From Rhizobiaceae bacterium (GTDB taxonomy: Bacteria; Pseudomonadota; Alphaproteobacteria; Rhizobiales; Rhizobiaceae): a DNA stretch of 64,000 bases. Shown here piece after piece: positions 1-64,000 of this stretch. A program made the translations under genes and the position numbers. The DNA is taken from positions 55,538 through 119,537 of the forward strand of contig JABABQ010000033.1 in the NCBI GenBank assembly GCA_014238155.1, written 5' to 3'. The notes below the pieces were generated by a model that made no database searches, was not told the origin of the DNA, and saw only the letters and a list, made by a program, of their open reading frames with translations. How positions within the stretch are numbered: the first letter of the stretch is position 1; each line of letters opens with the position of its first letter.

Positions 1-1
1 G

Positions 2-961
2 ATCGTCGACCAAGGCCCCACGGGGTCAATTCTTCGGGCCAAAAAACATGCCTACACTGCCCAGTTGGCGGAAGCTTCCAGCCATATTCCCGAGCGCAGC
101 CAGCCACCCGTACTCAGCGAATTGGCAACCGAAGCCGGGCTCGCACCGCTCATCTGTGGCCGCCAGTTGATCCGCGACTATCCGACCAAACGCTCAAACC
201 TGTTCACCCCGGCAAAACCATTCCGCGCCGTCGATGGTGTTGATGTCACGGTTTATCCGGGCCAGACCATGGGGCTTGTTGGAGAATCCGGATGCGGCAA
301 ATCCACCCTCGCCCGTATGTTGCTTGCCCTCGATCCACCAACCAGCGGGTCGATCCGGTTCAACGATCTGGAACTGACCACCGCCACGGTGGACGAGTTA
401 CAGGCCGCCCGGCGCAATATTCAGGTTGTCTTTCAGGACCCGTTTTCAAGTTTCAATCCGCGGCACAAGGTCGAACGACTTGTCGCCGAACCGCTCTATC
501 TGGAGCCCGGTCTGAGCGTCGCCGAAAAGCAAAACCGCGTTGTTGCAGCTTTGGAAGAGGTCGGTCTGCAGGCGTCAGCCCTGTCGAAATATCCCCACCA
601 GTTTTCCGGCGGGCAGCGTCAGCGTCTCGCCATTGCCCGCGCCCTTATCACCCGCCCTGCTCTGATTATTGCCGATGAACCGGTATCAGCACTTGATGTT
701 TCAATTCGAGCACAAGTGCTGGATCTGTTGACAGAACTTCGCGAACGGCTCGGATTGGCCTACATTTTCATCAGCCACGACCTATCTGTGGTAAAAGCTC
801 TGTGCGACGAGGTGCTTGTGATGGACACAGGCCGCATTGTAGAGCATGGAAATGCCAGTGACATATTCGACAACCCCCAATCTGCCGCTGCAAAAATGTT
901 GGTTGAAGCAACGCCCGATCTTGAGCGCGCGCTTCAAAACCGGCCATCAGGTTCCAGATAA
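2..961 (+). CDS. ABC transporter ATP-binding protein of the peptide/nickel (Dpp/Opp) type. It is 5'-truncated by the window edge and is probably the second ATPase domain of a fused two-domain protein.
   Basis: The frame is open from base 2. Walker A GESGCGKST, signature FSGGQRQRLAIARAL, Walker B LIIADEPVSALD, H-loop ISHDL. Residues before nt 65 (KKHAYTAQL) resemble the HPYT-type C-terminal motif of a preceding ATPase domain. Confidence 0.85.
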   Translation: MVDQGPTGSILRAKKHAYTAQLAEASSHIPERSQPPVLSELATEAGLAPLICGRQLIRDYPTKRSNLFTPAKPFRAVDGVDVTVYPGQTMGLVGESGCGKSTLARMLLALDPPTSGSIRFNDLELTTATVDELQAARRNIQVVFQDPFSSFNPRHKVERLVAEPLYLEPGLSVAEKQNRVVAALEEVGLQASALSKYPHQFSGGQRQRLAIARALITRPALIIADEPVSALDVSIRAQVLDLLTELRERLGLAYIFISHDLSVVKALCDEVLVMDTGRIVEHGNASDIFDNPQSAAAKMLVEATPDLERALQNRPSGSR

Positions 962-975
962 TCAAAGGATGGAAA

Positions 976-2163
976 ATGAACAGCAAAATTGACTATCCGT
1001 CAGAATATGACAATTCCTCGCGCGTTGAAAATGCCGATCAGCTGATCGACAAATACATCTCTGACGCTGCCATCTATCGCCAGTTCGCCGCCCAGCGAAG
1101 CCAGCTGGATATGGCCTATGGCAATGGCGAACGTAACAAAATGGACATTTTCTGGCCCGACAGTTCGGCTGGACAGGAACGCAAAAGCCCCATGGCCATG
1201 TTCATACACGGTGGTTATTGGCATCGCATGGACCGGTCTTGTTTCAGCCATCTCTCGGCTGGTTTGAATGCCCACGGAATTGCCGTGGCGATACCGTCCT
1301 ACACGCTGTGTCCGCACATCAAGGTCGGCGGCATCATCAATGAACTGCGGCGCGCCTGCCTGATTTTATATCAAACCTTTCATCGGCCAATCACCGTATT
1401 GGGTCATTCAGCGGGCGGTCACCTTGCAGCTTGCGTGATGGCCACCGAATGGCAAAAAATCCATTCCCAGCTACCGCTCGACCTGGTTGCTTCAGGCATG
1501 GGGATTTCCGGGCTCTACGATCTCATGCCGCTCCTCAAAACCCCGATAAACAACGTCCTCGACATGGATGAAAAGCAGGCCGAATCTGCCAGTCCCATTC
1601 GCTGGGTGCCCGAAGCCATGCAGCAGTTTGAAGCCTGGGTGGGCAGTGAAGAATCGGGCGAATATCACCGCCAGAGTCGGGAACTGGCGGACCACTGGAG
1701 CCTGCTTGGCACGCCAACATATTATGTTTCTGTTGCCGGCGCGAACCACTTCACCATTGTCGATGAGCTGGTCCAACCCGACAGCCCCATGGTGAAACGC
1801 CTGGTTAAATTGGTGGAACAACCAAGAAGTGATTTTGACCTGCCTGAAGTCGATGAGGCAGAAGTCGATAGGTTGATGAATCAGTTCATTGAGGCATCCA
1901 CTGCTTCCGACAGCGGCGACGATGAAAGCGACGGCGACGGCGACGGCGACGATGAAAGCGACGGCGGGGACGATGGAGATGAGCGCGACTGGGGTGAGAA
2001 ACTTCAACCTCTCAGCGAAGACCGATCTTCAATTGAGGCGGATAGTGATAAACCACACAGGCTCACCATTCCCGAAGAATTGGATGAGTCAGCCGAAAAA
2101 CACCCAGAGCAGTCCGCAAAAGCCAATCAGGCAGATACAGCATCGAAGAAAAAGGCTGAGTGA
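976..2163 (+). CDS. alpha/beta hydrolase (esterase/arylformamidase-like) with a long acidic C-terminal tail
   Basis: HGGYW oxyanion-hole motif, GHSAGGHL nucleophile elbow and a late His (GANHF). The last ~110 aa are D/E/G/S-rich low complexity. Confidence 0.75.
   Translation: MNSKIDYPSEYDNSSRVENADQLIDKYISDAAIYRQFAAQRSQLDMAYGNGERNKMDIFWPDSSAGQERKSPMAMFIHGGYWHRMDRSCFSHLSAGLNAHGIAVAIPSYTLCPHIKVGGIINELRRACLILYQTFHRPITVLGHSAGGHLAACVMATEWQKIHSQLPLDLVASGMGISGLYDLMPLLKTPINNVLDMDEKQAESASPIRWVPEAMQQFEAWVGSEESGEYHRQSRELADHWSLLGTPTYYVSVAGANHFTIVDELVQPDSPMVKRLVKLVEQPRSDFDLPEVDEAEVDRLMNQFIEASTASDSGDDESDGDGDGDDESDGGDDGDERDWGEKLQPLSEDRSSIEADSDKPHRLTIPEELDESAEKHPEQSAKANQADTASKKKAE
1915..1966 (+). repeat. 22-bp direct repeat (ggcgacgatgaaagcgacggcg, two copies with 30-bp period) bridged by gacggc hexamers, inside the hydrolase tail
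   Basis: Identical copies read at 1915-1936 and 1945-1966. They encode the repeated GDDESDG units. Confidence 0.9.
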
Positions 2164-3072
2164 CTTCTCAACATCCGCAGGTCGCGCAATATCGCGTCCT
2201 TCCCAATACAGAAACTCTGCTTCAATCTGCTCACTGCCATAAGATCTTGGCCCGCCCAAAGACAGGTTAAGAGCGGCTGCAAAACTTGTCTCCGGCCAAC
2301 CCGCATTGGGAGAACGATGCGATCGCGCGTCACGCAAGGTGGCCGTCCAGACATTACCAGCTGCCCTGCTTCCTCTGGCAGCAGCGACTGAAATCACCAC
2401 AAGGACTGTTGAAAGCCGCGCCGCCGGCCAGTTCATCCAATCATCAAGTTTCGCAGCGGGCTTGCCGAAAAATTCAAACCTCTCGTCGCGATGACCGATC
2501 ATCGAGTCCGCGGTATTGACGGCCTTGCAGAACAGCAATCCCGGCAGACCTGCAATCGCATACCATAAGGCCGGGGCGACCACGCCATCTGAAAAATTTT
2601 CTGCCAGACTTTCAATTGCTGCCTTGCAGACACCGGATTCGTCCAGCTTCGACACATCGCGCCCGACAATCTGCGCAACGGCGGTTCGGGCACCTGACAG
2701 GCCAAGAGACCGAAATGCCTGCGTCACCCGAGATACGTGATCGTAAAGGCTTTTTTGCGCCAGCAGGACCACAACGATTGCCAGTTCAAGAATCCAGCCG
2801 AGCCAGCCCAGCGACGAGACCAGTTTCCCCAGGCCGAGAGAGATCAGTAAAAATACGCCAAGCAGCAAACCGCCCATGATGATTTCAACATTGTCGCGGT
2901 TTTTGATCCCAAGCTTTTCTGCAATGTTGTGCACAACGTCCCGGTCACGCAACTTGTCAAACCAATCGACAAGTCTGCCAAACCAGACAACCGGATGTGG
3001 CACACGTCGCCAAGCCCAGTCCGGGTCGCCAACAAAACCGTCAATCAGCAATGCCAGGGTCAGCAAACCCAT
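2089..3072 (-). CDS. cbiB: adenosylcobinamide-phosphate synthase (CbiB/CobD family membrane protein)
   Basis: N-terminus LLIDGFVGDPDWAWRRVPHPVVWFGRL and several hydrophobic segments typical of CbiB. Lies in a cob gene context. Confidence 0.9.
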   Translation of the reverse strand: MGLLTLALLIDGFVGDPDWAWRRVPHPVVWFGRLVDWFDKLRDRDVVHNIAEKLGIKNRDNVEIIMGGLLLGVFLLISLGLGKLVSSLGWLGWILELAIVVVLLAQKSLYDHVSRVTQAFRSLGLSGARTAVAQIVGRDVSKLDESGVCKAAIESLAENFSDGVVAPALWYAIAGLPGLLFCKAVNTADSMIGHRDERFEFFGKPAAKLDDWMNWPAARLSTVLVVISVAAARGSRAAGNVWTATLRDARSHRSPNAGWPETSFAAALNLSLGGPRSYGSEQIEAEFLYWEGRDIARPADVEKSLSLFLRCCICLIGFCGLLWVFFG

Positions 3073-3369
3073 AATCGTTGCGCCTTCAAACTGGAGTCCT
3101 GGCTAGGGTCAGGGCCCATTAATCTGATGTATTCTGCGGTGGTGAATTTTGTTGCTGGCAAGGAGCAGAGACGCAGGAAACCTGTTGGTTTTCAAGGTTC
3201 TGTGACGATGTCCAGCGGCGAAATTCACCCCGCCCAAAGGGTTGGACATGTCACGCCCGCCTAAAGCAAACCAATGCTCGAAAGGACCACCAGTCCTTGC
3301 TTGCGCTTGTTTTACTTTATTCGAACGTGTCATGACCAACAGAATACACCAAATTAATGAGTCCTGACC

Positions 3370-4395
3370 CTAGAATCTGGCCAGGGCCCTGTCCAACTTA
3401 TTGAATTGGGTGCGACCGTTGGGCAAGCCGATTCTCAACCAATCGGGCTTACCAGAAAATGGTCGCGTCAGAATGTGGGCATTGGCCAGATGGGCCCACA
3501 ATTCTTCCGCCTTGTCATGCCTGATCAGAACAAATAGCAGTGTTCCACCAAGAACCTCAATGCTGTGTTTTTCCAGCACTGCTGCAAGTTTCTGCCGGGC
3601 ATTTGTCAGTTTTCGGAAATTGCGTTTTTGCCAAGTCTGGTCCCGCATTGCCTTTTCGGCAATCGCAAGGGCCGGACCGGATACCGCCCATGGTCCCAAC
3701 CTTTGATCCAGTCGCGTTGCGATGGAAGGAGTTGTCAAGCCGACACCAAAGCGAACACCTGCAAGTCCGAAAAACTTACCCAGGGAGCGCATCACAAACA
3801 GCCCATCACGCCCCGCCTCACCAGCAATCGAATGTTCCGGCAGCACGTCTGCAAAACTTTCATCGACAATCAACAGCCCGCCCTTTGCGGCCAGTCGCCG
3901 GGCCAGCAGGCTTAGTTCATTGCGTTCAAACACACGCCCATCGGGATTATTGGGATTAACGACAATGACAATTCTGGCGGTTGCTTCGGCACTGTTGAGA
4001 CCGTCGGTCATATAGACTTCATGGCCTGCCCTTTGCCAGCACACACCATGTTCCTGATAGGTAAAACCGACAATCGCTATTGGCTGTGGCTTGTACAGAT
4101 ACGGCAATGTCTGAATATGCATCTGGGAACCGGGTGCCAGCGAAATTCCGGCAGTCTCATCAACTCCGTAACAAGACCGGACCGCTTGGCAGGTTTGCTC
4201 CACGGCGTGCTCGTCAGGCAATTCGGTCCAGGCTGAATTGGCTATTTCAGGCACAGGATAGGCATGGGGATTGATGCCGGTTGAAAGGTCGACCCAACGC
4301 TCGCGCTGGCCTCCAAACTGTGCCACCGCCTCATCCAGTCGGCCACCATGAGCAACTTCATTCATACCCTTTGTTCCATGCATAGATTCCCTCAA
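3370..4395 (-). CDS. cobD: L-threonine-O-3-phosphate decarboxylase (CobD in Salmonella naming, CobC in Pseudomonas denitrificans naming). The start may be one of the internal Met codons.
   Basis: Class I/II aminotransferase fold motifs (VVNPNNPDG, SLGKFFGLAGVRFG with the PLP lysine). Sits between cobB and cbiB. Confidence 0.8.
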   Translation of the reverse strand: MRESMHGTKGMNEVAHGGRLDEAVAQFGGQRERWVDLSTGINPHAYPVPEIANSAWTELPDEHAVEQTCQAVRSCYGVDETAGISLAPGSQMHIQTLPYLYKPQPIAIVGFTYQEHGVCWQRAGHEVYMTDGLNSAEATARIVIVVNPNNPDGRVFERNELSLLARRLAAKGGLLIVDESFADVLPEHSIAGEAGRDGLFVMRSLGKFFGLAGVRFGVGLTTPSIATRLDQRLGPWAVSGPALAIAEKAMRDQTWQKRNFRKLTNARQKLAAVLEKHSIEVLGGTLLFVLIRHDKAEELWAHLANAHILTRPFSGKPDWLRIGLPNGRTQFNKLDRALARF

Positions 4396-4403
4396 ATTCC
4401 GGC

Positions 4404-5702
4404 TTATGTCTGGTCAATCAGATGCAGATACGAGCCTGCCACATTCCCGCTGACCATTCCACAGGGGCCAAGATCCTCTCCCCTGGCATCTTGCGCTGAA
4501 AACAGCGCCAGACTGTCTGCTTGCCGCACGATTGTTGAATAGTGAAACTCATGGGCCATCAAAACTTTGCCCATCGGTGCAAATGGCAGTGCCTGAAGTG
4601 GTGTTGCCCGTCGATATCCCAGATGAAGTTTGGGCTTTCCAAAACTGGTGATCAACGGCAATAATTTGGCCATTTGATGACCCTGCCCATCTGCATCAAT
4701 TAAGGCCTCCCCCAAAACCATGTAGCCACCGCATTCGCCGTAGACCAAAGCCCCGCGACCGGCCGCCAGCTTCAATCCGTCCTTGAACTCGTGATTTTCT
4801 GCCAGCTTCGCACCATGAAGTTCCGGATAGCCTCCCGGCAGGTAGACCGCATCACAATCTGCTTGTGGTACTTCATTATTGAGCGGTGAAAAGAAGTGTA
4901 TTTCTGCGCCCAGCGACCGCCACCCCGCCAACAGGTGCGGATAGAGAAAGGCAAATGCGTCGTCGCGGGCGACGCTGATGCGCTGCCCCAATGGTGGCAA
5001 TGAGGAAACATCGGTCGACACTTCACCGCGCATTGAACGCGGAAGCTGTAATAACGCGTGAAGATCGACCGAATCATTCATCACATCAGCTGCACCATCC
5101 AAAAATCCCTCCAGGTCGCTGTGTTCCCTCGCCTGTACCAGTCCCAGATGTCGTGACTTTTGCTGCAGCCGGTCATCGCGCAGCACACAGCCCAGCACCG
5201 GCATGTCGATATTTGCCAGCGCCTCCCGCAACATCATCTCATGACGGGAACTGCCGACTTTGTTCAATATGACCCCAGCCATTTTCAAATTGTCGCGGTG
5301 ATCACGAAAGCCTGCCACCAGCGCAGCGATTGAATGGGACTGCCTTGCAGCATCTACCACCAGAACAACCGGCAAGCCCAGCATCTGCGCCAGGTCCGCT
5401 GCCGAACCGCGTCCATCAGCACCGCCGTCAAACAGCCCCATCATACCTTCGACCACCAACAATTTATCGCGTTCAGCTGCCAGATGCAGGATCAAATCCT
5501 CACGCATCGCCCAGGGATCAAGATTGACGCATGTGCCACCGGTCGCCGCGCTGTGAAAGGCCGGATCGATGAAGTCTGGCCCCGCCTTGGCCGACTGGAC
5601 GGCGTGGCCGGCTCGACGCAACGCTCTCAACAAGCCCAGCGTAATCGTGGTTTTTCCGCTGCCGGAGTGAGGTGCGGCAATGACAAACCCGCCAGCCATC
5701 AA
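4404..5702 (-). CDS. cobB: cobyrinic acid a,c-diamide synthase
   Basis: N-terminal P-loop APHSGSGKTT, C-terminal glutamine amidotransferase part (ECGGYMVLG), about 430 aa. Confidence 0.9.
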   Translation of the reverse strand: MMAGGFVIAAPHSGSGKTTITLGLLRALRRAGHAVQSAKAGPDFIDPAFHSAATGGTCVNLDPWAMREDLILHLAAERDKLLVVEGMMGLFDGGADGRGSAADLAQMLGLPVVLVVDAARQSHSIAALVAGFRDHRDNLKMAGVILNKVGSSRHEMMLREALANIDMPVLGCVLRDDRLQQKSRHLGLVQAREHSDLEGFLDGAADVMNDSVDLHALLQLPRSMRGEVSTDVSSLPPLGQRISVARDDAFAFLYPHLLAGWRSLGAEIHFFSPLNNEVPQADCDAVYLPGGYPELHGAKLAENHEFKDGLKLAAGRGALVYGECGGYMVLGEALIDADGQGHQMAKLLPLITSFGKPKLHLGYRRATPLQALPFAPMGKVLMAHEFHYSTIVRQADSLALFSAQDARGEDLGPCGMVSGNVAGSYLHLIDQT

Positions 5703-5704
5703 CG

Positions 5705-6559
5705 TCAGGCGCTCTTTGAAATCTGACGGGTTCCCAATGGATCTTTTTCCAGGACCCTACCCTCCAATGCCCCCAGCCAGTCGAGCGCTGCCCGCAACCG
5801 GACAACTTCTCCCAACACGACGATCGCCGGAGGCGCGAGGCCGAGTGCTTCCAGATCGCCGATATTCCCGAGCGTCGTTTCGTAAACCTGCATATCTTTT
5901 GTTGTCGCATTGCAGACAAATGCAATGGGTTCGTCGCCACTGCGACCGGCATCGATCAATTTACGGGCAATATTGTGGGCGTGTTTCATGGCCATATACA
6001 TGACAATCACCGGCGACCCCTTGGCAATGCTGGGCCAGTCAATCGCATCCGGCACGACCCCGCCGGCATCATGGCCGGTCAGGAAAGTAACATTTTGATT
6101 GGTATCACGGTGGGTGACAGGAATGCCTGCATAAGCCAGCCCGCCAATTCCCGCTGAAATGCCCGGAATAATCCGAAACGGCACATCATGCTCTACCAGT
6201 GTCAGCGCCTCTTCTCCGCCACGCCCGAAAACGAAGGGATCGCCGCCCTTTAGCCGACAAACACGGTTACCGGCCTGTGCAAGTTCGACAAGTCGCAGCG
6301 AAATATCTCTTTGACTGGCAGACGGTTTTCCACCGCGTTTTCCGGCATATTCCAGAAGCGTCTCCGGTTTTGCCAATCCCAGTATCTGGTCATTGACCAG
6401 CGCGTCATAAATCACGACATCAGCGGATTGAAGTGCGTTGACTGCATGTAACGTCAACAGGCCCGGATCCCCCGGCCCAGCCCCCACGAGCCAGACCCAG
6501 CCTGGATCAAATTTCGGTAAATTGTGGATTGCAGATGTCATGTCGGAAATATGCGCCAA
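5705..6559 (-). CDS. cobA: uroporphyrinogen-III C-methyltransferase (SUMT)
   Basis: VWLVGAGPGDPGLLTLHA and VCRLKGGDPFVFGRGGEE motifs of the tetrapyrrole methylase family. Confidence 0.9.
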   Translation of the reverse strand: MAHISDMTSAIHNLPKFDPGWVWLVGAGPGDPGLLTLHAVNALQSADVVIYDALVNDQILGLAKPETLLEYAGKRGGKPSASQRDISLRLVELAQAGNRVCRLKGGDPFVFGRGGEEALTLVEHDVPFRIIPGISAGIGGLAYAGIPVTHRDTNQNVTFLTGHDAGGVVPDAIDWPSIAKGSPVIVMYMAMKHAHNIARKLIDAGRSGDEPIAFVCNATTKDMQVYETTLGNIGDLEALGLAPPAIVVLGEVVRLRAALDWLGALEGRVLEKDPLGTRQISKSA

Positions 6560-6615
6560 ACTGCGTCTGAAAACCAGCGCTTTTACGTCTCGCTGATGTC
6601 GCCTATAAGCCAGTT

Positions 6616-7719
6616 ATGGAGAGCTCACGCGAACAAAAACCAAATACCCCATTACGCCGTGGCTGGACCACGGGTGCCTGTGCAACAGCCGCCACCAAGG
6701 CTGCACTAACCGCATTGGTTACCGGGGAATTTCCAGACCCGGTGGAAATAATTCTGCCCAAGGGAGAAACCCCAAACTTTGCTCTTTGTTTTGAATCACT
6801 CAACGATAGTGGCGCCTATGCGGGCATTGTAAAAGATGCTGGTGATGACCCTGATGTAACCCACGGCGCAACCATAATTGCCCATGTGGTTCCCCTGCCG
6901 CAGGGCTCAGGCGTGGTCTTTGCCGCTGGTGAAGGGGTTGGCACCGTGAGCAAAGCCGGATTGGCCATTTCGCCAGGCGAAGCTGCCATTAATCCTGTGC
7001 CCCGTCAGATGATGTGCGACGTGGTCGGGGAAATTTGCGCCGAGCACATGTTGCCGCCAGATTTAAAGATTACCATTAGTGTTCCAGGCGGTGAAGACCT
7101 TGCAAAACAGACCTGGAACCCCCGATTGGGCATTCTCGGTGGCATTTCCATTCTTGGGACGACCGGTATCGTCCATCCATTTTCCTGCTCGGCGTGGATT
7201 CATTCAATCCACCGAGGCATTGATGTGGCCCGTGCGGCGAACTTTCAACGGGTGGTTGGTGCAACCGGGTCGACCTCAGAAGATGTTGCACAAAAGCTTT
7301 ATCAACTGCCGGAAACAGCCCTGCTCGACATGGGTGATTTTGCCGGTGGCCTGTTGAAATATCTGCGCAAACACCCGGTGCCAAACCTGACCATCGCCGG
7401 TGGTTTTGCCAAATTGACAAAACTTGCCCAAGGAGCGCTGGACCTCCATTCAGGCCGTAGTCAGGTCGATTTCCAATGGTTGGCAGACCAAGTTGAACTA
7501 CTGCATGAAACACCGTTGAATCAAAATATTAAGAAGCAGATTCTGAATGCCAATACGGCCGCCGAAGTGCTTGAATTGACTCAGAATATGGACATTGACA
7601 TGGCCGAACAGGTTGCTCGATTAGCACAAAAGTCGGCGCAAGGCGTGTTGCGAGATGCGGCTGTCTCGGTGGAAATTCTTGTCGTCAGCCGAAACGGGGT
7701 AATTCTGGCACGTGTTTGA
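6616..7719 (+). CDS. cbiD: cobalt-precorrin-5B (C1)-methyltransferase CbiD
   Basis: LRRGWTTGACATAATKAAL N-terminal signature, GGISILGTTGIVHPFS, about 367 aa. Confidence 0.9.
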   Translation: MESSREQKPNTPLRRGWTTGACATAATKAALTALVTGEFPDPVEIILPKGETPNFALCFESLNDSGAYAGIVKDAGDDPDVTHGATIIAHVVPLPQGSGVVFAAGEGVGTVSKAGLAISPGEAAINPVPRQMMCDVVGEICAEHMLPPDLKITISVPGGEDLAKQTWNPRLGILGGISILGTTGIVHPFSCSAWIHSIHRGIDVARAANFQRVVGATGSTSEDVAQKLYQLPETALLDMGDFAGGLLKYLRKHPVPNLTIAGGFAKLTKLAQGALDLHSGRSQVDFQWLADQVELLHETPLNQNIKKQILNANTAAEVLELTQNMDIDMAEQVARLAQKSAQGVLRDAAVSVEILVVSRNGVILARV

Positions 7720-8386
7720 AAAAATTCTGATCCTGGGCGGCACCAAAGAAGCCGCCGAATTGGCGAAATCGCTGGTGCGAGATGGGCATCAGGTGATTAC
7801 CTCGCTTGCCGGGCGCACGCGTGAGCCCAATCCGGTCGCCGGAAAAACCCGTGTCGGAGGATTTGGTGGTGCTGAAAAACTTGCCGTCTGGATTGTCGAA
7901 AACGCCATCGATCGGGTTATCGATTCAACCCACCCTTTTGCCACCCGGATTTCAGAAAATGCCTGCGCAGCCTGCAAAATTGCCGGTGTACCTTTGCAAC
8001 ACAACACCCGCCAGCCCTGGCAGCAGAAACCGCAAGATATCTGGCACCCGGTAGATACGCCAGATCAGGCAGCATCTGCTGTTCCGCCCGCTGCTCGCGT
8101 CTTGCTGGCACTTGGTTCTCAACATCTTGAAGCATTTGCCAGCCGCAACGACGTTCATTTCGTGGTGCGCATGGTGGATACACCTCCAGCGCCACTCAAA
8201 TTACCAGATTATGCGCTGATCGTCGGTCGCCCTCCCCCCGACTGGCAGCAGGAGGTGGAATTATTGAAACAGCACTCGATATCCCACATCGTCTGCCGCA
8301 ATTCCGGTGGCAGTGGCGCTTATGCCAAGATTATTGCAGCCAGGGAGTTGGCAATCCCGGTTATCATCATCAAGATGCCCCAATGA
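7712..8386 (+). CDS. cobK: precorrin-6A / cobalt-precorrin-6A reductase
   Basis: KILILGGTKEAAELAKSL N-terminus and C-terminal CRNSGG motif. GTG start overlaps the cbiD stop by 8 nt. Confidence 0.85.
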   Translation: MFEKILILGGTKEAAELAKSLVRDGHQVITSLAGRTREPNPVAGKTRVGGFGGAEKLAVWIVENAIDRVIDSTHPFATRISENACAACKIAGVPLQHNTRQPWQQKPQDIWHPVDTPDQAASAVPPAARVLLALGSQHLEAFASRNDVHFVVRMVDTPPAPLKLPDYALIVGRPPPDWQQEVELLKQHSISHIVCRNSGGSGAYAKIIAARELAIPVIIIKMPQ

Positions 8387-9543
8387 GCGCTGCGCCAATC
8401 ATTTCAATTGATCCCCGGAAATTCTGGCACGACCCCTATCCGACATTGGCAAAAATGCGCGCCAATACTCCGATTTGCTTTGTCCCGGAACTCAACGCCA
8501 CCTTGATGGTCAAGCGCGACGACATATTCACCTGCGAGAAGAATGTTGCGGTGTTTTCCTCCGACCAGCCCGGAGGATTGATGACGGTGCTGATGGGTGA
8601 GAACATGATGCGCAAGGATGGCGATGCCCACATGCTGGAACGGCGGCAATGTTTTCCGGCCCTGTCGCCGCGCACCGTGCGCGACGTCTGGAAAGCCCAA
8701 TTCCAGGCCGACGCCGAGGCGGTGATCGCCGATATTGCAAAATCACAAGCCTGCGATCTCGTTCAGGATTTCGCACTGCCGGTGTCAGCTCACGCCTTGC
8801 GTCACATTACTGGCCTGACCTGTATGACTGCTGCTGAAATGGATGCCGCTTCCCAGGGCATGATTGACGGCGTGGGCAATTATGGCGGTGATGGAAAAAT
8901 CGAAAAGCGCTGCCATTTCGCAACCGCACTGGTGGATCAGGCAATTGACACCATGCTGCCAAAACTGCAGCAGAAACCAAATCATAGTCTGCTCGGCGTA
9001 CTAGCCCAGACCGATCAGCCAATGGACAGCATCCGGGCCAATATAAAGCTGGCGATCAGCGGTGGTCAAAACGAGCCACGCGATGCGATTGCGGGCTGCA
9101 TCTGGGCCCTGCTGACCCATCGAGACCAGCTTCAGAACATTCTTGCAGGTACCAACAGCTGGGTTGATGCATTTGAGGAATATGCCCGCTGGATTTCTCC
9201 AATTGGCATGTCGCCGCGCCGCATTGCGCAGGATTACCAATGGAATGGTGTATTGCTGGAAGCAGAGCAGCGCCTGTTCTTCATGTTCGGTTCGGCCAAT
9301 CGCGACGAGGATATATTCTGTGACCCGCAGTTGTTTGACATCACCCGCAACACCTCAAAGGCGATATCATTTGGCGCTGGCCCACATTTTTGCGCCGGGG
9401 CTGCAGCATCCCGCTGCCTGATTGCCGAGATTGCCCTGCCAATGCTGTTTGACGCATTCCCAGATATTCAACTGGCCGGTGACGCGCCATTTGGCGGATG
9501 GGCCTTTCGGGGCCCACTGAAAGTGCCAGTGGCGCTCAACTAA
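8383..9543 (+). CDS. cytochrome P450
   Basis: Heme-thiolate loop FGAGPHFCAGAAASR and ExxR (EEYARW). The I-helix region reads AISGGQNEPRDA, without the usual acid-Thr pair. ATGA start/stop overlap with cobK. Confidence 0.85.
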   Translation: MSAAPIISIDPRKFWHDPYPTLAKMRANTPICFVPELNATLMVKRDDIFTCEKNVAVFSSDQPGGLMTVLMGENMMRKDGDAHMLERRQCFPALSPRTVRDVWKAQFQADAEAVIADIAKSQACDLVQDFALPVSAHALRHITGLTCMTAAEMDAASQGMIDGVGNYGGDGKIEKRCHFATALVDQAIDTMLPKLQQKPNHSLLGVLAQTDQPMDSIRANIKLAISGGQNEPRDAIAGCIWALLTHRDQLQNILAGTNSWVDAFEEYARWISPIGMSPRRIAQDYQWNGVLLEAEQRLFFMFGSANRDEDIFCDPQLFDITRNTSKAISFGAGPHFCAGAAASRCLIAEIALPMLFDAFPDIQLAGDAPFGGWAFRGPLKVPVALN

Positions 9544-9549
9544 TGCCGT

Positions 9550-10326
9550 TCAGGCGACCGCCTTTTTCTTACCGCGATTTCTTAATACGTGTGCATAATC
9601 AGGGTTGTAGAGATCGCTGTCCCGAAATTCTGCATTTCCAAAAACCGGCCCGACCATTACCAGTGCCGTGCGGGTAATTTTGGCCGCCCGAACCGCATCC
9701 TTCATTTGAGCCAATGTCGTTTTGATATACAATTCATCCGGCCAGGTGGAGCGATAGGCGATGACCACCGGGCAATCTTCGCCATAATACGGGGTCAGCG
9801 CTTCGCGAATATAGACCAGGTTGCGGATCGAAAGATGGATTGCCAGCGTCGCGCCCGACTGACCCAGAATTTCAAGCTGCTCGCCCTTCGGCATCGACGA
9901 GGCTTTCATGCCTGTGCGTGTAACGATGATCGTCTGGGCAATTTCCGGCAATGTCAGTTCGGTTTTCATTTTGGCAGCTACTGCAGCAAATGCCGGAACG
10001 CCGGGAATGATCTCATAGTCAATTTCCATCGCGTCGAGCCGCCGCATCTGCTCGGCTGTAGCACCGTAGATCGAAGGATCACCGGAATGGACCCGCGCTA
10101 CATCCTTGCCCTCTTCATCAGCAATCCGGATCTGCTCGATAATGGCGTCAAGATGCATCGGTGCTGTATCCATGACCAAAGCATCTTCGGGCGCCGCGGC
10201 AACGATCTCCTGGGGCACCAGAGAACCCGCATAGAGACAGACCGGGCAGGATTCAATCAACCGCAAACCCCGCACCGTTATCAGGTCCGGGGCTCCGGGA
10301 CCGGCTCCAATGAAATAGACACTCAT
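9550..10326 (-). CDS. cobM: precorrin-4 / cobalt-precorrin-4 C11-methyltransferase
   Basis: VYFIGAGPGAPDLITVRG and VHSGDPSIYGA motifs, 258 aa. Confidence 0.9.
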   Translation of the reverse strand: MSVYFIGAGPGAPDLITVRGLRLIESCPVCLYAGSLVPQEIVAAAPEDALVMDTAPMHLDAIIEQIRIADEEGKDVARVHSGDPSIYGATAEQMRRLDAMEIDYEIIPGVPAFAAVAAKMKTELTLPEIAQTIIVTRTGMKASSMPKGEQLEILGQSGATLAIHLSIRNLVYIREALTPYYGEDCPVVIAYRSTWPDELYIKTTLAQMKDAVRAAKITRTALVMVGPVFGNAEFRDSDLYNPDYAHVLRNRGKKKAVA

Positions 10327-12149
10327 GCCGCACTTCCAATCTTTGTACCTTGTTTGGCCGCATAGCCGCGCGGCGTATAGACCCAGTTTTTGCCATCACC
10401 CGTCTGCACGGTCTGGCTTTGCGACGATCCGACAATCACCACTGTCAGCATGTCGACATCATCAATCAACAAATCTGCCAGTGGAACGATCCGTATCAGT
10501 TCGCCTTCACGCCCCAGATTGGTCGCCAGGATCACCGGCGTATCGACGGGCCGGTGTTGCAGAAGCAAGTCCTTGGCGTAGACCAACTGGGTGCGGCGGC
10601 GGCGCGATACAGGGTTATAAAATGCAATTACAAAATCACCCTCTGCCGCCGCTTTGACCCGCATCTGGATTGATTCCCAGGGGGTTAGAAGGTCAGACAA
10701 AGAGATTGTGCAAAAGTCATGTCCCAAAGGCGCTCCGGCCCGGGCGGCAGCTGCTTGAAGCGCGGATATGCCCGGTGATACCTGAATAGCTATGCGTTTT
10801 GCTGCATCACTCAATCCACCGGAATTCAGCAATTCGTAGACCAGTGTTGCCATGGCATAAATACCGGCGTCGCCGGAGCATACCAGGGCCACATTGCGCC
10901 CTTCACCAGCCAGTTCCATGGCATGCCGCACCCGGTCTTCTTCCTTGCCCAGATCAAAATCATGACGGGTGCGTGTGGTGGTCAGATCTCCCAGCAAATC
11001 AAGATAGAGCGAATAGCCCACCAGATCGGTTGCCTGTGAAACCAGTTGGGTAACTTCCGGGGACCGCCACCCTTCAGAGCCGGGTCCGATGCCAACAACA
11101 GATAATTGGCCACGAGACCGTCCTTTTTCATCAATCGGGAATGTCTTTGCCGCCGCACCAACCGCCATGGTTGCGCGGCTGGATTTGATTTTTGGGCGCA
11201 GCAGATGGCCATCACTTCCAACACTTGCCAATGCCGCCCCTTCGGCGACGCCATGACAGCCGACTTCGGCGAAAACCACATCTGATGGATGTTGCAACCG
11301 GTCGACTTCCAGCTCCAGTACTTCTGCTGAAAAGAAACGAGATGGAACTCCAAGATGATCAGCCAGTTGATGAATCGCTGTCTCGTCGGCTTTCAGGTCA
11401 ATTGACGCAACGCAGGCTATTGCGCAGGGATCGATGTCGCACTCAGCAAGGAGTGATCTAAGTTCCTCAAACCCGACACCACGTTCACACCCGACGCCCA
11501 GTGCCAGATTTTGACGGCAATAAACCAGTTCGAGATTTTGTGGGTCTAACGGCTCCGCGCTGACCGTCAACCGCACGTCACCAGTCGGGCTGAACGGCAG
11601 GTCCGACTGGCTCAGCCAATTGGCCTGTTCCAGATCATTACCAGCCAGTTGAACGTGGGCGCCACCAAGCAATGCCGCCATCACCGCTTTGGCATTTTCC
11701 GGATTGCGCAACCGCCAGCCTGTTGGGGGTTCGTCCAGCGATACTCCAAAGCGGACATCTCCAGCTGTGGTAATTGCTGCAAAGCCACCAAGATGACCGG
11801 CCAACACCCGGGCCATCTGATTGCCACCATGGTGGCCACCCAAAAGCGGCACCACGGAAGATCCGTCATCGGCCACCGACAAAACCGCTGGATCGGTGCG
11901 TTTATCCCCGATGTGAGGCGCCAATAACCGAACCAGTGCGCCACAAGCCATGATTCCGATGAGAGTGCGCTTTTGGGCAAACAGGCTGCCCAGATGGTGC
12001 TGGGCATCGTCGAACAATATGTCAGCCCGTTCAATCCGTCCCCGCAATCCGTGGATTTCACCTCCCGACAGAGATTTAATCTCTTCAGCAACCGGCAAAG
12101 AGGAAGAAGACAGGACGACAATTGCCGGGCCTTCCGCAAGTGTGTTCAT
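10323..12149 (-). CDS. cobJ: fusion protein: N-terminal CbiG (cobalt-precorrin-5A hydrolase) plus C-terminal precorrin-3B / cobalt-factor-III C17-methyltransferase (CobJ/CbiH)
   Basis: The N-terminal ~340 aa have CbiG-like motifs (GIMACGALVRLLAP, VPLLGGHHGGN, LASIDLKADE). The C-terminal ~250 aa carry a methylase (LSVVGIGPGSEGW, VCSGDAGIYAMA). Confidence 0.85.
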   Translation of the reverse strand: MNTLAEGPAIVVLSSSSLPVAEEIKSLSGGEIHGLRGRIERADILFDDAQHHLGSLFAQKRTLIGIMACGALVRLLAPHIGDKRTDPAVLSVADDGSSVVPLLGGHHGGNQMARVLAGHLGGFAAITTAGDVRFGVSLDEPPTGWRLRNPENAKAVMAALLGGAHVQLAGNDLEQANWLSQSDLPFSPTGDVRLTVSAEPLDPQNLELVYCRQNLALGVGCERGVGFEELRSLLAECDIDPCAIACVASIDLKADETAIHQLADHLGVPSRFFSAEVLELEVDRLQHPSDVVFAEVGCHGVAEGAALASVGSDGHLLRPKIKSSRATMAVGAAAKTFPIDEKGRSRGQLSVVGIGPGSEGWRSPEVTQLVSQATDLVGYSLYLDLLGDLTTTRTRHDFDLGKEEDRVRHAMELAGEGRNVALVCSGDAGIYAMATLVYELLNSGGLSDAAKRIAIQVSPGISALQAAAARAGAPLGHDFCTISLSDLLTPWESIQMRVKAAAEGDFVIAFYNPVSRRRRTQLVYAKDLLLQHRPVDTPVILATNLGREGELIRIVPLADLLIDDVDMLTVVIVGSSQSQTVQTGDGKNWVYTPRGYAAKQGTKIGSAA

Positions 12150-12880
12150 TTTGATGCTCCAAATAATGGCAATTGCGAGATCCAGTTTTCCGCGCCTTTA
12201 TAGATCAGGATCATCGAGAAATAAGGTGCTGCAGCGTCTTTCACATCAGCCAGCGGCGCGATTTTCTGGTTTGGCAACGTCGCCCGTTCCAGATAGGCGG
12301 CTTGCCGCAGCAGACCAGCTTTGTCGATCAGTTGACGCACCCGCTCCAGATGCCGTCCAACTTTGATGAAACAAAGCGCGTCACTGCTGTTGAGATGATC
12401 CAGTATCTGCGCATCTTCAAGCGGAGACGGGATCACGGTCAATACATCGTTGCGGGCGGCCAGCGGTCGCCCGAAAGCAGCAGCCGACGCCATCATCGAT
12501 GATACGCCCGGAACGACCTCGCAGCGATAATTGGACGCCAGCCGTTCAAACAGATACATGAAGGAGCCATAGAAAAATGGATCACCTTCACAAAGAACAA
12601 CAACGTCCTCGCCTGAATCAAGATGCGAGGCGATACTTGTTGCCGCCTGATCATAAACACTTTTTGCCGGAAACCGTTCAACCCGCATCGGCACAATAAT
12701 TGGTATTTCTTTCTGCTCTGATGACAGATATTCAGCCACGATGGAGCGGGCAAAACTGTCACCATTATCAGGTGCGGGATAAGCAACCACCGGGGCCGTT
12801 GTGAGCAGACGATGGGCTTTCAGGGTAAGCAATTCAGGGTCACCTGGCCCGACACCAATGCCATAGAGCGTGCCGGTCAT
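12146..12880 (-). CDS. cobI: precorrin-2 / cobalt-factor-II C20-methyltransferase
   Basis: GTLYGIGVGPGDPELLTLKA and LCEGDPFFYGS motifs. Start chosen at the ATG that forms an ATGA overlap with the cobL stop; the ORF track extends to 12913. Confidence 0.85.
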   Translation of the reverse strand: MTGTLYGIGVGPGDPELLTLKAHRLLTTAPVVAYPAPDNGDSFARSIVAEYLSSEQKEIPIIVPMRVERFPAKSVYDQAATSIASHLDSGEDVVVLCEGDPFFYGSFMYLFERLASNYRCEVVPGVSSMMASAAAFGRPLAARNDVLTVIPSPLEDAQILDHLNSSDALCFIKVGRHLERVRQLIDKAGLLRQAAYLERATLPNQKIAPLADVKDAAAPYFSMILIYKGAENWISQLPLFGASK

Positions 12881-14091
12881 CACGCGACATCCCATGGCTT
12901 TATTACACTCCACTGGGTCACTGGCATTGCAGCACGCCAGCCACGAAAGGTGCCAATATTCTCAGCCTTTTGCACCGACAGTCTGACAAGCTCCCCGCCA
13001 AGATTTCCATGCAGGTCAATCAGGCGAGCTTCACTTTCCAACGTCACAACATTGGCGACGAGACGACCACCGGGTCGCATTGCCGCCCACACGGTCTCAA
13101 AAAGCCCCTCTGCCGAAAGGCCACCCCCGATAAACACAGCGTCAGGTTGCGGCAATCCCTTCAGATTATCGGGCGCCCGTCCTTCAATCACCATCATTTT
13201 TTCTGCACCCAACTGCACCATATTTTTGCGGATCATTTCAACACGCCGGGGCTTTTCTTCCACCGCAACTGCGATCGCTCCTCTTGCCGCGCGCATCCAT
13301 TCGACACTGACCGATCCGCAGCCTGCACCGATGTCCCACAATATGGAGTCCGGGAAAGGCGCCAGTTTGGCCAGTGTTGCCGCTCTTATATCTTGTTTGG
13401 TGATCTGTCCGTCTGACACAAATGCCTGATCCGGCAGACCACCGGTTCGCGGATACCATTGAGCATTTTCGCCGCCGACACATTCTATCGCCAGCGTATG
13501 AAAATCCGGAACCTCGTGGTGCCAGGTCTCAGCTGTTGCTTCAAATCGCTGTTCGCGGACGCCACCAAGAGCCGCAAGCGCCACCATCCTGCTGGCAGCA
13601 AAGCCCCGGTCGCACAGCATCTTGGCCAGAGCCGCGGGCGTATCGGCATTTTGAGTAAGAACCAACATCCGCACGCGCGGGGCCATGTGGGGCAATATCT
13701 GGCTATCGGCGCGGCCGTGCACCGTCACCGTTTCACAATCAGCAAGGCTCCAGCCCATGCGAGCCGAGGCCCATTGGAAAGCTGAAAGCTGCGGATAAAA
13801 TGTCACGTCATCAGCCGGAATAGCCTTCAGGATACGGGCGCCCACAGAATACCAAAGCGGATCACCGGTCACCAAAATCACAATCTGTCGCCCCTGATAT
13901 GACTTGATTTCATCAATCAGCGCATCGAACGGAGATGGCCAGTTTATGCGTTGGGCGCTGATATTGGAGGACAGTCCGTGGTGACGCTGGCCGCCGATGA
14001 TGACTTCAGCGCCTTCCAGCACTTCCAGCGCTTTGGCAGACAGGCCGTCAACGCCGTCTTCGCCAATACCGATTATGTTCAACCAGCTCAT
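12880..14091 (-). CDS. cobL: precorrin-6Y C5,15-methyltransferase (decarboxylating), CbiE+CbiT fused
   Basis: N-terminal tetrapyrrole methylase part (LNIIGIGEDG) and C-terminal SAM-MTase part (LWDIGAGCGSVSVEW), 403 aa. Confidence 0.9.
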   Translation of the reverse strand: MSWLNIIGIGEDGVDGLSAKALEVLEGAEVIIGGQRHHGLSSNISAQRINWPSPFDALIDEIKSYQGRQIVILVTGDPLWYSVGARILKAIPADDVTFYPQLSAFQWASARMGWSLADCETVTVHGRADSQILPHMAPRVRMLVLTQNADTPAALAKMLCDRGFAASRMVALAALGGVREQRFEATAETWHHEVPDFHTLAIECVGGENAQWYPRTGGLPDQAFVSDGQITKQDIRAATLAKLAPFPDSILWDIGAGCGSVSVEWMRAARGAIAVAVEEKPRRVEMIRKNMVQLGAEKMMVIEGRAPDNLKGLPQPDAVFIGGGLSAEGLFETVWAAMRPGGRLVANVVTLESEARLIDLHGNLGGELVRLSVQKAENIGTFRGWRAAMPVTQWSVIKPWDVA

Positions 14092-14723
14092 TGTTCCAAC
14101 TCCGCCGACAGGGCATTGACCACCGCGCTGGCCATTGCCGAGCCGCCACGACGTCCATGAACCGTAATATAGTTCAACCCCTGGCCAAATTCAGCCAGCG
14201 CCAGCTTGGATTCCACCGCACCCACAAATCCCACCGGAATGCCGATCACCAGAGCCGGCATGCCCCTGCCCTGTTGAATGTTCTCCAACAGCCGGAACAA
14301 GGCCGTCGGCGCGTTGCCGATGGCGATGACGGCACCTTCAACATCGTCCCAAAGATTAACGGCTGCAGCTGATCGCGTAGTGTCGATCTGGCTCGCCAGG
14401 TCCGGGGTTTGCGGGTCGTTGAGGGTACAGAGCAACTTATTGTCGGCAGGTAGCCGAGACTTGATGATCCCGGAACGCACCATCTCCACATCGCAATAGA
14501 TTGTGGTCCCCTGCTGCAAGGCTTTGCGTCCCGCCTGTGCTGCTCCAGCTGAAAACGACAAGTCCTCGATCACATCCACCATACCGCAGGAATGGATGAG
14601 GCGTGTCGCCACCGGTTGCATCGCCGCGGGCAGCGCAGACAAGCCCGCTTCCTCGCGCACAATGGCAAAGGAGCGACGATAAATCTCCGCAGGTTGTCGG
14701 ATATAATCATACATCACAGCCAC
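14088..14723 (-). CDS. cobH: precorrin-8X methylmutase
   Basis: YDYIRQPAEIY N-terminus, RLIHSCGM and IAIGNAPTALF motifs, 211 aa. Confidence 0.9.
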   Translation of the reverse strand: MAVMYDYIRQPAEIYRRSFAIVREEAGLSALPAAMQPVATRLIHSCGMVDVIEDLSFSAGAAQAGRKALQQGTTIYCDVEMVRSGIIKSRLPADNKLLCTLNDPQTPDLASQIDTTRSAAAVNLWDDVEGAVIAIGNAPTALFRLLENIQQGRGMPALVIGIPVGFVGAVESKLALAEFGQGLNYITVHGRRGGSAMASAVVNALSAELEQ

Positions 14724-14736
14724 TCAACATCCCAGA

Positions 14737-15885
14737 TCAGTGCTTTTTCATCGAGTTGGGACCATGTGGGTGGTCTGCATGGGGATAAGGATGATGATGG
14801 TGATCATCCCCGTGTGAATGGTCATGAGCGTGGCTGTGAGTGTGGCTGTGATCATGGTCATGATGATGCGGGTCCAGGCTGGCTGGGGAATCATGGGAAT
14901 GAACCGGTGTCCATGGCAAGCCATGTTGCTTGCAGAAATCCTCCTCCCGGCATGACGCGTCGCAATCGCCATTGCACGGACAATCTTCCAGCCCGCCGCC
15001 AATACCTTCCACATGATGGTGGTGGCTTTCCTGGGCCAGTCCGACCTGATCTTCAAAACCCAATACCTGCTCACGATATTTGCACATCTGGCAGTTCATC
15101 ACATTGAGACCGGCATCGATTTCATTAACCCGGTCTTCGAAAGTGGAGAGCACCAGTTCATGGTCGTTCAGATAGCCCGCTTTTAGGAATTCAATATCGG
15201 GATGGCGGGCGGCGACCTCATCGGTAAAGGCAAAGATGCGCTTGACCAGTACCCCGGTGAACAGGAAATACGGAAAGACTATAATGCGCTTGTAGCCAAG
15301 CTTGGCGGCGTGTTCCAAACCGGGTTCAACCAGCGGAAAGGTGACTCCGGAATAGCAGACTTCTCCCCAACCGAACCCAAACCCTTCCCACAGCATCCGC
15401 ATGATTTTGTTGATGTTTGAATTGGCGTCCGGATCAGACGATCCACGACCAACCACCATCAGCATTGTATCATGCAGTGCAACATCAGTGGCGGCGGCGG
15501 CGGCGGCATCGATTGCTTCCTGAACTCGCGCGGCAGCGGCCCGGATCATTTTTAGGTCGACCCCCAATTCCCGGCCATAGATGATTTCCATGCCTGGATT
15601 TTGCGCCTGATAGGTATTCAGCACCGAGGGAATATCGTTTTTTGCGTGACCGGCTGCAAACAACATGCCCGGCACCGCAAGCACCCGGGTACATCCCTGT
15701 TCACGCAGCTTGTCGAGGCCGTGGGAAATTACCGGATTGGCAAATTCAAGATACCCATATTCAACCGGCGCATCGCCGAAGCGGCCCTTGAGTCCTTGCG
15801 AAACCTGGGCAAATTCTTTCATCGCATTTTGATTGCGGCTGCCGTGACCACAAATCATGATGCCAATTTTTTCAGATGCGCTCAC
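14737..15885 (-). CDS. cbiX: long-form CbiX-type sirohydrochlorin cobaltochelatase with Cys-rich and His-rich C-terminal extension
   Basis: Tandem CbiX halves (IMICGHGSRN, MLMVVGRGSSD), then NCQMCKY (MxCxxC-like), CPCNGDCDASC and an HHHDHDHSHTHSHAHDHSHGDDHHHH tail. GTG start. Confidence 0.8.
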   Translation of the reverse strand: MSASEKIGIMICGHGSRNQNAMKEFAQVSQGLKGRFGDAPVEYGYLEFANPVISHGLDKLREQGCTRVLAVPGMLFAAGHAKNDIPSVLNTYQAQNPGMEIIYGRELGVDLKMIRAAAARVQEAIDAAAAAATDVALHDTMLMVVGRGSSDPDANSNINKIMRMLWEGFGFGWGEVCYSGVTFPLVEPGLEHAAKLGYKRIIVFPYFLFTGVLVKRIFAFTDEVAARHPDIEFLKAGYLNDHELVLSTFEDRVNEIDAGLNVMNCQMCKYREQVLGFEDQVGLAQESHHHHVEGIGGGLEDCPCNGDCDASCREEDFCKQHGLPWTPVHSHDSPASLDPHHHDHDHSHTHSHAHDHSHGDDHHHHPYPHADHPHGPNSMKKH

Positions 15886-16130
15886 GCTGCTTCCCCTTCA
15901 GCTTCAATGTCGGTCTCTTGCTCTTGATCTTTTTGCGGTTTGGAGCGCGCCGCCGCCGCCGTCGCCGCCGCCATCGCCGCGGCCAATGCGGCCGCCGCAG
16001 CCGCAGCGCCAATGGCGATCAGGTGTCCATGCCCCGCCAATTCCCCAACATGCCCCCAATGGGCGTGGGCCGCAGAGGTAAAGGTCAGCCCGGCAAAAAC
16101 AGGCAGGTAAAACGAGATAGATTTGAGCAT
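15882..16130 (-). CDS. small exported/membrane His-motif protein (82 aa): signal peptide, HWGHVGELAGHGH, Ala-rich TM helix, acidic tail
   Basis: The internal ATG at 16130 is preceded by GAGGAGA. The stop overlaps the cbiX GTG start (GTGA). The mature N-terminus resembles the His/Gly motifs of HupE/UreJ first segments. Confidence 0.55.
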   Translation of the reverse strand: MLKSISFYLPVFAGLTFTSAAHAHWGHVGELAGHGHLIAIGAAAAAAALAAAMAAATAAAARSKPQKDQEQETDIEAEGEAA

Positions 16131-16337
16131 TTTGGTCTCCTCGACGTTAAGTGACAGGCCGAGGGTCAGCGTTGCAAGTCGAGCTTGCTTCGCCAATCAG
16201 ACAGTTTCGAACTTGGCCCCCTGATTGGGTCAACCGCATCGAAATCGTTTTCAGCCCGTCGGTGGGCACCATCGATCTGGGCTGACAATATCCAAGCGCA
16301 TAGCAAACAACAAACGCTTTCGCGGCTTAGTTCACCC

Positions 16338-16748
16338 TTATTGCGACAATTTCAGCAGCACTTTCACATGATCGAGCATGCCCTGCTCCAAATCGTGAAG
16401 TTCCCCGTCTGCCATGGCCAATTGCTGAAGTTGATCAAACACCGTCCGCCGTTCAGCCGCGTTCAGCTGGCGGTTCAAAATAACGGTGAACGGGAACAGT
16501 CCCGCTGACAGGCGGTCATTTTCCTCTCCATCCAGCGTCAATTGTGCCAGCTGAGCTTCATCCAGCTCATATCTTTCCAGCAAAAGCGCGTGCAGTTGCG
16601 CCCGCTCTTCATCGGTCACCACACCATCAATGGCGATCATATGATAAAACAGCGCCGCAACGCAGACCTGAATGTCGTGATCCCCAAAACCCTGCTTGTG
16701 ATCAAGAGGTTCTGCCGCTTCCAGCCAATCCATTACCCGGTCAAACAT
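16338..16748 (-). CDS. TerB-like (tellurite-resistance TerB / DjlA N-terminal domain) family protein
   Basis: Two xADGxxxxxE helical repeats (MIAIDGVVTDEE, LAMADGELHDLE), 136 aa. Confidence 0.6.
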   Translation of the reverse strand: MFDRVMDWLEAAEPLDHKQGFGDHDIQVCVAALFYHMIAIDGVVTDEERAQLHALLLERYELDEAQLAQLTLDGEENDRLSAGLFPFTVILNRQLNAAERRTVFDQLQQLAMADGELHDLEQGMLDHVKVLLKLSQ

Positions 16749-16767
16749 GACAGCAACGCTCCATGGT

Positions 16768-17250
16768 TCAGAGCCTTGCCACGATCAGGTTGACCTGTTC
16801 AGGTGTATAGCCCAACACCCGTGATACCCGGGCGATGAGATCCACTTCATTTTCGTGCAACACGTTGTCGGCTCGCGCCATGGTAATCAGATTGCCAAGT
16901 ACTTGGGATTTGCGTTCTCCCGGCATTTCAGCAAACACGGCAGCCGCCTGCTCACCACTGGTCTCGTAGCCATAATCGCTGAGAAATTTTATCACTTCCG
17001 GCACGTCTTCTTCGGGAATGCCAAACATCGTTTTGCAATATTGCCTGAACAGATCGAGCTCGGGGCCTTTGAGTTCTCCGTCAATGAACATCATCCGCAC
17101 CAGCAGCATGATTTCAGAGGCCAGATGGGGATCATCTGCCACCACCTGCACCGAAGACTTGTTGGTCAGCAGCGACTTGATCGATTCCAGTATCCGCACC
17201 CTTGCCCCCAAAAACCTCCAAAACGGACAGAATCTGCCCCACCCAACCAT
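16768..17250 (-). CDS. TerB-like family protein, paralog of the downstream gene. Start uncertain; a GTG near 17199 would give ~143 aa.
   Basis: MMFIDGELKGPE and MARADNVLHENE repeats, the same architecture as 16338-16748. Confidence 0.55.
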   Translation of the reverse strand: MVGWGRFCPFWRFLGARVRILESIKSLLTNKSSVQVVADDPHLASEIMLLVRMMFIDGELKGPELDLFRQYCKTMFGIPEEDVPEVIKFLSDYGYETSGEQAAAVFAEMPGERKSQVLGNLITMARADNVLHENEVDLIARVSRVLGYTPEQVNLIVARL

Positions 17251-17331
17251 AATTGTTCCATTAACGGGACCAATCTGGCAAGTCGGGCGGTTTTTGGAAG
17301 AATTATCGCCGTAGAATTGTCGGTGCCAAGA

Positions 17332-17970
17332 TCAGAATTCGATGCCGACCTGGGCTTTCACCCCGTCTCTGAACGGGTGTTTCACCATCGTCATATCGGT
17401 CACCAGATCGGCGATTTCCATCAGTTCTTCCTTGGCGTTGCGGCCGGTGATGATGACGTGCTTCATCTCCGGCTTGTTCTGCAACACTTCGATGACTTCC
17501 GATACCGGAAGATAGTCATACCGCAACACGATGTTCAGCTCATCGCACAACACCATGTCGTGCTCATCGTCCATGATCATTTCCTTGGTGCGCTCCCAGG
17601 CGGCCCGCGCGGCATCGATATCCCGCTGACGGTCCTGGGTCTCCCAGGTAAACCCGTCGCCCATCGCCGTCATCGTCACCTGATCTCCCAATTTCTCGAG
17701 AATGACCCGCTCACCCGTCTGCCACTTGCCTTTGACAAACTGCACGACACCAACTTTCATGCCATTACCGAGTGCTCTGAAGACCATGCCGAAGGCGGCT
17801 GTGCTTTTGCCCTTGCCCTTGCCGGTATGCACCATGATCAACCCCTTTTCGCGGGTTTTTGTGGCGATGATCTTGTCGCGCGCCGCCTTCTTCTTTTTCA
17901 TTTTGTCGGCATGACGCGCGTTCAGTTGGTCTTCGGTGAGATGATCATATTTTCCGGGTTTATCAGCCAT
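17332..17970 (-). CDS. cobO: cob(I)yrinic acid a,c-diamide adenosyltransferase
   Basis: HTGKGKGKSTAAFG P-loop, LDELN-type motif (CDELNIVL), 212 aa. Confidence 0.9.
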   Translation of the reverse strand: MADKPGKYDHLTEDQLNARHADKMKKKKAARDKIIATKTREKGLIMVHTGKGKGKSTAAFGMVFRALGNGMKVGVVQFVKGKWQTGERVILEKLGDQVTMTAMGDGFTWETQDRQRDIDAARAAWERTKEMIMDDEHDMVLCDELNIVLRYDYLPVSEVIEVLQNKPEMKHVIITGRNAKEELMEIADLVTDMTMVKHPFRDGVKAQVGIEF

Positions 17971-18039
17971 GCCAGGTCTCGCTTTTGGTTTTCAGTTTCC
18001 GGTCATCGGCCAACACTGGCCGGTTGATTTCATTGTTGA

Positions 18040-21000
18040 TCATGTGGCTGCCCCCATCGGCCTGCCCGCATAGTGCTCAAGATCAAACTTCGCTGAGTTT
18101 GAGCGGGCTGTCCACAAGTCTCGTTCCATCGCTTCAAGCAAGCGATCACACATTTCTTTCAACGCATGTGGGTTTTTTTGAGCCATGAATTCGCGGACAT
18201 CTTCATCCACGACAAATGCCTGATATACAGCGTCGAAGTGATGATCGCGCACCGCTCCGGTTGTTGCTGAAAAAGCAAACATATAATCGACAGTCGCGGC
18301 TATTTCGAATGCACCCTTATAGCCGTGGCGCATAACACCGCTGATCCATTTGGGGTTGACCACGCGCGCCCGAACCACCCGACCGATTTCTTCTTCAAGC
18401 GTACGCACAACAGGGCGTTCGGGACGGGAATGGTCGTTGTGATAGACCGTCGGTCGGGTGCCGGAAACATGTTCGACAGCTGCCGTCATACCGCCTTCAA
18501 ACTGATAATAATCATCGCTGTCCAATAGGTCGTGTTCGCGGTTATCCTGATTGTGGACCACCGCCTGAACACCGCCGATCCTTTGTTCAAACTGCGATCT
18601 TGCCTCATCTCCCTGGGCGTCAGCGCCATAGGCGTAGCTGCCCCAGGTCAGATAGGCCTGAGCCAGGTCTGCTGCATCTTTCCAGCCCTTTTCATCGATC
18701 AGCGCTTGCAACCCTGCTCCGTAAGCTCCGGGTTTTGAGCCAAATATTCGATGCCCGGCAGACTTGCGCGCCTGTTTGTGCTCCACACCATCAGCGATCA
18801 AACTCGCTGTGTCCTCGGTGATTCTGGCGGCAATGGGATTATCTGCCGCATCCTCCTCAAGCGCACCAACAGCCCGGATGGCTTTGTCCAGAAGGTCAAT
18901 CTGCGCGGGAAAGGCATCGCGGAAAAACCCCGAGATGCGCATCGTTACGTCGACCCGTGGCCGGCCCAATTCCGCCAGAGTGATTATTTCTGTACCCGTT
19001 ACCCGCCGCGATCCATGGTCCCAGACTGGCCGAACGCCGATCAGCGCCAGGGCCTGGGCAATATCATCTCCTCCGGTGCGCATGTTGGAAGTGCCCCATG
19101 CCGAAAGGCCAAGGGAACGCGGCCATTCACCATGCTCCTGCCGATGCCGGGTGATCAGCAATTGGGCTGATTTCTGGCCCAGATGCCAGGCGGCGGGTGT
19201 TGGTACCGAACGGGAATCCACGGAATAAAAGTTGCGCCCCGTGGGCAGAACATCGGCCCGCCCACGGGTTGGTGCTCCTGATGGTCCGGGTTCGACAAAA
19301 CGACCATCCAGACCGGAGAGGAAACCGCTAATTTCATTGCGTCCGCAAGTTTCAATCACCGGCAGAAGAGTTCGTTGAATGCCATCCAGCACTGGCGCGG
19401 TGTTCTGCCAATTATCCTCAGCTTCGATTTCTCCGGACACAAGGCCGGCGGCAAGCACTTCAAGACGTTCAACGGTATCGCCAATGCTGCGCCAGTTATC
19501 GGCCAGCAAATCGCTGAAAATTTGTGGCTTTTCTCCCTCCCAGCGGGCACCCATGTCGCAGTCGAGCGGATCAAAATCGGTCTCAGGCAACAGATCAGCG
19601 GCCAGCGCCCGTTGCAGGCTGGCATCTTCGCCCTCGCCCAGGCCTCTGGGGACCCGCGCCAGAGCGACAGTCAGATCGGTTTTCAACCGCCCTTCTGGGG
19701 AAGCTCCAAAAATATGCAGACCATCCCTGATCTGCATTTCCTTCAATTCGCACAAATAGGCATCGAGCTTTTCCAACGCCGCATCATCGCCGACGTCGTC
19801 GCCACCGTCGCCGCCGCGATCAATGCCGACATCCTGATCAAGACCGGTGTCGCGCATCAGGTCCAGAATTTGACCTTTCAGATACGGCAGACGGCGTTGA
19901 TCGAACCCGGCGGCTTCATAATATTCATCCACCAGCGCCTCAAGCTCTTTCAACGGGCCATAACTTTCTGCCCGGGTGAGTGGTGGAGTCAGATGGTCAA
20001 TGATGACCGCCGAAGAGCGACGTTTGGCTTGAGTCCCTTCTCCCGGATCATTGACGATGAATGGATAGAGATGCGGCATTGCGCCAAATACGGCCTCGGG
20101 ATAGCAGGTTTCGCTCAACGACAGGGCCTTGCCCGGCAACCACTCCATGTTGCCGTGCTTGCCCATATGAGCAATTGCGTCTGCCCCAAACACTTCGCGC
20201 AGGAAAAAATAGAATGCAAAATAGCCGTGCGGCGGCACAAGGTCTGGTGAGTGATAGGTGTCGGTGGGGTTAATATTATAGCCACGCGCAGGCTGAATGC
20301 CGACCATGACATCGCCAAACGGTGCCAGCGGCAGGGCAAAGCAATCTTCTCCCGCAACAAAATATGGATCGGATTCTGGCGCTCCCCATCTGTCCTGAAC
20401 CTGCGCTTGAATCTCAGTTGGAAGGGAATCAAACAAAGTCTTGTAATGATTCAAACAATAGGTTTCGCGAATTTCCCTGCCATCGCGTGCAGCATTAGTC
20501 GGTCCGGCCTGCAGATGCGAGATCAACGCATCACCATCAACCGGCAGATCGCCGACCGAATAACCCTGATCCTGCATCGCCTTGAGCACTTCGATGGTGC
20601 CGGCCGGCGTGTCGAGACCAACTCCATTGCCCAATCTGCCATCGCGATTGGGATAGTTGGCCAAAATCAGGGCCACACGCCGCTCGCTTTCCGATTTACG
20701 GTGCAATTTCACCCAATTTGCTGCCAGTTCAGCGACAAATGTCACGCGGTCATCAAGCGCCACGTGACGGACGATATTGGCCTGCACGGCATCATCAAAA
20801 TTGTCGGCGTTCTTGAAGGCTATCGCCCGCGCGAGCACCCGACCGTCAACTTCCGGCAGAGCCACATTCATCGCAAGATCGCGCGAAGAGAGCCCCTGAT
20901 CAGATTGCTGCCAGGCTTCTTCGCTGCCGCCTGCAAGAATGGCCTGCAGTACGACGGCATCTCCTTCTTCCAATACGGTTGGAATGCGTTGGCCATTGGG

Positions 21001-21834
21001 AGAGGCAACGGCAAATCCAGTCATGTTGATGACCACCTGCGGTGCCGTTTGCGAAAACAGGTTGCGCACCGTGGCCTGAGACAGTTCATCCTTCAACGAA
21101 CTGACAAAAACCGGCAGAGAGTTGATGCCGAGAAGTTTCAACGCCGTCACCAGTTTTTCGATCGGCTGGGTGTTTCCAGATTGTAGCAAGGCCCGGTAGA
21201 ACGTCAGCGCAACCACCGGTGCATCTTTTATCCAGTTTTGCCGCAAGTCTTCCAATGTGGGAGTTGGATTGGACGGCCACCACAATCCGGCCTTTAAAAG
21301 CGGAGCAGCGGGTGCAATCTCTGCCAAACTTGCCTGATTGCCGCTGACGACATTCTTGCAGGCCCGCAAAAAATTGGACGAATTCTGGGCTCCGCCCTGA
21401 ACCAGATACTCCCACAGTGAGAGAACCAGTACCGGGTCAGCAGTATTAAAACGTTCCAGCGACGGGTCCGGTTTGTCGTCACCGGGCAGAGCAACCAGTG
21501 GAATACCATTTTCCACACAGGTCGCGTGCAAAACTTCCAGACCGTACGGCCAATAGCTCTCCCCGCCCAGCACCCGAACCACCACGAGGCGTGATTTTGC
21601 GACAGTATTTTGCGCGTAGACATCAATCGACATGGGGTGCGACAGGGCCATCATATTGGCCAGCCGCAGGCTCGGCGCATCGCCCAGTGACGTCAGCGCC
21701 TCCCGCGCCGCCGACAGGCTGGCGAGTTCTGTATCTGCCGCTGAAATAAAGATTATGTCGGCTGGCGACTGACCAAGGTCAATCGCCTCATCGGCATCTG
21801 CTATTGCGCCCTTTTGTGCCAGCAATAGATGCAT
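18040..21834 (-). CDS. cobN: cobaltochelatase large subunit CobN
   Basis: 1264 aa, matching CobN/Mg-chelatase H family length, with conserved blocks (HMGKHGNMEWLPGK, DNREHDLLDSDDYYQF). Confidence 0.95.
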   Translation of the reverse strand: MHLLLAQKGAIADADEAIDLGQSPADIIFISAADTELASLSAAREALTSLGDAPSLRLANMMALSHPMSIDVYAQNTVAKSRLVVVRVLGGESYWPYGLEVLHATCVENGIPLVALPGDDKPDPSLERFNTADPVLVLSLWEYLVQGGAQNSSNFLRACKNVVSGNQASLAEIAPAAPLLKAGLWWPSNPTPTLEDLRQNWIKDAPVVALTFYRALLQSGNTQPIEKLVTALKLLGINSLPVFVSSLKDELSQATVRNLFSQTAPQVVINMTGFAVASPNGQRIPTVLEEGDAVVLQAILAGGSEEAWQQSDQGLSSRDLAMNVALPEVDGRVLARAIAFKNADNFDDAVQANIVRHVALDDRVTFVAELAANWVKLHRKSESERRVALILANYPNRDGRLGNGVGLDTPAGTIEVLKAMQDQGYSVGDLPVDGDALISHLQAGPTNAARDGREIRETYCLNHYKTLFDSLPTEIQAQVQDRWGAPESDPYFVAGEDCFALPLAPFGDVMVGIQPARGYNINPTDTYHSPDLVPPHGYFAFYFFLREVFGADAIAHMGKHGNMEWLPGKALSLSETCYPEAVFGAMPHLYPFIVNDPGEGTQAKRRSSAVIIDHLTPPLTRAESYGPLKELEALVDEYYEAAGFDQRRLPYLKGQILDLMRDTGLDQDVGIDRGGDGGDDVGDDAALEKLDAYLCELKEMQIRDGLHIFGASPEGRLKTDLTVALARVPRGLGEGEDASLQRALAADLLPETDFDPLDCDMGARWEGEKPQIFSDLLADNWRSIGDTVERLEVLAAGLVSGEIEAEDNWQNTAPVLDGIQRTLLPVIETCGRNEISGFLSGLDGRFVEPGPSGAPTRGRADVLPTGRNFYSVDSRSVPTPAAWHLGQKSAQLLITRHRQEHGEWPRSLGLSAWGTSNMRTGGDDIAQALALIGVRPVWDHGSRRVTGTEIITLAELGRPRVDVTMRISGFFRDAFPAQIDLLDKAIRAVGALEEDAADNPIAARITEDTASLIADGVEHKQARKSAGHRIFGSKPGAYGAGLQALIDEKGWKDAADLAQAYLTWGSYAYGADAQGDEARSQFEQRIGGVQAVVHNQDNREHDLLDSDDYYQFEGGMTAAVEHVSGTRPTVYHNDHSRPERPVVRTLEEEIGRVVRARVVNPKWISGVMRHGYKGAFEIAATVDYMFAFSATTGAVRDHHFDAVYQAFVVDEDVREFMAQKNPHALKEMCDRLLEAMERDLWTARSNSAKFDLEHYAGRPMGAAT

Positions 21835-21840
21835 GGTTTG

Positions 21841-22899
21841 TTAGCTCAACGCTGCTGCAACGGCTGAACGAATGGCAGCTTGATCCATATCGTGCAGGCC
21901 GATAACAACCAAACGCGAAGAACGCTTTTCAGCATCCGCCCAATCCCGGTCAAAATAGGTATCGATGCGCTTACCCACTGCCTGAACCACAAGTCGCATG
22001 GGTTTTCCGGCAATCTCAACAAATCCCTTTAAACGCAATACGTCGTGATTATCGATGATCTCCACCAGCGCGGCGGCCAGCTTTTTGGCGTCTTTGACAC
22101 TGCCACCTTCAACCACAAAGCTCTCGAACTCGTCATGATCATGCTCATGACCATCTGCATGATGAATTTCATGATGACTTTGGCGATTTTCCATATCGCT
22201 TTCCGTGCCAACACCTAATCCCAGCAGGACATCGGCGCCTGGTGTGTTGCCCAGGCCGGCGCGGATCAGTTTTACACGCCGTTCGGTGGCACCCCGAACT
22301 TCACCTTCGACAGTCGCCAGCGCTTCAGCTGGCAACAGGTCCGTCTTGTTCAGGATAATCATATCTGCACAGGTGATCTGATCTTCAAACAATTCTTCCA
22401 GCGGGCTTTCATGGTCGAGACTTTCATCCTGCTCCCGCTGCGCCTGAACCGCATCGTGGTCATCGGCAAAGCGTCCTTCGGCAACAGCGGCTGAATCCAC
22501 CACCGTAACCACTCCATCAACAGTGACCCGTTCACGAATATCCGGCCAGTTGAATGCATTGACCAACGGCTGAGGCAAAGCCAGACCGGAAGTTTCAATG
22601 ACGATGTGGTCGGGTCGGCGATCGCTCTCCACCAACTTGGTAATGGTTGGAATAAAATCATCCGCCACGGTGCAACAGATGCAGCCATTGGTCAGTTCAA
22701 CAATGTCGTCCTTGCTGCAGGTTTCGTCACCGCATCCGGCCAGCACGTCTCCATCAACGCCAAGGTCGCCAAATTCATTGATAATGAGAGCAATTCGCTT
22801 GCCATTGGCCGTTGCCAACAGGTTGCGGATCAGAGTGGTTTTTCCCGATCCAAGAAAGCCGGTTATCACGGTTGCGGGAATTTTTTGAGCGTCCATCAT
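21841..22899 (-). CDS. cobW: CobW (COG0523 GTPase metallochaperone)
   Basis: GFLGSGKTTL P-loop, GCICCT motif, His-rich stretch HHEIHHADGHEHDHDEF. Immediately upstream of cobN. Confidence 0.9.
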   Translation of the reverse strand: MMDAQKIPATVITGFLGSGKTTLIRNLLATANGKRIALIINEFGDLGVDGDVLAGCGDETCSKDDIVELTNGCICCTVADDFIPTITKLVESDRRPDHIVIETSGLALPQPLVNAFNWPDIRERVTVDGVVTVVDSAAVAEGRFADDHDAVQAQREQDESLDHESPLEELFEDQITCADMIILNKTDLLPAEALATVEGEVRGATERRVKLIRAGLGNTPGADVLLGLGVGTESDMENRQSHHEIHHADGHEHDHDEFESFVVEGGSVKDAKKLAAALVEIIDNHDVLRLKGFVEIAGKPMRLVVQAVGKRIDTYFDRDWADAEKRSSRLVVIGLHDMDQAAIRSAVAAALS

Positions 22900-22914
22900 T
22901 TTCTCTTTTCGATA

Positions 22915-23439
22915 TCACTTGAGCCGGTGCGGCAGCCCTGCCGTCACGAACCAGACATTTTGTGCAATTGCTGCAATGTCCTGATGCAATCTGCCTGCAT
23001 GGTCGCGAAAATCGCGCGCCATCTTTTCCGTTGGCACAATGCCCTGCCCGACTTCGTTGGAGACCAGAAGAACCGAGCAATCAGTGCCCAATCCGGCCAA
23101 GCCCAAAGCCAGCTTTTGCGATGCTTTTTCCACATCAGCATCAGCCATCATCAGATTGGTCAGCCACAGGGTCAGACAATCAACCACAATGCAATTTTGT
23201 TGGTCAGCCAGCGGGCTTAGCTGTTCCAGCAGATCAACCGGTTCTTCAATCAGCTGCCATTCCGGGCCACGTTGGCTCTGGTGTCTGGCGATGCGCTGCT
23301 CCATCTCGCCATCCCAGGCCTGACTGGTAGCAAGATAGATTTTGCTGCGCTGACTATCAGCAGCCAGTTGTTCTGCAAAGGTGCTTTTGCCCGACCGCGC
23401 GCCGCCCAGTATGAGCGACACGCCAGGACGGAAATGCAT
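22915..23439 (-). CDS. cobU: bifunctional adenosylcobinamide kinase / adenosylcobinamide-phosphate guanylyltransferase
   Basis: LILGGARSGKS P-loop, 174 aa, conserved CLTLWLTN block. Confidence 0.9.
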   Translation of the reverse strand: MHFRPGVSLILGGARSGKSTFAEQLAADSQRSKIYLATSQAWDGEMEQRIARHQSQRGPEWQLIEEPVDLLEQLSPLADQQNCIVVDCLTLWLTNLMMADADVEKASQKLALGLAGLGTDCSVLLVSNEVGQGIVPTEKMARDFRDHAGRLHQDIAAIAQNVWFVTAGLPHRLK

Positions 23440-23448
23440 GTCGCCGCT

Positions 23449-24081
23449 CTAGCCAGCCAGATTGAGTGCAGCCAGAACGTGTTCTGACATCAACAATCCA
23501 CCAGCACCGGCAACAATTCCGCCGGTGACCCGAGCCGGAACATTGGCAGACCACTCACGGGCTTTACCCATGCTGATCACGATGGCCGAACCGGCAACGA
23601 TTGCGATCGCATACTGGGTCACACCGAAACCGGTCAGATAGGCAAACAACGGTGTTGTTTCAGCGCCAAAGATTGCTTCACCATAAGCAAAGCCGTGGAA
23701 CAGGCCAGCAATTGCAAAAATGCCCGCCAGAGCCGCCACTGGCATTTTCTTGCCGATGAAAACCACAGCACCAAGGACCACCAAAGAGACAGCGATCATC
23801 ATCTCAACGGCTGGCAGATTAATCGCCATGACGTGAATGGCCGTGCCCGCGATCGTGGCAATGATAAAAGCCAGGGGCGAGATGAACCGGCTTCCAGCCA
23901 GTGCAGCAGCGATACCAACGGCAACGACAAATGCCAGATGATCTACCCCGATGATCGGATGACCGACACCGGACAACAGGCCCTCAAACAAGGTTGATGG
24001 TGTTTGCCCACCCATAGGGTGATGTGCAAATGCAGAAGTGGATACCAGCGTCAACAGGCTGGCGAATGTTAGTTTTTTCAT
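23449..24081 (-). CDS. HupE/UreJ-family metal (Ni/Co) transporter
   Basis: Signal peptide then AHHPMGG, GVGHPIIGVDHLAFVV, and about 6 hydrophobic segments. First gene after a cobalamin riboswitch. Confidence 0.8.
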   Translation of the reverse strand: MKKLTFASLLTLVSTSAFAHHPMGGQTPSTLFEGLLSGVGHPIIGVDHLAFVVAVGIAAALAGSRFISPLAFIIATIAGTAIHVMAINLPAVEMMIAVSLVVLGAVVFIGKKMPVAALAGIFAIAGLFHGFAYGEAIFGAETTPLFAYLTGFGVTQYAIAIVAGSAIVISMGKAREWSANVPARVTGGIVAGAGGLLMSEHVLAALNLAG

Positions 24082-24194
24082 GGTGAAACAACTCCCGTGT
24101 TATACCCATTTGGCAAGGAGTGGCAGCGGCGGCGACAGCGGCGTTGGGAATATCATCCCTCAGCATCAGCGCAACCGGAACTCCCCGTCCGTTA

Positions 24195-24395
24195 AACTTC
24201 CGGGCATTATTACCCGTTGCATATGGCAGGTCTCCTGGCTACGGATCATCGGCTGCTGCCCACCTTCCCGTTTCAGATGAAACAGTGGTCTATTGGACAG
24301 AGCCTCACCGCTACAGTCGCGGGGTCGGCTGTGTTTCGCGCTCCCTGTTTGGGTCAGCCCGTCACATTCCCTTTTGCTTTTCAACTCCCCTTTCG
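24195..24395 (-). promoter_or_regulatory. cobalamin (AdoCbl) riboswitch
   Basis: Minus strand reads AAAAGGGAAUGUGACGGG ... CCCCGCGACUGUAGCGGUGAGG ... GACCACUG ... AACGGGAAGGUGGG ... and the B12 box AGCCAGGAGACCUGCC (plus coordinates 24225-24240). It lies about 140 nt upstream of the hupE-like start. Confidence 0.85.
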
Positions 24396-24505
24396 AGGCC
24401 TGTCGAAAACCATTTGCTGTTGCGACTAAATAGCCCGCAGCAGGACAAGTCAATCGAGAATGCGACATGCTATGACGGCCAGCTATAAAGTTTCAATTCC
24501 GAGCT

Positions 24506-26038
24506 TCAGGCAGGGATATCCCAGATTGCCGGATCGATCACCTGTTCAAGATGATCTGCCAGCGCATCGAGCGCCGCCTCGACATTCTGCCGGTAGTTCA
24601 TGCCACTGTTATGAATGCCAATTCCGGCAAGATAGGAATTGCGCCACGGGTCACTGGTAAACAATCCATGCAGGTAGCTGCCCCGAACCCGGCCATCCGG
24701 TGAGATTGCACCTTCATTGCGCCCGTCCAGCCGGATCATCGGACGCTTTGTGCCGTGACCGGTGGTTCGCCCCATATGGATTTCGTAACCGCTGAGCGAT
24801 TCCCCGCTTTGTGCATCAACCGCAATCCGGTTCATCACCGTTTTTTGGGCAACCAGGACAGTTTCAATATCCAACAGGCCCAGGCCCTCCGCCTCGGTCT
24901 GAATTCCCTCGATCGCATCCGGGTCCCGCACGACATGACCCAGCATCTGATACCCCCCACAGATGCCCAGCACGTGGCCACCCCGCGACACATGATTCAC
25001 AAGCTCAACATCCCAGCCCAAATCCCTGAATTGATTCAAGTCTGCAATGGTCGACTTCGACCCGGGCAGAACAACCAGACTGGCGTTTTGCGGCCAGTCC
25101 TCGCCGGGACGGACAAACACCAGGCGCACCCCGGGGGTTTGCTTGATTGGATCAAGGTCATCGAAATTTGCAATCCGCGACAACACTGGCACCACCACGA
25201 CCACACCTTCTCCATCGCAGCGACCGCCACCGCCGCCGCTGCCTGTTGGTTTTTCAAGCGCGACTGAATCTTCCGCCGGCAATTGGGACGTTTCACGGAT
25301 ATAGGGGATAACTCCGAGGCCCGGCCAACCGGTGAATTTTGTGATCTGTTTCAGCCCCTCATCAAACAGGCTGACATCGCCCCGGAATTTATTGATCAGA
25401 TAGCCGCGCACCATGTCGCGATCAGCGGCGGGCAGAATTGTATGAGTGCCGACGAGACTGGCGATCACCCCGCCGCGATCAATGTCGCCAATCAAAATCA
25501 CCGGTACATTGGCCTCGGTTGCAAATCCCATATTGGCAATATCACCGGCCCGCAGATTGATTTCGGCGGCAGATCCTGCACCTTCAACGATGACCAGGTC
25601 GCAACCTTCCCCCAGACGATTAAAGCTGGTCATCACCGCGTCCATTAATTGCGGTTTCAGCTTTTGGTAGTCCCTGCCCTTGGCGGAACCCCAGACTTTG
25701 CCGTGAACAACGATCTGGCTGCCGGTCTCGGATTGTGGTTTTAGCAGTACAGGATTCATGTCGGTCGTCGGAGCAACACCACAGGCCAAGGCCTGCAGCC
25801 ATTGAGCCCGACCAATCTCGCCGCCAATCTCGCCGCCAATCTCGCCGCTGGTCTCGCCGCTGGGCAGAGGTTGTTCGGCAACTGCGGCATTGTTGGACAT
25901 GTTTTGAGGCTTGAACGGCCGCACGTTCAGGCCTTTGCGCCGGGCCAGCCGGCAAAGACCGGCCACCAGCACCGTCTTGCCCACATCGGAGCCCGTGCCC
26001 TGCAACATTACCGATTTGAAATTGCGCTGTTTGCTCAT
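24506..26038 (-). CDS. cobQ: cobyric acid synthase
   Basis: MLQGTGSDVGKT N-terminus, GGEIGRAQ motif, C-terminal amidotransferase (ICGGYQMLG), 510 aa. Confidence 0.9.
   Translation of the reverse strand: MSKQRNFKSVMLQGTGSDVGKTVLVAGLCRLARRKGLNVRPFKPQNMSNNAAVAEQPLPSGETSGEIGGEIGGEIGRAQWLQALACGVAPTTDMNPVLLKPQSETGSQIVVHGKVWGSAKGRDYQKLKPQLMDAVMTSFNRLGEGCDLVIVEGAGSAAEINLRAGDIANMGFATEANVPVILIGDIDRGGVIASLVGTHTILPAADRDMVRGYLINKFRGDVSLFDEGLKQITKFTGWPGLGVIPYIRETSQLPAEDSVALEKPTGSGGGGGRCDGEGVVVVVPVLSRIANFDDLDPIKQTPGVRLVFVRPGEDWPQNASLVVLPGSKSTIADLNQFRDLGWDVELVNHVSRGGHVLGICGGYQMLGHVVRDPDAIEGIQTEAEGLGLLDIETVLVAQKTVMNRIAVDAQSGESLSGYEIHMGRTTGHGTKRPMIRLDGRNEGAISPDGRVRGSYLHGLFTSDPWRNSYLAGIGIHNSGMNYRQNVEAALDALADHLEQVIDPAIWDIPA
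25812..25859 (-). repeat. in-frame 12-bp tandem repeat inside cobQ (three perfect copies plus one variant) encoding (GEIG)n
   Basis: ccaatctcgccg at 25812-25823, 25824-25835 and 25836-25847; ctggtctcgccg at 25848-25859. Confidence 0.95.
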
Positions 26039-26117
26039 CCTTGCGGCTTACCGCAGCGGGAGCATCTTGAACAGCCGATATTGTTTCTGCTTGATTTTGA
26101 AACCTGCGGTTCGGGCG

Positions 26118-26170
26118 CAAAGCAAAACAGCGATGGTATGTTCCGAAAATCGAGGAACATATCATCGCTG
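26118..26170 (-). terminator. intrinsic-terminator-like hairpin (17-bp stem, one C-A mismatch, 9-nt loop) followed by UUUUGCUUUG, 80 nt upstream of the cobQ start
   Basis: Minus strand reads CAGCGAUGAUAUGUUCC-UCGAUUUUC-GGAACAUACCAUCGCUG-UUUUGCUUUG. It could end the mmsB unit or act as a cobQ leader attenuator. Confidence 0.6.
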
Positions 26171-26448
26171 CCTGTACTCAAAGACTACACTGGCCCGACA
26201 CAACACGTCGGAGAATTCTTGCCCGGTACGCAAAACCTGATCCGGGAAGCAAGCAGGCGTTCATTCCTGCTGTGTTTTTGAAACTAGCGACTGTTTCCTA
26301 ACAGGCGGCTAATGAGTGGTTAAGCAAAAGGAAATCTTGCAGGAAAATTTTGCCGCCTTTGTGGAGCCAGTGGGCCGAAATTAAGATTTCGGCGCAGCCA
26401 TACAGGCAGCGCTCCAAAAATTGCTTAATTTAAAAAAAAACAAAAAAA

Positions 26449-27336
26449 TCAATCTTTTTTCGGTGCCTGCATCATTTTTATGATTCCTGAGAAATCGACA
26501 CCCCCGTTTCCCTCGTCGCAGAACTGTTTGTAGAGCTCATTGGCGTGAGCACCCAGTGGAGTTGACGCATCTGCCATCGACGCCGCTTCCTGTGACAGTC
26601 CCAGATCTTTCAGCATCAGATCAGCGGCAAAACCGGGCTTGTAGTCATTATTGGCCGGTGATGTTGGGACCGGTCCGGGAACCGGGCAATAGGTTGTGGT
26701 TGACCAGCTTTGTCCTGAAGCTGTCGACACGACATCAAACAATGCCTTATCGGTCAGCCCCAATCTGCGACCCAGTTCAAAGGCCTCCGCGGTGCCGATC
26801 ATGGTGACCGCCAGGATCATGTTGTTGCAGACTTTTGCAGCCTGCCCCGCAGTTGCCCCGCCACATTTGACGACCCGCCCGGCCATTGGTTCCAGAATGG
26901 GCGCGGCAGCCTCAAGTGCGGCATCAGTCCCGCCAGCCATGAAGGTCAGGGTCCCGTTGACGGCACCCATAATCCCACCCGATACCGGCGCATCGACACT
27001 CATTGCGCCAACCTTGTCTGCAATTTTGTGCGCTTCCTGAGCCGAGGTAATATCGATGGTGGAGCTATCTATCATCAAACAGTCGGAGCGAACTGCCTCC
27101 TTGATCTCATTATAGACGGCGACCACGTGCTTGCCAGCAGGCAGCATGGTGACAATAACGTCCTTGTCGGTTGCGGTTTCAATTGCGCTATCGGCAATTG
27201 TACAACCTGCGTTACGAGCATCTTCAATCGCTGCTGCAGAAAGATCAAAACCCATCACATCGTGACCAGCCTTGACCAGATTGGTGGCCATGGGACCGCC
27301 CATGTTTCCCAGTCCGATAAATCCAATACTGGCCAT
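26449..27336 (-). CDS. mmsB: 3-hydroxyisobutyrate dehydrogenase
   Basis: IGFIGLGNMGGPMATNL Rossmann N-terminus, 295 aa, next to an acyl-CoA dehydrogenase. Confidence 0.85.
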   Translation of the reverse strand: MASIGFIGLGNMGGPMATNLVKAGHDVMGFDLSAAAIEDARNAGCTIADSAIETATDKDVIVTMLPAGKHVVAVYNEIKEAVRSDCLMIDSSTIDITSAQEAHKIADKVGAMSVDAPVSGGIMGAVNGTLTFMAGGTDAALEAAAPILEPMAGRVVKCGGATAGQAAKVCNNMILAVTMIGTAEAFELGRRLGLTDKALFDVVSTASGQSWSTTTYCPVPGPVPTSPANNDYKPGFAADLMLKDLGLSQEAASMADASTPLGAHANELYKQFCDEGNGGVDFSGIIKMMQAPKKD

Positions 27337-27356
27337 TTTTATATTCCTTCGCGGCC

Positions 27357-28517
27357 TTATGCCGTCAATTTGCGCGCGATGATCACACGCATGATTTCAT
27401 TGGTGCCTTCAAGGATCTGATGAACCCGCAGGTCACGCACGATTTTCTCGACGCCGTAATCCGCCAGATAGCCATAGCCGCCGTGAATTTGCAGCGCTTC
27501 ATTGGCGACGTTGAAACCCGCGTCGGTGGAAAATCTCTTGGCCATGGCACAGGCTTTACTGGCGTCCGGCGTTTTTGCATCCAGTTTCGCTGCCGCTGAA
27601 TAGAGCATCAAACGCGCAGCTTCGAGTTCCGTTGCCATGTCGGCCAGTTTGAATTGTATTGCCTGAAACTGGCCGATTTCCTTGCCAAACGCCTTGCGGT
27701 CGGCCGAATAGGCCAATGCCATATCAAGCGCCGCCTGAGCGCCCCCCAGTGAACAGGCGCCTATATTCAACCGTCCACCATCCAAACCCGACATGGCGAT
27801 TCGAAAACCCATTCCCTCGTCATTGAGCAAATTATCTGCCGGAATACGACAATTGTCGAAAATCACCTGCGCCGTCGGCTGGATATTCCAACCCATCTTT
27901 TTTTCTTCGGGACCGAAAGACAGGCCCGGCGCACCCTTTTCAACAAGGAAACAGGAAATACCCTTTGGACCGGCCTCACCGGTTCGCGCCATCACGATAT
28001 ATAGGTCATTCGACCCGGCGCCTGAAATAAACTGTTTGGTTCCATTCAGCACGTAGGAATCACCATCGCGGACGGCGGTTGTTTTCAGCGCAGCCGCATC
28101 GGAACCACTGCCCGGCTCGGTGAGACAATAGCTGGCAATTTTTTCCATCGAGGTCAGTTGCGGCAATGTCTGCTGTCGTTGCTGCTCGCTGCCATAAAGA
28201 TCGATCATCCAGGCGGCCATATTGTGGATTGAGATAAATGCCGAAACCGCCGGACATCCGGTAGCCAGGGCTTCGAAGATGACAGCAGCATCAAGCCGCG
28301 TCAGCGCCGACCCGCCAACATCTTCACGCACATAAATTCCGCCCATGCCCAATTCCGCAGTCTGGCGAATAACATCCAGCGGCAAATGCCGGTTCTGATC
28401 CCATTCAACTGCAAAGGGGGCGACTTTTTCGCGCGCGAAGTTGCCCACCATGTCCTGAATCGAACGCTGGTCTTCATTGAGATCAAATGGTCGATTAATA
28501 TCAGTCAACGCATCCAT
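27357..28517 (-). CDS. acyl-CoA dehydrogenase (isobutyryl-CoA dehydrogenase-like)
   Basis: CLTEPGSGSDAA and QIHGGYGY motifs, C-terminal catalytic Glu context (ILEGTNEI). Confidence 0.85.
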   Translation of the reverse strand: MDALTDINRPFDLNEDQRSIQDMVGNFAREKVAPFAVEWDQNRHLPLDVIRQTAELGMGGIYVREDVGGSALTRLDAAVIFEALATGCPAVSAFISIHNMAAWMIDLYGSEQQRQQTLPQLTSMEKIASYCLTEPGSGSDAAALKTTAVRDGDSYVLNGTKQFISGAGSNDLYIVMARTGEAGPKGISCFLVEKGAPGLSFGPEEKKMGWNIQPTAQVIFDNCRIPADNLLNDEGMGFRIAMSGLDGGRLNIGACSLGGAQAALDMALAYSADRKAFGKEIGQFQAIQFKLADMATELEAARLMLYSAAAKLDAKTPDASKACAMAKRFSTDAGFNVANEALQIHGGYGYLADYGVEKIVRDLRVHQILEGTNEIMRVIIARKLTA

Positions 28518-28540
28518 GTCTTTCTCCGTTGCCGGTCAAA

Positions 28541-29158
28541 CTAATCTGCTTCAGAGATCAACATGATCCCCATTGCTGCAAACACACTTCCAAATAGCAG
28601 TTCAAACAGCCGCCGCGCTCTGGCATAAGCGGCCTGTGCGCGGGGTGTTGAAAACACCACGGCATAGCCCAGGAATACGGCTATCCCCAACACTGCACAA
28701 CTACCGAACATGGCGATTGAATGCCAGGCAGGTGCGCCTTGCTGAACACCAATCGATAAAATCGCCACCCACGCTAGAACCGCTTTGGGATTGGTCAGGT
28801 GTATCGCCAATCCCTGCAGCCAATAATTACCAGGACGGGTTTCGTGGACTTTCAGGTCGGCATCGGCTGACCACGCGGAGCGCAGCGCCTTAAACGCCAG
28901 CCACAGCAAATAGAGGCCGCCACCAACCTTTAAAACGACAAAAAATCCGGCGAATTTTGCCATCACCGCGGCCAGTCCAAAAGCCGCACACAGCCCCCAG
29001 AACAGCGAGCCGCAAACCACGCCAGAGGCCAGTTTCAATCCGGCTGCGCGCCCATGGCGGGCGGCAACACCCATAATTGCAAGCGTTGCCGGCCCGGGAC
29101 TGATGGTTGCAACCAGATAAGCACCAATGCCCAAAAAGATCGCATCTATCTCACTCAC
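28541..29158 (-). CDS. LysE/RhtB-family amino-acid exporter
   Basis: ISPGPATLAIMG N-terminal motif, about 6 TM segments, 205 aa. 4-nt overlap with the upstream aminotransferase gene. Confidence 0.8.
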   Translation of the reverse strand: MSEIDAIFLGIGAYLVATISPGPATLAIMGVAARHGRAAGLKLASGVVCGSLFWGLCAAFGLAAVMAKFAGFFVVLKVGGGLYLLWLAFKALRSAWSADADLKVHETRPGNYWLQGLAIHLTNPKAVLAWVAILSIGVQQGAPAWHSIAMFGSCAVLGIAVFLGYAVVFSTPRAQAAYARARRLFELLFGSVFAAMGIMLISEAD

Positions 29159-30528
29159 TTGGACAATTCTCCCTGAGCCAGATCGAAGGCGGTTTTGGCA
29201 ATCTGGGCGGCCTCGTCAATGGTTTCGCGGGTCCATGTCAAAGGCGGCGACAGGATCATCGTCTCGCCGACCGCCCGCATCATCATGCCATTGGCGATGG
29301 AATGATCACGCGCCAGTCCGGCCGCATGACCGGCAGGTTCAAAACGTTGCTTCGTCACCGGGTCCTTGACGATTTCGATTGCCGCCAGCAGACCAAACCC
29401 CCTTATTTCGCCGGTCAGCGGGTGATCACCAAGGACTTCACGCAATCGCTGAACGAGATAGGGGCCGGTATCGTTCTTGACCCGCTGAATGAGACCTTCC
29501 TTTTCAAGAATATCCAGATTGGCCATCGCCACCGCACAACAAACCGGGTGACCCGAATAGGTGTAGCCATGATAATATTCACCGCCCCTGGCCAGCACCT
29601 GCGCCATGCGATCTCCCACCAAAACCGCAGAAAGCGGCTGGTAACCGGAGGTAATTGCCTTGGCAACCGTGATCGTATCCGGCTCAATGCCCATGCTTTG
29701 ACAGGCAAACCACTCGCCGGTTCGTCCAAAGCCGGTAATCACTTCATCAATCATCAACAGCACGTCATATTTTTTACAGATACGCTGGATTTCTGGCCAG
29801 TAACTGGCGGGCGGAATTTTCACACCACCTGCACCCTGGATGGGTTCACCCACAAAAGCCGCAACATTTTCCGCACCGGCTTCCAATATCGCATCTTCAA
29901 CCGCCTTGGCAGCGCGCAGACCGAAGGCTTCGTCGGTTTCACCTGCATCAGCCAGTTCATAGGCATAGGGCGCCATCACGTGTTTGAACCCCGGCAACAT
30001 CGGCCCAAGCTGGCCATGCATGGCGCTCATTCCACCCATGCTGGTGGCTGCAATTGTAGAGCCGTGATAGGCGTCGTTGCGGGAAATGATGATGTGTTTT
30101 TCAGGCTGGCCCTGCAGAGCCCAGAAGTGGCGCACGGTCCTGATTGCCGTATCGTTGCTTTCCGAACCGGACGCCCCGTAAAACACCTGATTGATATTGG
30201 CCGGGGCCAGTTCGGCCAGCCGCTTGGACAGCAGTGCAACAGCCGGATGGGTGGTCTTGAAGAATGTGTTGTAATAGGCGAGCTCTTTCATCTGCTCGCA
30301 GGCCACGTCGGCCAGTTCGTCGCGTCCATAACCGACATTGACGCACCACAGACCGGCCATGCCGTCGAGTATTCGATTGCCTTCGCTATCAAATATATAA
30401 TTGCCCTCGGCACTGGTGACGACGCGCACGCCCACCTCATGCAATTCCTGATGGTCGGTGAACGGGTGAATGTGATGGGCATGGTCGGCGGCACGCAGCT
30501 GCTCGGTGGAAAAATTTTTATAGGCCAT
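29155..30528 (-). CDS. class-III (omega) aminotransferase, beta-alanine/omega-amino acid:pyruvate type
   Basis: GSESNDTA and MIDEVITGFGRTG motifs; 457 aa. Confidence 0.85.
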   Translation of the reverse strand: MAYKNFSTEQLRAADHAHHIHPFTDHQELHEVGVRVVTSAEGNYIFDSEGNRILDGMAGLWCVNVGYGRDELADVACEQMKELAYYNTFFKTTHPAVALLSKRLAELAPANINQVFYGASGSESNDTAIRTVRHFWALQGQPEKHIIISRNDAYHGSTIAATSMGGMSAMHGQLGPMLPGFKHVMAPYAYELADAGETDEAFGLRAAKAVEDAILEAGAENVAAFVGEPIQGAGGVKIPPASYWPEIQRICKKYDVLLMIDEVITGFGRTGEWFACQSMGIEPDTITVAKAITSGYQPLSAVLVGDRMAQVLARGGEYYHGYTYSGHPVCCAVAMANLDILEKEGLIQRVKNDTGPYLVQRLREVLGDHPLTGEIRGFGLLAAIEIVKDPVTKQRFEPAGHAAGLARDHSIANGMMMRAVGETMILSPPLTWTRETIDEAAQIAKTAFDLAQGELSK

Positions 30529-30670
30529 TATGAGGCTCCGATGTTTGAGAAGAATAAGCGGATGGTCTTCTCAGGTCGGCGGCGAAAAACCGATGCGGGC
30601 GCATAGCTGCAGCAGCATATTATGCGCAGTCAGTCCAGATTGGATAACAGTCCACATCAGCTTGCTCTTG

Positions 30671-31420
30671 TCACACAGGATAAGTCGAACCAGTTTCAAC
30701 ACTATCACGTTGCTCGTAAAGCCCTTCCAGGAAGCTCCACAGCTCGGCTTTCAATTCAAACGGAAAATGCTCGTATTTTCCAGCGATAAATGTATCGAAA
30801 TGAAAGTCGGGATGTTCAAGCATTCCCAAAGCTTCCGCCGATAGTTGCGGCAACAGCACTTCCCGGTCAATGCGCATTTGGTGGTAGATATCAGAACTGC
30901 GCCCCTGCCCCAGCGAATCTCCGATCGCCGAATTGCGCACCGTCAGAAATCGGGTTTTGGGAATCGAAGCCGACAGTTCCGCCGCCGCTTCAATCGATGC
31001 CTCGGTGCGATCAATCAGATAAAACACCGATACATCTAGGCCAGCTTCCTCAGCGCCGGTTTCAAAACCAATATCGCGATAAATATCAAAAAACCGGGCG
31101 AAATGCCGCGCCGACAGATCAATCAGGTAGTGCGCATCCGTCTGCGCCAACATACCATCAAACAGCGCCACCTGAGCGGTGGTCTTGGATATATCGATTA
31201 TCTGACCGCTGTCGCTGAAATGATTGATCAGGTTGCCGTCCGGCTCGTCAGTGTCAAATATATGCGGCGGATGCCCCAACCGCAGCATCAGCAGGTCAGC
31301 CGCCAGCTTGGCGAACAGTGTTTTGCCGTTTCGCGGGCAATCTGAGCAGACTATTGTAGCTGAAGCCCCGGCGCGTCCCCAAGGGGCGGATTTATCTGAT
31401 TGGGCCCCGGTATCCGACAA
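30671..31420 (-). CDS. degenerate paralog of the upstream ParA/TraL-like P-loop protein (Walker A eroded to CSDCPRNGKT)
   Basis: Same length as the 31425-32177 product and colinear with it (FDTD, VRN, LPQL/VPKL, FxxFI and C-terminal helix blocks), but lacks the KGG signature. Confidence 0.5.
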   Translation of the reverse strand: MSDTGAQSDKSAPWGRAGASATIVCSDCPRNGKTLFAKLAADLLMLRLGHPPHIFDTDEPDGNLINHFSDSGQIIDISKTTAQVALFDGMLAQTDAHYLIDLSARHFARFFDIYRDIGFETGAEEAGLDVSVFYLIDRTEASIEAAAELSASIPKTRFLTVRNSAIGDSLGQGRSSDIYHQMRIDREVLLPQLSAEALGMLEHPDFHFDTFIAGKYEHFPFELKAELWSFLEGLYEQRDSVETGSTYPV

Positions 31421-31424
31421 ACGA

Positions 31425-32177
31425 TCAGGAATCTCCTGACGCGTTTGACCTCTTGGCAGCCATGATTGTCTTGATCATGTCGAGCTGACTCAATTCTGCA
31501 TCCAGATCCTGGATCCATTTGCGCACATAACCGCGCAGGACAAACGAGAAATCCGCATCTTCACCCTTGGCGGATTTGTTGGCGATAAAATCGGTAAATG
31601 TTACGCCTGCCAGGTCGACTTGCTCATAGGCCATCTCGTTGAGTTTCGGCACTTCAATTTCCTTGGCATTGGGCAGTCTGGCAAAATACTTGTTGTAAGT
31701 CGTCTCGTCCCACTCAAAGAAATTGGTTTCGTTGATAAAGTTGCGGGCCACAACATAGTCCAACCCGTTGGTATATCTGGCCACTTCATTCATTTCATCA
31801 AGCGACGCGATAGACGGGCCAACCACGTGCATAAGACCCAGATCGAACACTCCGTCCTTGGCAGCTTCAAGCACGCCGATGCGATCAAAAATATCCAGCG
31901 CAGATGACAGATTGCCAGCTTTTAGATCGACAATAGTGACCTGTTCAGCGGCTGAGTCCATTGTGTCGAGAATACGCATCTGGTCGGCGACATTGGCCAG
32001 ATCGATGATCGTTGCCTTGGTCGGATAAAAGCGATTTAGCGTACCCCGGGGATTTTCCGTATCAAAGGCACGAACCAACACGTTGCTGCGTTCCAGATAA
32101 TCGAGCAAGGCCCGCGAAAGGGTCGTTTTGCCGACACCGCCCTTGTCGGCGCCCACCAAAATCATAGAATGCTTCAT
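31425..32177 (-). CDS. ParA/MinD-superfamily P-loop ATPase, TraL(IncP)-like subgroup
   Basis: Deviant Walker A GADKGGVGKTT, FDTENP, IVDLKAG (Walker B-like). The overall block order recalls RP4 TraL from memory. Confidence 0.6.
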   Translation of the reverse strand: MKHSMILVGADKGGVGKTTLSRALLDYLERSNVLVRAFDTENPRGTLNRFYPTKATIIDLANVADQMRILDTMDSAAEQVTIVDLKAGNLSSALDIFDRIGVLEAAKDGVFDLGLMHVVGPSIASLDEMNEVARYTNGLDYVVARNFINETNFFEWDETTYNKYFARLPNAKEIEVPKLNEMAYEQVDLAGVTFTDFIANKSAKGEDADFSFVLRGYVRKWIQDLDAELSQLDMIKTIMAAKRSNASGDS

Positions 32178-32374
32178 AAAATCGCCTTCATTAATGCAAT
32201 AACTTCTAGTTCACTGTATCGAAATCTAAATTATTTCACAACGCGCAATCAAACCAACCACTTGTGGATGAAAAAAACATCATGACAGCCTTAACACCGC
32301 ACAACAATTGACAAATAACGTAACGTCATCTTCACTCGATCTTACCCGAGCAACGCATCCCGCTGGAGGATAAT

Positions 32375-33730
32375 ATGCCGCAATCGTTTGCCAGACTTTT
32401 CTTATCTTTGTGTCTTGTCATGTCGACATTGACTATCTCGCAACAAGCAAGTGGCCAGACAATCACACTGGGCGGTGATGACCGTCAGATTTTCCAGATC
32501 CTGCGCGGTGCCGGTTACCGAAGTCCGGTGGTCAAAAGTCGCGGGCTTACCATTGTCCGCCTCGAAGCCTGTAAGGGCGCCGACAAGTATCAGGTGAAAG
32601 TCAGTATTCTTGGCAAAATCACCAGTTCCAACAAGATTGGCAAATGTCCGAAACCTCAACAGGCCAGATTTTCTCGTGCCGATGCCAAACAATTTCTGGA
32701 GCAAGATGGCTATAATCGAGTTGATGCGCAACGCAACGGTAATACGATTGTTGCGACTGCTTGCCGTAACAATCGTCGGTACCAGTTTGAATTCAACCGG
32801 CGCGGCGAAGTCGCCGACCGCCAGCGCACCGGCAGTTGCCAACCTGACGGACTGACGTCGCGCCAGATCACCAACATACTGGAACAAAATGGCTATCGCC
32901 GGGTTGAGGTTATCGATGATCAACCACCGCGTTACGTTGCAGAAGCCTGCCGTGACAATAACCGCATGACCATCGAGCTCAACCGGCGCGGTGGTATTCG
33001 ATCCGAGCGTCGTATCGGACGGTGTCGTGAACAGATTAATCCAGCCAACCTCGCGCAATTGCTCCAGGATAATGGCTATTCACGCATTGAAATCATTGAC
33101 CGCCGCCGCCCGCCCTATATTGCCCATGGCTGTAAGGGAGGGGACAAAATGGAAATTACCATTGGTCGCTTTGGTCGCCTGCGTGGCGAGACCCGCATTG
33201 ACACCTGCGCCAGCCCTATTGACCCGGCAAATCTCGGCAGACTGATGCGCAAAGAAGGCTATGATCAGGTCAAGGTATTGCGCGGCAGCCGCACCCCCTA
33301 TCTGGTTGAGGCGTGCAAAGGTCGTAAATTGGTGGAACTGCTGGTCGACCGTTATGGCCGTGTCAGCAAAGAGGAAAATGTCGGCAGTTGTGCGCCGCCT
33401 GTCACCAAACAAATGCTTGAAGATCGTTTTGCCAAAGACGGCTATTTGAATATTGATGTGCGCCAATCAAACAATGGTTGGACAGCCAATGTCTGCAGAG
33501 ATGATGTAAAAACCACAATTCGCATCAACTCAATCGGCAAGATTGTCAATCAACGCGATAGCGGAAGTTGCGTGTCCAACACGGTTCTGGATCTGTTGAA
33601 AACGCTTGAAAACCGCGGAGCCGAATCGACAACCATTTTTGTCGAAGGCTGCTACCGCAATACCAAATATCGCTGGGCCTATGACCGTTTGGGCAATCGT
33701 ACGGGCAGACGTGCAATCGGCGGCTGCTAA
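32375..33730 (+). CDS. secreted protein built from seven tandem PepSY-like repeats, each carrying a conserved Cys pair
   Basis: Signal peptide (LFLSLCLVMSTLTISQQASG), then seven units of ~61-64 aa with the pattern L-x2-x-GY-x2-V/I ... Y-x3-AC-K/R ... G-x-I/V ... G-x-C. Confidence 0.7.
   Translation: MPQSFARLFLSLCLVMSTLTISQQASGQTITLGGDDRQIFQILRGAGYRSPVVKSRGLTIVRLEACKGADKYQVKVSILGKITSSNKIGKCPKPQQARFSRADAKQFLEQDGYNRVDAQRNGNTIVATACRNNRRYQFEFNRRGEVADRQRTGSCQPDGLTSRQITNILEQNGYRRVEVIDDQPPRYVAEACRDNNRMTIELNRRGGIRSERRIGRCREQINPANLAQLLQDNGYSRIEIIDRRRPPYIAHGCKGGDKMEITIGRFGRLRGETRIDTCASPIDPANLGRLMRKEGYDQVKVLRGSRTPYLVEACKGRKLVELLVDRYGRVSKEENVGSCAPPVTKQMLEDRFAKDGYLNIDVRQSNNGWTANVCRDDVKTTIRINSIGKIVNQRDSGSCVSNTVLDLLKTLENRGAESTTIFVEGCYRNTKYRWAYDRLGNRTGRRAIGGC
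32456..33727 (+). repeat. seven protein-level tandem repeats (~185-190 nt each) within the PepSY-like gene
   Basis: Repeat boundaries follow the terminal Cys of each unit (..IGKC, ..TGSC, ..IGRC, ..IDTC, ..VGSC, ..SGSC, ..IGGC). Confidence 0.8.
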
Positions 33731-33778
33731 ACTAAATTTCTCGGGAGCGCTATCATCGGCGCTTCCGAACATTACATA

Positions 33779-34939
33779 TCACGCTTCCATTACACGTTCT
33801 GCAAGCTGTTCGACATCGGACCGTGAGGCATTCCTCGCTGTTGCGTCCAGCATCGCGATATTGGCATCAGCAACCATATCGTCCGCCAGCGCCTGCTGGG
33901 AAAGCCTGGCTTTTTCCTCATTGCTCAACGTCAGTGATTCCCCACATTGTTCAGCCAACCCATGCAATTTGTCACTAATGTCTGAGGCTTTCTTACCTCC
34001 CAGCAGCTGAGCAACGCGCTCAAACGCCTGCGGATTGCCGTCAATTGTCCATTCCATTGTCTGTGCCAATGCGACGCTGACCGCCCGGCCATGGGGGATT
34101 TTGGCAAGCGATCCCAAAGCGTGTCCGATATTGTGGGCAACCGCACAGCCCGTATTGGCAATCGCCAGCCCACCATAAGCAGCCGCCAGCATCATGCCGG
34201 TACGAGCCTCGATTGACGTCGGCTCATTAACAGCTGCCACCAGATGAGCAAAAGCCTGAACGATCCCTTTTTCGGCAAGCGGGTCGTTTTGCTCATAGCG
34301 ATAACGATTGGTTCTCGACTCAATGCTGTGAACCAATGCATCAAGACCAGTGTATAAAGTCCAGTAAGCAGGCAGACCAATTGTCAGCTCGGGGTCCATC
34401 AAAGCCAAATCTGGTTTCAGTGGCTGTCCCCAAAACCAGTTTTTAACACCATCCGGCTGGGAAATTATCGACGTGCCGGTTGTTTCGCTGCCAGTTCCCG
34501 CCGTCGTCGGCAGGGCAATTAGTCCGGTCTTGCGAAACGGCAGCTGGCTCAGCGCCAGCCGATAAGGCTCGCAGCTTTCGCCCGTATGCGCCAGCGCAGC
34601 TACCACCTTGCTGGTATCCAGTGCCGATCCACCGCCCAGGCCGACAACACAATCGGTCTGGTTTTCATGGGCGATTCTGGTCGCATCATTGACCGACTTT
34701 TCCTTCGGATCGCTCTGCAAATCGTCGAACAGAATCACCTCATGGCGCTGGTCTTTCAAGCTTTCTATCAACGGTTCCGCCAGTCCCAATTTGACAAGCG
34801 CCGGATCGCACACCATCAAAACACGGCTTTTTTCTCCGGTGGTTTCGGAAACTCGAATACCGAGTTCCTTTGACGCGCCGGGAGCCAGGATCATTGACGG
34901 GTGTTTGGTCAGGGAAAATGCGGTCATGTCTTTGGTCAC
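33779..34939 (-). CDS. iron-containing (group III) alcohol dehydrogenase
   Basis: VVGLGGGSALDTSK and the GxAHNxGHxLG His cluster (CAVAHNIGHALG), 386 aa. Confidence 0.85.
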   Translation of the reverse strand: MTKDMTAFSLTKHPSMILAPGASKELGIRVSETTGEKSRVLMVCDPALVKLGLAEPLIESLKDQRHEVILFDDLQSDPKEKSVNDATRIAHENQTDCVVGLGGGSALDTSKVVAALAHTGESCEPYRLALSQLPFRKTGLIALPTTAGTGSETTGTSIISQPDGVKNWFWGQPLKPDLALMDPELTIGLPAYWTLYTGLDALVHSIESRTNRYRYEQNDPLAEKGIVQAFAHLVAAVNEPTSIEARTGMMLAAAYGGLAIANTGCAVAHNIGHALGSLAKIPHGRAVSVALAQTMEWTIDGNPQAFERVAQLLGGKKASDISDKLHGLAEQCGESLTLSNEEKARLSQQALADDMVADANIAMLDATARNASRSDVEQLAERVMEA

Positions 34940-35133
34940 TTAATTCAGGTGGCGCGACATTGGCGGTGACCAAGATGGATTTCAATCCTTCACGCGGCCT
35001 GACAAGTCGTTTTTCCTAAACCAATTCACGGCATGTCGCTTTCTTGTTGGCTGGCGTCGTGCATCCGTCACTGTTGCGATACCGGAAATCCACAATGACC
35101 CAGCAAGACCGCGCCTTGCAGGAGGATATTTTG

Positions 35134-36741
35134 ATGACTGATACCGATGCAGCAACGCAACCAGCAACAGGCGGCGGCGGCAACAGCGGAGACGGTGGCA
35201 CCAGCAGGAAGCGGCGCACGCGTAGTGGTGGACGGGAAGGCAATGCCAGACGCGGTGGCCCGGCAATCCGCCAGTATCCCTGGCAGACGGTTATAAATAA
35301 CGACCGCCCAACCGAGCCGATCGACGCAGAATCTGTTAAAAAAATTCACGACACGGCAATGCGGATTCTGGAAGAGATCGGTATTGAGTTCCTCAACCCG
35401 GAGGCCGCGGAAATCCTGCGTCAGCATGGCGCCACGGTAAATGGTGAAAACGTCCGCATGGGGCGGGATATGGTGATGGAGAAAATCGCTCTCGTGCCAT
35501 CGCAATTCACCCTGACTCCGCGCAATCAGGACCGCCAGATCACCATTGGTGGCAAGCATCTGGTTTTTGGCAATGTCTCCAGCCCGCCGAACTGTTCAGA
35601 TCTGGACAATGGTCGTCGCACCGGCACCCGTGAAGACTACAAAAACTTCCTGCGGCTGACCCAATATTTCAATTGCATGCATTTTGCTGGGGGCTATCCG
35701 GTGGAACCGATGGACATCCATCCATCAGTTCGTCACCTCGATTGTCTTTATGACAAGCTGACTTTGACCGACAAGGTCGTGCACGCCTATTCACTGGGCA
35801 AAGAGCGCGTTGAAGACGTTATGGAAATGACCCGCATTGCCGGTGGTCTGACCCACGAAGAATTTGAAGCCTCGCCACGCATGTATACCAATATCAACTC
35901 AACTTCGCCGCTGAAGCACGACTTTCCCATGCTCGATGGCATGATGCGGCTGGCGCGTCGCGGTCAACCGACCATTGTCACGCCCTTCACTCTGGCCGGT
36001 GCAATGGCACCAGTAACAATGGTGGGGGCAGTAACCCAGTCTTTGGCGGAATCGCTGATTGCCATTGTGCTGATCCAGTGCATCCGACCCGGCTGCGCCT
36101 CGGCAATTGGCACATTCACCTCCAATGTGGACATGAAAACCGGCGCTCCGGCGTTTGGCACACCCGACTATGTTCGGGCCACCCAGATTACTGGCCAGAT
36201 GGCACGTTATTATAATCTGCCGATGCGCTCCTCCGGTGTCTGCGCCGCCAATGTGCCCGATGGACAAAGCATGTGGGAATACATGAATTCCATGTGGGCT
36301 GTCATAACCAGTGGCACCAATGTTGTTTATCACGCGGCCGGATGGCTTGAAGGCGGGCTTTGCGCCTCATTTGAAAAATTCGTCATGGACTGCGAAGTGC
36401 TGCAGCAATTTCAGTCCTATCTGAACCCGATGGTTGTTGATGATGCGACCCTTGCATTCGATGCCATCAAGGAAGTTGGCCCCAACGGACATTTCTTTGG
36501 CATTCAACACACCCAGGACCGCTATGAGGATGCGTTCTATAACCCCTTCTTGTCGGACTGGAATAATTACGAGAATTTTGAAGAACGCGGATCGGTTTGG
36601 ACCCACGACCGGGCCAACAAATTGTACAAGCAAATTCTGGAAGAATTCGAACCACCAGAACTCGATCAGGCAATTGACGAAGAGCTCCAGGCATTTGTCG
36701 CCAGGCGCAAGGAAGAAGGCGGTGCACCGACCGATTTTTAA
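35134..36741 (+). CDS. MttB-superfamily (non-pyrrolysine) quaternary-amine:corrinoid methyltransferase with an Arg/Gly-rich N-terminal extension
   Basis: Colinear with the 51820-53367 product (ILEEIGIEF, NINSTSPL/NINSPMVMD, AGWLEGGL, HFFG/HYLG blocks). No in-frame stop. Start set at the ATG preceded by AGGAGG; the ORF track starts at 35044. Confidence 0.8.
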   Translation: MTDTDAATQPATGGGGNSGDGGTSRKRRTRSGGREGNARRGGPAIRQYPWQTVINNDRPTEPIDAESVKKIHDTAMRILEEIGIEFLNPEAAEILRQHGATVNGENVRMGRDMVMEKIALVPSQFTLTPRNQDRQITIGGKHLVFGNVSSPPNCSDLDNGRRTGTREDYKNFLRLTQYFNCMHFAGGYPVEPMDIHPSVRHLDCLYDKLTLTDKVVHAYSLGKERVEDVMEMTRIAGGLTHEEFEASPRMYTNINSTSPLKHDFPMLDGMMRLARRGQPTIVTPFTLAGAMAPVTMVGAVTQSLAESLIAIVLIQCIRPGCASAIGTFTSNVDMKTGAPAFGTPDYVRATQITGQMARYYNLPMRSSGVCAANVPDGQSMWEYMNSMWAVITSGTNVVYHAAGWLEGGLCASFEKFVMDCEVLQQFQSYLNPMVVDDATLAFDAIKEVGPNGHFFGIQHTQDRYEDAFYNPFLSDWNNYENFEERGSVWTHDRANKLYKQILEEFEPPELDQAIDEELQAFVARRKEEGGAPTDF

Positions 36742-36743
36742 CC

Positions 36744-37349
36744 ATGGCCGATTTGGTTTTCTCAAACATGTTCCACGCTCTTGCCAGCGCGCTTGATCAG
36801 GAGGGAGAGTGCAGCGAAAACATCGCCCGGGTCGGGGCAGATGCATTGCGCCGCCATGCCGAGAGTTCCTGCCCTGCCGAAAAGACCTCATTGGCAACTG
36901 GCGAAGAAATATTCAGCCTGTTGCAATCACCAAAGGCCCTGCCCTGTGCGGTCGAAATAACACCGTATATGGACCATTTGTCGTGGCACTATTCGGGCTA
37001 TGAAGACGGAGGCATCAGCGCCGATGTGGCGCTGCGCATGCAAACGGTTGAGCTGATCGGTGCAGACGGCATGATAGATGATCCAACCTGCCGCGTCGGT
37101 CTGTTCGCCCAGACCGCCAACACCGATTATATCATCCGCACCCACTCCGCCGAAGAATTGTTTGTGCAAATAGCCGGTGAAGCTGAATGGTATAAACAAG
37201 GCACACCTTATACAATGCGCCATCCCGGCGATCGCATGCATCACGCAAGCTATCAACCTCACGCTAGTCGCACCATCAATTCCGGCCTGCTGGCTGTTTG
37301 GGTATGGGCGGGTGACTTGGCTTATGAAAATTACAATTATCAGGGCTGA
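36744..37349 (+). CDS. DddQ-like cupin (DMSP-lyase family fold); function uncertain
   Basis: RTHSAEELFVQIAGEA and HHASYQPHA align, from memory, with DddQ WHSHQAEELYLTLAGGA and LHASWQSHA. Starts 2 nt after the MttB stop. Confidence 0.5.
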   Translation: MADLVFSNMFHALASALDQEGECSENIARVGADALRRHAESSCPAEKTSLATGEEIFSLLQSPKALPCAVEITPYMDHLSWHYSGYEDGGISADVALRMQTVELIGADGMIDDPTCRVGLFAQTANTDYIIRTHSAEELFVQIAGEAEWYKQGTPYTMRHPGDRMHHASYQPHASRTINSGLLAVWVWAGDLAYENYNYQG

Positions 37350-37376
37350 CACGCCCCCTATCTTGGAGAATACCAG

Positions 37377-39851
37377 ATGAAATCTCATGCACAGGCAGTC
37401 GTCATCGGCGGAGGCGTGGTCGGATGCTCGGTCCTCTATCACCTGACCAAGGCCGGCTGGAAGGACGTAGTCCTGCTCGAACGCGACCAGCTTACCTGTG
37501 GCTCCACATGGCATGCTGCGGGAGGCTTCCACACACTCAATGGTGACCCCAACGTGGCAAAACTCCAGGCCTATACGATCGATCTCTATGACGAGCTTGA
37601 AGCGATTTCCGGAGAAAAATGTGGCCTGCATCTGACTGGTGGTGTCGCGCTGGCGGAAAATCAGGATCGTTTGGAATGGCTAAAAATGAGCCACGCCCGC
37701 GGCCGCTATCTGGGCATGGAAACCGAGATCATTTCAACCGCCGAAGCCAAGGAAATTTTACCCCTGCTGGAAGAGGAATATTTTGTCGGCGCCATGTGGG
37801 ACCCGGTTGAAGGCCATCTCGACCCCTATGGCACAACCAATGCCTATGCCAAATCTGCCCGCATCGGCGGCGCAGAAATCGAATTGAAGTGCAAAGTTGA
37901 GGAACTCAACTGGGATGAGGCCAAATCGGTCTGGAACATCGTCACTAATAAAGGCACGCTGACAGCCGACCACGTGGTCAATGCCGGCGGTCTGTGGGCC
38001 CGCGAAGTCGGCCGCATGGTCGGCGTGGAATTGCCGGTCCTGGCAATGGAGCACCATTACCTGCTGACCGAAGCGATGCCGGAAGTTGCCGAGATTAATA
38101 AGTCGACCGGTAAGGAAGTTGTTCATGCCATTGATTTTTCCGGCGAGATTTACATTCGTCAGGAACGCGACGGCATGCTGCTTGGCACCTATGAAAAGCA
38201 GGCAACGCCCTGGTCCCCCAAAGACACGCCCTGGGATTTTGCCCAGGAACTTCTCAACCCTGATCTTGACCGTATTGCCCCGTCTCTTGAGGTCGGTTTC
38301 AAACACTTCCCGGCATTTGAGAAGGCCGGAATCCGACGCATCGTCAACGGTCCATTCACCTTTGCGCCAGACGGCAATCCGCTGGTCGGACCAGTTCGCG
38401 GGGTTCCCAATTACTGGTCGGCCTGTGCCGTGATGGCCGGTTTCTCTCAGGGTGGCGGGGTTGGCCTTGCCCTGTCCCAATGGATGGTCAATGGAGATCC
38501 GGGATACGATATCTGGGGCATGGATGTCGCGCGCTTTGGCCCGCACATTACCCGCGACTACACAAATGCCAAAGTACGCGAGAATTATTCTCGCCGCTTC
38601 CGCATTCGTTTCCCGAATGAAGAACTGCCCGCTGCCCGCCCTCACCAGACCACACCACTGTATGACGTGCATCTGGCAAATGGTGCTGTCATGGGCGATT
38701 CCTGGGGTCTGGAAACACCGCTTTGGTACGCGCCGGAGGGCGTTGAGGCGCAGGACGTTTTCTCGTTCCACCGCTCAAACGATTTTGATCACGTCAAGGC
38801 GGAGGTTCTCAATTGCCGCAACAATGTCGGGTTGACCGACATTTCCAACTTCGCCAAATATGAAATAACCGGTCCCAGCGCCCGTGAATGGCTGACCAAT
38901 GTAATGACCAACTTCATTCCAAAAACCGGCCGTCTCGCACTGACTTCGATGGTTACCCATGAAGGCATGATCAATGGTGACTTCACCATTGGCGCTGCTG
39001 GCATCGACCGCTCCGGCCCCAATAAGGGCAATGAACGGTTCCAGATGTGGGGATCAAGTCAGGCCCAAATCTATCACATGCGCTGGTTTGAACAGCACTT
39101 GCCGGAAGACGGTTCGGTACTGATCAGAAATCTCAACCTGTCGATGCTGGGGCTTTCCATTGCCGGCCCGAATGCTCAAAAGGTTCTGGCCAAACTGACC
39201 GATGAAGATGTCTCCAACGATGCCTTCAAATTTATGGATTACCGCGAAACGGTGATTGCCGGTGTTCCGGCCAAACTGAACCGCATCTCCTATTCCGGGG
39301 ATCTGGGCTATGAAATCTGGGTCGATGGGGAGCACCTGCGCCGGCTTCATGACGGTATCATGCAGGCTGGAGAAGAATTTGGCATCAAGCAGTTCGGCAT
39401 GCGGGCGCTGCTGACCATGCGGCTGGAAAAACATTTTGGCACCTGGTTCCGCGAATTCCGCCCCATCTACACGCCTTTTGAAGCTGGACTTGACCGCTTT
39501 GTCTCAAAGAAAAAGAATACTTTTGTTGGACGGGACGGCGTATTTGCCCATGCGGAAAACCCACCACTGACCCGAATCTGCATGAATGTTACCGGCGCAA
39601 CCGACGCGGACTGCATTGGTGATGAACCGATCTTTTTGGGTGACGAGGTGATTGGTTGGGTGACCTCCGGTGGCTATGGTCACTTTGTGAACCAGTCTCT
39701 TGCAACCGGCTACATCCCCACCGAACAACTTGCTGCTGCACGGCAGAATGGACTGAAAGTCGAGATTATTGGCGATATGTGCGCAGCCGAGATTCAGGAC
39801 GAACCGCCATTCGATCCGCTGGGCAAACGAATGCGCGGCGATTTCAGCTAA
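37377..39851 (+). CDS. dimethylglycine dehydrogenase-type enzyme (FAD oxidase domain plus GcvT-like folate-binding domain)
   Basis: VVIGGGVVGCSVLYHL, the covalent-FAD context GSTWHAAGG, and a C-terminal aminomethyltransferase fold (YSGDLGYEIW); 824 aa. Confidence 0.85.
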   Translation: MKSHAQAVVIGGGVVGCSVLYHLTKAGWKDVVLLERDQLTCGSTWHAAGGFHTLNGDPNVAKLQAYTIDLYDELEAISGEKCGLHLTGGVALAENQDRLEWLKMSHARGRYLGMETEIISTAEAKEILPLLEEEYFVGAMWDPVEGHLDPYGTTNAYAKSARIGGAEIELKCKVEELNWDEAKSVWNIVTNKGTLTADHVVNAGGLWAREVGRMVGVELPVLAMEHHYLLTEAMPEVAEINKSTGKEVVHAIDFSGEIYIRQERDGMLLGTYEKQATPWSPKDTPWDFAQELLNPDLDRIAPSLEVGFKHFPAFEKAGIRRIVNGPFTFAPDGNPLVGPVRGVPNYWSACAVMAGFSQGGGVGLALSQWMVNGDPGYDIWGMDVARFGPHITRDYTNAKVRENYSRRFRIRFPNEELPAARPHQTTPLYDVHLANGAVMGDSWGLETPLWYAPEGVEAQDVFSFHRSNDFDHVKAEVLNCRNNVGLTDISNFAKYEITGPSAREWLTNVMTNFIPKTGRLALTSMVTHEGMINGDFTIGAAGIDRSGPNKGNERFQMWGSSQAQIYHMRWFEQHLPEDGSVLIRNLNLSMLGLSIAGPNAQKVLAKLTDEDVSNDAFKFMDYRETVIAGVPAKLNRISYSGDLGYEIWVDGEHLRRLHDGIMQAGEEFGIKQFGMRALLTMRLEKHFGTWFREFRPIYTPFEAGLDRFVSKKKNTFVGRDGVFAHAENPPLTRICMNVTGATDADCIGDEPIFLGDEVIGWVTSGGYGHFVNQSLATGYIPTEQLAAARQNGLKVEIIGDMCAAEIQDEPPFDPLGKRMRGDFS

Positions 39852-39884
39852 AACCCTTACATCTTCAACTCAAGGAGAAGTGAA

Positions 39885-40667
39885 ATGTCCCTCGCTCAGC
39901 ATTATGCAGAAAACGGCTATGTTTCACCGGTGCAATGCATTTCGACCCAACAGGCCGCGGAGCACCGTGCCCGGTTAGAGGAGGTGGAATCGCAGTTCGG
40001 GGACCAGCATTATAAATCCAAAATGCACACCTTGCTGGATTTTGCAGCGGATCTGGCCACCGCCCCGGCCGTGCTGGATGTGGTTGAGCAAATGCTAGGG
40101 CCCGACATCATGCTGTTTGACGTCACCTATATCATCAAGGAGGCCAATTCTGCTTCCCATGTGAGCTGGCATCAGGATCTGACTTACTGGGGTCTTTCCA
40201 ATGACCAGCAGGTGTCCATGTGGCTTGCTTTGTCTGCCGCAACACCGGTATCCGGTTGCATGCGCATGGTGCCGGGCAGCCACAAACAAGGCAGACTGGA
40301 TCACGTCGACAAACAGGATATGTCGAATGTTCTGTTTCGCGGTCAGTCTGTAGATGGTGTCGCGGAAGAAACGGCTATGATGTGTCCGCTGGAGCCGGGC
40401 CAGGCCAGCTTTCATCACGGCTGGACCCTGCACGCTTCGATGCCGAATGAGAGCGACGACCGGCGCATTGGTTTTAACGTACAATATATCAACCCATCAG
40501 CGCGGCAGACATTGCACGATCTGGATACGGCGACTTTGGTACGCGGACGGGACCGGCACAATCACTACCAGCCCGACAGTTTTGCCACCGGTATCATGCA
40601 GGCCATGAACATTGAAGAACACGCCAGACTTGAAAAACGACGCAAGGAAACCTGGGCAAGCGCCTGA
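39885..40667 (+). CDS. phytanoyl-CoA dioxygenase (PhyH) family Fe(II)/2-oxoglutarate oxygenase
   Basis: WHQDLTYW (HxD facial triad), distal His (HHGWTLHAS), RIGF arginine; 260 aa. Confidence 0.75.
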   Translation: MSLAQHYAENGYVSPVQCISTQQAAEHRARLEEVESQFGDQHYKSKMHTLLDFAADLATAPAVLDVVEQMLGPDIMLFDVTYIIKEANSASHVSWHQDLTYWGLSNDQQVSMWLALSAATPVSGCMRMVPGSHKQGRLDHVDKQDMSNVLFRGQSVDGVAEETAMMCPLEPGQASFHHGWTLHASMPNESDDRRIGFNVQYINPSARQTLHDLDTATLVRGRDRHNHYQPDSFATGIMQAMNIEEHARLEKRRKETWASA

Positions 40668-40707
40668 AGCGATTCAGCATTAAATACTGTCGACCAGGGT
40701 TCGCCGC

Positions 40708-41730
40708 TTAAATCGCCGCCATCGCGAATTTACGGCGTTGGCGAAACGACACCAGCATATTGCGTTCTTCATCCCACAGGGTCAGCGGCACGCAACGTAT
40801 GCTTTCCCACAGTGTCAGGCGCCCGATGCTTTTCAACTCCGGATAGTCCCGCACAACTTTGGGCAACACATGGAACGGTATCTGACTGGAAATGTGGTGC
40901 ACATGGTGGATGCCGATATTTCCGGTCAGCCACATCAGCGGCTGCGGCAGATCATAATAGGAGCTGCCGTGCAAGGCGGTATGTTCGCGCTGCCAATCGA
41001 TATCTTTTTGCCAAACTGTCTCTTCAAACTGGTGCTGGACATAAAACAGCCACACACCGATCGTTGCGGCCAATATCGTCACCGGCAGTTGCACCATCAA
41101 GAATGCCTGCCACCCCATCCACCAGATCATCAGCACGGAATAGACCGCGATGCCAATATTTGTCGAATGAGTGCTTAAAAACGGCATCAGGTTTTTGGCC
41201 CTGCCAGTCGGCCAGCGATGGCGCAACAGGAATTGCCAGGAGGGACCAATGACAAACAATACGATTGGGTGACGATACAGCCAGTACTGAAATTTGCGCG
41301 GCTTGCTCAGCGCCATATATTCTCCGACGGTCAGCGTGTTGATGTCGCCAAACCCCCGGCGGGCAAGGTTGCCCGATCCGGCGTGATGCAATGCATGTTC
41401 ACGACGCCAGTCGTCATAGGGTGTAAATGTCAGGATACCAATGCTGCGGCCAAGCCAGTCATTTGAACTTTTTGACTTCAAAAAGGCTCCATGTCCGCAA
41501 TCATGCTGGATGGCAAACAGTCGCACCAGCATTGCCGACGTGGGCAGCGCCAATATCAAGGTAAGCCAATATCCAATCGACAGAGACCACCACATCGCGC
41601 CATAGAGGGCCACAAATGGCAGCAACGTAATACTAAGTTCAACGTAAGCGCGCACGTTGCTCGTTGCTCGATAGGCCGCCAGACGTCGACCCCATACTTT
41701 ATCGCTGGTCAAAAGACACACATCTCCCAT
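40708..41730 (-). CDS. membrane fatty-acid-desaturase-family di-iron enzyme. Start uncertain; the ORF is open to 41826.
   Basis: Three His boxes: HDCGHGAF, HALHH, HHVHH. Confidence 0.75.
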   Translation of the reverse strand: MGDVCLLTSDKVWGRRLAAYRATSNVRAYVELSITLLPFVALYGAMWWSLSIGYWLTLILALPTSAMLVRLFAIQHDCGHGAFLKSKSSNDWLGRSIGILTFTPYDDWRREHALHHAGSGNLARRGFGDINTLTVGEYMALSKPRKFQYWLYRHPIVLFVIGPSWQFLLRHRWPTGRAKNLMPFLSTHSTNIGIAVYSVLMIWWMGWQAFLMVQLPVTILAATIGVWLFYVQHQFEETVWQKDIDWQREHTALHGSSYYDLPQPLMWLTGNIGIHHVHHISSQIPFHVLPKVVRDYPELKSIGRLTLWESIRCVPLTLWDEERNMLVSFRQRRKFAMAAI

Positions 41731-41885
41731 GGGCCGAATCGTTGCCGGCTCGTATTCTAAAAAAAGGCCTAGCACAGTTAGTCCGCCAATGGGCAGTGCA
41801 ATTACATTAAATTTCAGTCTCACCAAACATTTATCACCGGGATAGCATTTTACCCCCGGTTAATCCGGTTTGGATCTGCAAAACC

Positions 41886-44717
41886 CTATCCCACCACCAG
41901 TTCTTCTATTGGCGGGCAGGTGCAAATCAGATTGCGATCCCCGTGCACATTGTCAACGCGGCTGACCGGCGGCCAGTATTTTGACCCAAGGTCAGTTCCA
42001 GCAGGATGTGCCGCCAGCGACCTTGAATAGGGGTGCTCCCACTCATCCGCCAGCAGGTCTTCGGCGGTATGCGGTGCGTTATGCAATGGATTGTTATCCT
42101 GCGGCCATTCGCCAGCCTCAATGCGCGCGGCTTCCGTGGCGATGGCAATCATCGCATCGATAAAGCGATCAATCTCCGAAAGTGGTTCAGATTCGGTCGG
42201 CTCCACCATCAGCGTTCCGGCCACCGGCCAGCTCATCGTTGGCGCATGGAACCCATAATCAATGAGCCGTTTGGCAACATCATCGACGGTCACCCCGGCA
42301 CTGTCCTTCAAGATCCGCACATCAACAATGCATTCATGGGCGCATTGTCCGTTTTTACCGGTGAACAGGATCGGATAGTGCTGGCTCAACCGATTGGCGA
42401 TATAATTCGCGCCGAGGATGGCCACCTCGCTTGCACGGCGCAATCCGCCGCCTCCCAACATGCGGATATACATCCAGGATATCGGCAAGATTGACGCTGA
42501 TCCGTCTGGTGCGGCGCTGACGGCGCCATCGCTGCCATTGGCCACGTGGCCGGGAAGATGTGGCACCAGATGAGCAGCCACACCAATGGGACCAATGCCC
42601 GGCCCGCCACCACCATGCGGGATGCAGAATGTCTTGTGCAGGTTCATATGACAGACATCGGCGCCGATATCGCCGGGACGCGCAATGCCAACCATCGCAT
42701 TGAGATTTGCACCATCAAGATAGACCTGCCCGCCATGGGCATGAATGATCTCGCAAATCTCGACGATCCGGGCTTCAAACACCCCATGAGTCGACGGATA
42801 GGTAATCATCAAGGCTGCAAGGTTGTCGCTGTATTTGGCAACTTTCTCTTCAAGATCCTTGAGCGATACGTCACCTTCTTCGTTGCATTTCACAACCACA
42901 ACGTCATAGCCCGCCATCTGGGCAGACGCCGGATTGGTGCCGTGAGCGGACGAGGGAATGATGCAGATATTACGATGTCCCTGTCCATTTGCCTCGTGGT
43001 GGGATCGAATTGCCAGAAGGCCGGCATATTCACCCTGACTGCCGGCATTGGGTTGCAGGGTGCATTTGGCGAATCCGGTGATTTCGCTCAGCCAATTATC
43101 AAGATCATCGATGATTGCCCCATAGCCAATGCGGTGCGACTTTGGTGCGAAGGGGTGGATGTTCCCGGCACATTCCCATGTCACGGGCATCATTTCTGCC
43201 GCTGCGTTGAGCTTCATTGTGCAGGAGCCCAGCGGAATCATCGCCCGGTCAAGGGCCAGATCCATGTCGGCCAGCTTGCGTAACAGGCGCATCATTTCTG
43301 TTTCTGAACGATTGGCGTGAAAGATATCCTGAGACAGGAACTGGCTCGGGTCACGCCGCGACGGCAAAGCTTCATCAGCTTGTGCCACCATTTTGACACC
43401 AAACAGGTCGCACAGACTTACCAGATCAGCCTCGGTGCTGGTTTCATCAAATGCAACACTGACGGTATCAGCATCGACAATTCGCAGCAGCAGACCAGCC
43501 GCTTCAGCCGTGGCCACAATTTCTTCTGCCTTGCCCGAAATGTGGATTGTCAGCGTATCAAAGAATTTGTCAGTGATGCTGTGTCCGCCTTTTGCCACAG
43601 ACGCAGCAAGGCGTCCGGTCAGTCCGTGTATGCGCTGGGCGATTGCCTCGAGGCCTTCCGGGCCGTGCCATATGGCGTATGCAGCTGCCATATTCGCCAG
43701 CAAAGCTTGAGCGGTACAGATATTCGACGTCGCTTTTTCACGACGGATATGTTGTTCGCGCGTTTGCAGTGCCAAACGATAGGCGGGACGGCCATGCCGG
43801 TCGATTGACTGGCCAACAAGACGTCCTGGCAACATTCGGGTTAATCCTTCGCCAACAGCCATATAGGCCGCATGCGGACCGCCATTGCCCAACGGAACAC
43901 CAAAGCGCTGCATCGAGCCGACACAGATATCAGCCCCCCATCTGCCGGGACCATCCATCAAAACCAGCGCCATCGGATCGGCACTGACAATCACCAGAGC
44001 ACCCACCTTTTTGGCGGCGTCCACGATCGAAGCCGGATCGGCAAGCGCTCCGGTCGTGTCCGGCCATTGTAAAATTACCGCCGCCACATCATCGGTGATG
44101 GCAGCGTCCAGCGAAGTTGGGTAGTCGATTGAATAATCAGCCGTTGACGCACGCGTATTCAGCACGTCCACCGTTTGCGGATGCAGCGCGCTGGCCACAA
44201 CCACCCGCGGACGCTTACCCCGGTGATGACGAAATGCCATGCCAGCAGCTTCAGCGACCGCAGTTGCTTCATCCAGCAGGGATGCATTGGCAATAGGCAG
44301 GCCGGTCAGTTCTGAAACCAGTGTCTGAAAATGGAACAACATCTCCAGCCGCCCCTGGGAAATTTCTGGCTGATACGGCGTATAGCTTGTGTACCAGGCG
44401 GGGTTTTCCAGCATATTGCGCTGGATGACCGGTGGGACATGAGTACCATGATAGCCCTGCCCTATCATCGCCTTGGCAACAATATTGCGCTCCAGTTTGT
44501 CTGAAATTTCTGCAAGCGCAGCTTCCTCCGACACGCCCTGGGGAATCTGCAGTTCGCCCTTCATGCGAATGGAATCCGGCACGGTCTGGTGAAGCAATGC
44601 TTCAATCGAAACCATATCCAGTGCGTTGAGCATGGTCCGCTGATCAGCATCAGACGGGCCAATGTGGCGGGCGACAAAAGGAGAAAGTGCGGTCATATTT
44701 GAGGGTCTTTCAGACAA
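41886..44717 (-). CDS. gcvP: glycine dehydrogenase (decarboxylating), single-chain P protein
   Basis: 943 aa, [15 protein letters not shown] and [16 protein letters not shown] (PLP Lys) motifs. Confidence 0.95.
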
Positions 44718-44729
44718 TTGGAACTTGGG

Positions 44730-45098
44730 TCAGGAAATCAGCGCCTGATAGCCATCGGCATCAAGCAGATCATCCAGTTGGCTGGTGTCATTGAGCTTCA
44801 GTTTATACAGCCAGCCATCACCTTCAGCTCCTGCATTGACCAAAGCAGCATCTTCATTGAGCTTTTCATTGACTTCGACAACGGTACCGGAAACCGGCGC
44901 ATAGACGTCGGACGCCGCCTTCACAGACTCAACCACAATGCCGTCATCACCCTGATCCAGCTCGGTGCCAATATCGGGCAGATCAACAAACACCAGATCG
45001 CCGAGTTGTTCCTGGGCGTGGTCGGTAATGCCAACAGTGGCCACATCACCATCGACGCTCAGCCATTCATGCTCGTCGGTATAATAAATCTTGCTCAT
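44730..45098 (-). CDS. gcvH: glycine cleavage H protein
   Basis: [15 protein letters not shown] lipoyl-lysine motif, 122 aa. Confidence 0.95.
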
Positions 45099-45110
45099 CG
45101 GTGCTTCTCC

Positions 45111-46181
45111 TTAGCGTTTATAATTATGGGGTACGAAGGGCGGCTTAACCCTCAACATGGGAATTTTCTTGCCGCGCATATCGGCAAATATCGGGGCATC
45201 TGCGGCGGCAAGGGAGACCAGCCCCATTGCCATGGGGGCTTTGAGGCTTGGGCCAAATCCACCTGATGTCACCATGCCAATTTCACTTCCGGCTTCGTCA
45301 ACAAGCACGGCTTCACCGCGAACCGGACGACCTTGCGGCAACAGTCCAACTCTCATTCGCGACCGCCCGGCGGCGATTTTGGCAGCCAGTGCATCAGCCC
45401 CGTTATAAGGTCCACCTTCGCGCAGATCTTTGGGAATGGCCCAGAGTAACCCGGCTTCATGGGGCGTTATTTCTTCGCTCAGATCCTGACCATAAAGCGG
45501 CAATCCAGCTTCCAAACGAAGTGAATCACGGGCGCCAAGACCAATCCACTCAACCCGCTGATCCGATGTCAGTTTATCGGCAAATGCGACACCGTCACCT
45601 TCCGGCATGGCAATTTCAAAACCGTCTTCTCCGGTATATCCGGTGCGCGATATAAACCAGCCGTCCGCTGGTTCCGTGGCAGTCATGAAATCCATGTCAC
45701 CAACGTCGAAATGGGACGCCAGTACCGCCTCTGCAGCCGGGCCCTGAAGCGCCACAAAGGCTCTTGGGATGATCTCCACCACCACGTCAAATTTGCTGGC
45801 AACGTCTTGAATATGCGCCACGTCCTTTTCCGCACAACCAGCATTGGCGACAATCAGATAGCGCTGATCAGCCAGCCGCGTGACGATGAGATCGTCGATA
45901 ATTCCGGCATTTTCGGTCAGCATAAATGTATATCGAGCCTGCCCTTCTGCCTGCTGATCAGCATGGTAAGGACACAGTGCAGCGACCAGCGCAGCAGCAT
46001 CTTTGCCTGACACAGACACATGAACCATGTGGGAAATATCGAACAGACCGGCACTGTGGCGGGTATGTTCATGTTCCTTCATCACGCCAAGCGGATAGAA
46101 CAGCGGCATGTCGAAACCGGCAAATGCACCCATTTTGGCGCCAGTATCAACATGGGTTTGATAAAAAGGGGTTTGTTTCAA
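45111..46181 (-). CDS. gcvT: glycine cleavage aminomethyltransferase T protein (TTG start)
   Basis: KQTPFYQTHVDTGAKMGAFAGFDMPL N-terminus, GYTGEDGFEI motif, 356 aa. Confidence 0.9.
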   Translation of the reverse strand: MKQTPFYQTHVDTGAKMGAFAGFDMPLFYPLGVMKEHEHTRHSAGLFDISHMVHVSVSGKDAAALVAALCPYHADQQAEGQARYTFMLTENAGIIDDLIVTRLADQRYLIVANAGCAEKDVAHIQDVASKFDVVVEIIPRAFVALQGPAAEAVLASHFDVGDMDFMTATEPADGWFISRTGYTGEDGFEIAMPEGDGVAFADKLTSDQRVEWIGLGARDSLRLEAGLPLYGQDLSEEITPHEAGLLWAIPKDLREGGPYNGADALAAKIAAGRSRMRVGLLPQGRPVRGEAVLVDEAGSEIGMVTSGGFGPSLKAPMAMGLVSLAAADAPIFADMRGKKIPMLRVKPPFVPHNYKR

Positions 46182-46231
46182 AACAGGCTCCAGACATTTA
46201 AAGGCACACGCCCACTTGTGTGGGCATGCCC

Positions 46232-46425
46232 CCTCTGTCCTTGGCCTGAGAGACTCGCTGCAGAAGAAACCTCTCCTGAGCTTACACCGTCGGCGCAGGC
46301 CTGTGGGCCTGACTTTCCAGAGTGCTTCGGATCCAACGATCCACAGTCAGCGGTCCTTTTGCCTGAGAGATTATGGGTATTTTCACCTTCGGCGGCGGCT
46401 GCAATTGAACCACCCTCTCCCACTG
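46232..46425 (-). promoter_or_regulatory. tandem glycine riboswitch
   Basis: Minus strand, aptamer 1: GGGAGAG ... CGCCGAAGGUGAAAA ... AAUCUCUCAGGCAAAAGGACCG. Aptamer 2: CUCUGGAAAG ... CGCCGACGGUGUAAGC ... GUCUCUCAGGCCAAGGACAGAG. Directly upstream of gcvT. Confidence 0.9.
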
Positions 46426-46573
46426 AATGTCCGGTTCGCACCGGCCAGCAACAATTAGCTAGTACAATTGGATGCGTCTGTCACCCTACAATTTCGCGAT
46501 CAGAAGTGACGCTTTTTCAACAGCGCAGCGCTGAATTCCAACTCAAACTCAGTTCAATAGCGGGAGCGAAGTC

Positions 46574-47947
46574 ATGAACAATCAACCACGGTTTGGTCGT
46601 CATCGGCGGAAAATTGAGCCATTTGTTCTGCCAGAACATCCCGGCCCCAATGCCGGTTACGACGCGTTGGAAGCCTATGCGCGGGCCAAGGCGGCATCGA
46701 TGAATCAACATCTCATCGGATACGGAGAACTGGCTGAAAACGAATGGAAAAAGGCGGGTATTGTCGACCCCGACCTCGATACGATGCGGCGTTATCGGCT
46801 GCAACGCATCCGCCAGCAATTGCGTCAGCGCGACCTGGCCGGCATTCATCTGTATGACCCTCTCAATATCCGATACGCCACCGACAGCACCAATATGCAA
46901 TTGTGGACCACCCACAATCCTGCGCGCTGCGCTTTCATCGCCACGGATGGTCCGGTCATTCTTTTTGAATTTCACAATTGTGAACACCTTTCCGATCACA
47001 CGGGCGTTGTTGACGAGATTCGCGGCTGCACCGCCTGGTTCTATTTTGAAGCCGGGCACCGGTGCTTTGAATTTGCCGAAAACTGGGCCAACGATATTGC
47101 TGCCCTGTTGCGCGAACATGGGGGTGGCAACATGCGCTGTGCATTTGATCAGATTGACAGCCACGGCATCGCACCGCTGGAAAAAGCCGGTGTGGAGATC
47201 ATCTATGGTGAGGAATTGATGGAGGAAGCCCGCAAGGTCAAGTCGCCGGATGAGATCCTGTGCATGCGGCGGGCAATTGTCTCCTGCGAGGCGGCGATGG
47301 CTGAAATGGAAAATGCACTTACTCCGGGGATGACTGAAAACGACCTTTGGGCCGTCCTTCATGCCGAAAATATCCGTCGCGGGGGCGAATGGATCGAAAC
47401 CCGGCTTTTGGCATCAGGTCCACGCACCAATCCATGGTTTCAGGAATCCTCCTCTCGGGTGATTGAAGATGGTGACATGGTGTCGTTCGATACCGATCTG
47501 GTTGGCCCCTATGGATTTTGCTGTGACATTTCACGTTCGTGGCTGGCCGGCGATGGTCAGCCAACAAATGAGCAACGCTGGCTGTATCAAACCTCTGCAG
47601 AGCAAATGGAAGCAAACTTCAATATGCTCCGGCCAGGCGTCACGTTTAAGGAACTGGCGACCCAATCGAAAGAATTGCCCGAAGACTGTATGCCGACCCG
47701 CTATGGTGTTCTCTATCACGGCGTCGGGCTTTGCGATGAATATCCCTCTATCCGTTATTCGGTGGACCACCCAGATCACGGATATGATGGGGCGCTGGAA
47801 CCGGGAATGTGCATCTGCGTCGAAAGCTATGTCGGCCGCCACGGCGGTGGTGAGGGGGTGAAGCTGGAAGATCAGTGCCTGATCACCGAAACCGGTTATC
47901 AGCAACTTTCCACTTATCCGCTCGATAAACGATTGATGGGCGGCTGA
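46574..47947 (+). CDS. dddP: DMSP lyase DddP (M24 peptidase-fold family)
   Basis: DPLNIRYATDSTNMQLWTTHNP, RRGGEWIETRLLASGPRTNPWFQE, FDTDLVGPYGFCCDISRSW and KLEDQCLITETGY blocks match remembered DddP sequences closely. Confidence 0.8.
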   Translation: MNNQPRFGRHRRKIEPFVLPEHPGPNAGYDALEAYARAKAASMNQHLIGYGELAENEWKKAGIVDPDLDTMRRYRLQRIRQQLRQRDLAGIHLYDPLNIRYATDSTNMQLWTTHNPARCAFIATDGPVILFEFHNCEHLSDHTGVVDEIRGCTAWFYFEAGHRCFEFAENWANDIAALLREHGGGNMRCAFDQIDSHGIAPLEKAGVEIIYGEELMEEARKVKSPDEILCMRRAIVSCEAAMAEMENALTPGMTENDLWAVLHAENIRRGGEWIETRLLASGPRTNPWFQESSSRVIEDGDMVSFDTDLVGPYGFCCDISRSWLAGDGQPTNEQRWLYQTSAEQMEANFNMLRPGVTFKELATQSKELPEDCMPTRYGVLYHGVGLCDEYPSIRYSVDHPDHGYDGALEPGMCICVESYVGRHGGGEGVKLEDQCLITETGYQQLSTYPLDKRLMGG

Positions 47948-48156
47948 TCTTTCGTCGGCCAGAAAAACCGCACAAGTAAAATTGGTTTGTTGATGGAGGG
48001 GGACGAAATCGCCGCGCGGTTATCCTCCCGCCCGCGCGGCGTCGTCGATAGAGCGTTAACTCCAGACGACCGGACGGCTCCCTCGAGCTACCGGAATGGA
48101 GGGGAAATTTGCACGGAATCCAATTCGTTGCAATGCCCCAATGCCCCTGAATTAGA

Positions 48157-48909
48157 CTAAAGTAATATAATCGATTTATACGCCTCTGTTTCCAGATGTG
48201 ACACGCCACTCAGTCGCAAAATCGCATTTTGGGGAGACGTCATTATTTCCGAAATCGCGTTGGCCAGGACTGCCTTCAACCTTTGCAGCTTGTCGGCTGA
48301 CCAGTACCGGTTGGTGATATATGGCAGTCCGGGCAGAGGCGGAGTCCATTGCAACACCTTCAGTTGAGCAGCCTGCTCGGGTTGATATGTTTGAAACAAA
48401 TGCCAGCACATTGCATCAATGGCAGCAATATCTGCCCGCCCATCGGCGACCATGGTTGCCGAAAACCGATGACCGCCACTTTTGACCAGATTGTCAAACC
48501 ATTCTTCCGGGCGGCCGACCAGCGGCGTCATGCACCGATAACCGGAAAGCGAATTGTTGCTGTTGAAGGCAAACCGGTCCCGACGACACTCCTGCAGGCT
48601 GGTCACAGGAGAATCGCGTTGAACGATAATCGCACTGCAGTAATTCGGTCCCTGCCAGCCATCAATATCAAAATGCGGTGTGCCGAGCAGTTCCACCTGC
48701 CCTTCCAGACGGGTGATATACGGATAGCCACATGTCTGGCTGAAAAACAAACTGGCTTCCAGCCACCCCTGGCTCTCGTCTTCAAATCGCGAAAGAACTT
48801 CAGGTGGTTGAAATCCGGCTTGTAAAAAATGTTTGTGTAAAATCTGCCAAAGCGCATCCGAATCGGTGCGCAGTTCCGGCCAATCATACATAGGCAGTGA
48901 AGCAATCAC
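48157..48909 (-). CDS. PhnD/SsuA-type periplasmic-binding-protein-fold protein without a signal peptide
   Basis: N-terminus IASLPMYDWPELR and overall size recall the cytoplasmic Phosphonate-bd-like family. 4-nt overlap with the upstream desaturase-family gene. Confidence 0.5.
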   Translation of the reverse strand: MIASLPMYDWPELRTDSDALWQILHKHFLQAGFQPPEVLSRFEDESQGWLEASLFFSQTCGYPYITRLEGQVELLGTPHFDIDGWQGPNYCSAIIVQRDSPVTSLQECRRDRFAFNSNNSLSGYRCMTPLVGRPEEWFDNLVKSGGHRFSATMVADGRADIAAIDAMCWHLFQTYQPEQAAQLKVLQWTPPLPGLPYITNRYWSADKLQRLKAVLANAISEIMTSPQNAILRLSGVSHLETEAYKSIILL

Positions 48910-49826
48910 TCCGAATGTACTTCGTCGCGATACATGAGCGGATGGTCGACCGATTGTTTGGTTCGAAATGCAAACCGCCGCAGAATTTCGCCGTAGCCGT
49001 GGAACAAAGTATGCTCGTTGGCCGCCAGAAACAATTCACTCCGTTCCTGGTACAGAGCCGGCAAATCATACCAGGCGACACCAGGGTTTGCGTGATGAAC
49101 AATATGAAGATTGTTGTTTAGGAAAAGCAGGGCAAATATCGGATGGGCTTCAACGATGGCCGAACGAGCACCAACATTTTCAGCCGCCTGATGCTCGGCA
49201 TAGGAACGCAATGACGTCAGCGACAGGGCGGGATAGGCAACGAAAAGCGCATAGATCCACAGCGGCATAGCAAACAGATTTACAATGATAATCCCAAGTA
49301 CTGCCATGCCTGCCAAATGTAACAACCAGGCCATCCGGACACCGGTTTCGCCAGCAATCAGGCGTCCGACTTCCGTTCGGGTAAAACCATACATCGTCAG
49401 CAATGGCCCGATCACCAGTCGCCCCGCCAACGTATTGTTGATGATAAACAGCCCCCGCATGATCGGCCGCATGGCGGTATATTGACACAACGGCCAAAAA
49501 TAACTTTCCGGATCTTCATAAGGATCGGTCAGGTTAAGGTCGTTGTGATGTTTCAAATGCAAATCGCGGTAGCGCCGATAAGGAAAAATCCCACCAATCG
49601 GCAAGCTGACCAGCACCTCATTGAGCCATCTTGAATTGGTCGGATGGTCGTGGATCACTTCATGCTGCAGCGATGTGTGAAAGGCGGCGAGATAGGGCAT
49701 AATCAGCAGACCTGCAAACCACCACGATGTCTGCCACAACAAACCTCCGGCAATCCACAATCCATAACAGGATGCCATCAGCCCCAACGTTGCCCATTCC
49801 CATTTTTTAGTCATCCCAGCAGTCAT
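48906..49826 (-). CDS. fatty-acid-desaturase-family membrane di-iron protein. Start uncertain; the ORF is open to 49904.
   Basis: His boxes HEVIHDH, HLKHHN, HIVHH; several TM segments. Confidence 0.7.
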   Translation of the reverse strand: MTAGMTKKWEWATLGLMASCYGLWIAGGLLWQTSWWFAGLLIMPYLAAFHTSLQHEVIHDHPTNSRWLNEVLVSLPIGGIFPYRRYRDLHLKHHNDLNLTDPYEDPESYFWPLCQYTAMRPIMRGLFIINNTLAGRLVIGPLLTMYGFTRTEVGRLIAGETGVRMAWLLHLAGMAVLGIIIVNLFAMPLWIYALFVAYPALSLTSLRSYAEHQAAENVGARSAIVEAHPIFALLFLNNNLHIVHHANPGVAWYDLPALYQERSELFLAANEHTLFHGYGEILRRFAFRTKQSVDHPLMYRDEVHSE

Positions 49827-49927
49827 CTCAATCTCACATTCGTGTGATCGCACACTCCGCCTAAAACCTGCGCTGCGCAAGAATTTTTTTGCATACCTAT
49901 GCAATTGTTGCCGCGCTGAGTTAAATC

Positions 49928-49947
49928 ATATAAAGTAATCTTTATAT
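49928..49947. promoter_or_regulatory. 20-bp perfect palindrome ATATAAAG-TAAT-CTTTATAT, 24 bp upstream of the BHMT-like start; candidate operator
   Basis: Read directly. The core ATAAAG-N4-CTTTAT recurs at 57587-57602. Confidence 0.5.
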
Positions 49948-49970
49948 CTATTATCTGGAGCCTGATCGAC

Positions 49971-51005
49971 ATGGCTGGAAAACTAAAATCCTTGATCGAG
50001 GAAAAAGGCGTACTGCTTGCAGACGGCGCAACGGGCACGAATTTCTTCAATATGGGTCTGCTGTCTGGTGATGCGCCGGAATTGTGGAATGAAGATGCAC
50101 CAGAAAAGGTCAAGGCATTGCATCAGAGCTTTGTCGATTCAGGCTCCGACATTATTTTGACCAACACATTTGGTGGCAACCGGCATCGTCTGAAATTGCA
50201 CAACGCCCAGGACCGCTCGCGGGAACTGAACGAAAAGGCTGCCAGACTTGCCCGCGAGGTCGCCGATTCTTCGTCCAAGACTATTCTGGTTGCCGGTTCC
50301 GTCGGGCCAACCGGTGAATTATTCGTGCCGCTCGGCGAGTTAACCCACGACGCCGCCGTTGCTTCCTTCACCGAACAGATGGAAGGTCTAAAGCAAGGCG
50401 GCGCTGACGTGCTGTGGATTGAAACCATGTCGGCGCGCGAGGAAATCGCCGCAGCTGCGGAGGCTGCCAATGCCGTCGGGCTGGAATATATATTCACCGC
50501 CAGTTTTGATACGGCCGGTCGCACAATGATGGGCATCGCCCCTTCGGAACTTGGTGTATTGGCCAACCAACTGCCCACTCCCCCTACCGCCATCGGCGCT
50601 AATTGCGGGGTTGGTGCAACAGATTTACTGTTTTCCGTACTCGACATGACCGAGGCCGGTCCGACAGCAGAAGGTGGCACGATTGCCGTAATAGCCAAGG
50701 CCAATTGCGGCGTTCCGAGGGTCAGTGGCGATCAGGTCCTGTATACCGGCACGCCTGAATTAATGGCCAAATATGCCCAGCTGGCAATCGACTCCGGCGC
50801 CAGGATAATAGGCGGTTGTTGCGGAACGTCTTCTGAACATTTGGTTGCCATGCGGCAGGCCATCGATGCACATATCAAGGGCCAGCGCCCGACGCTGGAA
50901 GAAGTCGTCGCAGCCACCGGTGAACTGGTCAATCAGATTGCGGCGGCCAGGTCCGAAGATGAAGCAGCTGGCCGCAGCGGACGCCGCAGGGGCAGACGGC
51001 GATAG
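49971..51005 (+). CDS. homocysteine S-methyltransferase-domain protein (betaine-homocysteine methyltransferase-like) with an Arg-rich C-terminal tail
   Basis: LLADGATGTN and ILTNTFGGN motifs, C-terminal zinc-site Cys pair (GGCCGT); the tail reads GRSGRRRGRRR. Confidence 0.8.
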   Translation: MAGKLKSLIEEKGVLLADGATGTNFFNMGLLSGDAPELWNEDAPEKVKALHQSFVDSGSDIILTNTFGGNRHRLKLHNAQDRSRELNEKAARLAREVADSSSKTILVAGSVGPTGELFVPLGELTHDAAVASFTEQMEGLKQGGADVLWIETMSAREEIAAAAEAANAVGLEYIFTASFDTAGRTMMGIAPSELGVLANQLPTPPTAIGANCGVGATDLLFSVLDMTEAGPTAEGGTIAVIAKANCGVPRVSGDQVLYTGTPELMAKYAQLAIDSGARIIGGCCGTSSEHLVAMRQAIDAHIKGQRPTLEEVVAATGELVNQIAAARSEDEAAGRSGRRRGRRR

Positions 51006-51038
51006 AGGTCGTGTCCCATTAGTGGATCCCGCCAATCG

Positions 51039-51698
51039 TCATATATATGCCTTCATGTGAAAAGCCTGATGCGGTTTTTGATACTGATGTGCGCTTCCCA
51101 CCGGACAGGCCAGTCGTGCCAGACAGCCGCCTTCCCGGCAGGCCGTGCCCTTTTGCCCTGCAACATGAGATTTGCAGGCCAGATAGTCGTACCCGTCGAC
51201 AGTAAATGCCGATATCGGACAGGTATTCAAACAGGGCTTGTCTGAGCAATTGTCGCATGGGTGATCGAATTTTCGAGTTTTCGGCAGCTCAAAATTGTCA
51301 GCAAAAACCATCGCCGCCCGAAACGCTGTCCACAATCCATATTCAGGGTGAATCAACAGGCCAATTGGCGACTGATCGATCCCCATGGCTGCCCGCCCAT
51401 AGTCCTGAAACGGCCAGTTGGGTTCGCCAAACGGATATCTGACCTGTACCACCAGCCCGGCAGGCAATTTCTCAGCCAGTGCTGAAATAACGCCCACGGT
51501 CCATCGGTTCATCGGGTCAGCCTTACCGTCGGCAAGCGGGGACGCCCCCGAAAATACTTGCCACTGACTGCTGCCGATATTGCCAATCAACAAAGCAGGC
51601 TGGTCATCAATTTCAAACCATCCAAGCGGTAAAAGACCACTGGGCGACAGAATTTCACGAATATCACTTTCGAGTTTTAAAGCAGTATTATCTGTCAT
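51039..51698 (-). CDS. Fe-S (ferredoxin-type Cys cluster) protein of unknown function. Start uncertain; the ORF is open to 51767.
   Basis: C-terminal CDNCSDKPCLNTCP and CKSH...CREGGCLARLACP motifs. Confidence 0.45.
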   Translation of the reverse strand: MTDNTALKLESDIREILSPSGLLPLGWFEIDDQPALLIGNIGSSQWQVFSGASPLADGKADPMNRWTVGVISALAEKLPAGLVVQVRYPFGEPNWPFQDYGRAAMGIDQSPIGLLIHPEYGLWTAFRAAMVFADNFELPKTRKFDHPCDNCSDKPCLNTCPISAFTVDGYDYLACKSHVAGQKGTACREGGCLARLACPVGSAHQYQKPHQAFHMKAYI

Positions 51699-51819
51699 CA
51701 GATCGCCCCGCTGACGCTCATCCCTTGATAGCCGAACGCCAGACTTCCTGCTGAATGAAGTCGGCAATGAACTCCCGACTTCTCACTTCCCGACAATTTG
51801 GCGCCCTGACCTCGCGTGT

Positions 51820-53367
51820 TCAGGTGAAGGCATCGGGCATAGAGTCCTTTTTATTGGCAACATAGGCGTCCAGCGCCTCCCGTCTGGCAGGGTCGAGTTC
51901 CGGTGCAACGTGGTCGTTGATCCACCTGCGGGCAACGTCATTGGCCCGCTGCGGCGCTGTTTTTGCGCCTTCAACTTCCCACTGCTCAAAGGAATTATTA
52001 TCAGCAATTGTCGAGCGGAAAAAGGCGGTCTTGAAGTTCGCCTGAGTGTGATCACAGCCCAGATAATGGCTGCCCGGTCCGACCTGGCGAATGGCATCCA
52101 TCGCCTGACCATGATCGCTGACATCAACTCCGGCCGCCATTTTCTGCTGAGCCGCAAGCTGGTCGCAGTCCATGACGAATTTCTCGTAAGAACTGACCAG
52201 ACCACCTTCCAGCCAGCCAGCTGAATGCAATGCGAAATTAACACCGCCCAACAGGGTTGGGTTAAGCGTATTGGCGCTTTCATAGGCGGCTTGCGCATCG
52301 GGCATTTTTGACCCGGTCAGCGATCCGCCGGAACGGAAAGGCAGGCCGAACTTGCGGGCAAACTGGGCGGCGCCATAAAGCACCTGTGCCGGTTCCGGCG
52401 TCCCGAAGGCCGGCGCCCCGGATTGCATTGAAATGGACGTTGCAAATGTCCCCATGATCACCGGCGCGCCGGGTCGGCACAATTGCGAAAATGCGATCGC
52501 CGCCTGCGCCTCGGCGAGAACCTGGGTCAGAGTGCCGGCAACGGTCACCGGCGACATCGCTCCACCAACGATAAACGGTGAGATAATTGTCGCCTGCCCG
52601 GCCCGCGCATAGACTTTCAGCGCCCCAAGCATGGTGTCATCCATTACCATTGGCGAGTTGATGTTGATCAGCGAGGTGACGACGCAATTGTTATCAACGA
52701 ATTCTTCGCCAAACAGAATTTTCGACATTTCAACCGTATCGGCCGCCCTTTCCGGCGCGGTCACAGACCCCATATAGGGCTTGTCCGACAGGGTCATATG
52801 GGCGTGAACCATGTCCAGATGGCGCTTGTTGACGACAATGTCGACAGGCTCGCAAACGGTTCCGCCGCTGTGATGCATCGCCGGGGCCATATAGGCCATT
52901 TTCACGAAATTGCGGAAATCTTCCATCGTCGCATAGCGACGCTCACCCTCCAGATCAAGAACGAATGGAGGACCATATACCGGCGCAAATACGGTGTTGT
53001 TGCCACCGATCACTACATTGCGCTCAGGATTGCGGGCATGCTGGGTAAATTCACCCGGTGCTGTCTTCATCAGGTCACGGCACAGGCCTTTTGGAAAATG
53101 AACCCGCTCACCCTGCACATCAGCACCGGCATCTTTCAACATTGCCAGTGCTTCCGCATCATCGCGGAATTCAATTCCAATCTCTTCCAGCACCGTATCG
53201 GCATTGGTTTCAATAATTTCCATCGCTTCGTCGTGGAGAATATCGAACGTTGAGATTTTCCGGCGAATATAGGGCAAGTGCTCGGTAACACCGCTGGTGC
53301 GTTCTGCCCGACGGGCTGCTGCACCACCACCACCGCGTCCGCGTCTTGGAGCTCTGGCTTCACTCAT
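51820..53367 (-). CDS. MttB-superfamily (non-pyrrolysine) quaternary-amine:corrinoid methyltransferase with an Arg/Gly-rich N-terminus
   Basis: 515 aa with MttB-family blocks (VLEEIGIEF, INSPMVMDD, AGWLEGGL, FVMDCDQL) and an uninterrupted frame. The N-terminus reads MSEARAPRRGRGGGGAAARRAE. Confidence 0.85.
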   Translation of the reverse strand: MSEARAPRRGRGGGGAAARRAERTSGVTEHLPYIRRKISTFDILHDEAMEIIETNADTVLEEIGIEFRDDAEALAMLKDAGADVQGERVHFPKGLCRDLMKTAPGEFTQHARNPERNVVIGGNNTVFAPVYGPPFVLDLEGERRYATMEDFRNFVKMAYMAPAMHHSGGTVCEPVDIVVNKRHLDMVHAHMTLSDKPYMGSVTAPERAADTVEMSKILFGEEFVDNNCVVTSLININSPMVMDDTMLGALKVYARAGQATIISPFIVGGAMSPVTVAGTLTQVLAEAQAAIAFSQLCRPGAPVIMGTFATSISMQSGAPAFGTPEPAQVLYGAAQFARKFGLPFRSGGSLTGSKMPDAQAAYESANTLNPTLLGGVNFALHSAGWLEGGLVSSYEKFVMDCDQLAAQQKMAAGVDVSDHGQAMDAIRQVGPGSHYLGCDHTQANFKTAFFRSTIADNNSFEQWEVEGAKTAPQRANDVARRWINDHVAPELDPARREALDAYVANKKDSMPDAFT

Positions 53368-53683
53368 GATCTGTCATCCTGGTCAGTGACCACTTAGCAT
53401 GACGCATTTTGAACAATTGCACCATGTTATAATTGAATATCTGGCCCACTATTCCCCCATGCGCGGGGCCGACAACTTTCCCCAAGCGGCACCGATTGAC
53501 GCAATCAAGACGGTGGTCGCAAAGAAGACGCTGTTTTTGGAAAAAATTGCCTTTGGCACAGTAAAGCGAGATGTTATGAACCCAACAGGTCGCAATCGTG
53601 TCTGGCTAAGTCGCTATAGGAAGCGTCGATCATAACTAGCAAGACATAATTACCAACTGAATGGGACGTATCGCACAAGGTTT

Positions 53684-54391
53684 ATGCACATGTCTGACGA
53701 AGAAGAAATCATCCTCTCCGAATTGACAACCGAAGAACTCGTTCTGCAAATGCACGACGATCTGTACGACGGTTTGAGAGAGGAAATCGAAGAAGGCACC
53801 AATATCCTGTTGGGTCGGGATTGGGCACCCTACAAAGTGCTGACGGAAGCACTTGTTGAAGGCATGCGCATTGTCGGCGAAGATTTTCGCGACGGTATCC
53901 TGTTTGTGCCCGAAGTTCTGTTGTCGGCAAATGCGATGAAGGGCGGCATGGCTATATTGCGTCCGCTGCTCGCAGCAACCGGTGCGCCGAAACAAGGCAA
54001 AATGATCATCGGCACCGTAAAAGGTGACATTCATGACATCGGCAAAAACCTGGTTGGCATGATGATGGAGGGCGCCGGATTCGACGTCATCGATCTGGGG
54101 ATCAACAACCCGGTGGAGAATTATCTCGACGCCATCGACGAACATGAGCCCGATATTGTTGGCATGTCTGCCCTGCTGACGACGACCATGCCTTACATGA
54201 AAGTTGTGATCGACACGATGAAGGAAAAGGGTATTCGTGATGATTATACCGTGCTGGTGGGTGGTGCGCCGCTGAATGATGAATTTGGCGAAGCCATTGG
54301 TGCCGATGCCTATTGTCGCGATGCAGCGGTGGCTGTGGAAACTGCCAAAGACTACATGACGCGCAAACATAATCAGCGGGCAAGCGCCTGA
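53684..54391 (+). CDS. corrinoid (B12-binding) methyl-carrier protein
   Basis: DxHxxG motif (GDIHDIGKN), SALLTTT, and GGAP in a Rossmann-type B12-binding domain preceded by a helical cap domain. Confidence 0.9.
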   Translation: MHMSDEEEIILSELTTEELVLQMHDDLYDGLREEIEEGTNILLGRDWAPYKVLTEALVEGMRIVGEDFRDGILFVPEVLLSANAMKGGMAILRPLLAATGAPKQGKMIIGTVKGDIHDIGKNLVGMMMEGAGFDVIDLGINNPVENYLDAIDEHEPDIVGMSALLTTTMPYMKVVIDTMKEKGIRDDYTVLVGGAPLNDEFGEAIGADAYCRDAAVAVETAKDYMTRKHNQRASA

Positions 54392-54475
54392 CGCTAAGCT
54401 GCCTGAACTGACCGCAAGATCAAGGCGTCTTCGGACGCCTTTTTTGCAGGCGCAATAAGATGTTAGGATGGTTGC

Positions 54476-55108
54476 ATGAATCAAACTGACAAGCCTGAAG
54501 AAACCCCCGAACCGGCACCTGTGCGGGTCATCGGCTGTGGTATGATTGCCCGCGAAATTCTTGCGGTAACAGAACAATTGGGCCTCACCAACATTGATCT
54601 GAAATGCCTGCCCGCCATGTGGCATCACTATCCCGACAAAATCGCCCCCGGTGTCGATGCAGCTATAAAAAGCGCCAAAGCCGAAGGGATTGAACAGATT
54701 TTCGTCGCTTATGCCGATTGTGGCACCGGTGGTCATTTGGACATGGTCTGCGACAAACACGGGGTCGAGCGCATTGCCGGGCCACATTGTTTTTCTTTCT
54801 ACATGGGCAATCAGGCCTTTGAAGATCAAAGCGACGACCTAATAACCAGCTTTTTCATGACCGATTTTCTGGCCCGCCATTTTGAGACATTTCTGGTTAA
54901 ACCGCTGGGCATGGACCGTCACCCCGAATTGCGCGAGATGTATTTCGGCAATTACACCCGCATGATTTACATTGCCCAGACGGAAGATGAACAATTGACA
55001 AAAAACGCCGTGCGGGCCGCCGAGTTCCTTGGTTTGGAATTTGAAAAACGTCTCACCGGATACGGCGATCTTTCCAACGCATTGGCAGACATTCCCCAGC
55101 CATCATGA
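54476..55108 (+). CDS. DUF1638-family protein (accessory to corrinoid methyltransferase systems)
   Basis: VIGCGMIAREI, LPAMWHHYPDKI, VAYADCGTGG and GPHCFSFYMG blocks typical of DUF1638 as remembered. Confidence 0.65.
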   Translation: MNQTDKPEETPEPAPVRVIGCGMIAREILAVTEQLGLTNIDLKCLPAMWHHYPDKIAPGVDAAIKSAKAEGIEQIFVAYADCGTGGHLDMVCDKHGVERIAGPHCFSFYMGNQAFEDQSDDLITSFFMTDFLARHFETFLVKPLGMDRHPELREMYFGNYTRMIYIAQTEDEQLTKNAVRAAEFLGLEFEKRLTGYGDLSNALADIPQPS

Positions 55109-55136
55109 TTTGCCAGAGGCAGACCTTGGCAGTATT

Positions 55137-55187
55137 GCAATATATTGCGTCGTTCCACGTGTCGCAAATGAGATATTCATATTGCGA
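55137..55187. promoter_or_regulatory. perfect 12-bp palindrome GCAATATATTGC plus a second inverted repeat (TCGCAA-N14-TTGCGA) sharing the ATTGC half-site; candidate operator
   Basis: Read directly in the 274-bp gap upstream of the virulence-factor-domain/MTHFR-like pair. Confidence 0.35.
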
Positions 55188-55382
55188 TTGTCCGATAATG
55201 TCACCGACATAGCGAGGATTATGATTGGCGACCACCGTGCGTCTGTGATAGGCGATAAGCAGAGCCAATTATTCGAAAATTCTCCTGCGAAGTCGTTTTT
55301 GAAGTTGTCCACCGTCGCCCCTACATAAGGATTGGGGCTGACAAAAGCGCATTTTGGCCACCGAAAACATGTGAGGCTTGAT

Positions 55383-55685
55383 ATGGCACAACTTCAAATC
55401 GTTTACTGGCGGGACATTCCGGCACAGATCATGGTCAAGGCCGGGCGTCGCAATCAGGCCAAACGTGAACTGACATTGCGCTTTACCGAAGCCATCGACA
55501 TGGCCGCCATGCGCACTGGTGCTGCCGAGACCGATGAGTATCTGGCTGAATGGCGTCGTGGTGATGCGGTGTCGGTCGGCGATGATCTGGAAGCGGAAGC
55601 CCAGCAGGCAATGGATGCCATTGAAAGTGAATATGACAAGGACAGATTGGTGGCCCTGGTCAAAAATGGAGGTCGCGAAGCATGA
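55383..55685 (+). CDS. small 'virulence factor'-domain (Pfam Virulence_fact-like) protein that accompanies MTHFR genes
   Basis: MAQLQIVYWRDIPAQI N-terminus. ATGA overlap with the MTHFR-like gene. The ORF track starts at 55332 with TTG. Confidence 0.55.
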   Translation: MAQLQIVYWRDIPAQIMVKAGRRNQAKRELTLRFTEAIDMAAMRTGAAETDEYLAEWRRGDAVSVGDDLEAEAQQAMDAIESEYDKDRLVALVKNGGREA

Positions 55686-56548
55686 CCGCAGCAAAAATTG
55701 GCGCCTCAATCGAGGTCAGCGCAAAACACGTCCATGATGGCAAATTGCACGGTGATATGCTGCCCGGCGGTACCCGTGTCTATATTACCGACGTCGGTGT
55801 TGATCCGGTTGCCGACCTGATTGCTGCGGCTCGCAAGGTGACCGACCTTGGTTACCAGGCCGTGCCCCATATTCCGGCACGCCGAATTGAAAGCGAAGCG
55901 GCGTTGGAAGCCCGCCTGTCGGGCATGGCAAATGAGGCCGGTGTCCGCGACATATTGATCATTGCCGGCGAAGCCGACGAGCAAATGGGCCCCTATCCGG
56001 AAGCCCTTGCCGTGCTGCAAACCGGGCTGATTGACACATTGGGCATCAAATATGTAGCCATTGGCGGGCATCCGGAAGGCAATGTGGCCTATGGCGGCCG
56101 CGACGTGATGCAGGTTTTGAAAGACAAGATTGATTTTGGATTGCAGAGCGATGCCGAGTTTCGCATTGCCACGCAATTTGGTTTTGATGGCCCGAAATTC
56201 ATCGATTGGGCACGCTCGGTCAAACAAGCCGGTATTGATGCGCCGATTCATCTGGGCGTCGCGGGGCCAGCAAAAATCACCACGCTGATCAAATATGCGG
56301 CCATGTGTGGTGTTGGCAACTCATTGAATTTCTTCAGGAAGCGCACCAGCGCCATCGCTCAACTGGCAACAAAACATTCGCCTGAAGACGTCGTCAATCC
56401 GATTGAACAGGCCTGGCGCGAGCAGGTTGGCAACATTGCCCAGCTTCATGTCTTTCCGTTTGGTGGGCTTCAGGCATCAGCCGGCTGGTTGACCGACCGT
56501 GGCAGTTTTCAGTTTTCGAATGAAAGCCAGTCTGCAGTTCTGGCCTAA
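55682..56548 (+). CDS. methylenetetrahydrofolate reductase-family protein (second, divergent paralog)
   Basis: TIM-barrel MTHFR blocks (AVPHIPARR, LIIAGE, IGGHPEG, RIATQFGFD, HLGVAGP). Confidence 0.7.
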   Translation: MTAAKIGASIEVSAKHVHDGKLHGDMLPGGTRVYITDVGVDPVADLIAAARKVTDLGYQAVPHIPARRIESEAALEARLSGMANEAGVRDILIIAGEADEQMGPYPEALAVLQTGLIDTLGIKYVAIGGHPEGNVAYGGRDVMQVLKDKIDFGLQSDAEFRIATQFGFDGPKFIDWARSVKQAGIDAPIHLGVAGPAKITTLIKYAAMCGVGNSLNFFRKRTSAIAQLATKHSPEDVVNPIEQAWREQVGNIAQLHVFPFGGLQASAGWLTDRGSFQFSNESQSAVLA

Positions 56549-56587
56549 CAGTTTGCTGACTCGCCGCCCGGTTGCCCGGTTACCCGG

Positions 56588-57469
56588 TTACCCGACGAGA
56601 GCCGGACGAAATTCGGCGACACTTGTATCAAATTCACCGTTGAAGGCGCGGATCGCGTCGGCAGTCAGATCAACCCTGTTGAGCGTGTAGATATGCAGGG
56701 CTGAGACGCCGTTCTGGGCCAGATCACGCACCTGTTCTTCAATCAGTATGCGGGCCACGTCGCTGTGTTTGGCGCGATCATCGCCAGTCGCTTCAAACAG
56801 TGCATGAAAACGGTCGGGAATGCTGGCACCGCATTTGGCCGAAAACTCAATAATGCGTTCAAAATTGGTAATTGGAATGACGCCCGGCACGATATCCCGG
56901 CGGAACCCCTTTTTCTCCGCTTTGTCACGAAAACGATAAAAATCTTCATTGTTGAAAAAATATTGGGTGATCGCCCGATTGGCCCCTGCATCCTGCTTGG
57001 CGATCAGGTTTGCAATGTCGACATCGGATGACTCAGCCATTGGGTGAACTTCAGGATAGGCCGCAACCGATACATCAAATGGATGCAGTCTTTTCAACCC
57101 GGCAATAGCGTCAGCAACGCTGTCAAATCCTGCCAATTTGCCACCGGCGTCTCCCCTAAGAACAACAAGACGGTGAATCCCCTGTTCCCAAAGCTTTTCA
57201 GCAAATTCAAACAGGCTTTCACGGGAAAAATGGCACAGTGCAATATGGGTGGCTGTTGGGACTTCATTCAGGTTTTGCAGGCTGACAGACCAGTCGAAAC
57301 TGCCCTCAATCGCTGAACCGCCTGCGCCAAACGTCACTGTTTGATACGCCGGTTCGAATCGCCGAAGCGCATGGGCACCAGTCATCAACGAACGTTCGGA
57401 TGAAAGTCCCTTGGGTGGAAAATACTCTACGCTAACAACGGGTTGGTCGAAAATTTTTTCTGATGACAT
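56588..57469 (-). CDS. metF: 5,10-methylenetetrahydrofolate reductase
   Basis: SVEYFPPK, TFGAGGS, VVLRGD, ITQYFFN and PGVIPI motifs. Confidence 0.85.
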   Translation of the reverse strand: MSSEKIFDQPVVSVEYFPPKGLSSERSLMTGAHALRRFEPAYQTVTFGAGGSAIEGSFDWSVSLQNLNEVPTATHIALCHFSRESLFEFAEKLWEQGIHRLVVLRGDAGGKLAGFDSVADAIAGLKRLHPFDVSVAAYPEVHPMAESSDVDIANLIAKQDAGANRAITQYFFNNEDFYRFRDKAEKKGFRRDIVPGVIPITNFERIIEFSAKCGASIPDRFHALFEATGDDRAKHSDVARILIEEQVRDLAQNGVSALHIYTLNRVDLTADAIRAFNGEFDTSVAEFRPALVG

Positions 57470-57584
57470 GGGATATTCCTACGGAAGACACGAAGTTAAA
57501 AAACGATCGAACAGGCTTGCTTCATTTGCGACAGTCAGTGTCGTAAAGTGAAACTACATCAAAAATTTCACATGCACAAGGTTG

Positions 57585-57604
57585 ATATAAAGATTTCTTT
57601 ATGT
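57585..57604. promoter_or_regulatory. palindrome ATATAAAG-ATTT-CTTTATGT (7 of 8 arm positions) in the divergent metF / methyltransferase region; candidate operator
   Basis: Same ATAAAG-N4-CTTTAT core as 49930-49945. Confidence 0.45.
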
Positions 57605-57788
57605 TTATTGCTTGAGCGACACAGAAACATATCGCCAACGTCTAAAAATGAGCCGTTTGGTGTCGCATTTGGCACTGCCTCACTGTTCAAAAGACGATGA
57701 TAGTTGCCATAACAAAATTCCGGCCGCGGCCCTGCGCCAACAACGACCAAACCGCGAAGTGACCGGCAATCCAATTGGAGACAGTGAC

Positions 57789-58754
57789 GTGACCAAGACA
57801 ATCGTTGCATCAGCAAGCAAGGAAGTCGTTATCGGCTTTGATCAGAAATTCTGCGTTATTGGAGAGCGCATCAACCCAACCGGTCGCAAGAAGCTTGCTG
57901 CCGAAATGCAGGCCGGCAATTTTGATACGGTCAAGGCGGATGCCCTGGCGCAGGTTGCGGCCGGTGCCACCATGCTGGACATCAATGCCGGTGTTACATC
58001 GGTCGACCCCAATGCCACCGAACCTGCCCTGCTGGTCCAGACCCTGGAGATGGTTCAGGAACTGGTCGATATTCCCCTGTCAATCGATTCTTCCGTCACC
58101 GCTGCTATTGAAGCCGGTCTAAAAGTGGCCAAGGGGCGACCGCTGGTCAATTCAGTGACCGGGGAGACCGAAAAGCTTGAAGCCATATTGCCGCTGATCA
58201 AAAAATACGATGTGCCGGTCGTTGCCATATCCAATGACGAAACCGGCATTTCAGAAGACCCCAACGTGCGTTTTGAAGTTGCCAAGAAGATTGTCGAACA
58301 TGCCGCAGATTATGGCATTCCCGCTCACGATATTGTGGTTGACCCGCTGGTCATGCCGATTGGCGCCATGGGCACTGCTGGCAAACAGGTGTTTGCGCTG
58401 GTGCGCCGCCTGCGCGAAGAACTCGGCGTTAACACCACCTGCGGTCTGTCCAACGTTTCGTTTGGCCTGCCCCACCGTCATGGCATCAATGCCGCCTTTA
58501 TTCCCATGTGCATCGCTTCAGGCATGACAAGCGCGATCATGAATCCCTGCCGTCCCCAGGAAATGGAAATGGTCCATGCGGCGAATGTTTTGGCGGGCGT
58601 CGATCCCGACTGTATGGAATGGATCAGAAATTACAAAGACCGTGTCGCCCTGCAGGGAACATTCCCCGCAACAATGGCAGGCAATCAGGGCGGAACTCCT
58701 ACACCGTCAGGTGCAGGACGTCGTCGTGGGGGCCGCGCAGCGCGTACGGGATGA
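57789..58754 (+). CDS. pterin-binding methyltransferase (methyl-corrinoid:tetrahydrofolate methyltransferase, MtgA/AcsE/MetH-pterin-domain-like) with an Arg/Gly-rich C-terminal tail
   Basis: VIGERINPTGRKK, MLDINAG, LSIDSS and GLSNVSFGLP blocks; the tail reads GAGRRRGGRAARTG. GTG start chosen after GGAGA; the ORF track starts at 57612. Confidence 0.8.
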   Translation: MTKTIVASASKEVVIGFDQKFCVIGERINPTGRKKLAAEMQAGNFDTVKADALAQVAAGATMLDINAGVTSVDPNATEPALLVQTLEMVQELVDIPLSIDSSVTAAIEAGLKVAKGRPLVNSVTGETEKLEAILPLIKKYDVPVVAISNDETGISEDPNVRFEVAKKIVEHAADYGIPAHDIVVDPLVMPIGAMGTAGKQVFALVRRLREELGVNTTCGLSNVSFGLPHRHGINAAFIPMCIASGMTSAIMNPCRPQEMEMVHAANVLAGVDPDCMEWIRNYKDRVALQGTFPATMAGNQGGTPTPSGAGRRRGGRAARTG

Positions 58755-58933
58755 GGAAAATCAATCGGGGGTCAATCGGAATTCGCCAATCGGTTTCAGC
58801 CATCAAAGCGTGTAAAGGCTAATGGGAATCAAATTGAAGGAGCTTTGTGTGCGGAAACCGGGTGAAGGATTACCGGAGGTAACGTTTATACATCTGAAAA
58901 GCTTTGCAGCGGCCGCATACACAGTCCGGCATC

Positions 58934-60979
58934 ATGTCTGATCCACTCGTCATCTTCACCCCAAGCGGCAAGCGCGGAAATTTTCCGGTTGGTACGCCGA
59001 TACTGGATGCAGCGCGCGATCTGGGTGTTTATGTGGAGTCAGTTTGTGGTGGCCGAGGCATTTGCGGACGCTGTCAGGTGGCCCCGGAATTTGGCCATTT
59101 CGCCAAACACGGCATTGAATCGAAACTCGACGCGGTGTCACAATGGTCGGCCAAGGAAATTCGCTATACCGACAAACGAGGCGAACTGGTTGATGGTCGT
59201 CGCCTGTCCTGTTCGACAACTATTCAGGGTCCGCTGGTTGTCGATATTCCAGCCGACACGGTGGTCAACCAACAAACCATCCGCAAGGCCGTCGACACCC
59301 GTCTGATTGAACGCAATCCGGCAATCCAGATGTGCTTCGTCGAAGTCGACGAGCCTGACATGCACAAGCCTCTGGGAGATCTCGACCGGTTGAAAGCCGT
59401 ACTCGAGCGCGAATGGGGGTATAGCGATATTCTCGTGTCGCAGCACATTTTGCCGATTGTCCAGAAGGTACTGCGCGATGGCAAATGGTCCGTTACCGCG
59501 GCCATCCATCAGGATCTGGAATCCTCCCGCCCGACAATGATTGCGCTTTATCCGGGACTGAAAAACAATGCCTATGGAATTGCTTGTGATATCGGTTCAA
59601 CCACCATCGCAATGCACCTGTCCTCGTTGTTGTCAGGCCGAACTCTGGCGTCATCTGGCACCTCCAATCCACAGATCCGATTTGGCGAAGACGTTATGAG
59701 CCGGGTGTCCTACGTAATGATGAATCCCGACGGGCGCGTTGCCATGTCAAAGGCGGTTCGCGATGCGATCAATGGTTTGATCCAGAACGTCTGCGCCGAA
59801 GCCGGGATTGATCCGACCGATATTCTCGACAGTGTTTTTGTCGGCAATCCGATCATGCATCATCTGTTTCTCGGCATCGATCCGACCGAACTTGGCGGGG
59901 CCCCATTTGCACTTGCGGTTTCCGGTGCCGTCCACACCTGGGCGACCGAACTTGATCTGCACATGAATGAAGGCACCCGCGTCTATATGCTGCCCTGTAT
60001 TGCCGGGCATGTCGGTGCCGATGCCGCTGCTGCAACTTTGTCGGAAGCGCCCCACAAGGAAGTGGAACTGTCGCTTTTGGTGGATGTGGGGACCAATGCA
60101 GAAATCGTGCTCGGCCAACAGGGACGCACCCTGGCCTGCTCGTCCCCCACCGGCCCGGCATTTGAAGGTGCTGAAATTTCCTGCGGCCAGCGTGCTGCAC
60201 CCGGTGCGATTGAACGGGTCAGGATTGATCCGGTCACACTGGAACCCCGCATCCGCATTATTGGCGTCGACATGTGGTCAAACGAACCGGGTTTTGCCGA
60301 ACTGGCAAAAGCCACAGGTGTGACTGGCATTTGCGGTTCCGGTATCATCGAAGTGATGGCAGAAATGTTTCTGGCCGGCATCATCGATGAAGACGGCGTG
60401 CTGGATGGATCGAAAGCTGCCATTTCAGACCGCATATTCGAAGAAAAACGCACTTTCAGCTACCGTCTTTGGGAAACCGAAGATGGCCCCAATATCACCG
60501 TTGCGCAGACCGATGTGCGGGCCATCCAGATGGCCAAGGCGGCGCTCTATGCCGGCGTCAAACTGCTGATGGAAAAACATGGTGCGCAGACGGTCGCCAA
60601 AATTAATCTCGCCGGTGCATTCGGCACCTTTATTGATCCGAAATATGCGCTGGTCCTGGGGCTGGTTCCGGACTGCGAAATCGCCAATGTCCGGGCAGTT
60701 GGAAATGCTGCAGGAACCGGTGCGCGCATGGCGCTGTTGAACCGGGTGCATCGGCGTGAAATCGAAGACACTGTCCAGAGTATCGAAAAAATAGAAACCG
60801 CGCTGGAACCCAAATTCCAGGAACATTTCGTTAACGCAATGGCGTTTCCCAACAAGGTTGATCAATTCCCGCGACTGGAAGCCGAGATCAAATTGCCGGT
60901 GCGGCGGTCTGGGCCGTCGTCTGATGCAGATGACGCCGGCTCACCCAGACGTCGTCGCGGTGGTCGCCGTCGGGCTTAA
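58934..60979 (+). CDS. RACE-type reductive activator of corrinoid enzymes (N-terminal [2Fe-2S] ferredoxin plus ASKHA ATPase domain) with an Arg-rich C-terminal tail
   Basis: CGGRGICGRCQV and LSCST ferredoxin cysteines, ASKHA phosphate motifs (ACDIGSTTIA, LVDVGTNAEIV); the tail reads SPRRRRGGRRRA. Confidence 0.8.
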   Translation: MSDPLVIFTPSGKRGNFPVGTPILDAARDLGVYVESVCGGRGICGRCQVAPEFGHFAKHGIESKLDAVSQWSAKEIRYTDKRGELVDGRRLSCSTTIQGPLVVDIPADTVVNQQTIRKAVDTRLIERNPAIQMCFVEVDEPDMHKPLGDLDRLKAVLEREWGYSDILVSQHILPIVQKVLRDGKWSVTAAIHQDLESSRPTMIALYPGLKNNAYGIACDIGSTTIAMHLSSLLSGRTLASSGTSNPQIRFGEDVMSRVSYVMMNPDGRVAMSKAVRDAINGLIQNVCAEAGIDPTDILDSVFVGNPIMHHLFLGIDPTELGGAPFALAVSGAVHTWATELDLHMNEGTRVYMLPCIAGHVGADAAAATLSEAPHKEVELSLLVDVGTNAEIVLGQQGRTLACSSPTGPAFEGAEISCGQRAAPGAIERVRIDPVTLEPRIRIIGVDMWSNEPGFAELAKATGVTGICGSGIIEVMAEMFLAGIIDEDGVLDGSKAAISDRIFEEKRTFSYRLWETEDGPNITVAQTDVRAIQMAKAALYAGVKLLMEKHGAQTVAKINLAGAFGTFIDPKYALVLGLVPDCEIANVRAVGNAAGTGARMALLNRVHRREIEDTVQSIEKIETALEPKFQEHFVNAMAFPNKVDQFPRLEAEIKLPVRRSGPSSDADDAGSPRRRRGGRRRA

Positions 60980-60994
60980 GGCAATCTTGTCTGG

Positions 60995-62545
60995 TTAAAC
61001 CTGCCCCTGCGGACGCAGCAGCCATGCAACCCACATGACCAGACCTGCAAACAGCACAAATGGTATCAGGAAGAAGCCGTGACGAAACGCCAGAGCGGCA
61101 CCGGTCGCCCAAATAATCGACACAACAGCCTCACTGATGGTCGCTGTTTTTGACGACACCTGGCGGCGGCGAAACAGGCTGCGACTGCATTGGCTGCGAT
61201 GCCAAAGCTGAATAACCACGGCACAGAAAGTTGCCATGAATATGCCGATCGCCAAACAAACAGCGGCCCGTGGAGAAAACCACAACAATGCGATCAGAAA
61301 CGGCGATGTTGCCAGTCCAACAACCGTCACAACGGCTTCAGCCTTGGCCCTGAGCATGTCCCTGGACGTCACCGGCGAGGTGTCGATCAGTTCATGCGCG
61401 TCTTCACCAGAAATGGTCACCCAGGACAGTCCACCTGCCAATTGACCGGACGCCATCACAACAACCGGGATCACCACATAATAGATGCCAAATCCAGCGC
61501 CATAATTAAACCATAGCAACATTCCAGGCGTCACCAGATAAAGCAGTTGTTGCAAGGATTGGGACAACAGCCAGGGATCCCGTTTCAGCAGGTCCCACTC
61601 TTTACGGCGCAACACCGATCTCATGTTAGAGCCTCGTTGGAACCCGACGAACGCTTCGGTTTTTCCATGCCCTTCAACCAGGCCTGCCGTCGCCAGGGCA
61701 TCATCAGCAAATCGGCGGGTCGAATATGCGACCACCAATACCAGGCACAATCCACTTGCAGCGATAAGCGACAACAGAGGCCAAACATTGCCCATCACAG
61801 CCTGAGCAGGCAACCATATCCAACTACCAAGATCGGGGGCCAACTCAATGGTGTCGGCAGACGTGAACAGCTCCAGTCTGGAAATGCCCTTGCCAAACAC
61901 AATCGCGGCCGCCTGCAGCGAGATAACAAATCCGGCACCAACAATGGCAGAAATAATCTGGGATATGAGCCGGGTCTTGGCCGGTCCGACCGTGCGAAAC
62001 AACAGCAAGGTCAGTAGGACAGCAATACAAGTGGCAAATCCACCCAGCGCAATTATCACCAGATAGGCACTGAACCAACTTGGATGGTCCATAAAACCCA
62101 ATACATTGATCAGGGGTGAAGCAATAAAAATCGCAAAAACAGTCGTTTGCAGTGCCAACATTGACGTACGCACCTGAAACAGGCGTCGCGATGTCGCGGG
62201 CGATGACAGCAATAAATCAAGATCGGAACGGGCATAATAGGCCCGGGTGACGCTTTCAATCGCCTGGCTGAACATCAGCGAAAACAACATCACAGCAAAT
62301 CCGGAAATCATCAGCAGCGTGGCTTTGTCAGCGACAATTCCGCTGGTCAGCGGATTGTCCAGCAGATCTGCCACGAACATATGCATGCCAATGAAAAAGG
62401 CCGCGATTATGGTTCCCACTATCACCATGCGCCGCGGCTTGCCGCCGGTAATGAGAGACGCGAAATCTCGCCAGATCAACCGCGCTTCATGAACGGCATA
62501 CCAGCCAAAGGAATTGCTTTTCGCGGAGAAGGCAGGTCCATTCAT
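60995..62545 (-). CDS. multi-pass membrane permease of an ABC-2-type exporter
   Basis: 516 aa with about 12 hydrophobic segments. 4-nt overlap with the upstream ABC ATPase gene. Confidence 0.6.
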   Translation of the reverse strand: MNGPAFSAKSNSFGWYAVHEARLIWRDFASLITGGKPRRMVIVGTIIAAFFIGMHMFVADLLDNPLTSGIVADKATLLMISGFAVMLFSLMFSQAIESVTRAYYARSDLDLLLSSPATSRRLFQVRTSMLALQTTVFAIFIASPLINVLGFMDHPSWFSAYLVIIALGGFATCIAVLLTLLLFRTVGPAKTRLISQIISAIVGAGFVISLQAAAIVFGKGISRLELFTSADTIELAPDLGSWIWLPAQAVMGNVWPLLSLIAASGLCLVLVVAYSTRRFADDALATAGLVEGHGKTEAFVGFQRGSNMRSVLRRKEWDLLKRDPWLLSQSLQQLLYLVTPGMLLWFNYGAGFGIYYVVIPVVVMASGQLAGGLSWVTISGEDAHELIDTSPVTSRDMLRAKAEAVVTVVGLATSPFLIALLWFSPRAAVCLAIGIFMATFCAVVIQLWHRSQCSRSLFRRRQVSSKTATISEAVVSIIWATGAALAFRHGFFLIPFVLFAGLVMWVAWLLRPQGQV

Positions 62546-63312
62546 GCAGCAAGACTTCCCAAACCGGCTTCTGCGTCCCCTGTTTCAACAATGTCCAGAA
62601 ATACATCCTCCAGGGTCGAACTCTGGTTACTTGAGCGTTCGCGCAGCTCCTGAAATGTTCCTTCCGCCACCAGACGACCATCGGCAATCACACCGATCCG
62701 TTCCGCCATGCGCTCAGCAACCTCCAGAATATGGGTGGTCATGATGATCGTCGTGCCGCGTTTCACACGTGACAACAATACGTCCTTCACCTGCCGGGCA
62801 GAACTGGCGTCCAATCCAGTCAGAGGTTCATCAAGAATGATCAGTTGAGGTTCATGCACCAGAGCACCGGCCAAAGCCACTTTCTGGCGCATGCCCTTGG
62901 AAAATCCACCACACCGTTCCATCGCATGGGGCGCAAGGCCCAACCAATCGACCAGTTCCAACGAACGTTGCTCAGCAATATCTGGTTCAACACCCCAAAG
63001 CCCGGAGACGAATTCCAGATATTCCATCGGTGTCAGCTTGTCGTAAATCATCGGTTCATCCGACACCCAGGCAATTTTGCTTTTCGCTTCAATCGGATCG
63101 CGCATCAGTTTTGTACCAAATACAGAAATTTCGCCAGCATCTGGAAGCAGCAGTCCGGCAACCATACGCAAAGTGGTGGTTTTGCCAGCACCATTTGGCC
63201 CAAGCAGCGCGTAAAATTCGCCACCATAAACTTTCAGATCAAGTCCGTTTACCGCCGGGCGATCAAAACTTTTCTTCAGACCGGTGATTTCCAATGCAAG
63301 TGATGATGTCAA
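62542..63312 (-). CDS. ABC transporter ATP-binding protein (ABC-2/DrrA-like)
   Basis: Walker A GPNGAGKTT, signature FSKGMRQKVALA, Walker B LIILDEP. Confidence 0.85.
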   Translation of the reverse strand: MTSSLALEITGLKKSFDRPAVNGLDLKVYGGEFYALLGPNGAGKTTTLRMVAGLLLPDAGEISVFGTKLMRDPIEAKSKIAWVSDEPMIYDKLTPMEYLEFVSGLWGVEPDIAEQRSLELVDWLGLAPHAMERCGGFSKGMRQKVALAGALVHEPQLIILDEPLTGLDASSARQVKDVLLSRVKRGTTIIMTTHILEVAERMAERIGVIADGRLVAEGTFQELRERSSNQSSTLEDVFLDIVETGDAEAGLGSLAA

Positions 63313-63489
63313 AACAGTGCTCCCTTGGACTTAATTTTTTTAAAATAGCCTCATTTGATTCTCTTGAAATAACCCGGATTAATGAACAATGAATCAACAT
63401 TTGGGAACAATGCGCCGTAAATGTCCTCTATGCGACAAACAAATTTGGTGTTATGGCCAAAGTTGGAGGTCGATTGGGAGGTCTAGACA

Positions 63490-64000
63490 ATGTCCAATCC
63501 AGCAGTTTCTCAGGAAGTGAGTGCTGATTCGGCACGCCGTCCAGCACCAGAAACCACCGCATTACGCAGTTTTGTGTTCTTTCTGGTCCCCGATTTCTCA
63601 ATGATCGCCTTTGCAACGGCCATAGAGGCTCTTCGGTTGGCCAATCGCATGCTTAACTACGACAGCTACAAATGGCGCCTGGCTTCTGTTGATGGTAAAC
63701 CGGTCATTGCCTCAAATGGTGTCGAAGTCGGCGTCGACACCTCGCAGGAAGACGAAAGGCGCATGTTGTCCGGCAAAGACCGGCCTTCAATGCTTTTTGT
63801 CTGCTCCGGCGTGAACGTGGAAAAATACAACAATAAAAGCGTCTATGGATGGATTCGCGAAGAACACAATCGTGGCGTATCCGTGGGTGGACTGTGTACC
63901 GGTGCTCATATTCTGGCGTCGGCGGGGCTGTTATCCAATCGCCGCTGCGCAATTCACTGGGAAAATTTGCCAGGCTTTGCCGAAGCATTTCCTAAGGCTG
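63490..64000 (+). CDS. GlxA-family (DJ-1/PfpI domain plus AraC HTH) transcriptional regulator, GbdR/CdhR-like. It is 3'-truncated by the window edge and absent from the ORF track because it runs off the end.
   Basis: My translation from ATG 63490 (after GGGAGG): MSNPAVSQ...FVFFLVPDFSMIAFATAIEALRLANR...GGLCTGAHILASAGLL...AIHWEN, typical of the GlxA N-terminal domain. Confidence 0.7.
   Translation, partial: MSNPAVSQEVSADSARRPAPETTALRSFVFFLVPDFSMIAFATAIEALRLANRMLNYDSYKWRLASVDGKPVIASNGVEVGVDTSQEDERRMLSGKDRPSMLFVCSGVNVEKYNNKSVYGWIREEHNRGVSVGGLCTGAHILASAGLLSNRRCAIHWENLPGFAEAFPKA

Follow-up and report, generated by a model that had tools for sequence, protein, structure and literature searches.

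A cytochrome P450 gene coupled to cobK most likely landed at an insertion hotspot in the cobalamin cluster of one marine genus

Main

The nearest characterised relatives of the cytochrome P450 described here are aryl O-demethylases. One of these, CYP1232A24, reportedly O-demethylates papaverine and dimethoxy-aromatics, and is said to have been assayed with conventional redox partners. Others are GcoA and SyoA, whose reductase genes adjoin their P450 genes. CYP1232 is a sister family of CYP255, the family of GcoA and SyoA, and also demethylates aromatics; SyoB is the partner protein of SyoA, and mutagenesis in SyoA and GcoA has shown that a Gln–Glu pair in the I-helix is required for H2O2-driven O-demethylation (PMC11842817). 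In the cobalamin field, an oxygen-independent corrin pathway has been described (PMC7242693).

The gene analysed here brings these two subjects together: it encodes a P450 and follows cobK directly in a cobalamin (cob) cluster. It lies in a 64,000-nucleotide stretch of Rhizobiaceae DNA, which is called the window below. A literature search, thin in its coverage of subscription journals, turned up no cob operon reported to contain a P450 and nothing on the family to which this P450 belongs. A preliminary description of the locus had proposed the P450 as a candidate for an oxygen-dependent step of B12 synthesis. Here we set the gene against its genomic neighbourhood, its congeners, its wider family and the characterised P450s.

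The P450 gene and its product

The P450 gene, whose product we call P0001, is confirmed to be real, intact and full length (Table 1). It is the 386-residue, ExxR-containing P450 that the preliminary description had made of it. Defining features of the P450 superfamily (PF00067) are present: the heme-loop consensus FxxGxxxCxG is satisfied by FGAGPHFCAG (residues 330–339, invariant in 20 homologues), the ExxR motif is in place, the Pfam score lies above the gathering threshold of 22.8 bits, and the fold of the AlphaFold model (pLDDT 83.6, pTM 0.86) is that of a P450. Every one of the best 50 PDB fold matches, out of at least 500, is a P450, and the ESM Atlas matches belong to 'cytochrome P450' clusters only. 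The open reading frame is not a chance one, because homologues of 60–88% identity have the same start, the same length and about 110 invariant columns in common with it. The gene product is predicted to be a functional, soluble cytochrome P450.

In the stretch ccccaATGAgc at 8378–8388, the P450 ATG (8383–8385) lies over the cobK TGA (8384–8386), bearing out from direct sequence reading both the ATGA overlap and the position of the P450 at the end of the cbiD–cobK unit. At its other end, 6 bp separate the P450 stop codon (9541–9543) from the facing stop codon of cobM (9550–9552). A scan of positions 6300–10000, which returns consensus matches only and carries little weight, gave no promoter-like sequence on the plus strand immediately before the P450, nor a terminator behind it. 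Among the data sets listed as matching the stretch, none is of RNA; the one that covers it in full is a marine metagenome, probably its source. The I-helix reads GGQNEP, as previously noted, and has no canonical acid–Thr pair: in the alignment, Asn230–Glu231 stands at the site where most P450s carry an acid–alcohol pair.

Table 1. Features of the P450 locus and of the surrounding cobalamin cluster (positions in the window)
Feature	Position	Strand	Evidence or remark
Threonine-phosphate decarboxylase	3370–4395	−	330 bits
cbiD (C1 methyltransferase), first gene of the cbiD–cobK–P450 unit	6616–7719	+	NCBIfam NF000849, 488.8 bits (cut-off 348)
cobK/cbiJ (precorrin-6A reductase), directly upstream of the P450	7712–8386	+	Pfam CbiJ; NCBIfam NF005968, 260.7 bits (cut-off 231)
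ATGA overlap, cobK stop and P450 start	8383–8386	+	Direct sequence reading
Cytochrome P450 gene (P0001), 386 aa	8383–9543	+	ORF call; Pfam PF00067, 35.7 bits; AlphaFold model
I-helix motif GGQNEP, residues 227–232	9061–9078	+	Invariant in 20 aligned homologues
ExxR motif, E266–R269	9178–9189	+	E266 and R269 invariant in 20 aligned homologues
Heme-thiolate loop FGAGPHFCAGAAASR, residues 330–344 (Cys337 at 9391–9393)	9370–9414	+	F330 to G339 invariant
cobM/cbiF, convergent with the P450	9550–10326	−	TIGR01465, 309 bits
CbiG fused to CobJ/CbiH (ring-contraction methylase and lactone hydrolase)	10323–12149	−	Pfam CbiG_N, CbiG_C, TP_methylase; TIGR01466, 280 bits
Long CbiX-type chelatase	14737–15885	−	Pfam CbiX, two stretches, 182 bits
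Cobalamin riboswitch, the sole one in the window	24208–24429	−	Heads the long minus-strand operon, not cbiD–cobK–P450

The cobalamin cluster around the P450

The cobalamin cluster fills the first 24 kb of the window. Upstream of cbiD, the minus strand carries cobA, cobB, the threonine-phosphate decarboxylase gene and cbiB. On the other side, a long series of minus-strand genes converges on the P450: cobM, the CbiG–CobJ fusion, cobI, cobL, cobH, CbiX, two TerB-like genes, cobO, cobN, cobW and cobP.

CobG, CobZ and CobF are absent from the cob genes of the window, in agreement with the preliminary description. The wider search that it had suggested, for cobG, cobZ, cobF and bluB in the rest of the genome, came out differently for each: CobG and CobF have no match above the NCBIfam cut-offs in the whole genome; the sole CobZ-family match, on a different contig, is a tcuA–tcuB pair next to a LysR regulator with no cob genes nearby; and contig C35 encodes BluB (score 270 bits, cut-off 150). 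Across the genus of the window, no genome has CobG above the NCBIfam cut-off of 234.8 bits. The CobG model matches only proteins of about 560 residues there, at 115–154 bits, and these are taken to be sulfite/nitrite-reductase-like. Matches to the TcuA/CobZ-family model occur in 6 of the 31 genus genomes, the genome of the window (G000) included.

The cluster holds genes for oxygen-independent ring contraction, namely CbiX, the CbiG–CobJ (CbiH) fusion and CbiD, and the cobalt-type NCBIfam models recognise both CbiD and CobK above cut-off. We take the long CbiX to occupy the place that CobG has in other cob clusters. The absence of CobF is explained by the presence of CbiD. BluB and threonine-phosphate decarboxylase are both encoded, which takes care of the lower ligand and of the aminopropanol arm. 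The B12 pathway is otherwise complete (CbiX, CbiG–CobJ, CbiD, CobK, CobL, CobH, CobM, CobI, CobA, BluB, CobS/CobT and threonine-phosphate decarboxylase). The gaps for which the P450 might have stood in, those of CobG, CobZ and CobF, are filled by CbiX, CbiG–CobJ, CbiD, BluB and threonine-phosphate decarboxylase.

The genome of the window also encodes CobN, CobS and CobT. The combination found in the genus, of CobNST with CbiX, CbiG–CobJ and CbiD, without CobG and with CobZ/TcuA in few genomes, is a puzzling mix, and ring contraction in air by hybrid clusters of this kind is a point of interest for B12 biology.

Distribution within the genus

If the P450 served the pathway, it should be conserved at this site in related cob clusters, a check that the preliminary description had proposed. 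An ortholog is present in only about 19 of 30 congeners, and it adjoins cbiD–cobK in every congener whose contigs permit the check. No P450 ortholog was found in nine congeners of 91–99% completeness (G001, G002, G006, G013, G018, G024, G026, G028 and G030), all of which retain cbiD, CobN and CobS; neither CobG above its cut-off nor TcuA/CobZ was found in these nine. Two further congeners, G007 and G019, are likewise without the ortholog and encode no more than a paralogue at 38% identity. The clusters of the P450-less congeners are syntenic (cobA, cbiD, cobK, cobM, cbiG–cobJ, cobI, cobL, cobH and cbiX), with cobM directly beside cobK or one small unrelated gene between the two. In at least nine congeners, then, the same cluster is without CobG and CobZ and without the P450 as well. 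Since these congeners lack P450, CobG and CobZ and yet have kept the cluster, the P450 is dispensable in the genus. By the refutation criterion that the preliminary description had itself set, the same near-complete genomes contradict the earlier proposal that it carries out an oxygen-dependent step on a precorrin, on the lower ligand or on the aminopropanol arm.

The cobK/cobM junction is a variable site, an insertion hotspot. In relatives it is occupied by a DoxX-like membrane protein or an SDR (each with or without the P450), by a DUF900 hydrolase, by an unknown 189-aa ORF, or by an adenylate cyclase together with an IS3-type transposase. One congener (G025) has a P450 copy in which TGA replaces the Gly codon after the heme Cys, giving a premature stop. 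On a tree of the flanking cob genes the presence of the P450 is clustered, in a pattern that leaves one gain and several losses both standing.

Where the P450 is present, its arrangement varies little. The ATGA overlap is kept in seven of nine examined genomes, including those of loci L007–L011 and L020, at P450 identities of 65–88%; at L007, identity to the window is 88% for the P450, 88% for CbiD and 75% for CobK. Because the overlap is kept and the P450 matches its cob neighbours in conservation, expression alongside B12 genes over a long time appears to have been tolerated, or even selected. Judging from these comparisons, co-expression of the P450 with cbiD–cobK would be old and stable.

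A P450 family mostly unlinked to cob genes

P0001 has 6210 homologues, the best 120 of which are 62–88% identical and of the same length, and at least 582 loci among species-representative genomes encode a relative. Their hosts are Rhizobiaceae, other Hyphomicrobiales, many Rhodobacterales (Ruegeria, Shimia and Thalassobius), Granulosicoccaceae and other Gammaproteobacteria, with single Burkholderiaceae and Acidimicrobiaceae metagenome-assembled genomes. The family is large, uncharacterised and mostly found in marine Proteobacteria. It is defined by the invariant I-helix ISGGQNEPRDAIAG; among 20 aligned members the invariant columns include the whole stretch ISGGQNEPR.AIAG. This alignment indicates a conserved orthologous family under strong constraint.

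Linkage was scored as cob genes within 10 kb, for the best 80 of the at least 582 loci. Only 8 of the 80 have such neighbours (L007–L012, L016 and L020), and they belong to a single clade, so that linkage to cob is not conserved across the family. Among the 80 best loci, none of the neighbouring gene families turns up at more than 10, and the sampled neighbours of the non-cob loci are mutually unrelated (SpoIIE, AsnC, OpuAC, an AMP-binding enzyme, a nitrilase, MgtE, malate synthase and others). A ferredoxin or reductase gene next to the P450 was seen neither in the window nor among the sampled neighbours at the 80 related loci. Nor does the family appear to be restricted to corrin-making genomes: five P450-bearing genomes of other lineages (4.4–7.4 Mb; completeness not reported) gave no match to CbiC/CobH. 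That most orthologues lie away from cob genes, and that some occur in genomes of this kind, tells against a B12 step by the P450.

In a midpoint-rooted tree, the cob-linked P450s form one clade with a support of 95. Its nearest neighbours are sequences from Granulosicoccaceae and Halieaceae, not from other Hyphomicrobiales, and a branch with a support of 98 parts the side of the cob-linked clade from the P450s of other Hyphomicrobiales. The cob linkage seems to go back to one capture event, perhaps following a transfer between classes.

Relationship to characterised P450s

The best PDB match of the family profile is 6g71, the structure of CYP1232A24 (E 1e-95), followed by SyoA (8u09) and GcoA. 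The P0001 model superposes on 6g71 with a TM score of 0.87 and 35% identity over 390 aligned columns; with membership in a CYP family set at 40% or more amino-acid identity to a named member, this places P0001 outside CYP1232. N230–E231 of P0001 aligns with the Asn–Glu of 6g71 and with Q252–E253 of SyoA, and P0001 accordingly has the amide–acid I-helix pair of the CYP1232/CYP255 group of aromatic O-demethylases. The preliminary description had read the I-helix as a hint of peroxide chemistry. That hint has gained a precedent in the related CYP255 enzymes (PMC11842817), and for the family of P0001 it would hold by analogy.

Discussion

The comparisons indicate that, in an ancestor of the genus, one P450 copy came into the narrow space between the convergent genes cobK and cobM, and that it has since been retained as the last gene of the cbiD–cobK unit, mostly with the ATGA overlap on cobK. 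It would be transcribed and translated from the cbiD–cobK operon and would carry out no step in corrin, lower-ligand or aminopropanol synthesis. The P450 most likely landed at an insertion hotspot in the B12 cluster of one marine genus, and it is probably an accessory gene and not a B12 enzyme. The preliminary description had kept an 'unrelated passenger gene' in reserve, and this is the reading that the evidence favours.

Going by CYP1232A24, GcoA and SyoA, the P450 may oxidise a small aromatic substrate, most likely by O-demethylation of a methoxy-arene. The Asn–Glu pair in place of the acid–alcohol pair may permit direct use of H2O2, which fits with the absence of an adjacent ferredoxin or reductase gene. 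Because the family is uncharacterised, this reading draws on 35% identity and one shared motif, and we offer an aromatic O-demethylase with peroxide capability as a tentative assignment.

The P450 could also be accessory and yet differ in its chemistry, being an ordinary monooxygenase for a non-aromatic or unrelated substrate, served by a ferredoxin and a reductase encoded elsewhere, with the Asn–Glu pair no sign of peroxide use. Bacterial P450s commonly have no adjacent partner gene, redox partners are likely to exist given five other P450 genes in the genome, and identity to any characterised P450 reaches only 35%. Against this, the motifs of CYP1232A24 beyond the I-helix also occur in P0001 (MRKDG..H..ER, SQ.(M/L)IDG.GNY, PIGM.PR and GGW.FRGP), and we consider ordinary chemistry of this kind unlikely.

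Recruitment in the genus to a peripheral, non-essential B12 task, such as O-demethylation of a methoxy-benzimidazole or the tailoring or salvage of lower ligands, is quite improbable. The stable coupling to cobK across the genus, the aryl O-demethylases among the nearest characterised relatives and a patchy distribution compatible with a non-essential role would suit such a task. However, the cob-linked clade retains every family-invariant residue and hence shows no visible change of specificity, clearly unrelated genes gather at the same junction, DMB is already supplied by BluB, and no salvage or remodelling gene is adjacent.

The conserved coupling to cobK, the conservation of the P450 at the level of its neighbours and the mix of CobNST with CbiX, CbiG and CbiD do give a facultative B12-linked role some small probability. 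Here the captured P450 would provide the genus with a shortcut, driven by O2 or peroxide, that acts on an intermediate of the tetrapyrrole or of the lower ligand; it might, for example, hydroxylate precorrin-3A at C20 and thereby supply the late-insertion branch of CobNST under air, while P450-less congeners would use the CbiX/CbiG/CbiD branch only. We regard such a shortcut as very improbable; if true, aerobic ring contraction would have a third solution, one based on a P450.

Further still from the evidence is an outright replacement of CobG/CobZ, in which the P450 would be the missing O2-dependent precorrin-3B synthase, performing C20 hydroxylation and lactone formation on a cobalt-free route to CobNST. 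The translational coupling to cobK, the lack of CobG above its cut-off throughout the genus and the scarcity of TcuA/CobZ agree with it, as do CobN, CobS and CobT, which by textbook logic imply late cobalt insertion and an oxygen-requiring contraction (PMC7242693). It is made extremely improbable by the near-complete congeners that have CobN, CobS and the same cluster and in which P450, CobG and CobZ were not found, by a family that is mostly unlinked to cob and occurs where CbiC/CobH was not found, by the oxygen-independent route that CbiX, CbiG and CbiD supply, and by active-site motifs like those of small-aromatic enzymes, not those of tetrapyrrole enzymes. Finally, that the genome of the window carries the gene as a decaying remnant without present function is barely credible: a nonsense codon in one congener and absence from about a third of congeners point that way, but the window copy is full length, has an undisrupted frame and all invariant residues, and shares 88% identity with its nearest relative.

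For B12 biology, the placement of the P450 as an accessory gene is a mostly negative result, and the cluster should not be annotated with a P450 step. For P450 biology, a family with an Asn–Glu pair and no partner gene nearby is a reasonable search ground for natural stand-alone P450 peroxygenases of marine origin.

Comparison with known systems

The likeness of the P450 to CobG and CobZ is one of position only, that of a gene for an oxygen-using metalloprotein within a cob cluster. Neither is homologous to the P450: CobG has its relatives in sulfite/nitrite reductase, and CobZ, of the TcuA/TcuB type, is a flavo-Fe–S-heme protein. Congeners can dispense with the P450, and most of its family lies away from cob genes.

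The CYP152 peroxygenases (P450BSbeta and OleT) are, like P0001, P450s without the acid–alcohol pair, and they use H2O2 without redox partners (PMC11842817). They differ in relying on an Arg–Pro I-helix and on the carboxylate of the substrate, and none is among the top sequence or fold matches of P0001.

Closer to P0001 are the CYP255A aromatic O-demethylases GcoA and SyoA (5ncb and 8u09), which share its fold (TM 0.78–0.83) although they are only 22–26% identical. In both groups an amide–acid I-helix pair replaces the acid–alcohol pair, as Gln–Glu in GcoA and SyoA and as Asn–Glu in P0001; a reductase gene of the GcoB/SyoB type beside the P450 is absent from the window and from the sampled loci of the P0001 family. 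CYP1232A24 of Arthrobacter sp. (6g71) ranks first in the sequence comparison as well as in the structural one. It comes from an actinobacterium, whereas P0001 is from a marine proteobacterium, and it has the same Asn–Glu–Pro–Arg–Asp I-helix motif as P0001, along with the four further motifs given above.

Origin of the cob-linked P450 and variation at its locus

In the tree of P450 homologues, the cob-linked clade joins P450s of the Granulosicoccaceae and Halieaceae (Gammaproteobacteria), apart from those of other Hyphomicrobiales. Because the cob-linked P450s group in this way with gammaproteobacterial proteins, transfer between classes is suggested.

The junction at which cobK and cobM converge is a hotspot for insertions in relatives, containing a DoxX-like gene, a short-chain dehydrogenase, a DUF900 hydrolase, or an adenylate cyclase together with an IS3-type transposase; such inserts occur both with and without the P450. 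In the orthologous P450 of the congener G025, TGA replaces the codon of the Gly that comes after the heme Cys (FCA*AAAS). This copy is likely a pseudogene, or the stop codon is possibly a sequencing error.

Coordinates of features in the window and in related loci (G000, source genome of the window)
Feature	Location	Strand
Part of the cob cluster with CobN, CbiX and CbiG-CobJ	window 10323-21834	
Glycine riboswitch	window 46225-46432	-
tcuA-tcuB pair (CobZ's family), LysR regulator and the genes that follow	L094:10000-17120 (G000 contig C3)	
Second P450, 35% identical	L004:1411-2592 (G000 contig C28)	-
cobK/cobM junction inserts	L009:11214-11570; L105:5826-6182; L020:11168-11974; L100:3016-3831; L016:11309-14131; L011:8801-9943	
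Orthologous P450 in G025	L108:2995-4149	-

Ring-contraction and chelatase genes

CobG was found above the cut-off in none of the 30 congeners. Counting G000, the genus is represented by 31 genomes, and only 6 of them have a TcuA/CobZ homologue. In G000, tcuA-tcuB and the LysR gene are followed by a homologue of MttB-like trimethylamine methyltransferases (below the cut-off) and by an OYE/FadH-type Fe-S flavoprotein.

CobN and CobS, of the late-insertion chelatase, were scored across the genus, and CobT in G000 alone. Nearly all 30 congeners carry CobN/CobS alongside a CbiX, CbiG-CobJ and CbiD cluster. Many (G001, G007, G013, G019, G025–G027, G030 and others) have a divergent extra gene of the CobN/Mg-chelatase family on a separate contig; just one gene of this family was seen in G000.

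Elsewhere in the window, the glycine riboswitch, a tandem of two aptamers scoring 55-63 bits, lies upstream of a minus-strand gene (45111-46181).

A second P450

The second P450 of G000, a paralogue also carried by many congeners, is convergent with a gene whose product, a membrane protein of 401 aa, resembles a ferric-reductase-type flavoprotein. The I-helix of this second P450, IGGGINEPRD, is closer to the motif of CYP1232A24, the nearest solved structure to the window P450.

Follow-up and report, generated by a model that had tools for sequence, protein, structure and literature searches.

An arginine-rich terminal tag on the clients of the corrinoid carrier MtgC, a candidate docking motif in a split methionine synthase

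In a 64,000-nucleotide stretch of a Rhizobiaceae genome (the window), five proteins of one methyl-transfer pathway bear an arginine-rich terminal motif that is translated and under selection, is specific to the clients of the corrinoid carrier MtgC, and co-occurs with an acidic extension of that carrier. By Pfam, NCBIfam and published descriptions, the genes form the recently described MtgBCDE, or split methionine synthase, system together with RamA and DUF1638 (PMC12478193, PMC5764234). The tagged five are two MttB-family MtgB paralogs, MtgD, MtgE (annotated as "Bhmt") and the RamA/RACo reductive activase (Table 1), which are exactly the proteins that need to dock on MtgC. The pathway is already known; the tag, an apparent docking code with arginines on every client and a matching acidic extension on the carrier, looks like a seemingly undescribed form of motif-mediated hub docking. 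From the sequences, we give about even chances to the reading that the motif, held on a tether, docks its proteins electrostatically on the acidic carrier they share.

The genetics, proteomics and distribution of MtgBCDE have been defined in R. pomeroyi, P. inhibens and S. meliloti, with MtgC as the hub that contacts MtgB, MtgD, MtgE and the activase (PMC12478193, PMC5764234). The window holds the same gene families in the same cluster around the same shared hub, and the tags recur on the S. meliloti proteins. Term searches of the text of these two papers found no mention of arginine tails, of the acidic MtgC extension or of how clients find the hub; arginine and tail were likewise not mentioned in a related bioRxiv preprint, and no description of the tag was found in the literature searched.

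Table 1. Features of the methyl-transfer cluster in the window.
Feature	Coordinates	Strand	Annotation or peptide
MttB paralog 1 (MtgB-like)	35134..36741	+	Pfam MTTB 5e-219
MttB paralog 1 N-terminal tag region	35170-35259		GGGGNSGDGGTSRKRRTRSGGREGNARRGG
MtgE, homocysteine S-methyltransferase	49971..51005	+	Pfam S-methyl_trans; NCBIfam NF005718, 504 bits
MtgE C-terminal tag	50964-51002		AAGRSGRRRGRRR
MttB paralog 2 (MtgB)	51820..53367	-	Pfam MTTB 6e-227; start ATG 53367
MttB paralog 2 N-terminal tag	53302-53367		MSEARAPRRGRGGGGAAARRAE
MtgC corrinoid carrier (cap + B12-binding domain)	53690..54391	+	Pfam B12-binding_2 + B12-binding
MtgC acidic N-terminal extension	~53690-53770		MSDEEEIILSELTTEELVLQMHDDLYD
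DUF1638 protein, candidate alternative receptor, untagged	54476..55108	+	Pfam DUF1638
MtgD, methyl-THF:corrinoid methyltransferase (pterin-binding)	57789..58754	+	Pfam Pterin_bind; probable GTG start 57789
MtgD C-terminal tag	58707-58751		SGAGRRRGGRAARTG
RACo/RamA-type reductive activase of corrinoid proteins	58934..60979	+	Pfam RACo_linker, Raco_middle, RACo_C_ter
RACo activase C-terminal tag	60938-60976		GSPRRRRGGRRRA

A preliminary description of this DNA had reported the five RG-rich peptides, and each coordinate range translates exactly to the quoted peptide and lies inside its ORF, not beyond a true start or stop codon. We scored both termini of 55 window proteins by the R+G count of the best 12-residue window with R at least 3. 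The five tagged proteins scored 8-10 and took the top five places, with all other termini at 7 or below; a random draw of five top termini from 110 would give one per named protein with a probability of about 32/1.2e8, or ~3e-7. By the same scoring, the tag was absent in the window from the corrinoid protein, DUF1638, both MTHFR-like genes, DMGDH, GcvTHP and the M24 protein. A strict core motif (RRRG{1,2}R, RRGRGG or RRRGRR) occurred eight times in the six-frame translation, four times in frame in the named proteins and four times in non-coding frames. The longest exact k-mer common to any pair of tail-coding segments is at most 10 nt, indicating that the tag is not a DNA repeat.

In MttB paralog 1, an AGGAGG sequence 8 nt upstream makes ATG 35134 the most likely start, so that the RG stretch is translated. 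The Pfam MTTB profile begins within the RG stretch of both MttB proteins, with profile position 2-3 at residue 14 of the second paralog, and the NCBIfam NF005718 alignment on MtgE reaches residue 340 of 344. As these profiles cover the tag, it is already within the family model for MttB and MtgE; contrary to the earlier placement, it is thus not entirely outside the recognisable family in these two cases. Both the AcsV profile and PDB 3ZYY stop at approximately residue 645-647 of the activase, making its last ~32 aa an extension, and its AF2 model has pLDDT <50 at residues 660-681. The NCBIfam NF005719 match on MtgD covers residues 21-286 only. The same N-terminal motif is present in PDB 4YYC, a homolog of MttB paralog 2 and a crystallised construct. 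Comparison with MttB found no N-terminal tag in D. hafniense MtgB (2QNE) or M. barkeri MttB (7XCL), and the C. hydrogenoformans RACo structure 3ZYY, which stops at query residue 647, also lacks the tag.

Conservation was measured in 160 related loci (80 from genomes and 80 from metagenomes) spanning 38-72% GC, with a C-terminal tag counted as at least four R in the last 15 aa. Of 153 RACo proteins, 98% carried the tag, as did 90% of 80 MtgD proteins and 100% of MtgE proteins (12/12); in the remaining MtgD proteins the motif is present but some additional residues come after it, 8-15 in Ensifer and Rhizobium. At the other terminus, 78/78 MttB orthologs have at least four R in the 32 aa preceding the LPYI anchor. 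Arginine-rich C-termini were seen in only 2% of DUF1638 (n=93), 1% of PF13769 and 3% of corrinoid proteins (CoP), and in 0% of MttB C-termini, unk242, MTHFR-like and MetF proteins. The tag is thus conserved in client orthologs and is not equally frequent on unrelated proteins. A survey of ORFs gave a similar picture, with tags on 50/66 RACo, 36/37 pterin methyltransferase and 8/1181 other ORFs; of these eight, two are truncated copies of pterin methyltransferase/Hcy methyltransferase and the others resemble shadow ORFs.

The motif has a consensus of roughly RRRGGR[A/E]ARR, usually with 5-8 Arg per 10-15 residues, and is attached through a flexible linker of 10-25 hypervariable residues, N-terminally in the MttB-family MtgB and C-terminally in MtgD, MtgE and RamA/RACo. 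Linkers before the tag are wholly different between genera while the motif is kept: nearly all of 120 RACo homologs (at least 71% identity) end in PRRRGGRRR[AG], RRRREGRRRRG or PRRRSREERAARRxR. Peptides representative of the tag include PRRRRGGRRRA and GRRGRGGGGAAARRAER. The tag is independent of genome GC. In loci of ~39% GC, protein bodies contain 4.0% R and 5.7% K and the tags 41% R and 14% K, an arginine enrichment of approximately 10-fold in these low-GC genomes. A few distant RACo proteins (P0210) have Arg-rich ends with no recognisable cluster nearby.

The four client folds are unrelated and have one property in common, which is that each must transiently dock on small, very acidic MtgC. 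MtgC has a pI of 4.4 and a net charge of -23, and its N-terminal extension, with a median net charge of -10 among 72 distinct orthologs, follows the consensus [DE]x[DE][IF]xLxxLxDxELxxQxHDDLY[DN]GL. This extension was present at all tagged loci examined. It is absent from anaerobe corrinoid proteins, including those in PDB 1Y80, 7XCN_M and 4JGI, which begin at query residues 17-25, and from those of loci L165 and L167. In two Desulfobacterales loci (L164/L165) and an Acetoanaerobium locus (L167), RACo, CoP and methyltransferases are present but both the tags and the acidic extension are missing, and fused MetH of two Alphaproteobacteria has no terminal tag; the tail-less systems, namely Desulfobacterales, Acetoanaerobium, the PDB structures and fused MetH, lack both features. 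Since the anaerobe systems work untagged, corrinoid methyl transfer does not depend mechanistically on the tag. Quantitative charge covariation between tag and MtgC extension was absent (Spearman -0.09 to -0.17, not significant); as both are nearly invariant in the clade, their co-occurrence rests on the clade-level contrast of presence and absence, which could reflect one evolutionary event. A single-sequence structure model of the corrinoid protein was unusable (pLDDT 40.6).

That the tag physically binds MtgC and has a kinetic role we infer from these patterns. MtgC shuttles the methyl group and needs re-reduction once oxidised; the cationic tag may capture the acidic N-terminal helix or extension of the MtgC cap domain, or the acidic MtgC surface generally. 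Such capture would raise encounter rate and local concentration, doing the work that covalent linkers between domains do in classical MetH, and the tag may also hold the MtgC cap off the cofactor during catalysis. With one tag common to all clients, we propose that they time-share the carrier and compete for one site. The idea of a common docking or co-assembly tag in the preliminary description holds up in its general form, given conservation amid hypervariable linkers, restriction to four families, independence from GC and absence from tail-less sisters. That description was correct that the carrier is untagged, and it overlooked that this carrier is common to the clients, its acidic N-terminal extension and the described pathway (PMC12478193).

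It is possible, though unlikely, that the tag docks on another shared partner, most likely DUF1638 as a scaffold or cofactor-handling platform, or else PF13769 or an unlinked protein. [quoted passage not shown] However, MtgB, MtgD and MtgE have no known need to contact DUF1638 while all must contact MtgC, and DUF1638 has no obvious clade-specific acidic appendage like the MtgC extension. PF13769 is near neutral, with a net charge of -2, which speaks against it. The present data do not separate DUF1638 from MtgC as the receptor.

Disordered peptides that are rich in Arg and contain Gly are well known to bind polyanions. The tag may accordingly bind a non-protein polyanion (RNA or the nucleoid, polyphosphate, anionic membrane lipids, polyglutamylated folate) and co-localise the enzymes in a condensate or on a surface, a reading that fits the preference for Arg over Lys even in low-GC genomes and the placement of the tag at either terminus. 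We consider it similarly improbable, as each protein has one short cluster instead of repeated RGG boxes, and MTHFRs, DMGDH, GcvTHP and DUF1638 are untagged though co-localisation would benefit them equally. Moreover, the hub has a matched clade-specific acidic protein feature, and the window has no shell or scaffold genes. Specific support was found for none of the receptors of this kind suggested in the preliminary description (RNA, polyphosphate, a condensate or a compartment).

Somewhat less probable still is an action in cis or on protein fate, through charge balance or solubility, autoinhibition of the carrier-binding face, or a ClpXP/Lon-type protease signal co-regulating client turnover. 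Each of the five clients is acidic (pI 5.1-6.3, net charge -3 to -17), and basic C-terminal degrons exist, such as ClpX C-motif 2. Yet the equally acidic neighbours CoP, DUF1638 and MetF are untagged, a free-end degron is disfavoured by the N-terminal motif of MttB and the not-always-terminal motif of MtgD, and a role in solubility would not need conservation at the level of a motif. An artefact of GC-rich compositional drift, mis-called starts or stops, or an accidentally translated DNA repeat was rejected on the conservation data: out-of-frame ORFs of GC-rich loci are often Arg-rich, but the tag is conserved as protein across the full GC range, shares no DNA repeat, lies within the HMMs of two families and in the crystallised 4YYC construct, and is concentrated on RACo and pterin methyltransferase ORFs.

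Returning to docking on MtgC, classical MetH likewise exchanges these four activities (Hcy, folate, cap + cobalamin, reactivation) around one cobalamin domain, with its modules covalently tethered and its end untagged. In the present system each module is a polypeptide of its own, and a non-covalent tether may come from the tag. As a precedent, MtaC inserts its N-terminal extension into a groove on MtaB, stabilising the MtaB-MtaC complex, and the MttB-MttC interface is dominated by cap-domain contacts (PMC9842639). Both resemble the present case in that the corrinoid protein recognises its partner through an N-terminal appendage or its cap (PDB 2I2X, 7XCN), but these are folded-domain interfaces, each for one methyltransferase, whereas here one short charged motif occurs on four unrelated client folds and the carrier appendage is an acidic segment of ~16-25 residues. 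Charged-motif hubs include the acidic C-terminal tip of SSB, ACP with the basic patches of its partners, and arginine anchors on the nucleosome acidic patch. These share unrelated clients, one electrostatic determinant, a disordered motif and competition for one site; they involve other proteins and no corrinoid methyl transfer, the polarity of SSB is opposite, and the likeness is one of function alone, without homology. Tat signal peptides and RGG-box RNA-binding motifs are also Arg-rich terminal peptides. Unlike Tat signals, the tag has no hydrophobic h-region or signal-peptidase site and is found at C-termini too, and unlike RGG-box motifs its RGG triplets are not repeated.

Short arginine-rich terminal peptides of the RRRGGR type (tags) are carried by five proteins of the window: the MtgB-like paralogs MttB1 and MttB2, the homocysteine methyltransferase MtgE, the pterin methyltransferase MtgD, and the RamA-type activase RACo. 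The coordinate ranges assigned to these peptides in the preliminary description translate exactly as it gave them, and all lie inside long open reading frames; examples of the tag are PRRRRGGRRRA, GAGRRRGGRAARTG, APRRGRGGGGAAARRAER and GRSGRRRGRRR. When both termini of 55 window proteins were scored by their best 12-residue window of R+G, the five named proteins reached 8-10 and all other termini scored 7 or less. The strict core RRRG{1,2}R / RRGRGG / RRRGRR has eight occurrences over the six frames, of which four are in frame within named proteins and the other four fall in non-coding frames. By these top five scores and the core motif count, the RG-rich termini are confirmed and lie far from chance. 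The start of MttB1 is most plausibly ATG 35134, which has AGGAGG 8 nt upstream, and that of MttB2 is ATG 53367; the N-terminal RG stretches of both proteins are therefore translated.

Gene identities were assigned from Pfam and NCBIfam. The non-Pyl MttB-superfamily methyltransferase is present in two copies with 4YYC, a S. meliloti-type homolog, as the closest structure, and the corrinoid carrier MtgC is 85% identical to the S. meliloti cobalamin-binding protein in the mtg cluster. MetF is also found among the window genes, and the association of the RACo/RamA-type activase and DUF1638 with the cluster is kept in synteny across loci. The window cluster is the MtgBCDE glycine-betaine demethylase/split methionine synthase known from Ruegeria pomeroyi, Phaeobacter inhibens and Sinorhizobium meliloti. 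In that system MtgB, the bidirectional pterin methyltransferase MtgD, MtgE (formerly "Bhmt") and a RamA-like activase have MtgC as their common hub, and DUF1638 is an essential companion (PMC12478193; PMC5764234). The dual activity of glycine-betaine demethylation and methionine synthesis has been demonstrated only in R. pomeroyi and P. inhibens (PMC12478193; PMC5764234). Because MtgC holds this hub position in the described system, the five tagged proteins, which had been called functionally linked, are moreover precisely the set that must dock on MtgC (its clients). The neighboring MTHFRs, DMGDH and GcvTHP, pathway enzymes without MtgC contact, lack the tag; the preliminary description had said so of the MTHFRs and DMGDH.

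Features of the tag-bearing cluster and the cobalamin biosynthesis cluster in the window
Feature	Coordinates	Strand	Basis or remark
MttB1, MttB-superfamily methyltransferase	35134-36741	+	PF06253, E=5e-219
MtgE, homocysteine S-methyltransferase	49971-51005	+	PF02574, NF005718 "betaine-homocysteine S-methyltransferase" equivalog
MttB2, MttB-superfamily methyltransferase	51820-53367	-	PF06253, E=6e-227
MtgC, stand-alone corrinoid protein (cap + B12-binding domain)	53690-54391	+	PF02607 + PF02310
MtgC acidic N-terminal extension	53690-53770	+	MSDDEIILSELSDDELVQQMHDDLYDGL type, net about -10
DUF1638	54476-55108	+	PF07796
PF13769 "Virulence_fact" small protein	55332-55685	+	overlaps MTHFR-like gene by 4 nt
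Divergent MTHFR-like gene	55682-56548	+	5' end overlapped by PF13769 gene
MtgD, methyl-THF:corrinoid methyltransferase	57789-58754	+	PF00809, NF005719
RACo/RamA-type activase	58934-60979	+	RACo domains
CobB/CobQ-type amidases	4404-5702 and 24506-26038		cobalamin cluster
CbiD	6616-7719		cobalamin cluster
CbiG/methylase	10323-12149		cobalamin cluster
CbiX	14737-15885		cobalamin cluster
CobN	18040-21834		cobalamin cluster

Several further genes of the window were noted. The PF13769 gene is found in most related loci, and its product and the MTHFR-like protein probably form a multi-subunit, MetF2-like enzyme that oxidizes methyl-THF; in S. meliloti the two genes are separated by an extra one, annotated "MTHFR C-terminal domain". 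The cobalamin biosynthesis cluster (1-26100) immediately adjoins the B12-dependent Mtg genes, an arrangement also reported for S. meliloti. A protein of 220-242 aa (51039-51767, minus strand) has a Cys-rich C-terminus, CDNCSDKPCLNTCP, and a weak MMACHC/CblC-like match, with no Pfam or NCBIfam family above threshold. It is kept adjoining MttB2 in about 27 related loci, is annotated as "ferredoxin" in S. meliloti, and might act in B12 processing or electron transfer within the Mtg system. The sole non-client with a comparable R/G patch is a 451-aa ORF (32375-33730, plus strand) without a significant family match; the patch, RRGGIRSERRIG, is internal rather than terminal, and the C-terminus is mildly basic (score 7).

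Conservation of the tag was examined in related proteins and loci. Nearly all of 120 RACo homologs with at least 71% identity end in PRRRGGRRR[AG], RRRREGRRRRG or PRRRSREERAARRxR, while the 15-25 residues preceding the motif vary freely. A scan of genomes yielded 80 loci from Rhizobiaceae, Mesorhizobium, Hoeflea, Roseibium, Rhodobacteraceae and others, most of which retain the cluster MttB-CoP-DUF1638-PF13769-(MTHFR)-pterin MT-RACo, where CoP is the corrinoid protein. Scanning metagenomes with distant tagged RACo proteins as seeds added 80 further loci of 38-72% GC. With a C-terminal tag defined in all 160 loci as at least four Arg in the last 15 residues, it was present in 98% of RACo proteins (n=153), 90% of pterin methyltransferases (n=80) and 100% of Hcy methyltransferases (n=12). 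The possibility had been raised that such termini might be equally frequent on unrelated proteins; against these 90-100% in clients, only 0-3% of non-clients in the 160 loci (DUF1638, PF13769, CoP, the MttB C-terminus, unk242, MTHFR-like and MetF) had one. In the remaining pterin methyltransferases the motif is present and is followed by 8-15 extra residues, and so it is near-terminal but independent of a free end. For the N-terminal tag of MttB, all 78 distinct N-regions had at least four Arg (median 7) within the 32 residues that precede the LPYI anchor. By position, Arg frequency is 0.5-0.8 in the last eight residues of the tagged C-termini versus about 0.1 in the linker ahead. The tagged proteins of S. 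meliloti include the crystallized MttB homolog 4YYC and the "bmt" gene product. Further tagged families were sought in 80 loci, and the matches were shadow ORFs or truncated copies of known families; one clean-looking extra ORF (L080:218-754) is R/P/G-rich, has no family match, and was judged spurious.

Explanations of the tag as an artefact of GC bias, of wrong starts or stops, or of DNA repeats are refuted. GC content is only about 54% in the window, and a bias of this kind is ruled out by a lineage of about 39% GC whose tags read MARERRRRRGG- (MttB), -GRRRRRRA (pterin methyltransferase) and -KVRRRKRAP (RACo). In this lineage Arg makes up 41% of tag residues versus 4.0% of protein bodies, and it outnumbers Lys three to one in the tags, whereas in the bodies Lys is the more frequent of the two. 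The k-mers that the tail-coding DNA segments have in common are 10 nt long or less, and an origin by DNA repeats was rejected on this ground.

The position of the tag relative to the folded domains differs among the families. The preliminary description placed it outside the recognizable folds, and this holds for RACo and the pterin methyltransferase, where the tags run past the domain limits of PDB 3ZYY and NCBIfam; it does not hold for MttB and MtgE, whose family HMMs already extend into the tag. In an AF2 model of RACo built with 24 homologs, of moderate quality (mean pLDDT 63.5), residues 660-681 (the last ~22) fall below pLDDT 50 and are unstructured. The tag is thus short (<~15 aa) and outside the folded domain or predicted to be disordered, by domain limits and the moderate RACo model. 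It is kept while the flanking linker changes in sequence and length, and it is found on four unrelated folds with MtgC as a common partner (MttB-type, pterin-binding, Hcy-methyltransferase and ASKHA activase). Because it is conserved over loci, GC range and folds while the linkers vary, the tag has the sequence pattern expected of a selected short linear motif, at either terminus of four unrelated folds. Known classes of terminal peptide did not account for it. A Tat signal peptide (S/T-R-R-x-F-L-K, h-region, cleavage site) was rejected, as no hydrophobic stretch follows the MttB Arg cluster and three families are tagged at the C-terminus. An RGG/RG-box RNA-binding motif was rejected on the single Arg cluster per protein and the common Gly-free poly-R variants (RRRRRRG, RRERRGRRR), and an encapsulin or microcompartment cargo peptide on the lack of shell genes among the annotated window genes and of hydrophobic residues in the tag.

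The carrier itself, the likely receptor of the tag, has a feature of opposite charge. No protein of the cluster is more acidic than MtgC (pI 4.4, net -23), and an N-terminal acidic segment, [DE]x[DE][IF]xLxxLxDxELxxQxHDDLY[DN]GL, is present in every locus where MtgC was recovered, with a median net charge of -10 over 72 distinct sequences. Its conserved hydrophobic spacing suggests an extra amphipathic helix; a single-sequence AF2 model of MtgC, with a mean pLDDT of 40.6, was of too low confidence to bear on this. The alignments of the anaerobe corrinoid proteins 1Y80, MttC (7XCN_M) and 4JGI begin only at residues 17-25 of the window protein, and these proteins are missing the first acidic ~12-16 residues. 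No significant covariation between the net charge of the extension and that of the client tags was found in 77 loci, a test of little power because both features are nearly invariant.

Systems without the tag served as controls. Among RACo representatives at 50% identity, full-length members with at least about 42% identity to the window protein are mostly tagged, and most of those further away stop right after the last domain. In two Desulfobacterales loci of one tail-less clade, nothing unusual is seen at the termini of RACo, the adjoining corrinoid protein, or the methyltransferases of MtrH type and URO-D type, and the corrinoid protein has no acidic extension; an Acetoanaerobium locus likewise has neither feature. 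The PDB proteins D. hafniense MtgB, M. barkeri MttB and C. hydrogenoformans RACo carry no tag. Two plasmid-collection matches (H9, H31) considered as alternative alphaproteobacterial corrinoid proteins were classical fused MetH and were kept as a tag-less control; in two Alphaproteobacteria the C-terminus of classical fused MetH is without a tag. Aligning orthologs had been proposed as a check on the tag, and across the 160 loci and the controls it is kept in all client families and absent together with the acidic extension in the tail-less systems. From this comparison of negative controls with MtgC-type loci, tag and extension are co-present in split MtgC-type systems and co-absent elsewhere.

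The anatomy, a folded enzyme followed by a flexible variable linker and an Arg cluster on each client and a conserved acidic appendage on the carrier, fits an electrostatic capture or tethering device between the tag and MtgC. SSB, ACP and the nucleosome acidic patch are known examples of one hub that many clients recognize through a common charged motif. The tag would make encounters with MtgC more frequent and would take over the part that covalent linkers play in joining the MetH modules, and clients with the same tag would compete for one MtgC site. In known complexes the cap must move aside, and the cap and N-terminal appendages of corrinoid proteins give much of the partner interface (MttB-MttC, MtaB-MtaC; PMC9842639). 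We tentatively propose, at somewhat less than an even chance, a portable docking code of arginine tag and acidic handle. After an aerobic clade had split its B12 methyl-transfer machinery into free modules, four unrelated folds would independently have gained a tethered RRRGGR-type tag at either terminus and the carrier an acidic N-terminal helix, so that one carrier could be time-shared among methyl donors, acceptors and the repair enzyme.

Other partners of the tag can be considered. DUF1638 may be its receptor, being acidic, always adjacent, genetically required, and absent from the tail-less control loci. Binding to a polyanion such as RNA, polyphosphate or membranes is possible but leaves unexplained both the restriction of the tag to MtgC clients among the pathway enzymes and the matched acidic feature of the hub. 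A cis-acting solubility or degron role is a poor fit for a motif that serves at either terminus and in some proteins lies internal to the C-terminus.

While the pathway is already known and the binding partner of the tag is one that we infer, the tag itself is a robust observation, is conserved broadly and can be tested directly. No description of an arginine-rich tag on corrinoid-system proteins or of the acidic MtgC extension was found in the literature searched, including PMC12478193, PMC5764234 and a related preprint. That MtgBCDE is a major route for demethylating glycine betaine and making methionine in abundant marine and soil bacteria was not recognized until 2025. The proposed docking of tagged clients on the acidic handle of MtgC offers a concrete hypothesis for partner exchange on one carrier among competing enzymes, in aerobes with O2-sensitive cob(I)alamin. 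If the docking code is right, the tag would predict new MtgC clients genome-wide and could be moved to other enzymes to couple them to a B12 carrier. As a sequence signature it can be used to find further clients and to tell MtgC-type from anaerobe-type systems in metagenomes, and it might serve as a handle in the engineering of methyl transfer that depends on B12. If the tag binds something else, it still marks an unrecognized common property of these enzymes.

Some outlying proteins were also noted. A 112-aa hypothetical gene, absent from the window, lies between the pterin methyltransferase and RACo genes in Ensifer/Rhizobium loci (S. meliloti L166:20957-21295, with homologs in L019, L022 and L030), and its product ends in a basic, helix-like ...RPYAKRVRANARRLAK. 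The most distant tagged RACo-like protein, the very divergent representative P0210 (loci L081-L083), ends in ...TRRRGGRRARLEKNQ; it has CHAP, trypsin/PDZ and HemolysinCabind neighbors and no methyltransferase cluster within 10 kb. The distant RACo homologs P0137, P0154, P0165, P0169 and P0189 are 850-1150 aa long and have extra C-terminal domains instead of the tag, which suggests that other lineages solved partner recruitment by fusion.

Follow-up and report, generated by a model that had tools for sequence, protein, structure and literature searches.

A cobalamin-dependent methyl-transfer locus of a Rhizobiaceae bacterium and its probable identity as an alphaproteobacterial MtgBCDE system

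How does a corrinoid methyltransferase system of the kind associated with anaerobes come to stand among genes for O2-dependent enzymes, and what does it do there? This question is raised by a 64,000-nucleotide stretch of DNA from a Rhizobiaceae bacterium (the window), the relevant features of which are collected in Table 1. The cobalamin methyl-transfer system at this locus is real and complete: every gene named in the original prediction was found in its place with strong family scores (Pfam, NCBIfam), and the 'MtgB/MtgC/MtgA plus RamA logic' that it proposed is correct. The reported context genes, namely two FA_desaturase genes, PhyH, DMGDH and a weak P450-like match (35.7 bits), are also present. 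The locus is very likely an alphaproteobacterial MtgBCDE system, in which the modules of a cobalamin-dependent methyltransferase share one corrinoid carrier, MtgC. The observation behind the original prediction is thus confirmed, while its interpretation is partly supported. Sequence analysis establishes here the gene content, the motifs and the conserved synteny; the window sequence was found in DNA metagenome runs only.

Table 1. Coordinates of the features of the window discussed in the text
Feature	Position	Strand	Evidence
Cobalamin biosynthesis cluster	3370..26038		CobN, CobW, CobU, HupE/UreJ, CobQ, CbiX, CbiC, CbiD, CbiJ
Cobalamin riboswitch in cob cluster	24208-24429	-	RF00174, 94.8 bits
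mttB2, second MttB-superfamily paralog	35044..36741	+	PF06253, 728 bits
Dimethylglycine-dehydrogenase-type enzyme (DMGDH), next demethylation step	37377..39851	+	DAO 227 bits, GCV_T 193 bits, FAO_M 55 bits
gcvT-gcvH-gcvP glycine cleavage operon	41886..46432	-	Pfam
mtgE ('bhmt' in rhizobia), homocysteine-binding S-methyltransferase module of split methionine synthase	49971..51005	+	PF02574 (S-methyl_trans), 202 bits
Fe-S protein, 219 aa, predicted CblC/QueG/RdhA-like fold	51039..51698	-	AF2 + Foldseek; 'ferredoxin' or 'hypothetical' in public annotation
mttB1 (mtgB-like), non-Pyl MttB-superfamily substrate:corrinoid methyltransferase	51820..53367	-	PF06253, 754 bits, profile positions 3-500 of 500
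Divergent intergenic region mttB1/mtgC	53368..53683		316 bp, sequence read
mtgC, common corrinoid (cobalamin) carrier	53684..54391	+	B12-binding_2 60 bits, B12-binding 94 bits
DUF1638 protein	54476..55108	+	PF07796, 93.5 bits
Small PF13769 ('Virulence_fact') protein, 100 aa	55383..55685	+	PF13769, 80 bits
Divergent MTHFR	55682..56548	+	PF02219, 27.6 bits
Canonical bacterial (type 2, E. coli-like) MetF	56588..57469	-	PF02219, 201 bits
mtgD (MtgA-like), pterin-binding methyl-corrinoid:THF methyltransferase	57612..58754	+	Pterin_bind 103.6 bits
RamA-like/RACo-type ATP-dependent reductive activase, N-terminal [2Fe-2S] ferredoxin domain	58904..60979	+	Pfam: RACo_linker 78 bits, Raco_middle 165 bits, RACo_C_ter (ASKHA C-terminal) 299 bits

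The gene arrangement is no chance co-occurrence, since the genes recur together across 80 related loci (tblastn, E <= 1e-10, at least half of the query length). MtgC was found in 58 of these loci, DUF1638 in 52, MtgD and the Fe-S protein in 49 each (the gene for the latter adjoining mttB), the PF13769 protein in 48, the RACo-type activase in 43, and mtgE in 42. The recurring order is mtgE, Fe-S gene, mttB, mtgC, DUF1638, PF13769, (MTHFR), mtgD, ramA; it is kept in ~50 related Hyphomicrobiales genomes, Sinorhizobium, Rhizobium and Shinella among them, and occurs in one gammaproteobacterial genome too. The paralog fixed beside mtgC is mttB1 (58/80 loci), and the two form a divergent pair in most. 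Promoters are presumably located within the intergenic region between them, in which an Rfam search matched no family.

The premise of an anaerobe-style system that is unexplained in an aerobic organism is outdated, as the system has been characterized in aerobes by genetics and proteomics (PMC5764234, PMC12478193). [quoted passage not shown] 2018, PMC5764234). In Ruegeria pomeroyi, MtgBCDE together with RamA, DUF1638 and MetF2 serves both to demethylate glycine betaine and to synthesize methionine; knockouts of mtgC and mtgD can neither make methionine nor grow on glycine betaine, and added methionine does not restore this growth (Mausz et al. 2025, PMC12478193). N-osmolytes induce MtgB1/2, MtgC, MtgD, RamA, DUF1638 and MetF2 in this organism, both MtgB paralogs being induced on glycine betaine (PMC12478193).

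The core modules of the present locus fit this pattern. MtgC carries the DxHxxG motif (DIHDIG, residues 115-120) and falls short of the thresholds of two models for anaerobe MtgC (206 vs 370 bits for NF047996, 178 vs 310 for NF047995); it therefore belongs to a separate lineage, in agreement with the phylogeny of Mausz et al. 2025 (PMC12478193). The mtgD product, with a likely start at the Met at 57648 or later, exceeds the cutoff of NF005719 (396 vs 259 bits), and MtgD is reported to be bidirectional. The mtgE product likewise exceeds that of NF005718 (504 vs 338 bits), and its gene lies 33 bp from the Fe-S gene. The mtgE gene lies just outside the region covered by the original prediction and was overlooked there, and the dual role in methionine synthesis was therefore missed. 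With mtgE within the cluster, the system is bidirectional.

That mtgC, mtgD, mtgE, ramA and DUF1638 form a split methionine synthase only, with the MttB genes as inactive passengers or as partners of another corrinoid protein, is very improbable. The presence of mtgE inside the cluster is consistent with such a restricted role, and the split MetH function was the first to be established, with MttB not considered (PMC5764234). The restricted role is at odds with the divergent pairing of mttB and mtgC in most loci, the colocation of a catabolic-type MTHFR, DMGDH and GCV, the Arg-rich tail of MttB, which is of the same kind as those of MtgD, MtgE and RamA, and the failure of the methionine-fed R. 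pomeroyi mutants on glycine betaine.

The original prediction was right to caution that the substrates of the MttB proteins cannot be read from sequence. The amber codon is absent from both genes; an internal stop was sought in mttB1 and none was found, and this protein reaches 265 bits against TIGR02369, the model of the Pyl-type TMA enzyme with a cutoff of 525. Its best PDB match is 4YYC ('putative trimethylamine methyltransferase', 833 bits), which we take to be from S. meliloti, followed by D. hafniense MtgB (2QNE/9YCE, ~393 bits). MttB1 keeps the equivalents of three of the four glycine-betaine-binding residues of the latter (Y97, R312 and H348) and has Gly for F356, whereas MttB2 retains R312 and H348 and has Ser for Y97 and Gly for F356. 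The active-site study itself presents these four residues as a minimum requirement that does not suffice alone. The likely start of mttB2, which heads a same-strand run of mttB2, cupin, DMGDH and PhyH, is 35095 or later.

We favor glycine betaine, or else a methylated osmolyte related to it, as the probable substrate of MttB1. A different division of labor, in which the substrate of MttB1 would be a different methylated compound (such as proline betaine, carnitine, gamma-butyrobetaine, choline or a sulfonium compound) and MttB2 would be the glycine betaine enzyme, or the reverse, is possible, if rather doubtful. The paralogs are just 38% identical, neither keeps the full residue set, and mttB2 is directly upstream of the cupin and DMGDH genes, with orthologs adjoining DMGDH in two related loci (L047 and L069); moreover, mtgC-bearing genomes have up to seven MttB paralogs, presumably with different substrates (Mausz et al. 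2025, PMC12478193). Against this division stand the three residues kept in MttB1, including the Y97 aromatic that is missing in MttB2, the fixed position of mttB1 beside mtgC, and the induction of both R. pomeroyi paralogs by glycine betaine.

The protection of Co(I) in air, presented in the original prediction as an open puzzle, has a published answer, repair by an ATP-driven RamA/RACo-type activase. Classical MetH faces the same Co(I) problem in every aerobe. The activase of this locus (likely start 58934) has cysteines 48, 54, 57 and 103 (numbered on the ORF as listed) consistent with a plant-type [2Fe-2S] site, and the fdx_isc model matches its residues 14-120. An aerobic lifestyle is plausible, given the desaturases and the PhyH dioxygenase in the window and the relatives, all of them aerobic Hyphomicrobiales from a marine metagenome. 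It is extremely unlikely that the system is an anaerobe-style module of a facultative organism, active in anoxic or micro-oxic conditions only. Such a restriction could be suggested by the oxygen sensitivity of Co(I) and by CbiX, CbiD and CbiG in the cob cluster, which are usually associated with the oxygen-independent cobalamin route. Yet the locus encodes its own ATP-dependent reactivase, and its genes are interleaved with those of O2-dependent desaturases and dioxygenase. In addition, assays of the homologous system in P. inhibens and R. pomeroyi were made on aerobically grown cells, and its expression is high in oxic waters of the ocean surface (PMC5764234, PMC12478193); aerobic growth on glycine betaine dependent on mtgB/C/D has already been demonstrated in R. 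pomeroyi.

Two further proteins of the locus were modeled with AF2. DUF1638 was considered undescribed, which holds for its mechanism but not for its genetic phenotype, methionine auxotrophy (Price et al. 2018, PMC5764234); it is also tied genetically to B12 reactivation in other bacteria. Its invariant residues comprise Cys21, 44, 82, 92 and 105 and His50, 51 and 104, and its AF2 model (pLDDT 81) has two alpha/beta subdomains, for which a structural search of the PDB gave no significant neighbor (best E = 0.03). The Fe-S protein (likely start Met24, the listed ORF running to 51767) is modeled with high confidence (pLDDT 95.6) as a CblC/QueG/RdhA cobalamin-binding fold, Foldseek against the PDB ranking human MMACHC first (E = 3e-6, TM ~0.6), then QueG, then PceA/RdhA. 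Eight cysteines are invariant among 44 homologs, and more distant homologs sit in unrelated gene contexts.

The PF13769 protein contains neither Cys nor His and has no relative in the PDB by our search; its homolog search returned 4453 matches, with 79-94% identity among the matches listed. The stop codon of its gene and the start of the divergent MTHFR gene overlap by 4 bases, the two being translationally coupled, and an MTHFR-type gene of varying type follows within 900 bp on the same strand in 43 of 47 loci. The pair was regarded as undescribed, which no longer applies to the MTHFR partner: by sequence it appears most similar to the published S6MTHFR (type 4) class, which oxidises methyl-THF and is paired with THF-dependent demethylases. 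Its best PDB match is 7XG9 (168 bits, E = 3e-48), as compared with E ~0.2 for E. coli-type MetF entries. The equivalents of R78 and P268-F269 of S6MTHFR are kept, whereas L48-P49, the motif that blocks NADH binding, is replaced by V-G, and therefore the direction of the enzyme is one that we infer; we propose that it oxidises methyl-THF to methylene-THF. The canonical MetF scores below the equivalog cutoffs of TIGR00676 (229 bits) and NF006950 (207 bits) and is found at this site in none but the closest relatives (L001, L007, L009).

As a separate observation, all partners of the corrinoid protein bear Arg-rich tails, and MtgC bears a conserved acidic N-terminal peptide. The tails are N-terminal in MttB1 (RRGRGGGGAAARRAER) and MttB2, and C-terminal in MtgD (GAGRRRGGRAARTG), MtgE (...GRSGRRRGRRR; 41/43 orthologs) and the activase (SPRRRRGGRRRA; Arg cluster in 36/36 orthologs). 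The acidic extension of MtgC is SDEEEIILSELTTEEL in the window copy and is present in 58 of 59 orthologs.

For the preferred MtgBCDE reading, we infer that MtgC, MtgD, MtgE, the RamA-like protein and DUF1638 work as in P. inhibens and R. pomeroyi, and likewise which substrate each MttB takes and in which direction each MTHFR runs. In the catabolic direction, MttB1 would demethylate glycine betaine, or a similar methylated osmolyte, and methylate Co(I)-MtgC, which MttB2 probably also loads from the same or another quaternary amine, and MtgD would move the methyl group from MtgC to tetrahydrofolate. One of the adjacent MTHFRs, most likely the one that resembles S6MTHFR and is coupled to PF13769, would oxidise the resulting methyl-THF to methylene-THF and thereby feed C1 oxidation and assimilation. 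The leftover dimethylglycine may pass through DMGDH to the glycine cleavage system, both encoded upstream; the gcv operon has a tandem glycine riboswitch leader (46225-46432; Rfam RF00504 twice, 63 and 55 bits). In the biosynthetic direction, MtgD would load MtgC from methyl-THF, and MtgE would then methylate homocysteine to methionine, as a split MetH. Co(I) oxidised to Co(II), as expected in air, would be re-reduced by the activase with ATP and its [2Fe-2S] domain, possibly aided by DUF1638. Cobalamin would be supplied by the riboswitch-controlled cob cluster of the same window, which also contains a CbiG-methylase fusion, several TP_methylase genes and a CobB-like gene.

The present work adds the S6MTHFR-like MTHFR, the predicted CblC/QueG/RdhA fold of the Fe-S protein, the PF13769-MTHFR pairing, and the Arg-rich tails together with the acidic MtgC peptide. 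The MtgBCDE system, or split methionine synthase, is already known from aerobic marine and rhizobial Alphaproteobacteria, and this locus is a largely ordinary member of that group, except for some accessory features without earlier description. As in S. meliloti, where the cob operon adjoins the MtgBCDE genes and both reactivation modules (PMC12478193), these components lie together in the window.

An inventory of the locus, in which ORFs were listed, genes called crudely and the products scanned against Pfam and NCBIfam, recovered every component named in the original prediction, which had placed a complete anaerobe-style corrinoid methyltransferase system among genes of an aerobic lifestyle. 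The context genes cited there, namely two fatty-acid desaturases, a PhyH dioxygenase, a DMGDH-type enzyme and a weak P450-like match, are likewise present. Directly outside the predicted region, and absent from its gene list, lies the homocysteine S-methyltransferase module mtgE, the product of which scores 504 bits against NF005718 'betaine-homocysteine S-methyltransferase' (cutoff 338). MtgB (PF06253; here MttB1), the corrinoid carrier MtgC (PF02607 and PF02310), the pterin-binding methyltransferase MtgD (PF00809) and MtgE (PF02574) are encoded by separate genes within 49971-58754, all with scores well over the Pfam cutoffs. Between them, MtgE, MtgC and MtgD cover successive segments of the MetH model TIGR02082, and therefore the locus also encodes all pieces of a split B12-dependent methionine synthase. 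By direct inspection, the DxHxxG motif of MtgC is DIHDIG (residues 115-120), which fits base-off/His-on corrinoid proteins. Two ORFs without a Pfam match were taken as spurious: a 397-aa antisense ORF at 53636-54829 and a 99-aa ORF at 55029-55328, the latter with a counterpart in none of 80 related loci. A search for Rfam families within 49971-60979 gave no match.

Features of the mtg locus and its neighbourhood (window coordinates; ratios are orthologs carrying the tail)
Feature	Position	Strand	Description
cob cluster	3370-26038		
P450-like protein	8383-9543		partial heme-region match, 35.7 bits
Cobalamin riboswitch	24208-24429	-	belongs to cob cluster
mttB2 gene run	35044-40667	+	mttB2, small cupin, DMGDH, PhyH dioxygenase
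MttB2, second MttB paralog	35044-36741	+	
MttB2 tail (N-terminus)	about 35200-35260		Arg-rich; 3/4
Small cupin	36744-37349	+	DMSP_lyase-family match, 41.8 bits
DMGDH	37377-39851	+	
Tandem glycine riboswitch	46225-46432	-	two RF00504 aptamers, 63 and 55 bits
Trio beside mtgE	46574-49904		peptidase, binding protein, desaturase
MtgE, homocysteine S-methyltransferase-domain protein	49971-51005		PF02574, 202 bits
MtgE tail (C-terminus)	50964-51002		Arg-rich; 41/43
Fe-S protein	51039-51698	-	219 aa; annotated 'ferredoxin' or 'hypothetical'
MttB1, MttB-superfamily protein	51820-53367	-	PF06253, 754 bits, profile matched full length
MttB1 tail (N-terminus)	53298-53349		Arg-rich, RRGRGGGGAAARRAER; 80/81
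MtgC, corrinoid protein	53684-54391	+	B12-binding_2 + B12-binding
MtgC tail (N-terminus)	53690-53740		acidic, consensus DDEIILSELSDEEL; 58/59
DUF1638 protein	54476-55108	+	93.5 bits
PF13769 'Virulence_fact' protein	55383-55685	+	stop overlaps start of next gene by 4 bases
Divergent MTHFR	55682-56548	+	27.6 bits
Canonical MTHFR	56588-57469	-	201 bits
MtgD, pterin-binding methyltransferase	57612-58754	+	NF005719, 396 bits, cutoff 259
MtgD tail (C-terminus)	58710-58751		Arg-rich, GRRRGGRAAR; 23-27/49, by criterion
RACo-type activase	58904-60979	+	linker, middle, ASKHA domains
Activase tail (C-terminus)	60940-60976		Arg-rich; 36/36
516-aa protein, then ABC ATPase	60995-63312	-	weak ABC_tran_2 match in 516-aa protein

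Our analysis is chiefly corrective: the locus adds one more case, and an unusually compact one, to the known MtgBCDE systems for glycine-betaine demethylation and split methionine synthesis. It had been presented as an unexplained anaerobe-type system in an aerobe; published accounts of an aerobic alphaproteobacterial system (PMC5764234, PMC12478193) already explain it, and it should not be carried forward under that description. In aerobically grown Phaeobacter inhibens, Price et al. [quoted passage not shown] According to main-text passages of Mausz et al. (PNAS 2025, PMC12478193), Ruegeria pomeroyi DSS-3 needs MtgC and MtgD to make methionine as well as to grow on glycine betaine; N-osmolytes induce its two PF06253 proteins, MtgB1 and MtgB2, together with RamA, DUF1638 and an additional MetF2; the protein called 'Bhmt' in rhizobia proves to be the MtgE module; and the mtg genes of S. 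meliloti are clustered with the cob operon. In the ocean, MtgBCDE is reported to be a major and strongly expressed route of N-osmolyte demethylation and B12 demand, and an mttB gene of the aerobe Mesorhizobium was noticed in 2014 as salt-induced. The original statement that such systems are biochemically characterised mainly in strict anaerobes is narrowly true, the published work on the aerobic version being genetic and proteomic. The maintenance of Co(I) in air, singled out as a puzzle, is no special mystery, because classical MetH meets the same problem and only the repair device differs.

The published MtgBCDE model, applied to this locus, is the best-supported mechanism. MttB would transfer a methyl group to Co(I)-MtgC, with glycine betaine or another quaternary amine of this kind as donor, MtgD would pass methyl groups to and from THF, and MtgE would make methionine from methyl-MtgC; the RACo/RamA-type activase, with DUF1638, would restore Co(I) after oxidation, and an MTHFR would oxidise catabolic methyl-THF. 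Against the anaerobe-type models, MtgC stays under cutoff with both NF047995 (178 bits, cutoff 310) and NF047996 (206 bits, cutoff 370), scores that agree with the separate phylogenetic origin described in passages of PMC12478193.

The arrangement is S. meliloti-like, with the cob cluster followed by demethylation genes and then by the mtg block, and an extra MTHFR, the downstream demethylation genes and the cob operon are colocalised with this block as in rhizobia. The rest of the pathway is also encoded in the window, namely DMGDH and gcvTHP, the latter behind the tandem glycine riboswitch, which lies upstream of gcvT-gcvH-gcvP. The cob cluster mixes late-cobalt-route genes (CobN, CobW) with a two-domain CbiX, CbiD and a CbiG-methylase fusion, and encloses the protein with the partial P450 match. 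The trio beside mtgE, which recurs in the related loci L001, L024 and L038, comprises an M24 creatinase/prolidase-like peptidase, a phosphonate-type periplasmic binding protein and a membrane fatty-acid desaturase. At the other end of the locus, a 516-aa protein without clear family, kept only in the closest relative (L001), precedes an ABC ATPase; together they may form a transporter for the substrate.

The sequence originates from a marine metagenome, and a search for transcription evidence among sequencing runs found it in DNA metagenome runs only. Its closest relatives are Hyphomicrobiales of the Rhizobiaceae/Phyllobacteriaceae type. The best MttB match (93% identity) is in a Rhizobiaceae MAG, and identity is ~72% in cultured aerobic Sinorhizobium, Rhizobium, Shinella, Pararhizobium and Hoeflea. 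By tblastn of the window's proteins against 80 fetched loci (E <= 1e-10, at least half the query length), we found a conserved block consisting of mtgE, the Fe-S gene and mttB, then divergently mtgC, DUF1638, PF13769, (MTHFR), mtgD and the activase. MtgC is present in 58 of the loci, DUF1638 in 52, the Fe-S gene and MtgD in 49 each, PF13769 in 48, RACo in 43 and MtgE in 42, and the block is also found in one gammaproteobacterium (Halioglobus, L077). Since it is kept across related loci, the cluster is a real, selected unit.

Both MttB paralogs match PF06253 over its full length without an in-frame amber codon or internal stop and belong to the non-pyrrolysine branch of the MttB superfamily; for MttB1, a Pyl-type trimethylamine methyltransferase (TIGR02369) was ruled out by a score of 265 bits against an equivalog cutoff of 525, together with the lack of an internal stop. 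MttB1 is related to the Desulfitobacterium hafniense glycine-betaine methyltransferase MtgB (PDB 2QNE, E = 8e-117), and it matches PDB 4YYC, deposited as 'putative trimethylamine methyltransferase' and which we take to be an S. meliloti protein, at 833 bits. Using PDB alignments, we carried over the glycine-betaine-binding residues of D. hafniense MtgB, namely Y97, R312, H348 and F356, a motif described as necessary and not sufficient (PMC13080624). The corresponding residues are Y, R, H and G in MttB1 and S, R, H and G in MttB2, and in both proteins a Trp stands four positions N-terminal to the F356 equivalent. The gene for MttB2 stands at the head of the DMGDH gene run; the small cupin and the PhyH dioxygenase of that run have a counterpart in none of the 80 related loci. 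The original view that the substrates are unreadable from sequence stands for both MttB1 and MttB2.

The activase has an N-terminal [2Fe-2S] ferredoxin domain, with four cysteines (48, 54, 57 and 103) in the ferredoxin-like part, followed by linker, middle and ASKHA ATPase domains, i.e. a RACo/RACE-type architecture. It scores 374 bits against the AcsV model (cutoff 800) and 102 bits against the archaeal RamA model (cutoff 500), and therefore matches the architecture as an equivalog of neither. The MetH PF02965 domain has no match in any locus protein scanned. The AF2 model of DUF1638 (pLDDT 81, pTM 0.57) has two alpha/beta subdomains, and the family has invariant Cys and His residues; Foldseek of the model against the PDB yielded no significant neighbour (best E = 0.03, TM < 0.35), and a sequence search of the PDB was empty. 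DUF1638 can probably be regarded as a required component, with the invariant residues as the one pointer to its mechanism.

The divergent MTHFR (288 aa) has its best PDB relative in 7XG9, the MTHFR of Sphingobium lignivorans SYK-6 (S6MTHFR; E = 3e-48, compared with E ~0.2 for E. coli-type entries). As described in excerpts of Yu et al. (Commun Biol 2025, PMC11868366), the 'type 4' class defined by S6MTHFR consists of enzymes that oxidise methyl-THF without use of NADH and pair with THF-dependent demethylases; in S6MTHFR the L48-P49 pair, in loop beta2-alpha3, blocks NADH binding, and P268-F269 lie in loop beta8-alpha11. The 288-aa protein keeps the PFGG loop and the equivalents of R78 and of P268-F269, whereas L48-P49 is replaced by V-G; it is a putative member of the class, and a catabolic role fits. 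Its gene adjoins a methyl-THF-producing demethylase system, as excerpts of PMC11868366 propose for the class, but here a corrinoid-dependent demethylase takes the place of a LigM-type partner and the MTHFR is coupled to the PF13769 protein, a coupling without mention in the homologue-family section and Discussion of that paper. Among the loci with PF13769, 43/47 have an MTHFR-type gene 3' of it on the same strand within 900 bp; this is a 466-aa MTHFR-domain type in 34 loci, an S6MTHFR-like type in 8, and a MetV-like PF12225 gene with a separate MetF in 1. PF13769 thus stays while the MTHFR type changes, and it may travel with whichever MTHFR type oxidises methyl-THF. The pair occupies 55383-56548 (+) in the window, 4219-6201 in L032 and 12938-14725 in L077. 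The PF13769 protein lacks both Cys and His, and identity among the homologs listed is 79-94%; it has no PDB relative, and a literature search for the accession PF13769 found no paper mentioning it.

The gene beside mttB encodes the Fe-S protein, for which the structural model is of high confidence (pLDDT 95.6). The sole significant PDB neighbours of this model share one cobalamin-binding fold, human MMACHC/CblC (E = 3e-6), QueG and PceA/RdhA, the similarity residing in the core domain. Eight cysteines are invariant in 44 homologs and are predicted to match two [4Fe-4S] sites as in QueG and RdhA. Like these enzymes, the protein has eight cysteines in the C-terminal region; it is much shorter than they are, and differs from CblC in having Fe-S cysteines. 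A role in processing, reducing or loading cobalamin for MtgC may reasonably be suggested from the model, and the gene occupies the mttB-adjoining position in 49/80 loci. We rejected a tie of the whole CblC-like family to mtg genes: homologs of 41-47% identity adjoin thiolase/GATase or ALAD genes, and with distant members in such unrelated neighbourhoods the family is not Mtg-specific. The mtg link holds for the Hyphomicrobiales orthologs only.

All MtgC partners in the window carry Arg/Gly-rich terminal tails, and the N-terminus of MtgC itself is a conserved acidic peptide; the same pattern is seen in Hyphomicrobiales, Rhodobacterales and gammaproteobacterial loci of the set L001-L080. Tails were scored by windowed Arg-cluster criteria, which replaced the net charge of the terminal 30 residues, found to be too blunt. 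In controls from the same loci (DUF1638, PF13769, Fe-S protein, MTHFRs, DMGDH, GcvT and ABC), C-terminal Arg clusters numbered 0 or 1 per family in one test and at most 4/50 in another (desaturase 2/5). The tails fall outside the regions aligning to D. hafniense MtgB and to the AcsV, MtgC and pterin-domain profiles, and a literature term search found no paper describing the pattern. An attractive hypothesis is that charge holds the interchangeable modules on their common carrier MtgC: the disordered Arg-rich tails and the acidic MtgC peptide could replace the covalent linkage of MetH, and could let several modules compete for one carrier. The joint reading, an aerobic proteobacterial Mtg system with undescribed assembly and cofactor features comprised of i) charge tethering, ii) processing, reduction or loading of cobalamin by the CblC-like protein, and iii) PF13769 with a methyl-THF-oxidising MTHFR, is one that we hold tentatively and consider rather unlikely.

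The interest of the locus lies in its compactness and three accessory features, not in the contrast between aerobe and anaerobe. The layout puts every published component beside three conserved accessory genes that are missing from term searches of the key papers, in the portions of text which these covered. Should the tails or the Fe-S protein prove important, they would go some way to explaining the use of one corrinoid carrier by separate modules and the upkeep of active cofactor in air, questions that are testable in Sinorhizobium or Ruegeria.

Among the closest known systems, those of R. pomeroyi and S. meliloti share with the window a PF06253 MtgB in two paralogs, MtgC, MtgD, MtgE, a RamA-like activase, DUF1638, an extra MTHFR, and an aerobic alphaproteobacterial host of marine source; clustering with the cob operon is shared with S. 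meliloti. In contrast to R. pomeroyi, where the modules are scattered, those of the window all lie within 11 kb. Relative to the system in main-text passages of PMC12478193, the window adds the CblC/QueG-like Fe-S gene, the PF13769 gene and the S6MTHFR-like MTHFR; the words 'ferredoxin' and 'virulence' were not found in that main text, nor did these three accessory genes turn up there. The anaerobic systems of D. hafniense (MtgB/MtgC/MtgA with RamA) and Eubacterium limosum (MtpB/MtcB/MtyB) are alike in methyl transfer from a quaternary amine through a Co(I)-corrinoid protein to THF and in their ATP-dependent activase. Unlike them, the window's system would also serve methionine synthesis through MtgE, its MtgC is under the NCBIfam MtgC cutoffs, the F356 equivalent is Gly, and the proteobacterial proteins have Arg-rich tails, with an acidic tail on MtgC.

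The split synthase of P. inhibens likewise has its homocysteine-methyltransferase, pterin-binding and B12-binding modules in separate genes, and is reactivated by the RamA-like ferredoxin and DUF4445 protein and by DUF1638 rather than by the PF02965 domain of MetH. That study did not link it to MttB or betaine catabolism, whereas mttB in the window is divergently paired with mtgC. The four functions of classical MetH (E. coli), i.e. homocysteine binding, pterin binding, B12 cap and B12 binding, are also represented in the window, but as separate polypeptides without the SAM-dependent reactivation domain, and with an extra methyl-donor module, MttB, plugged in.
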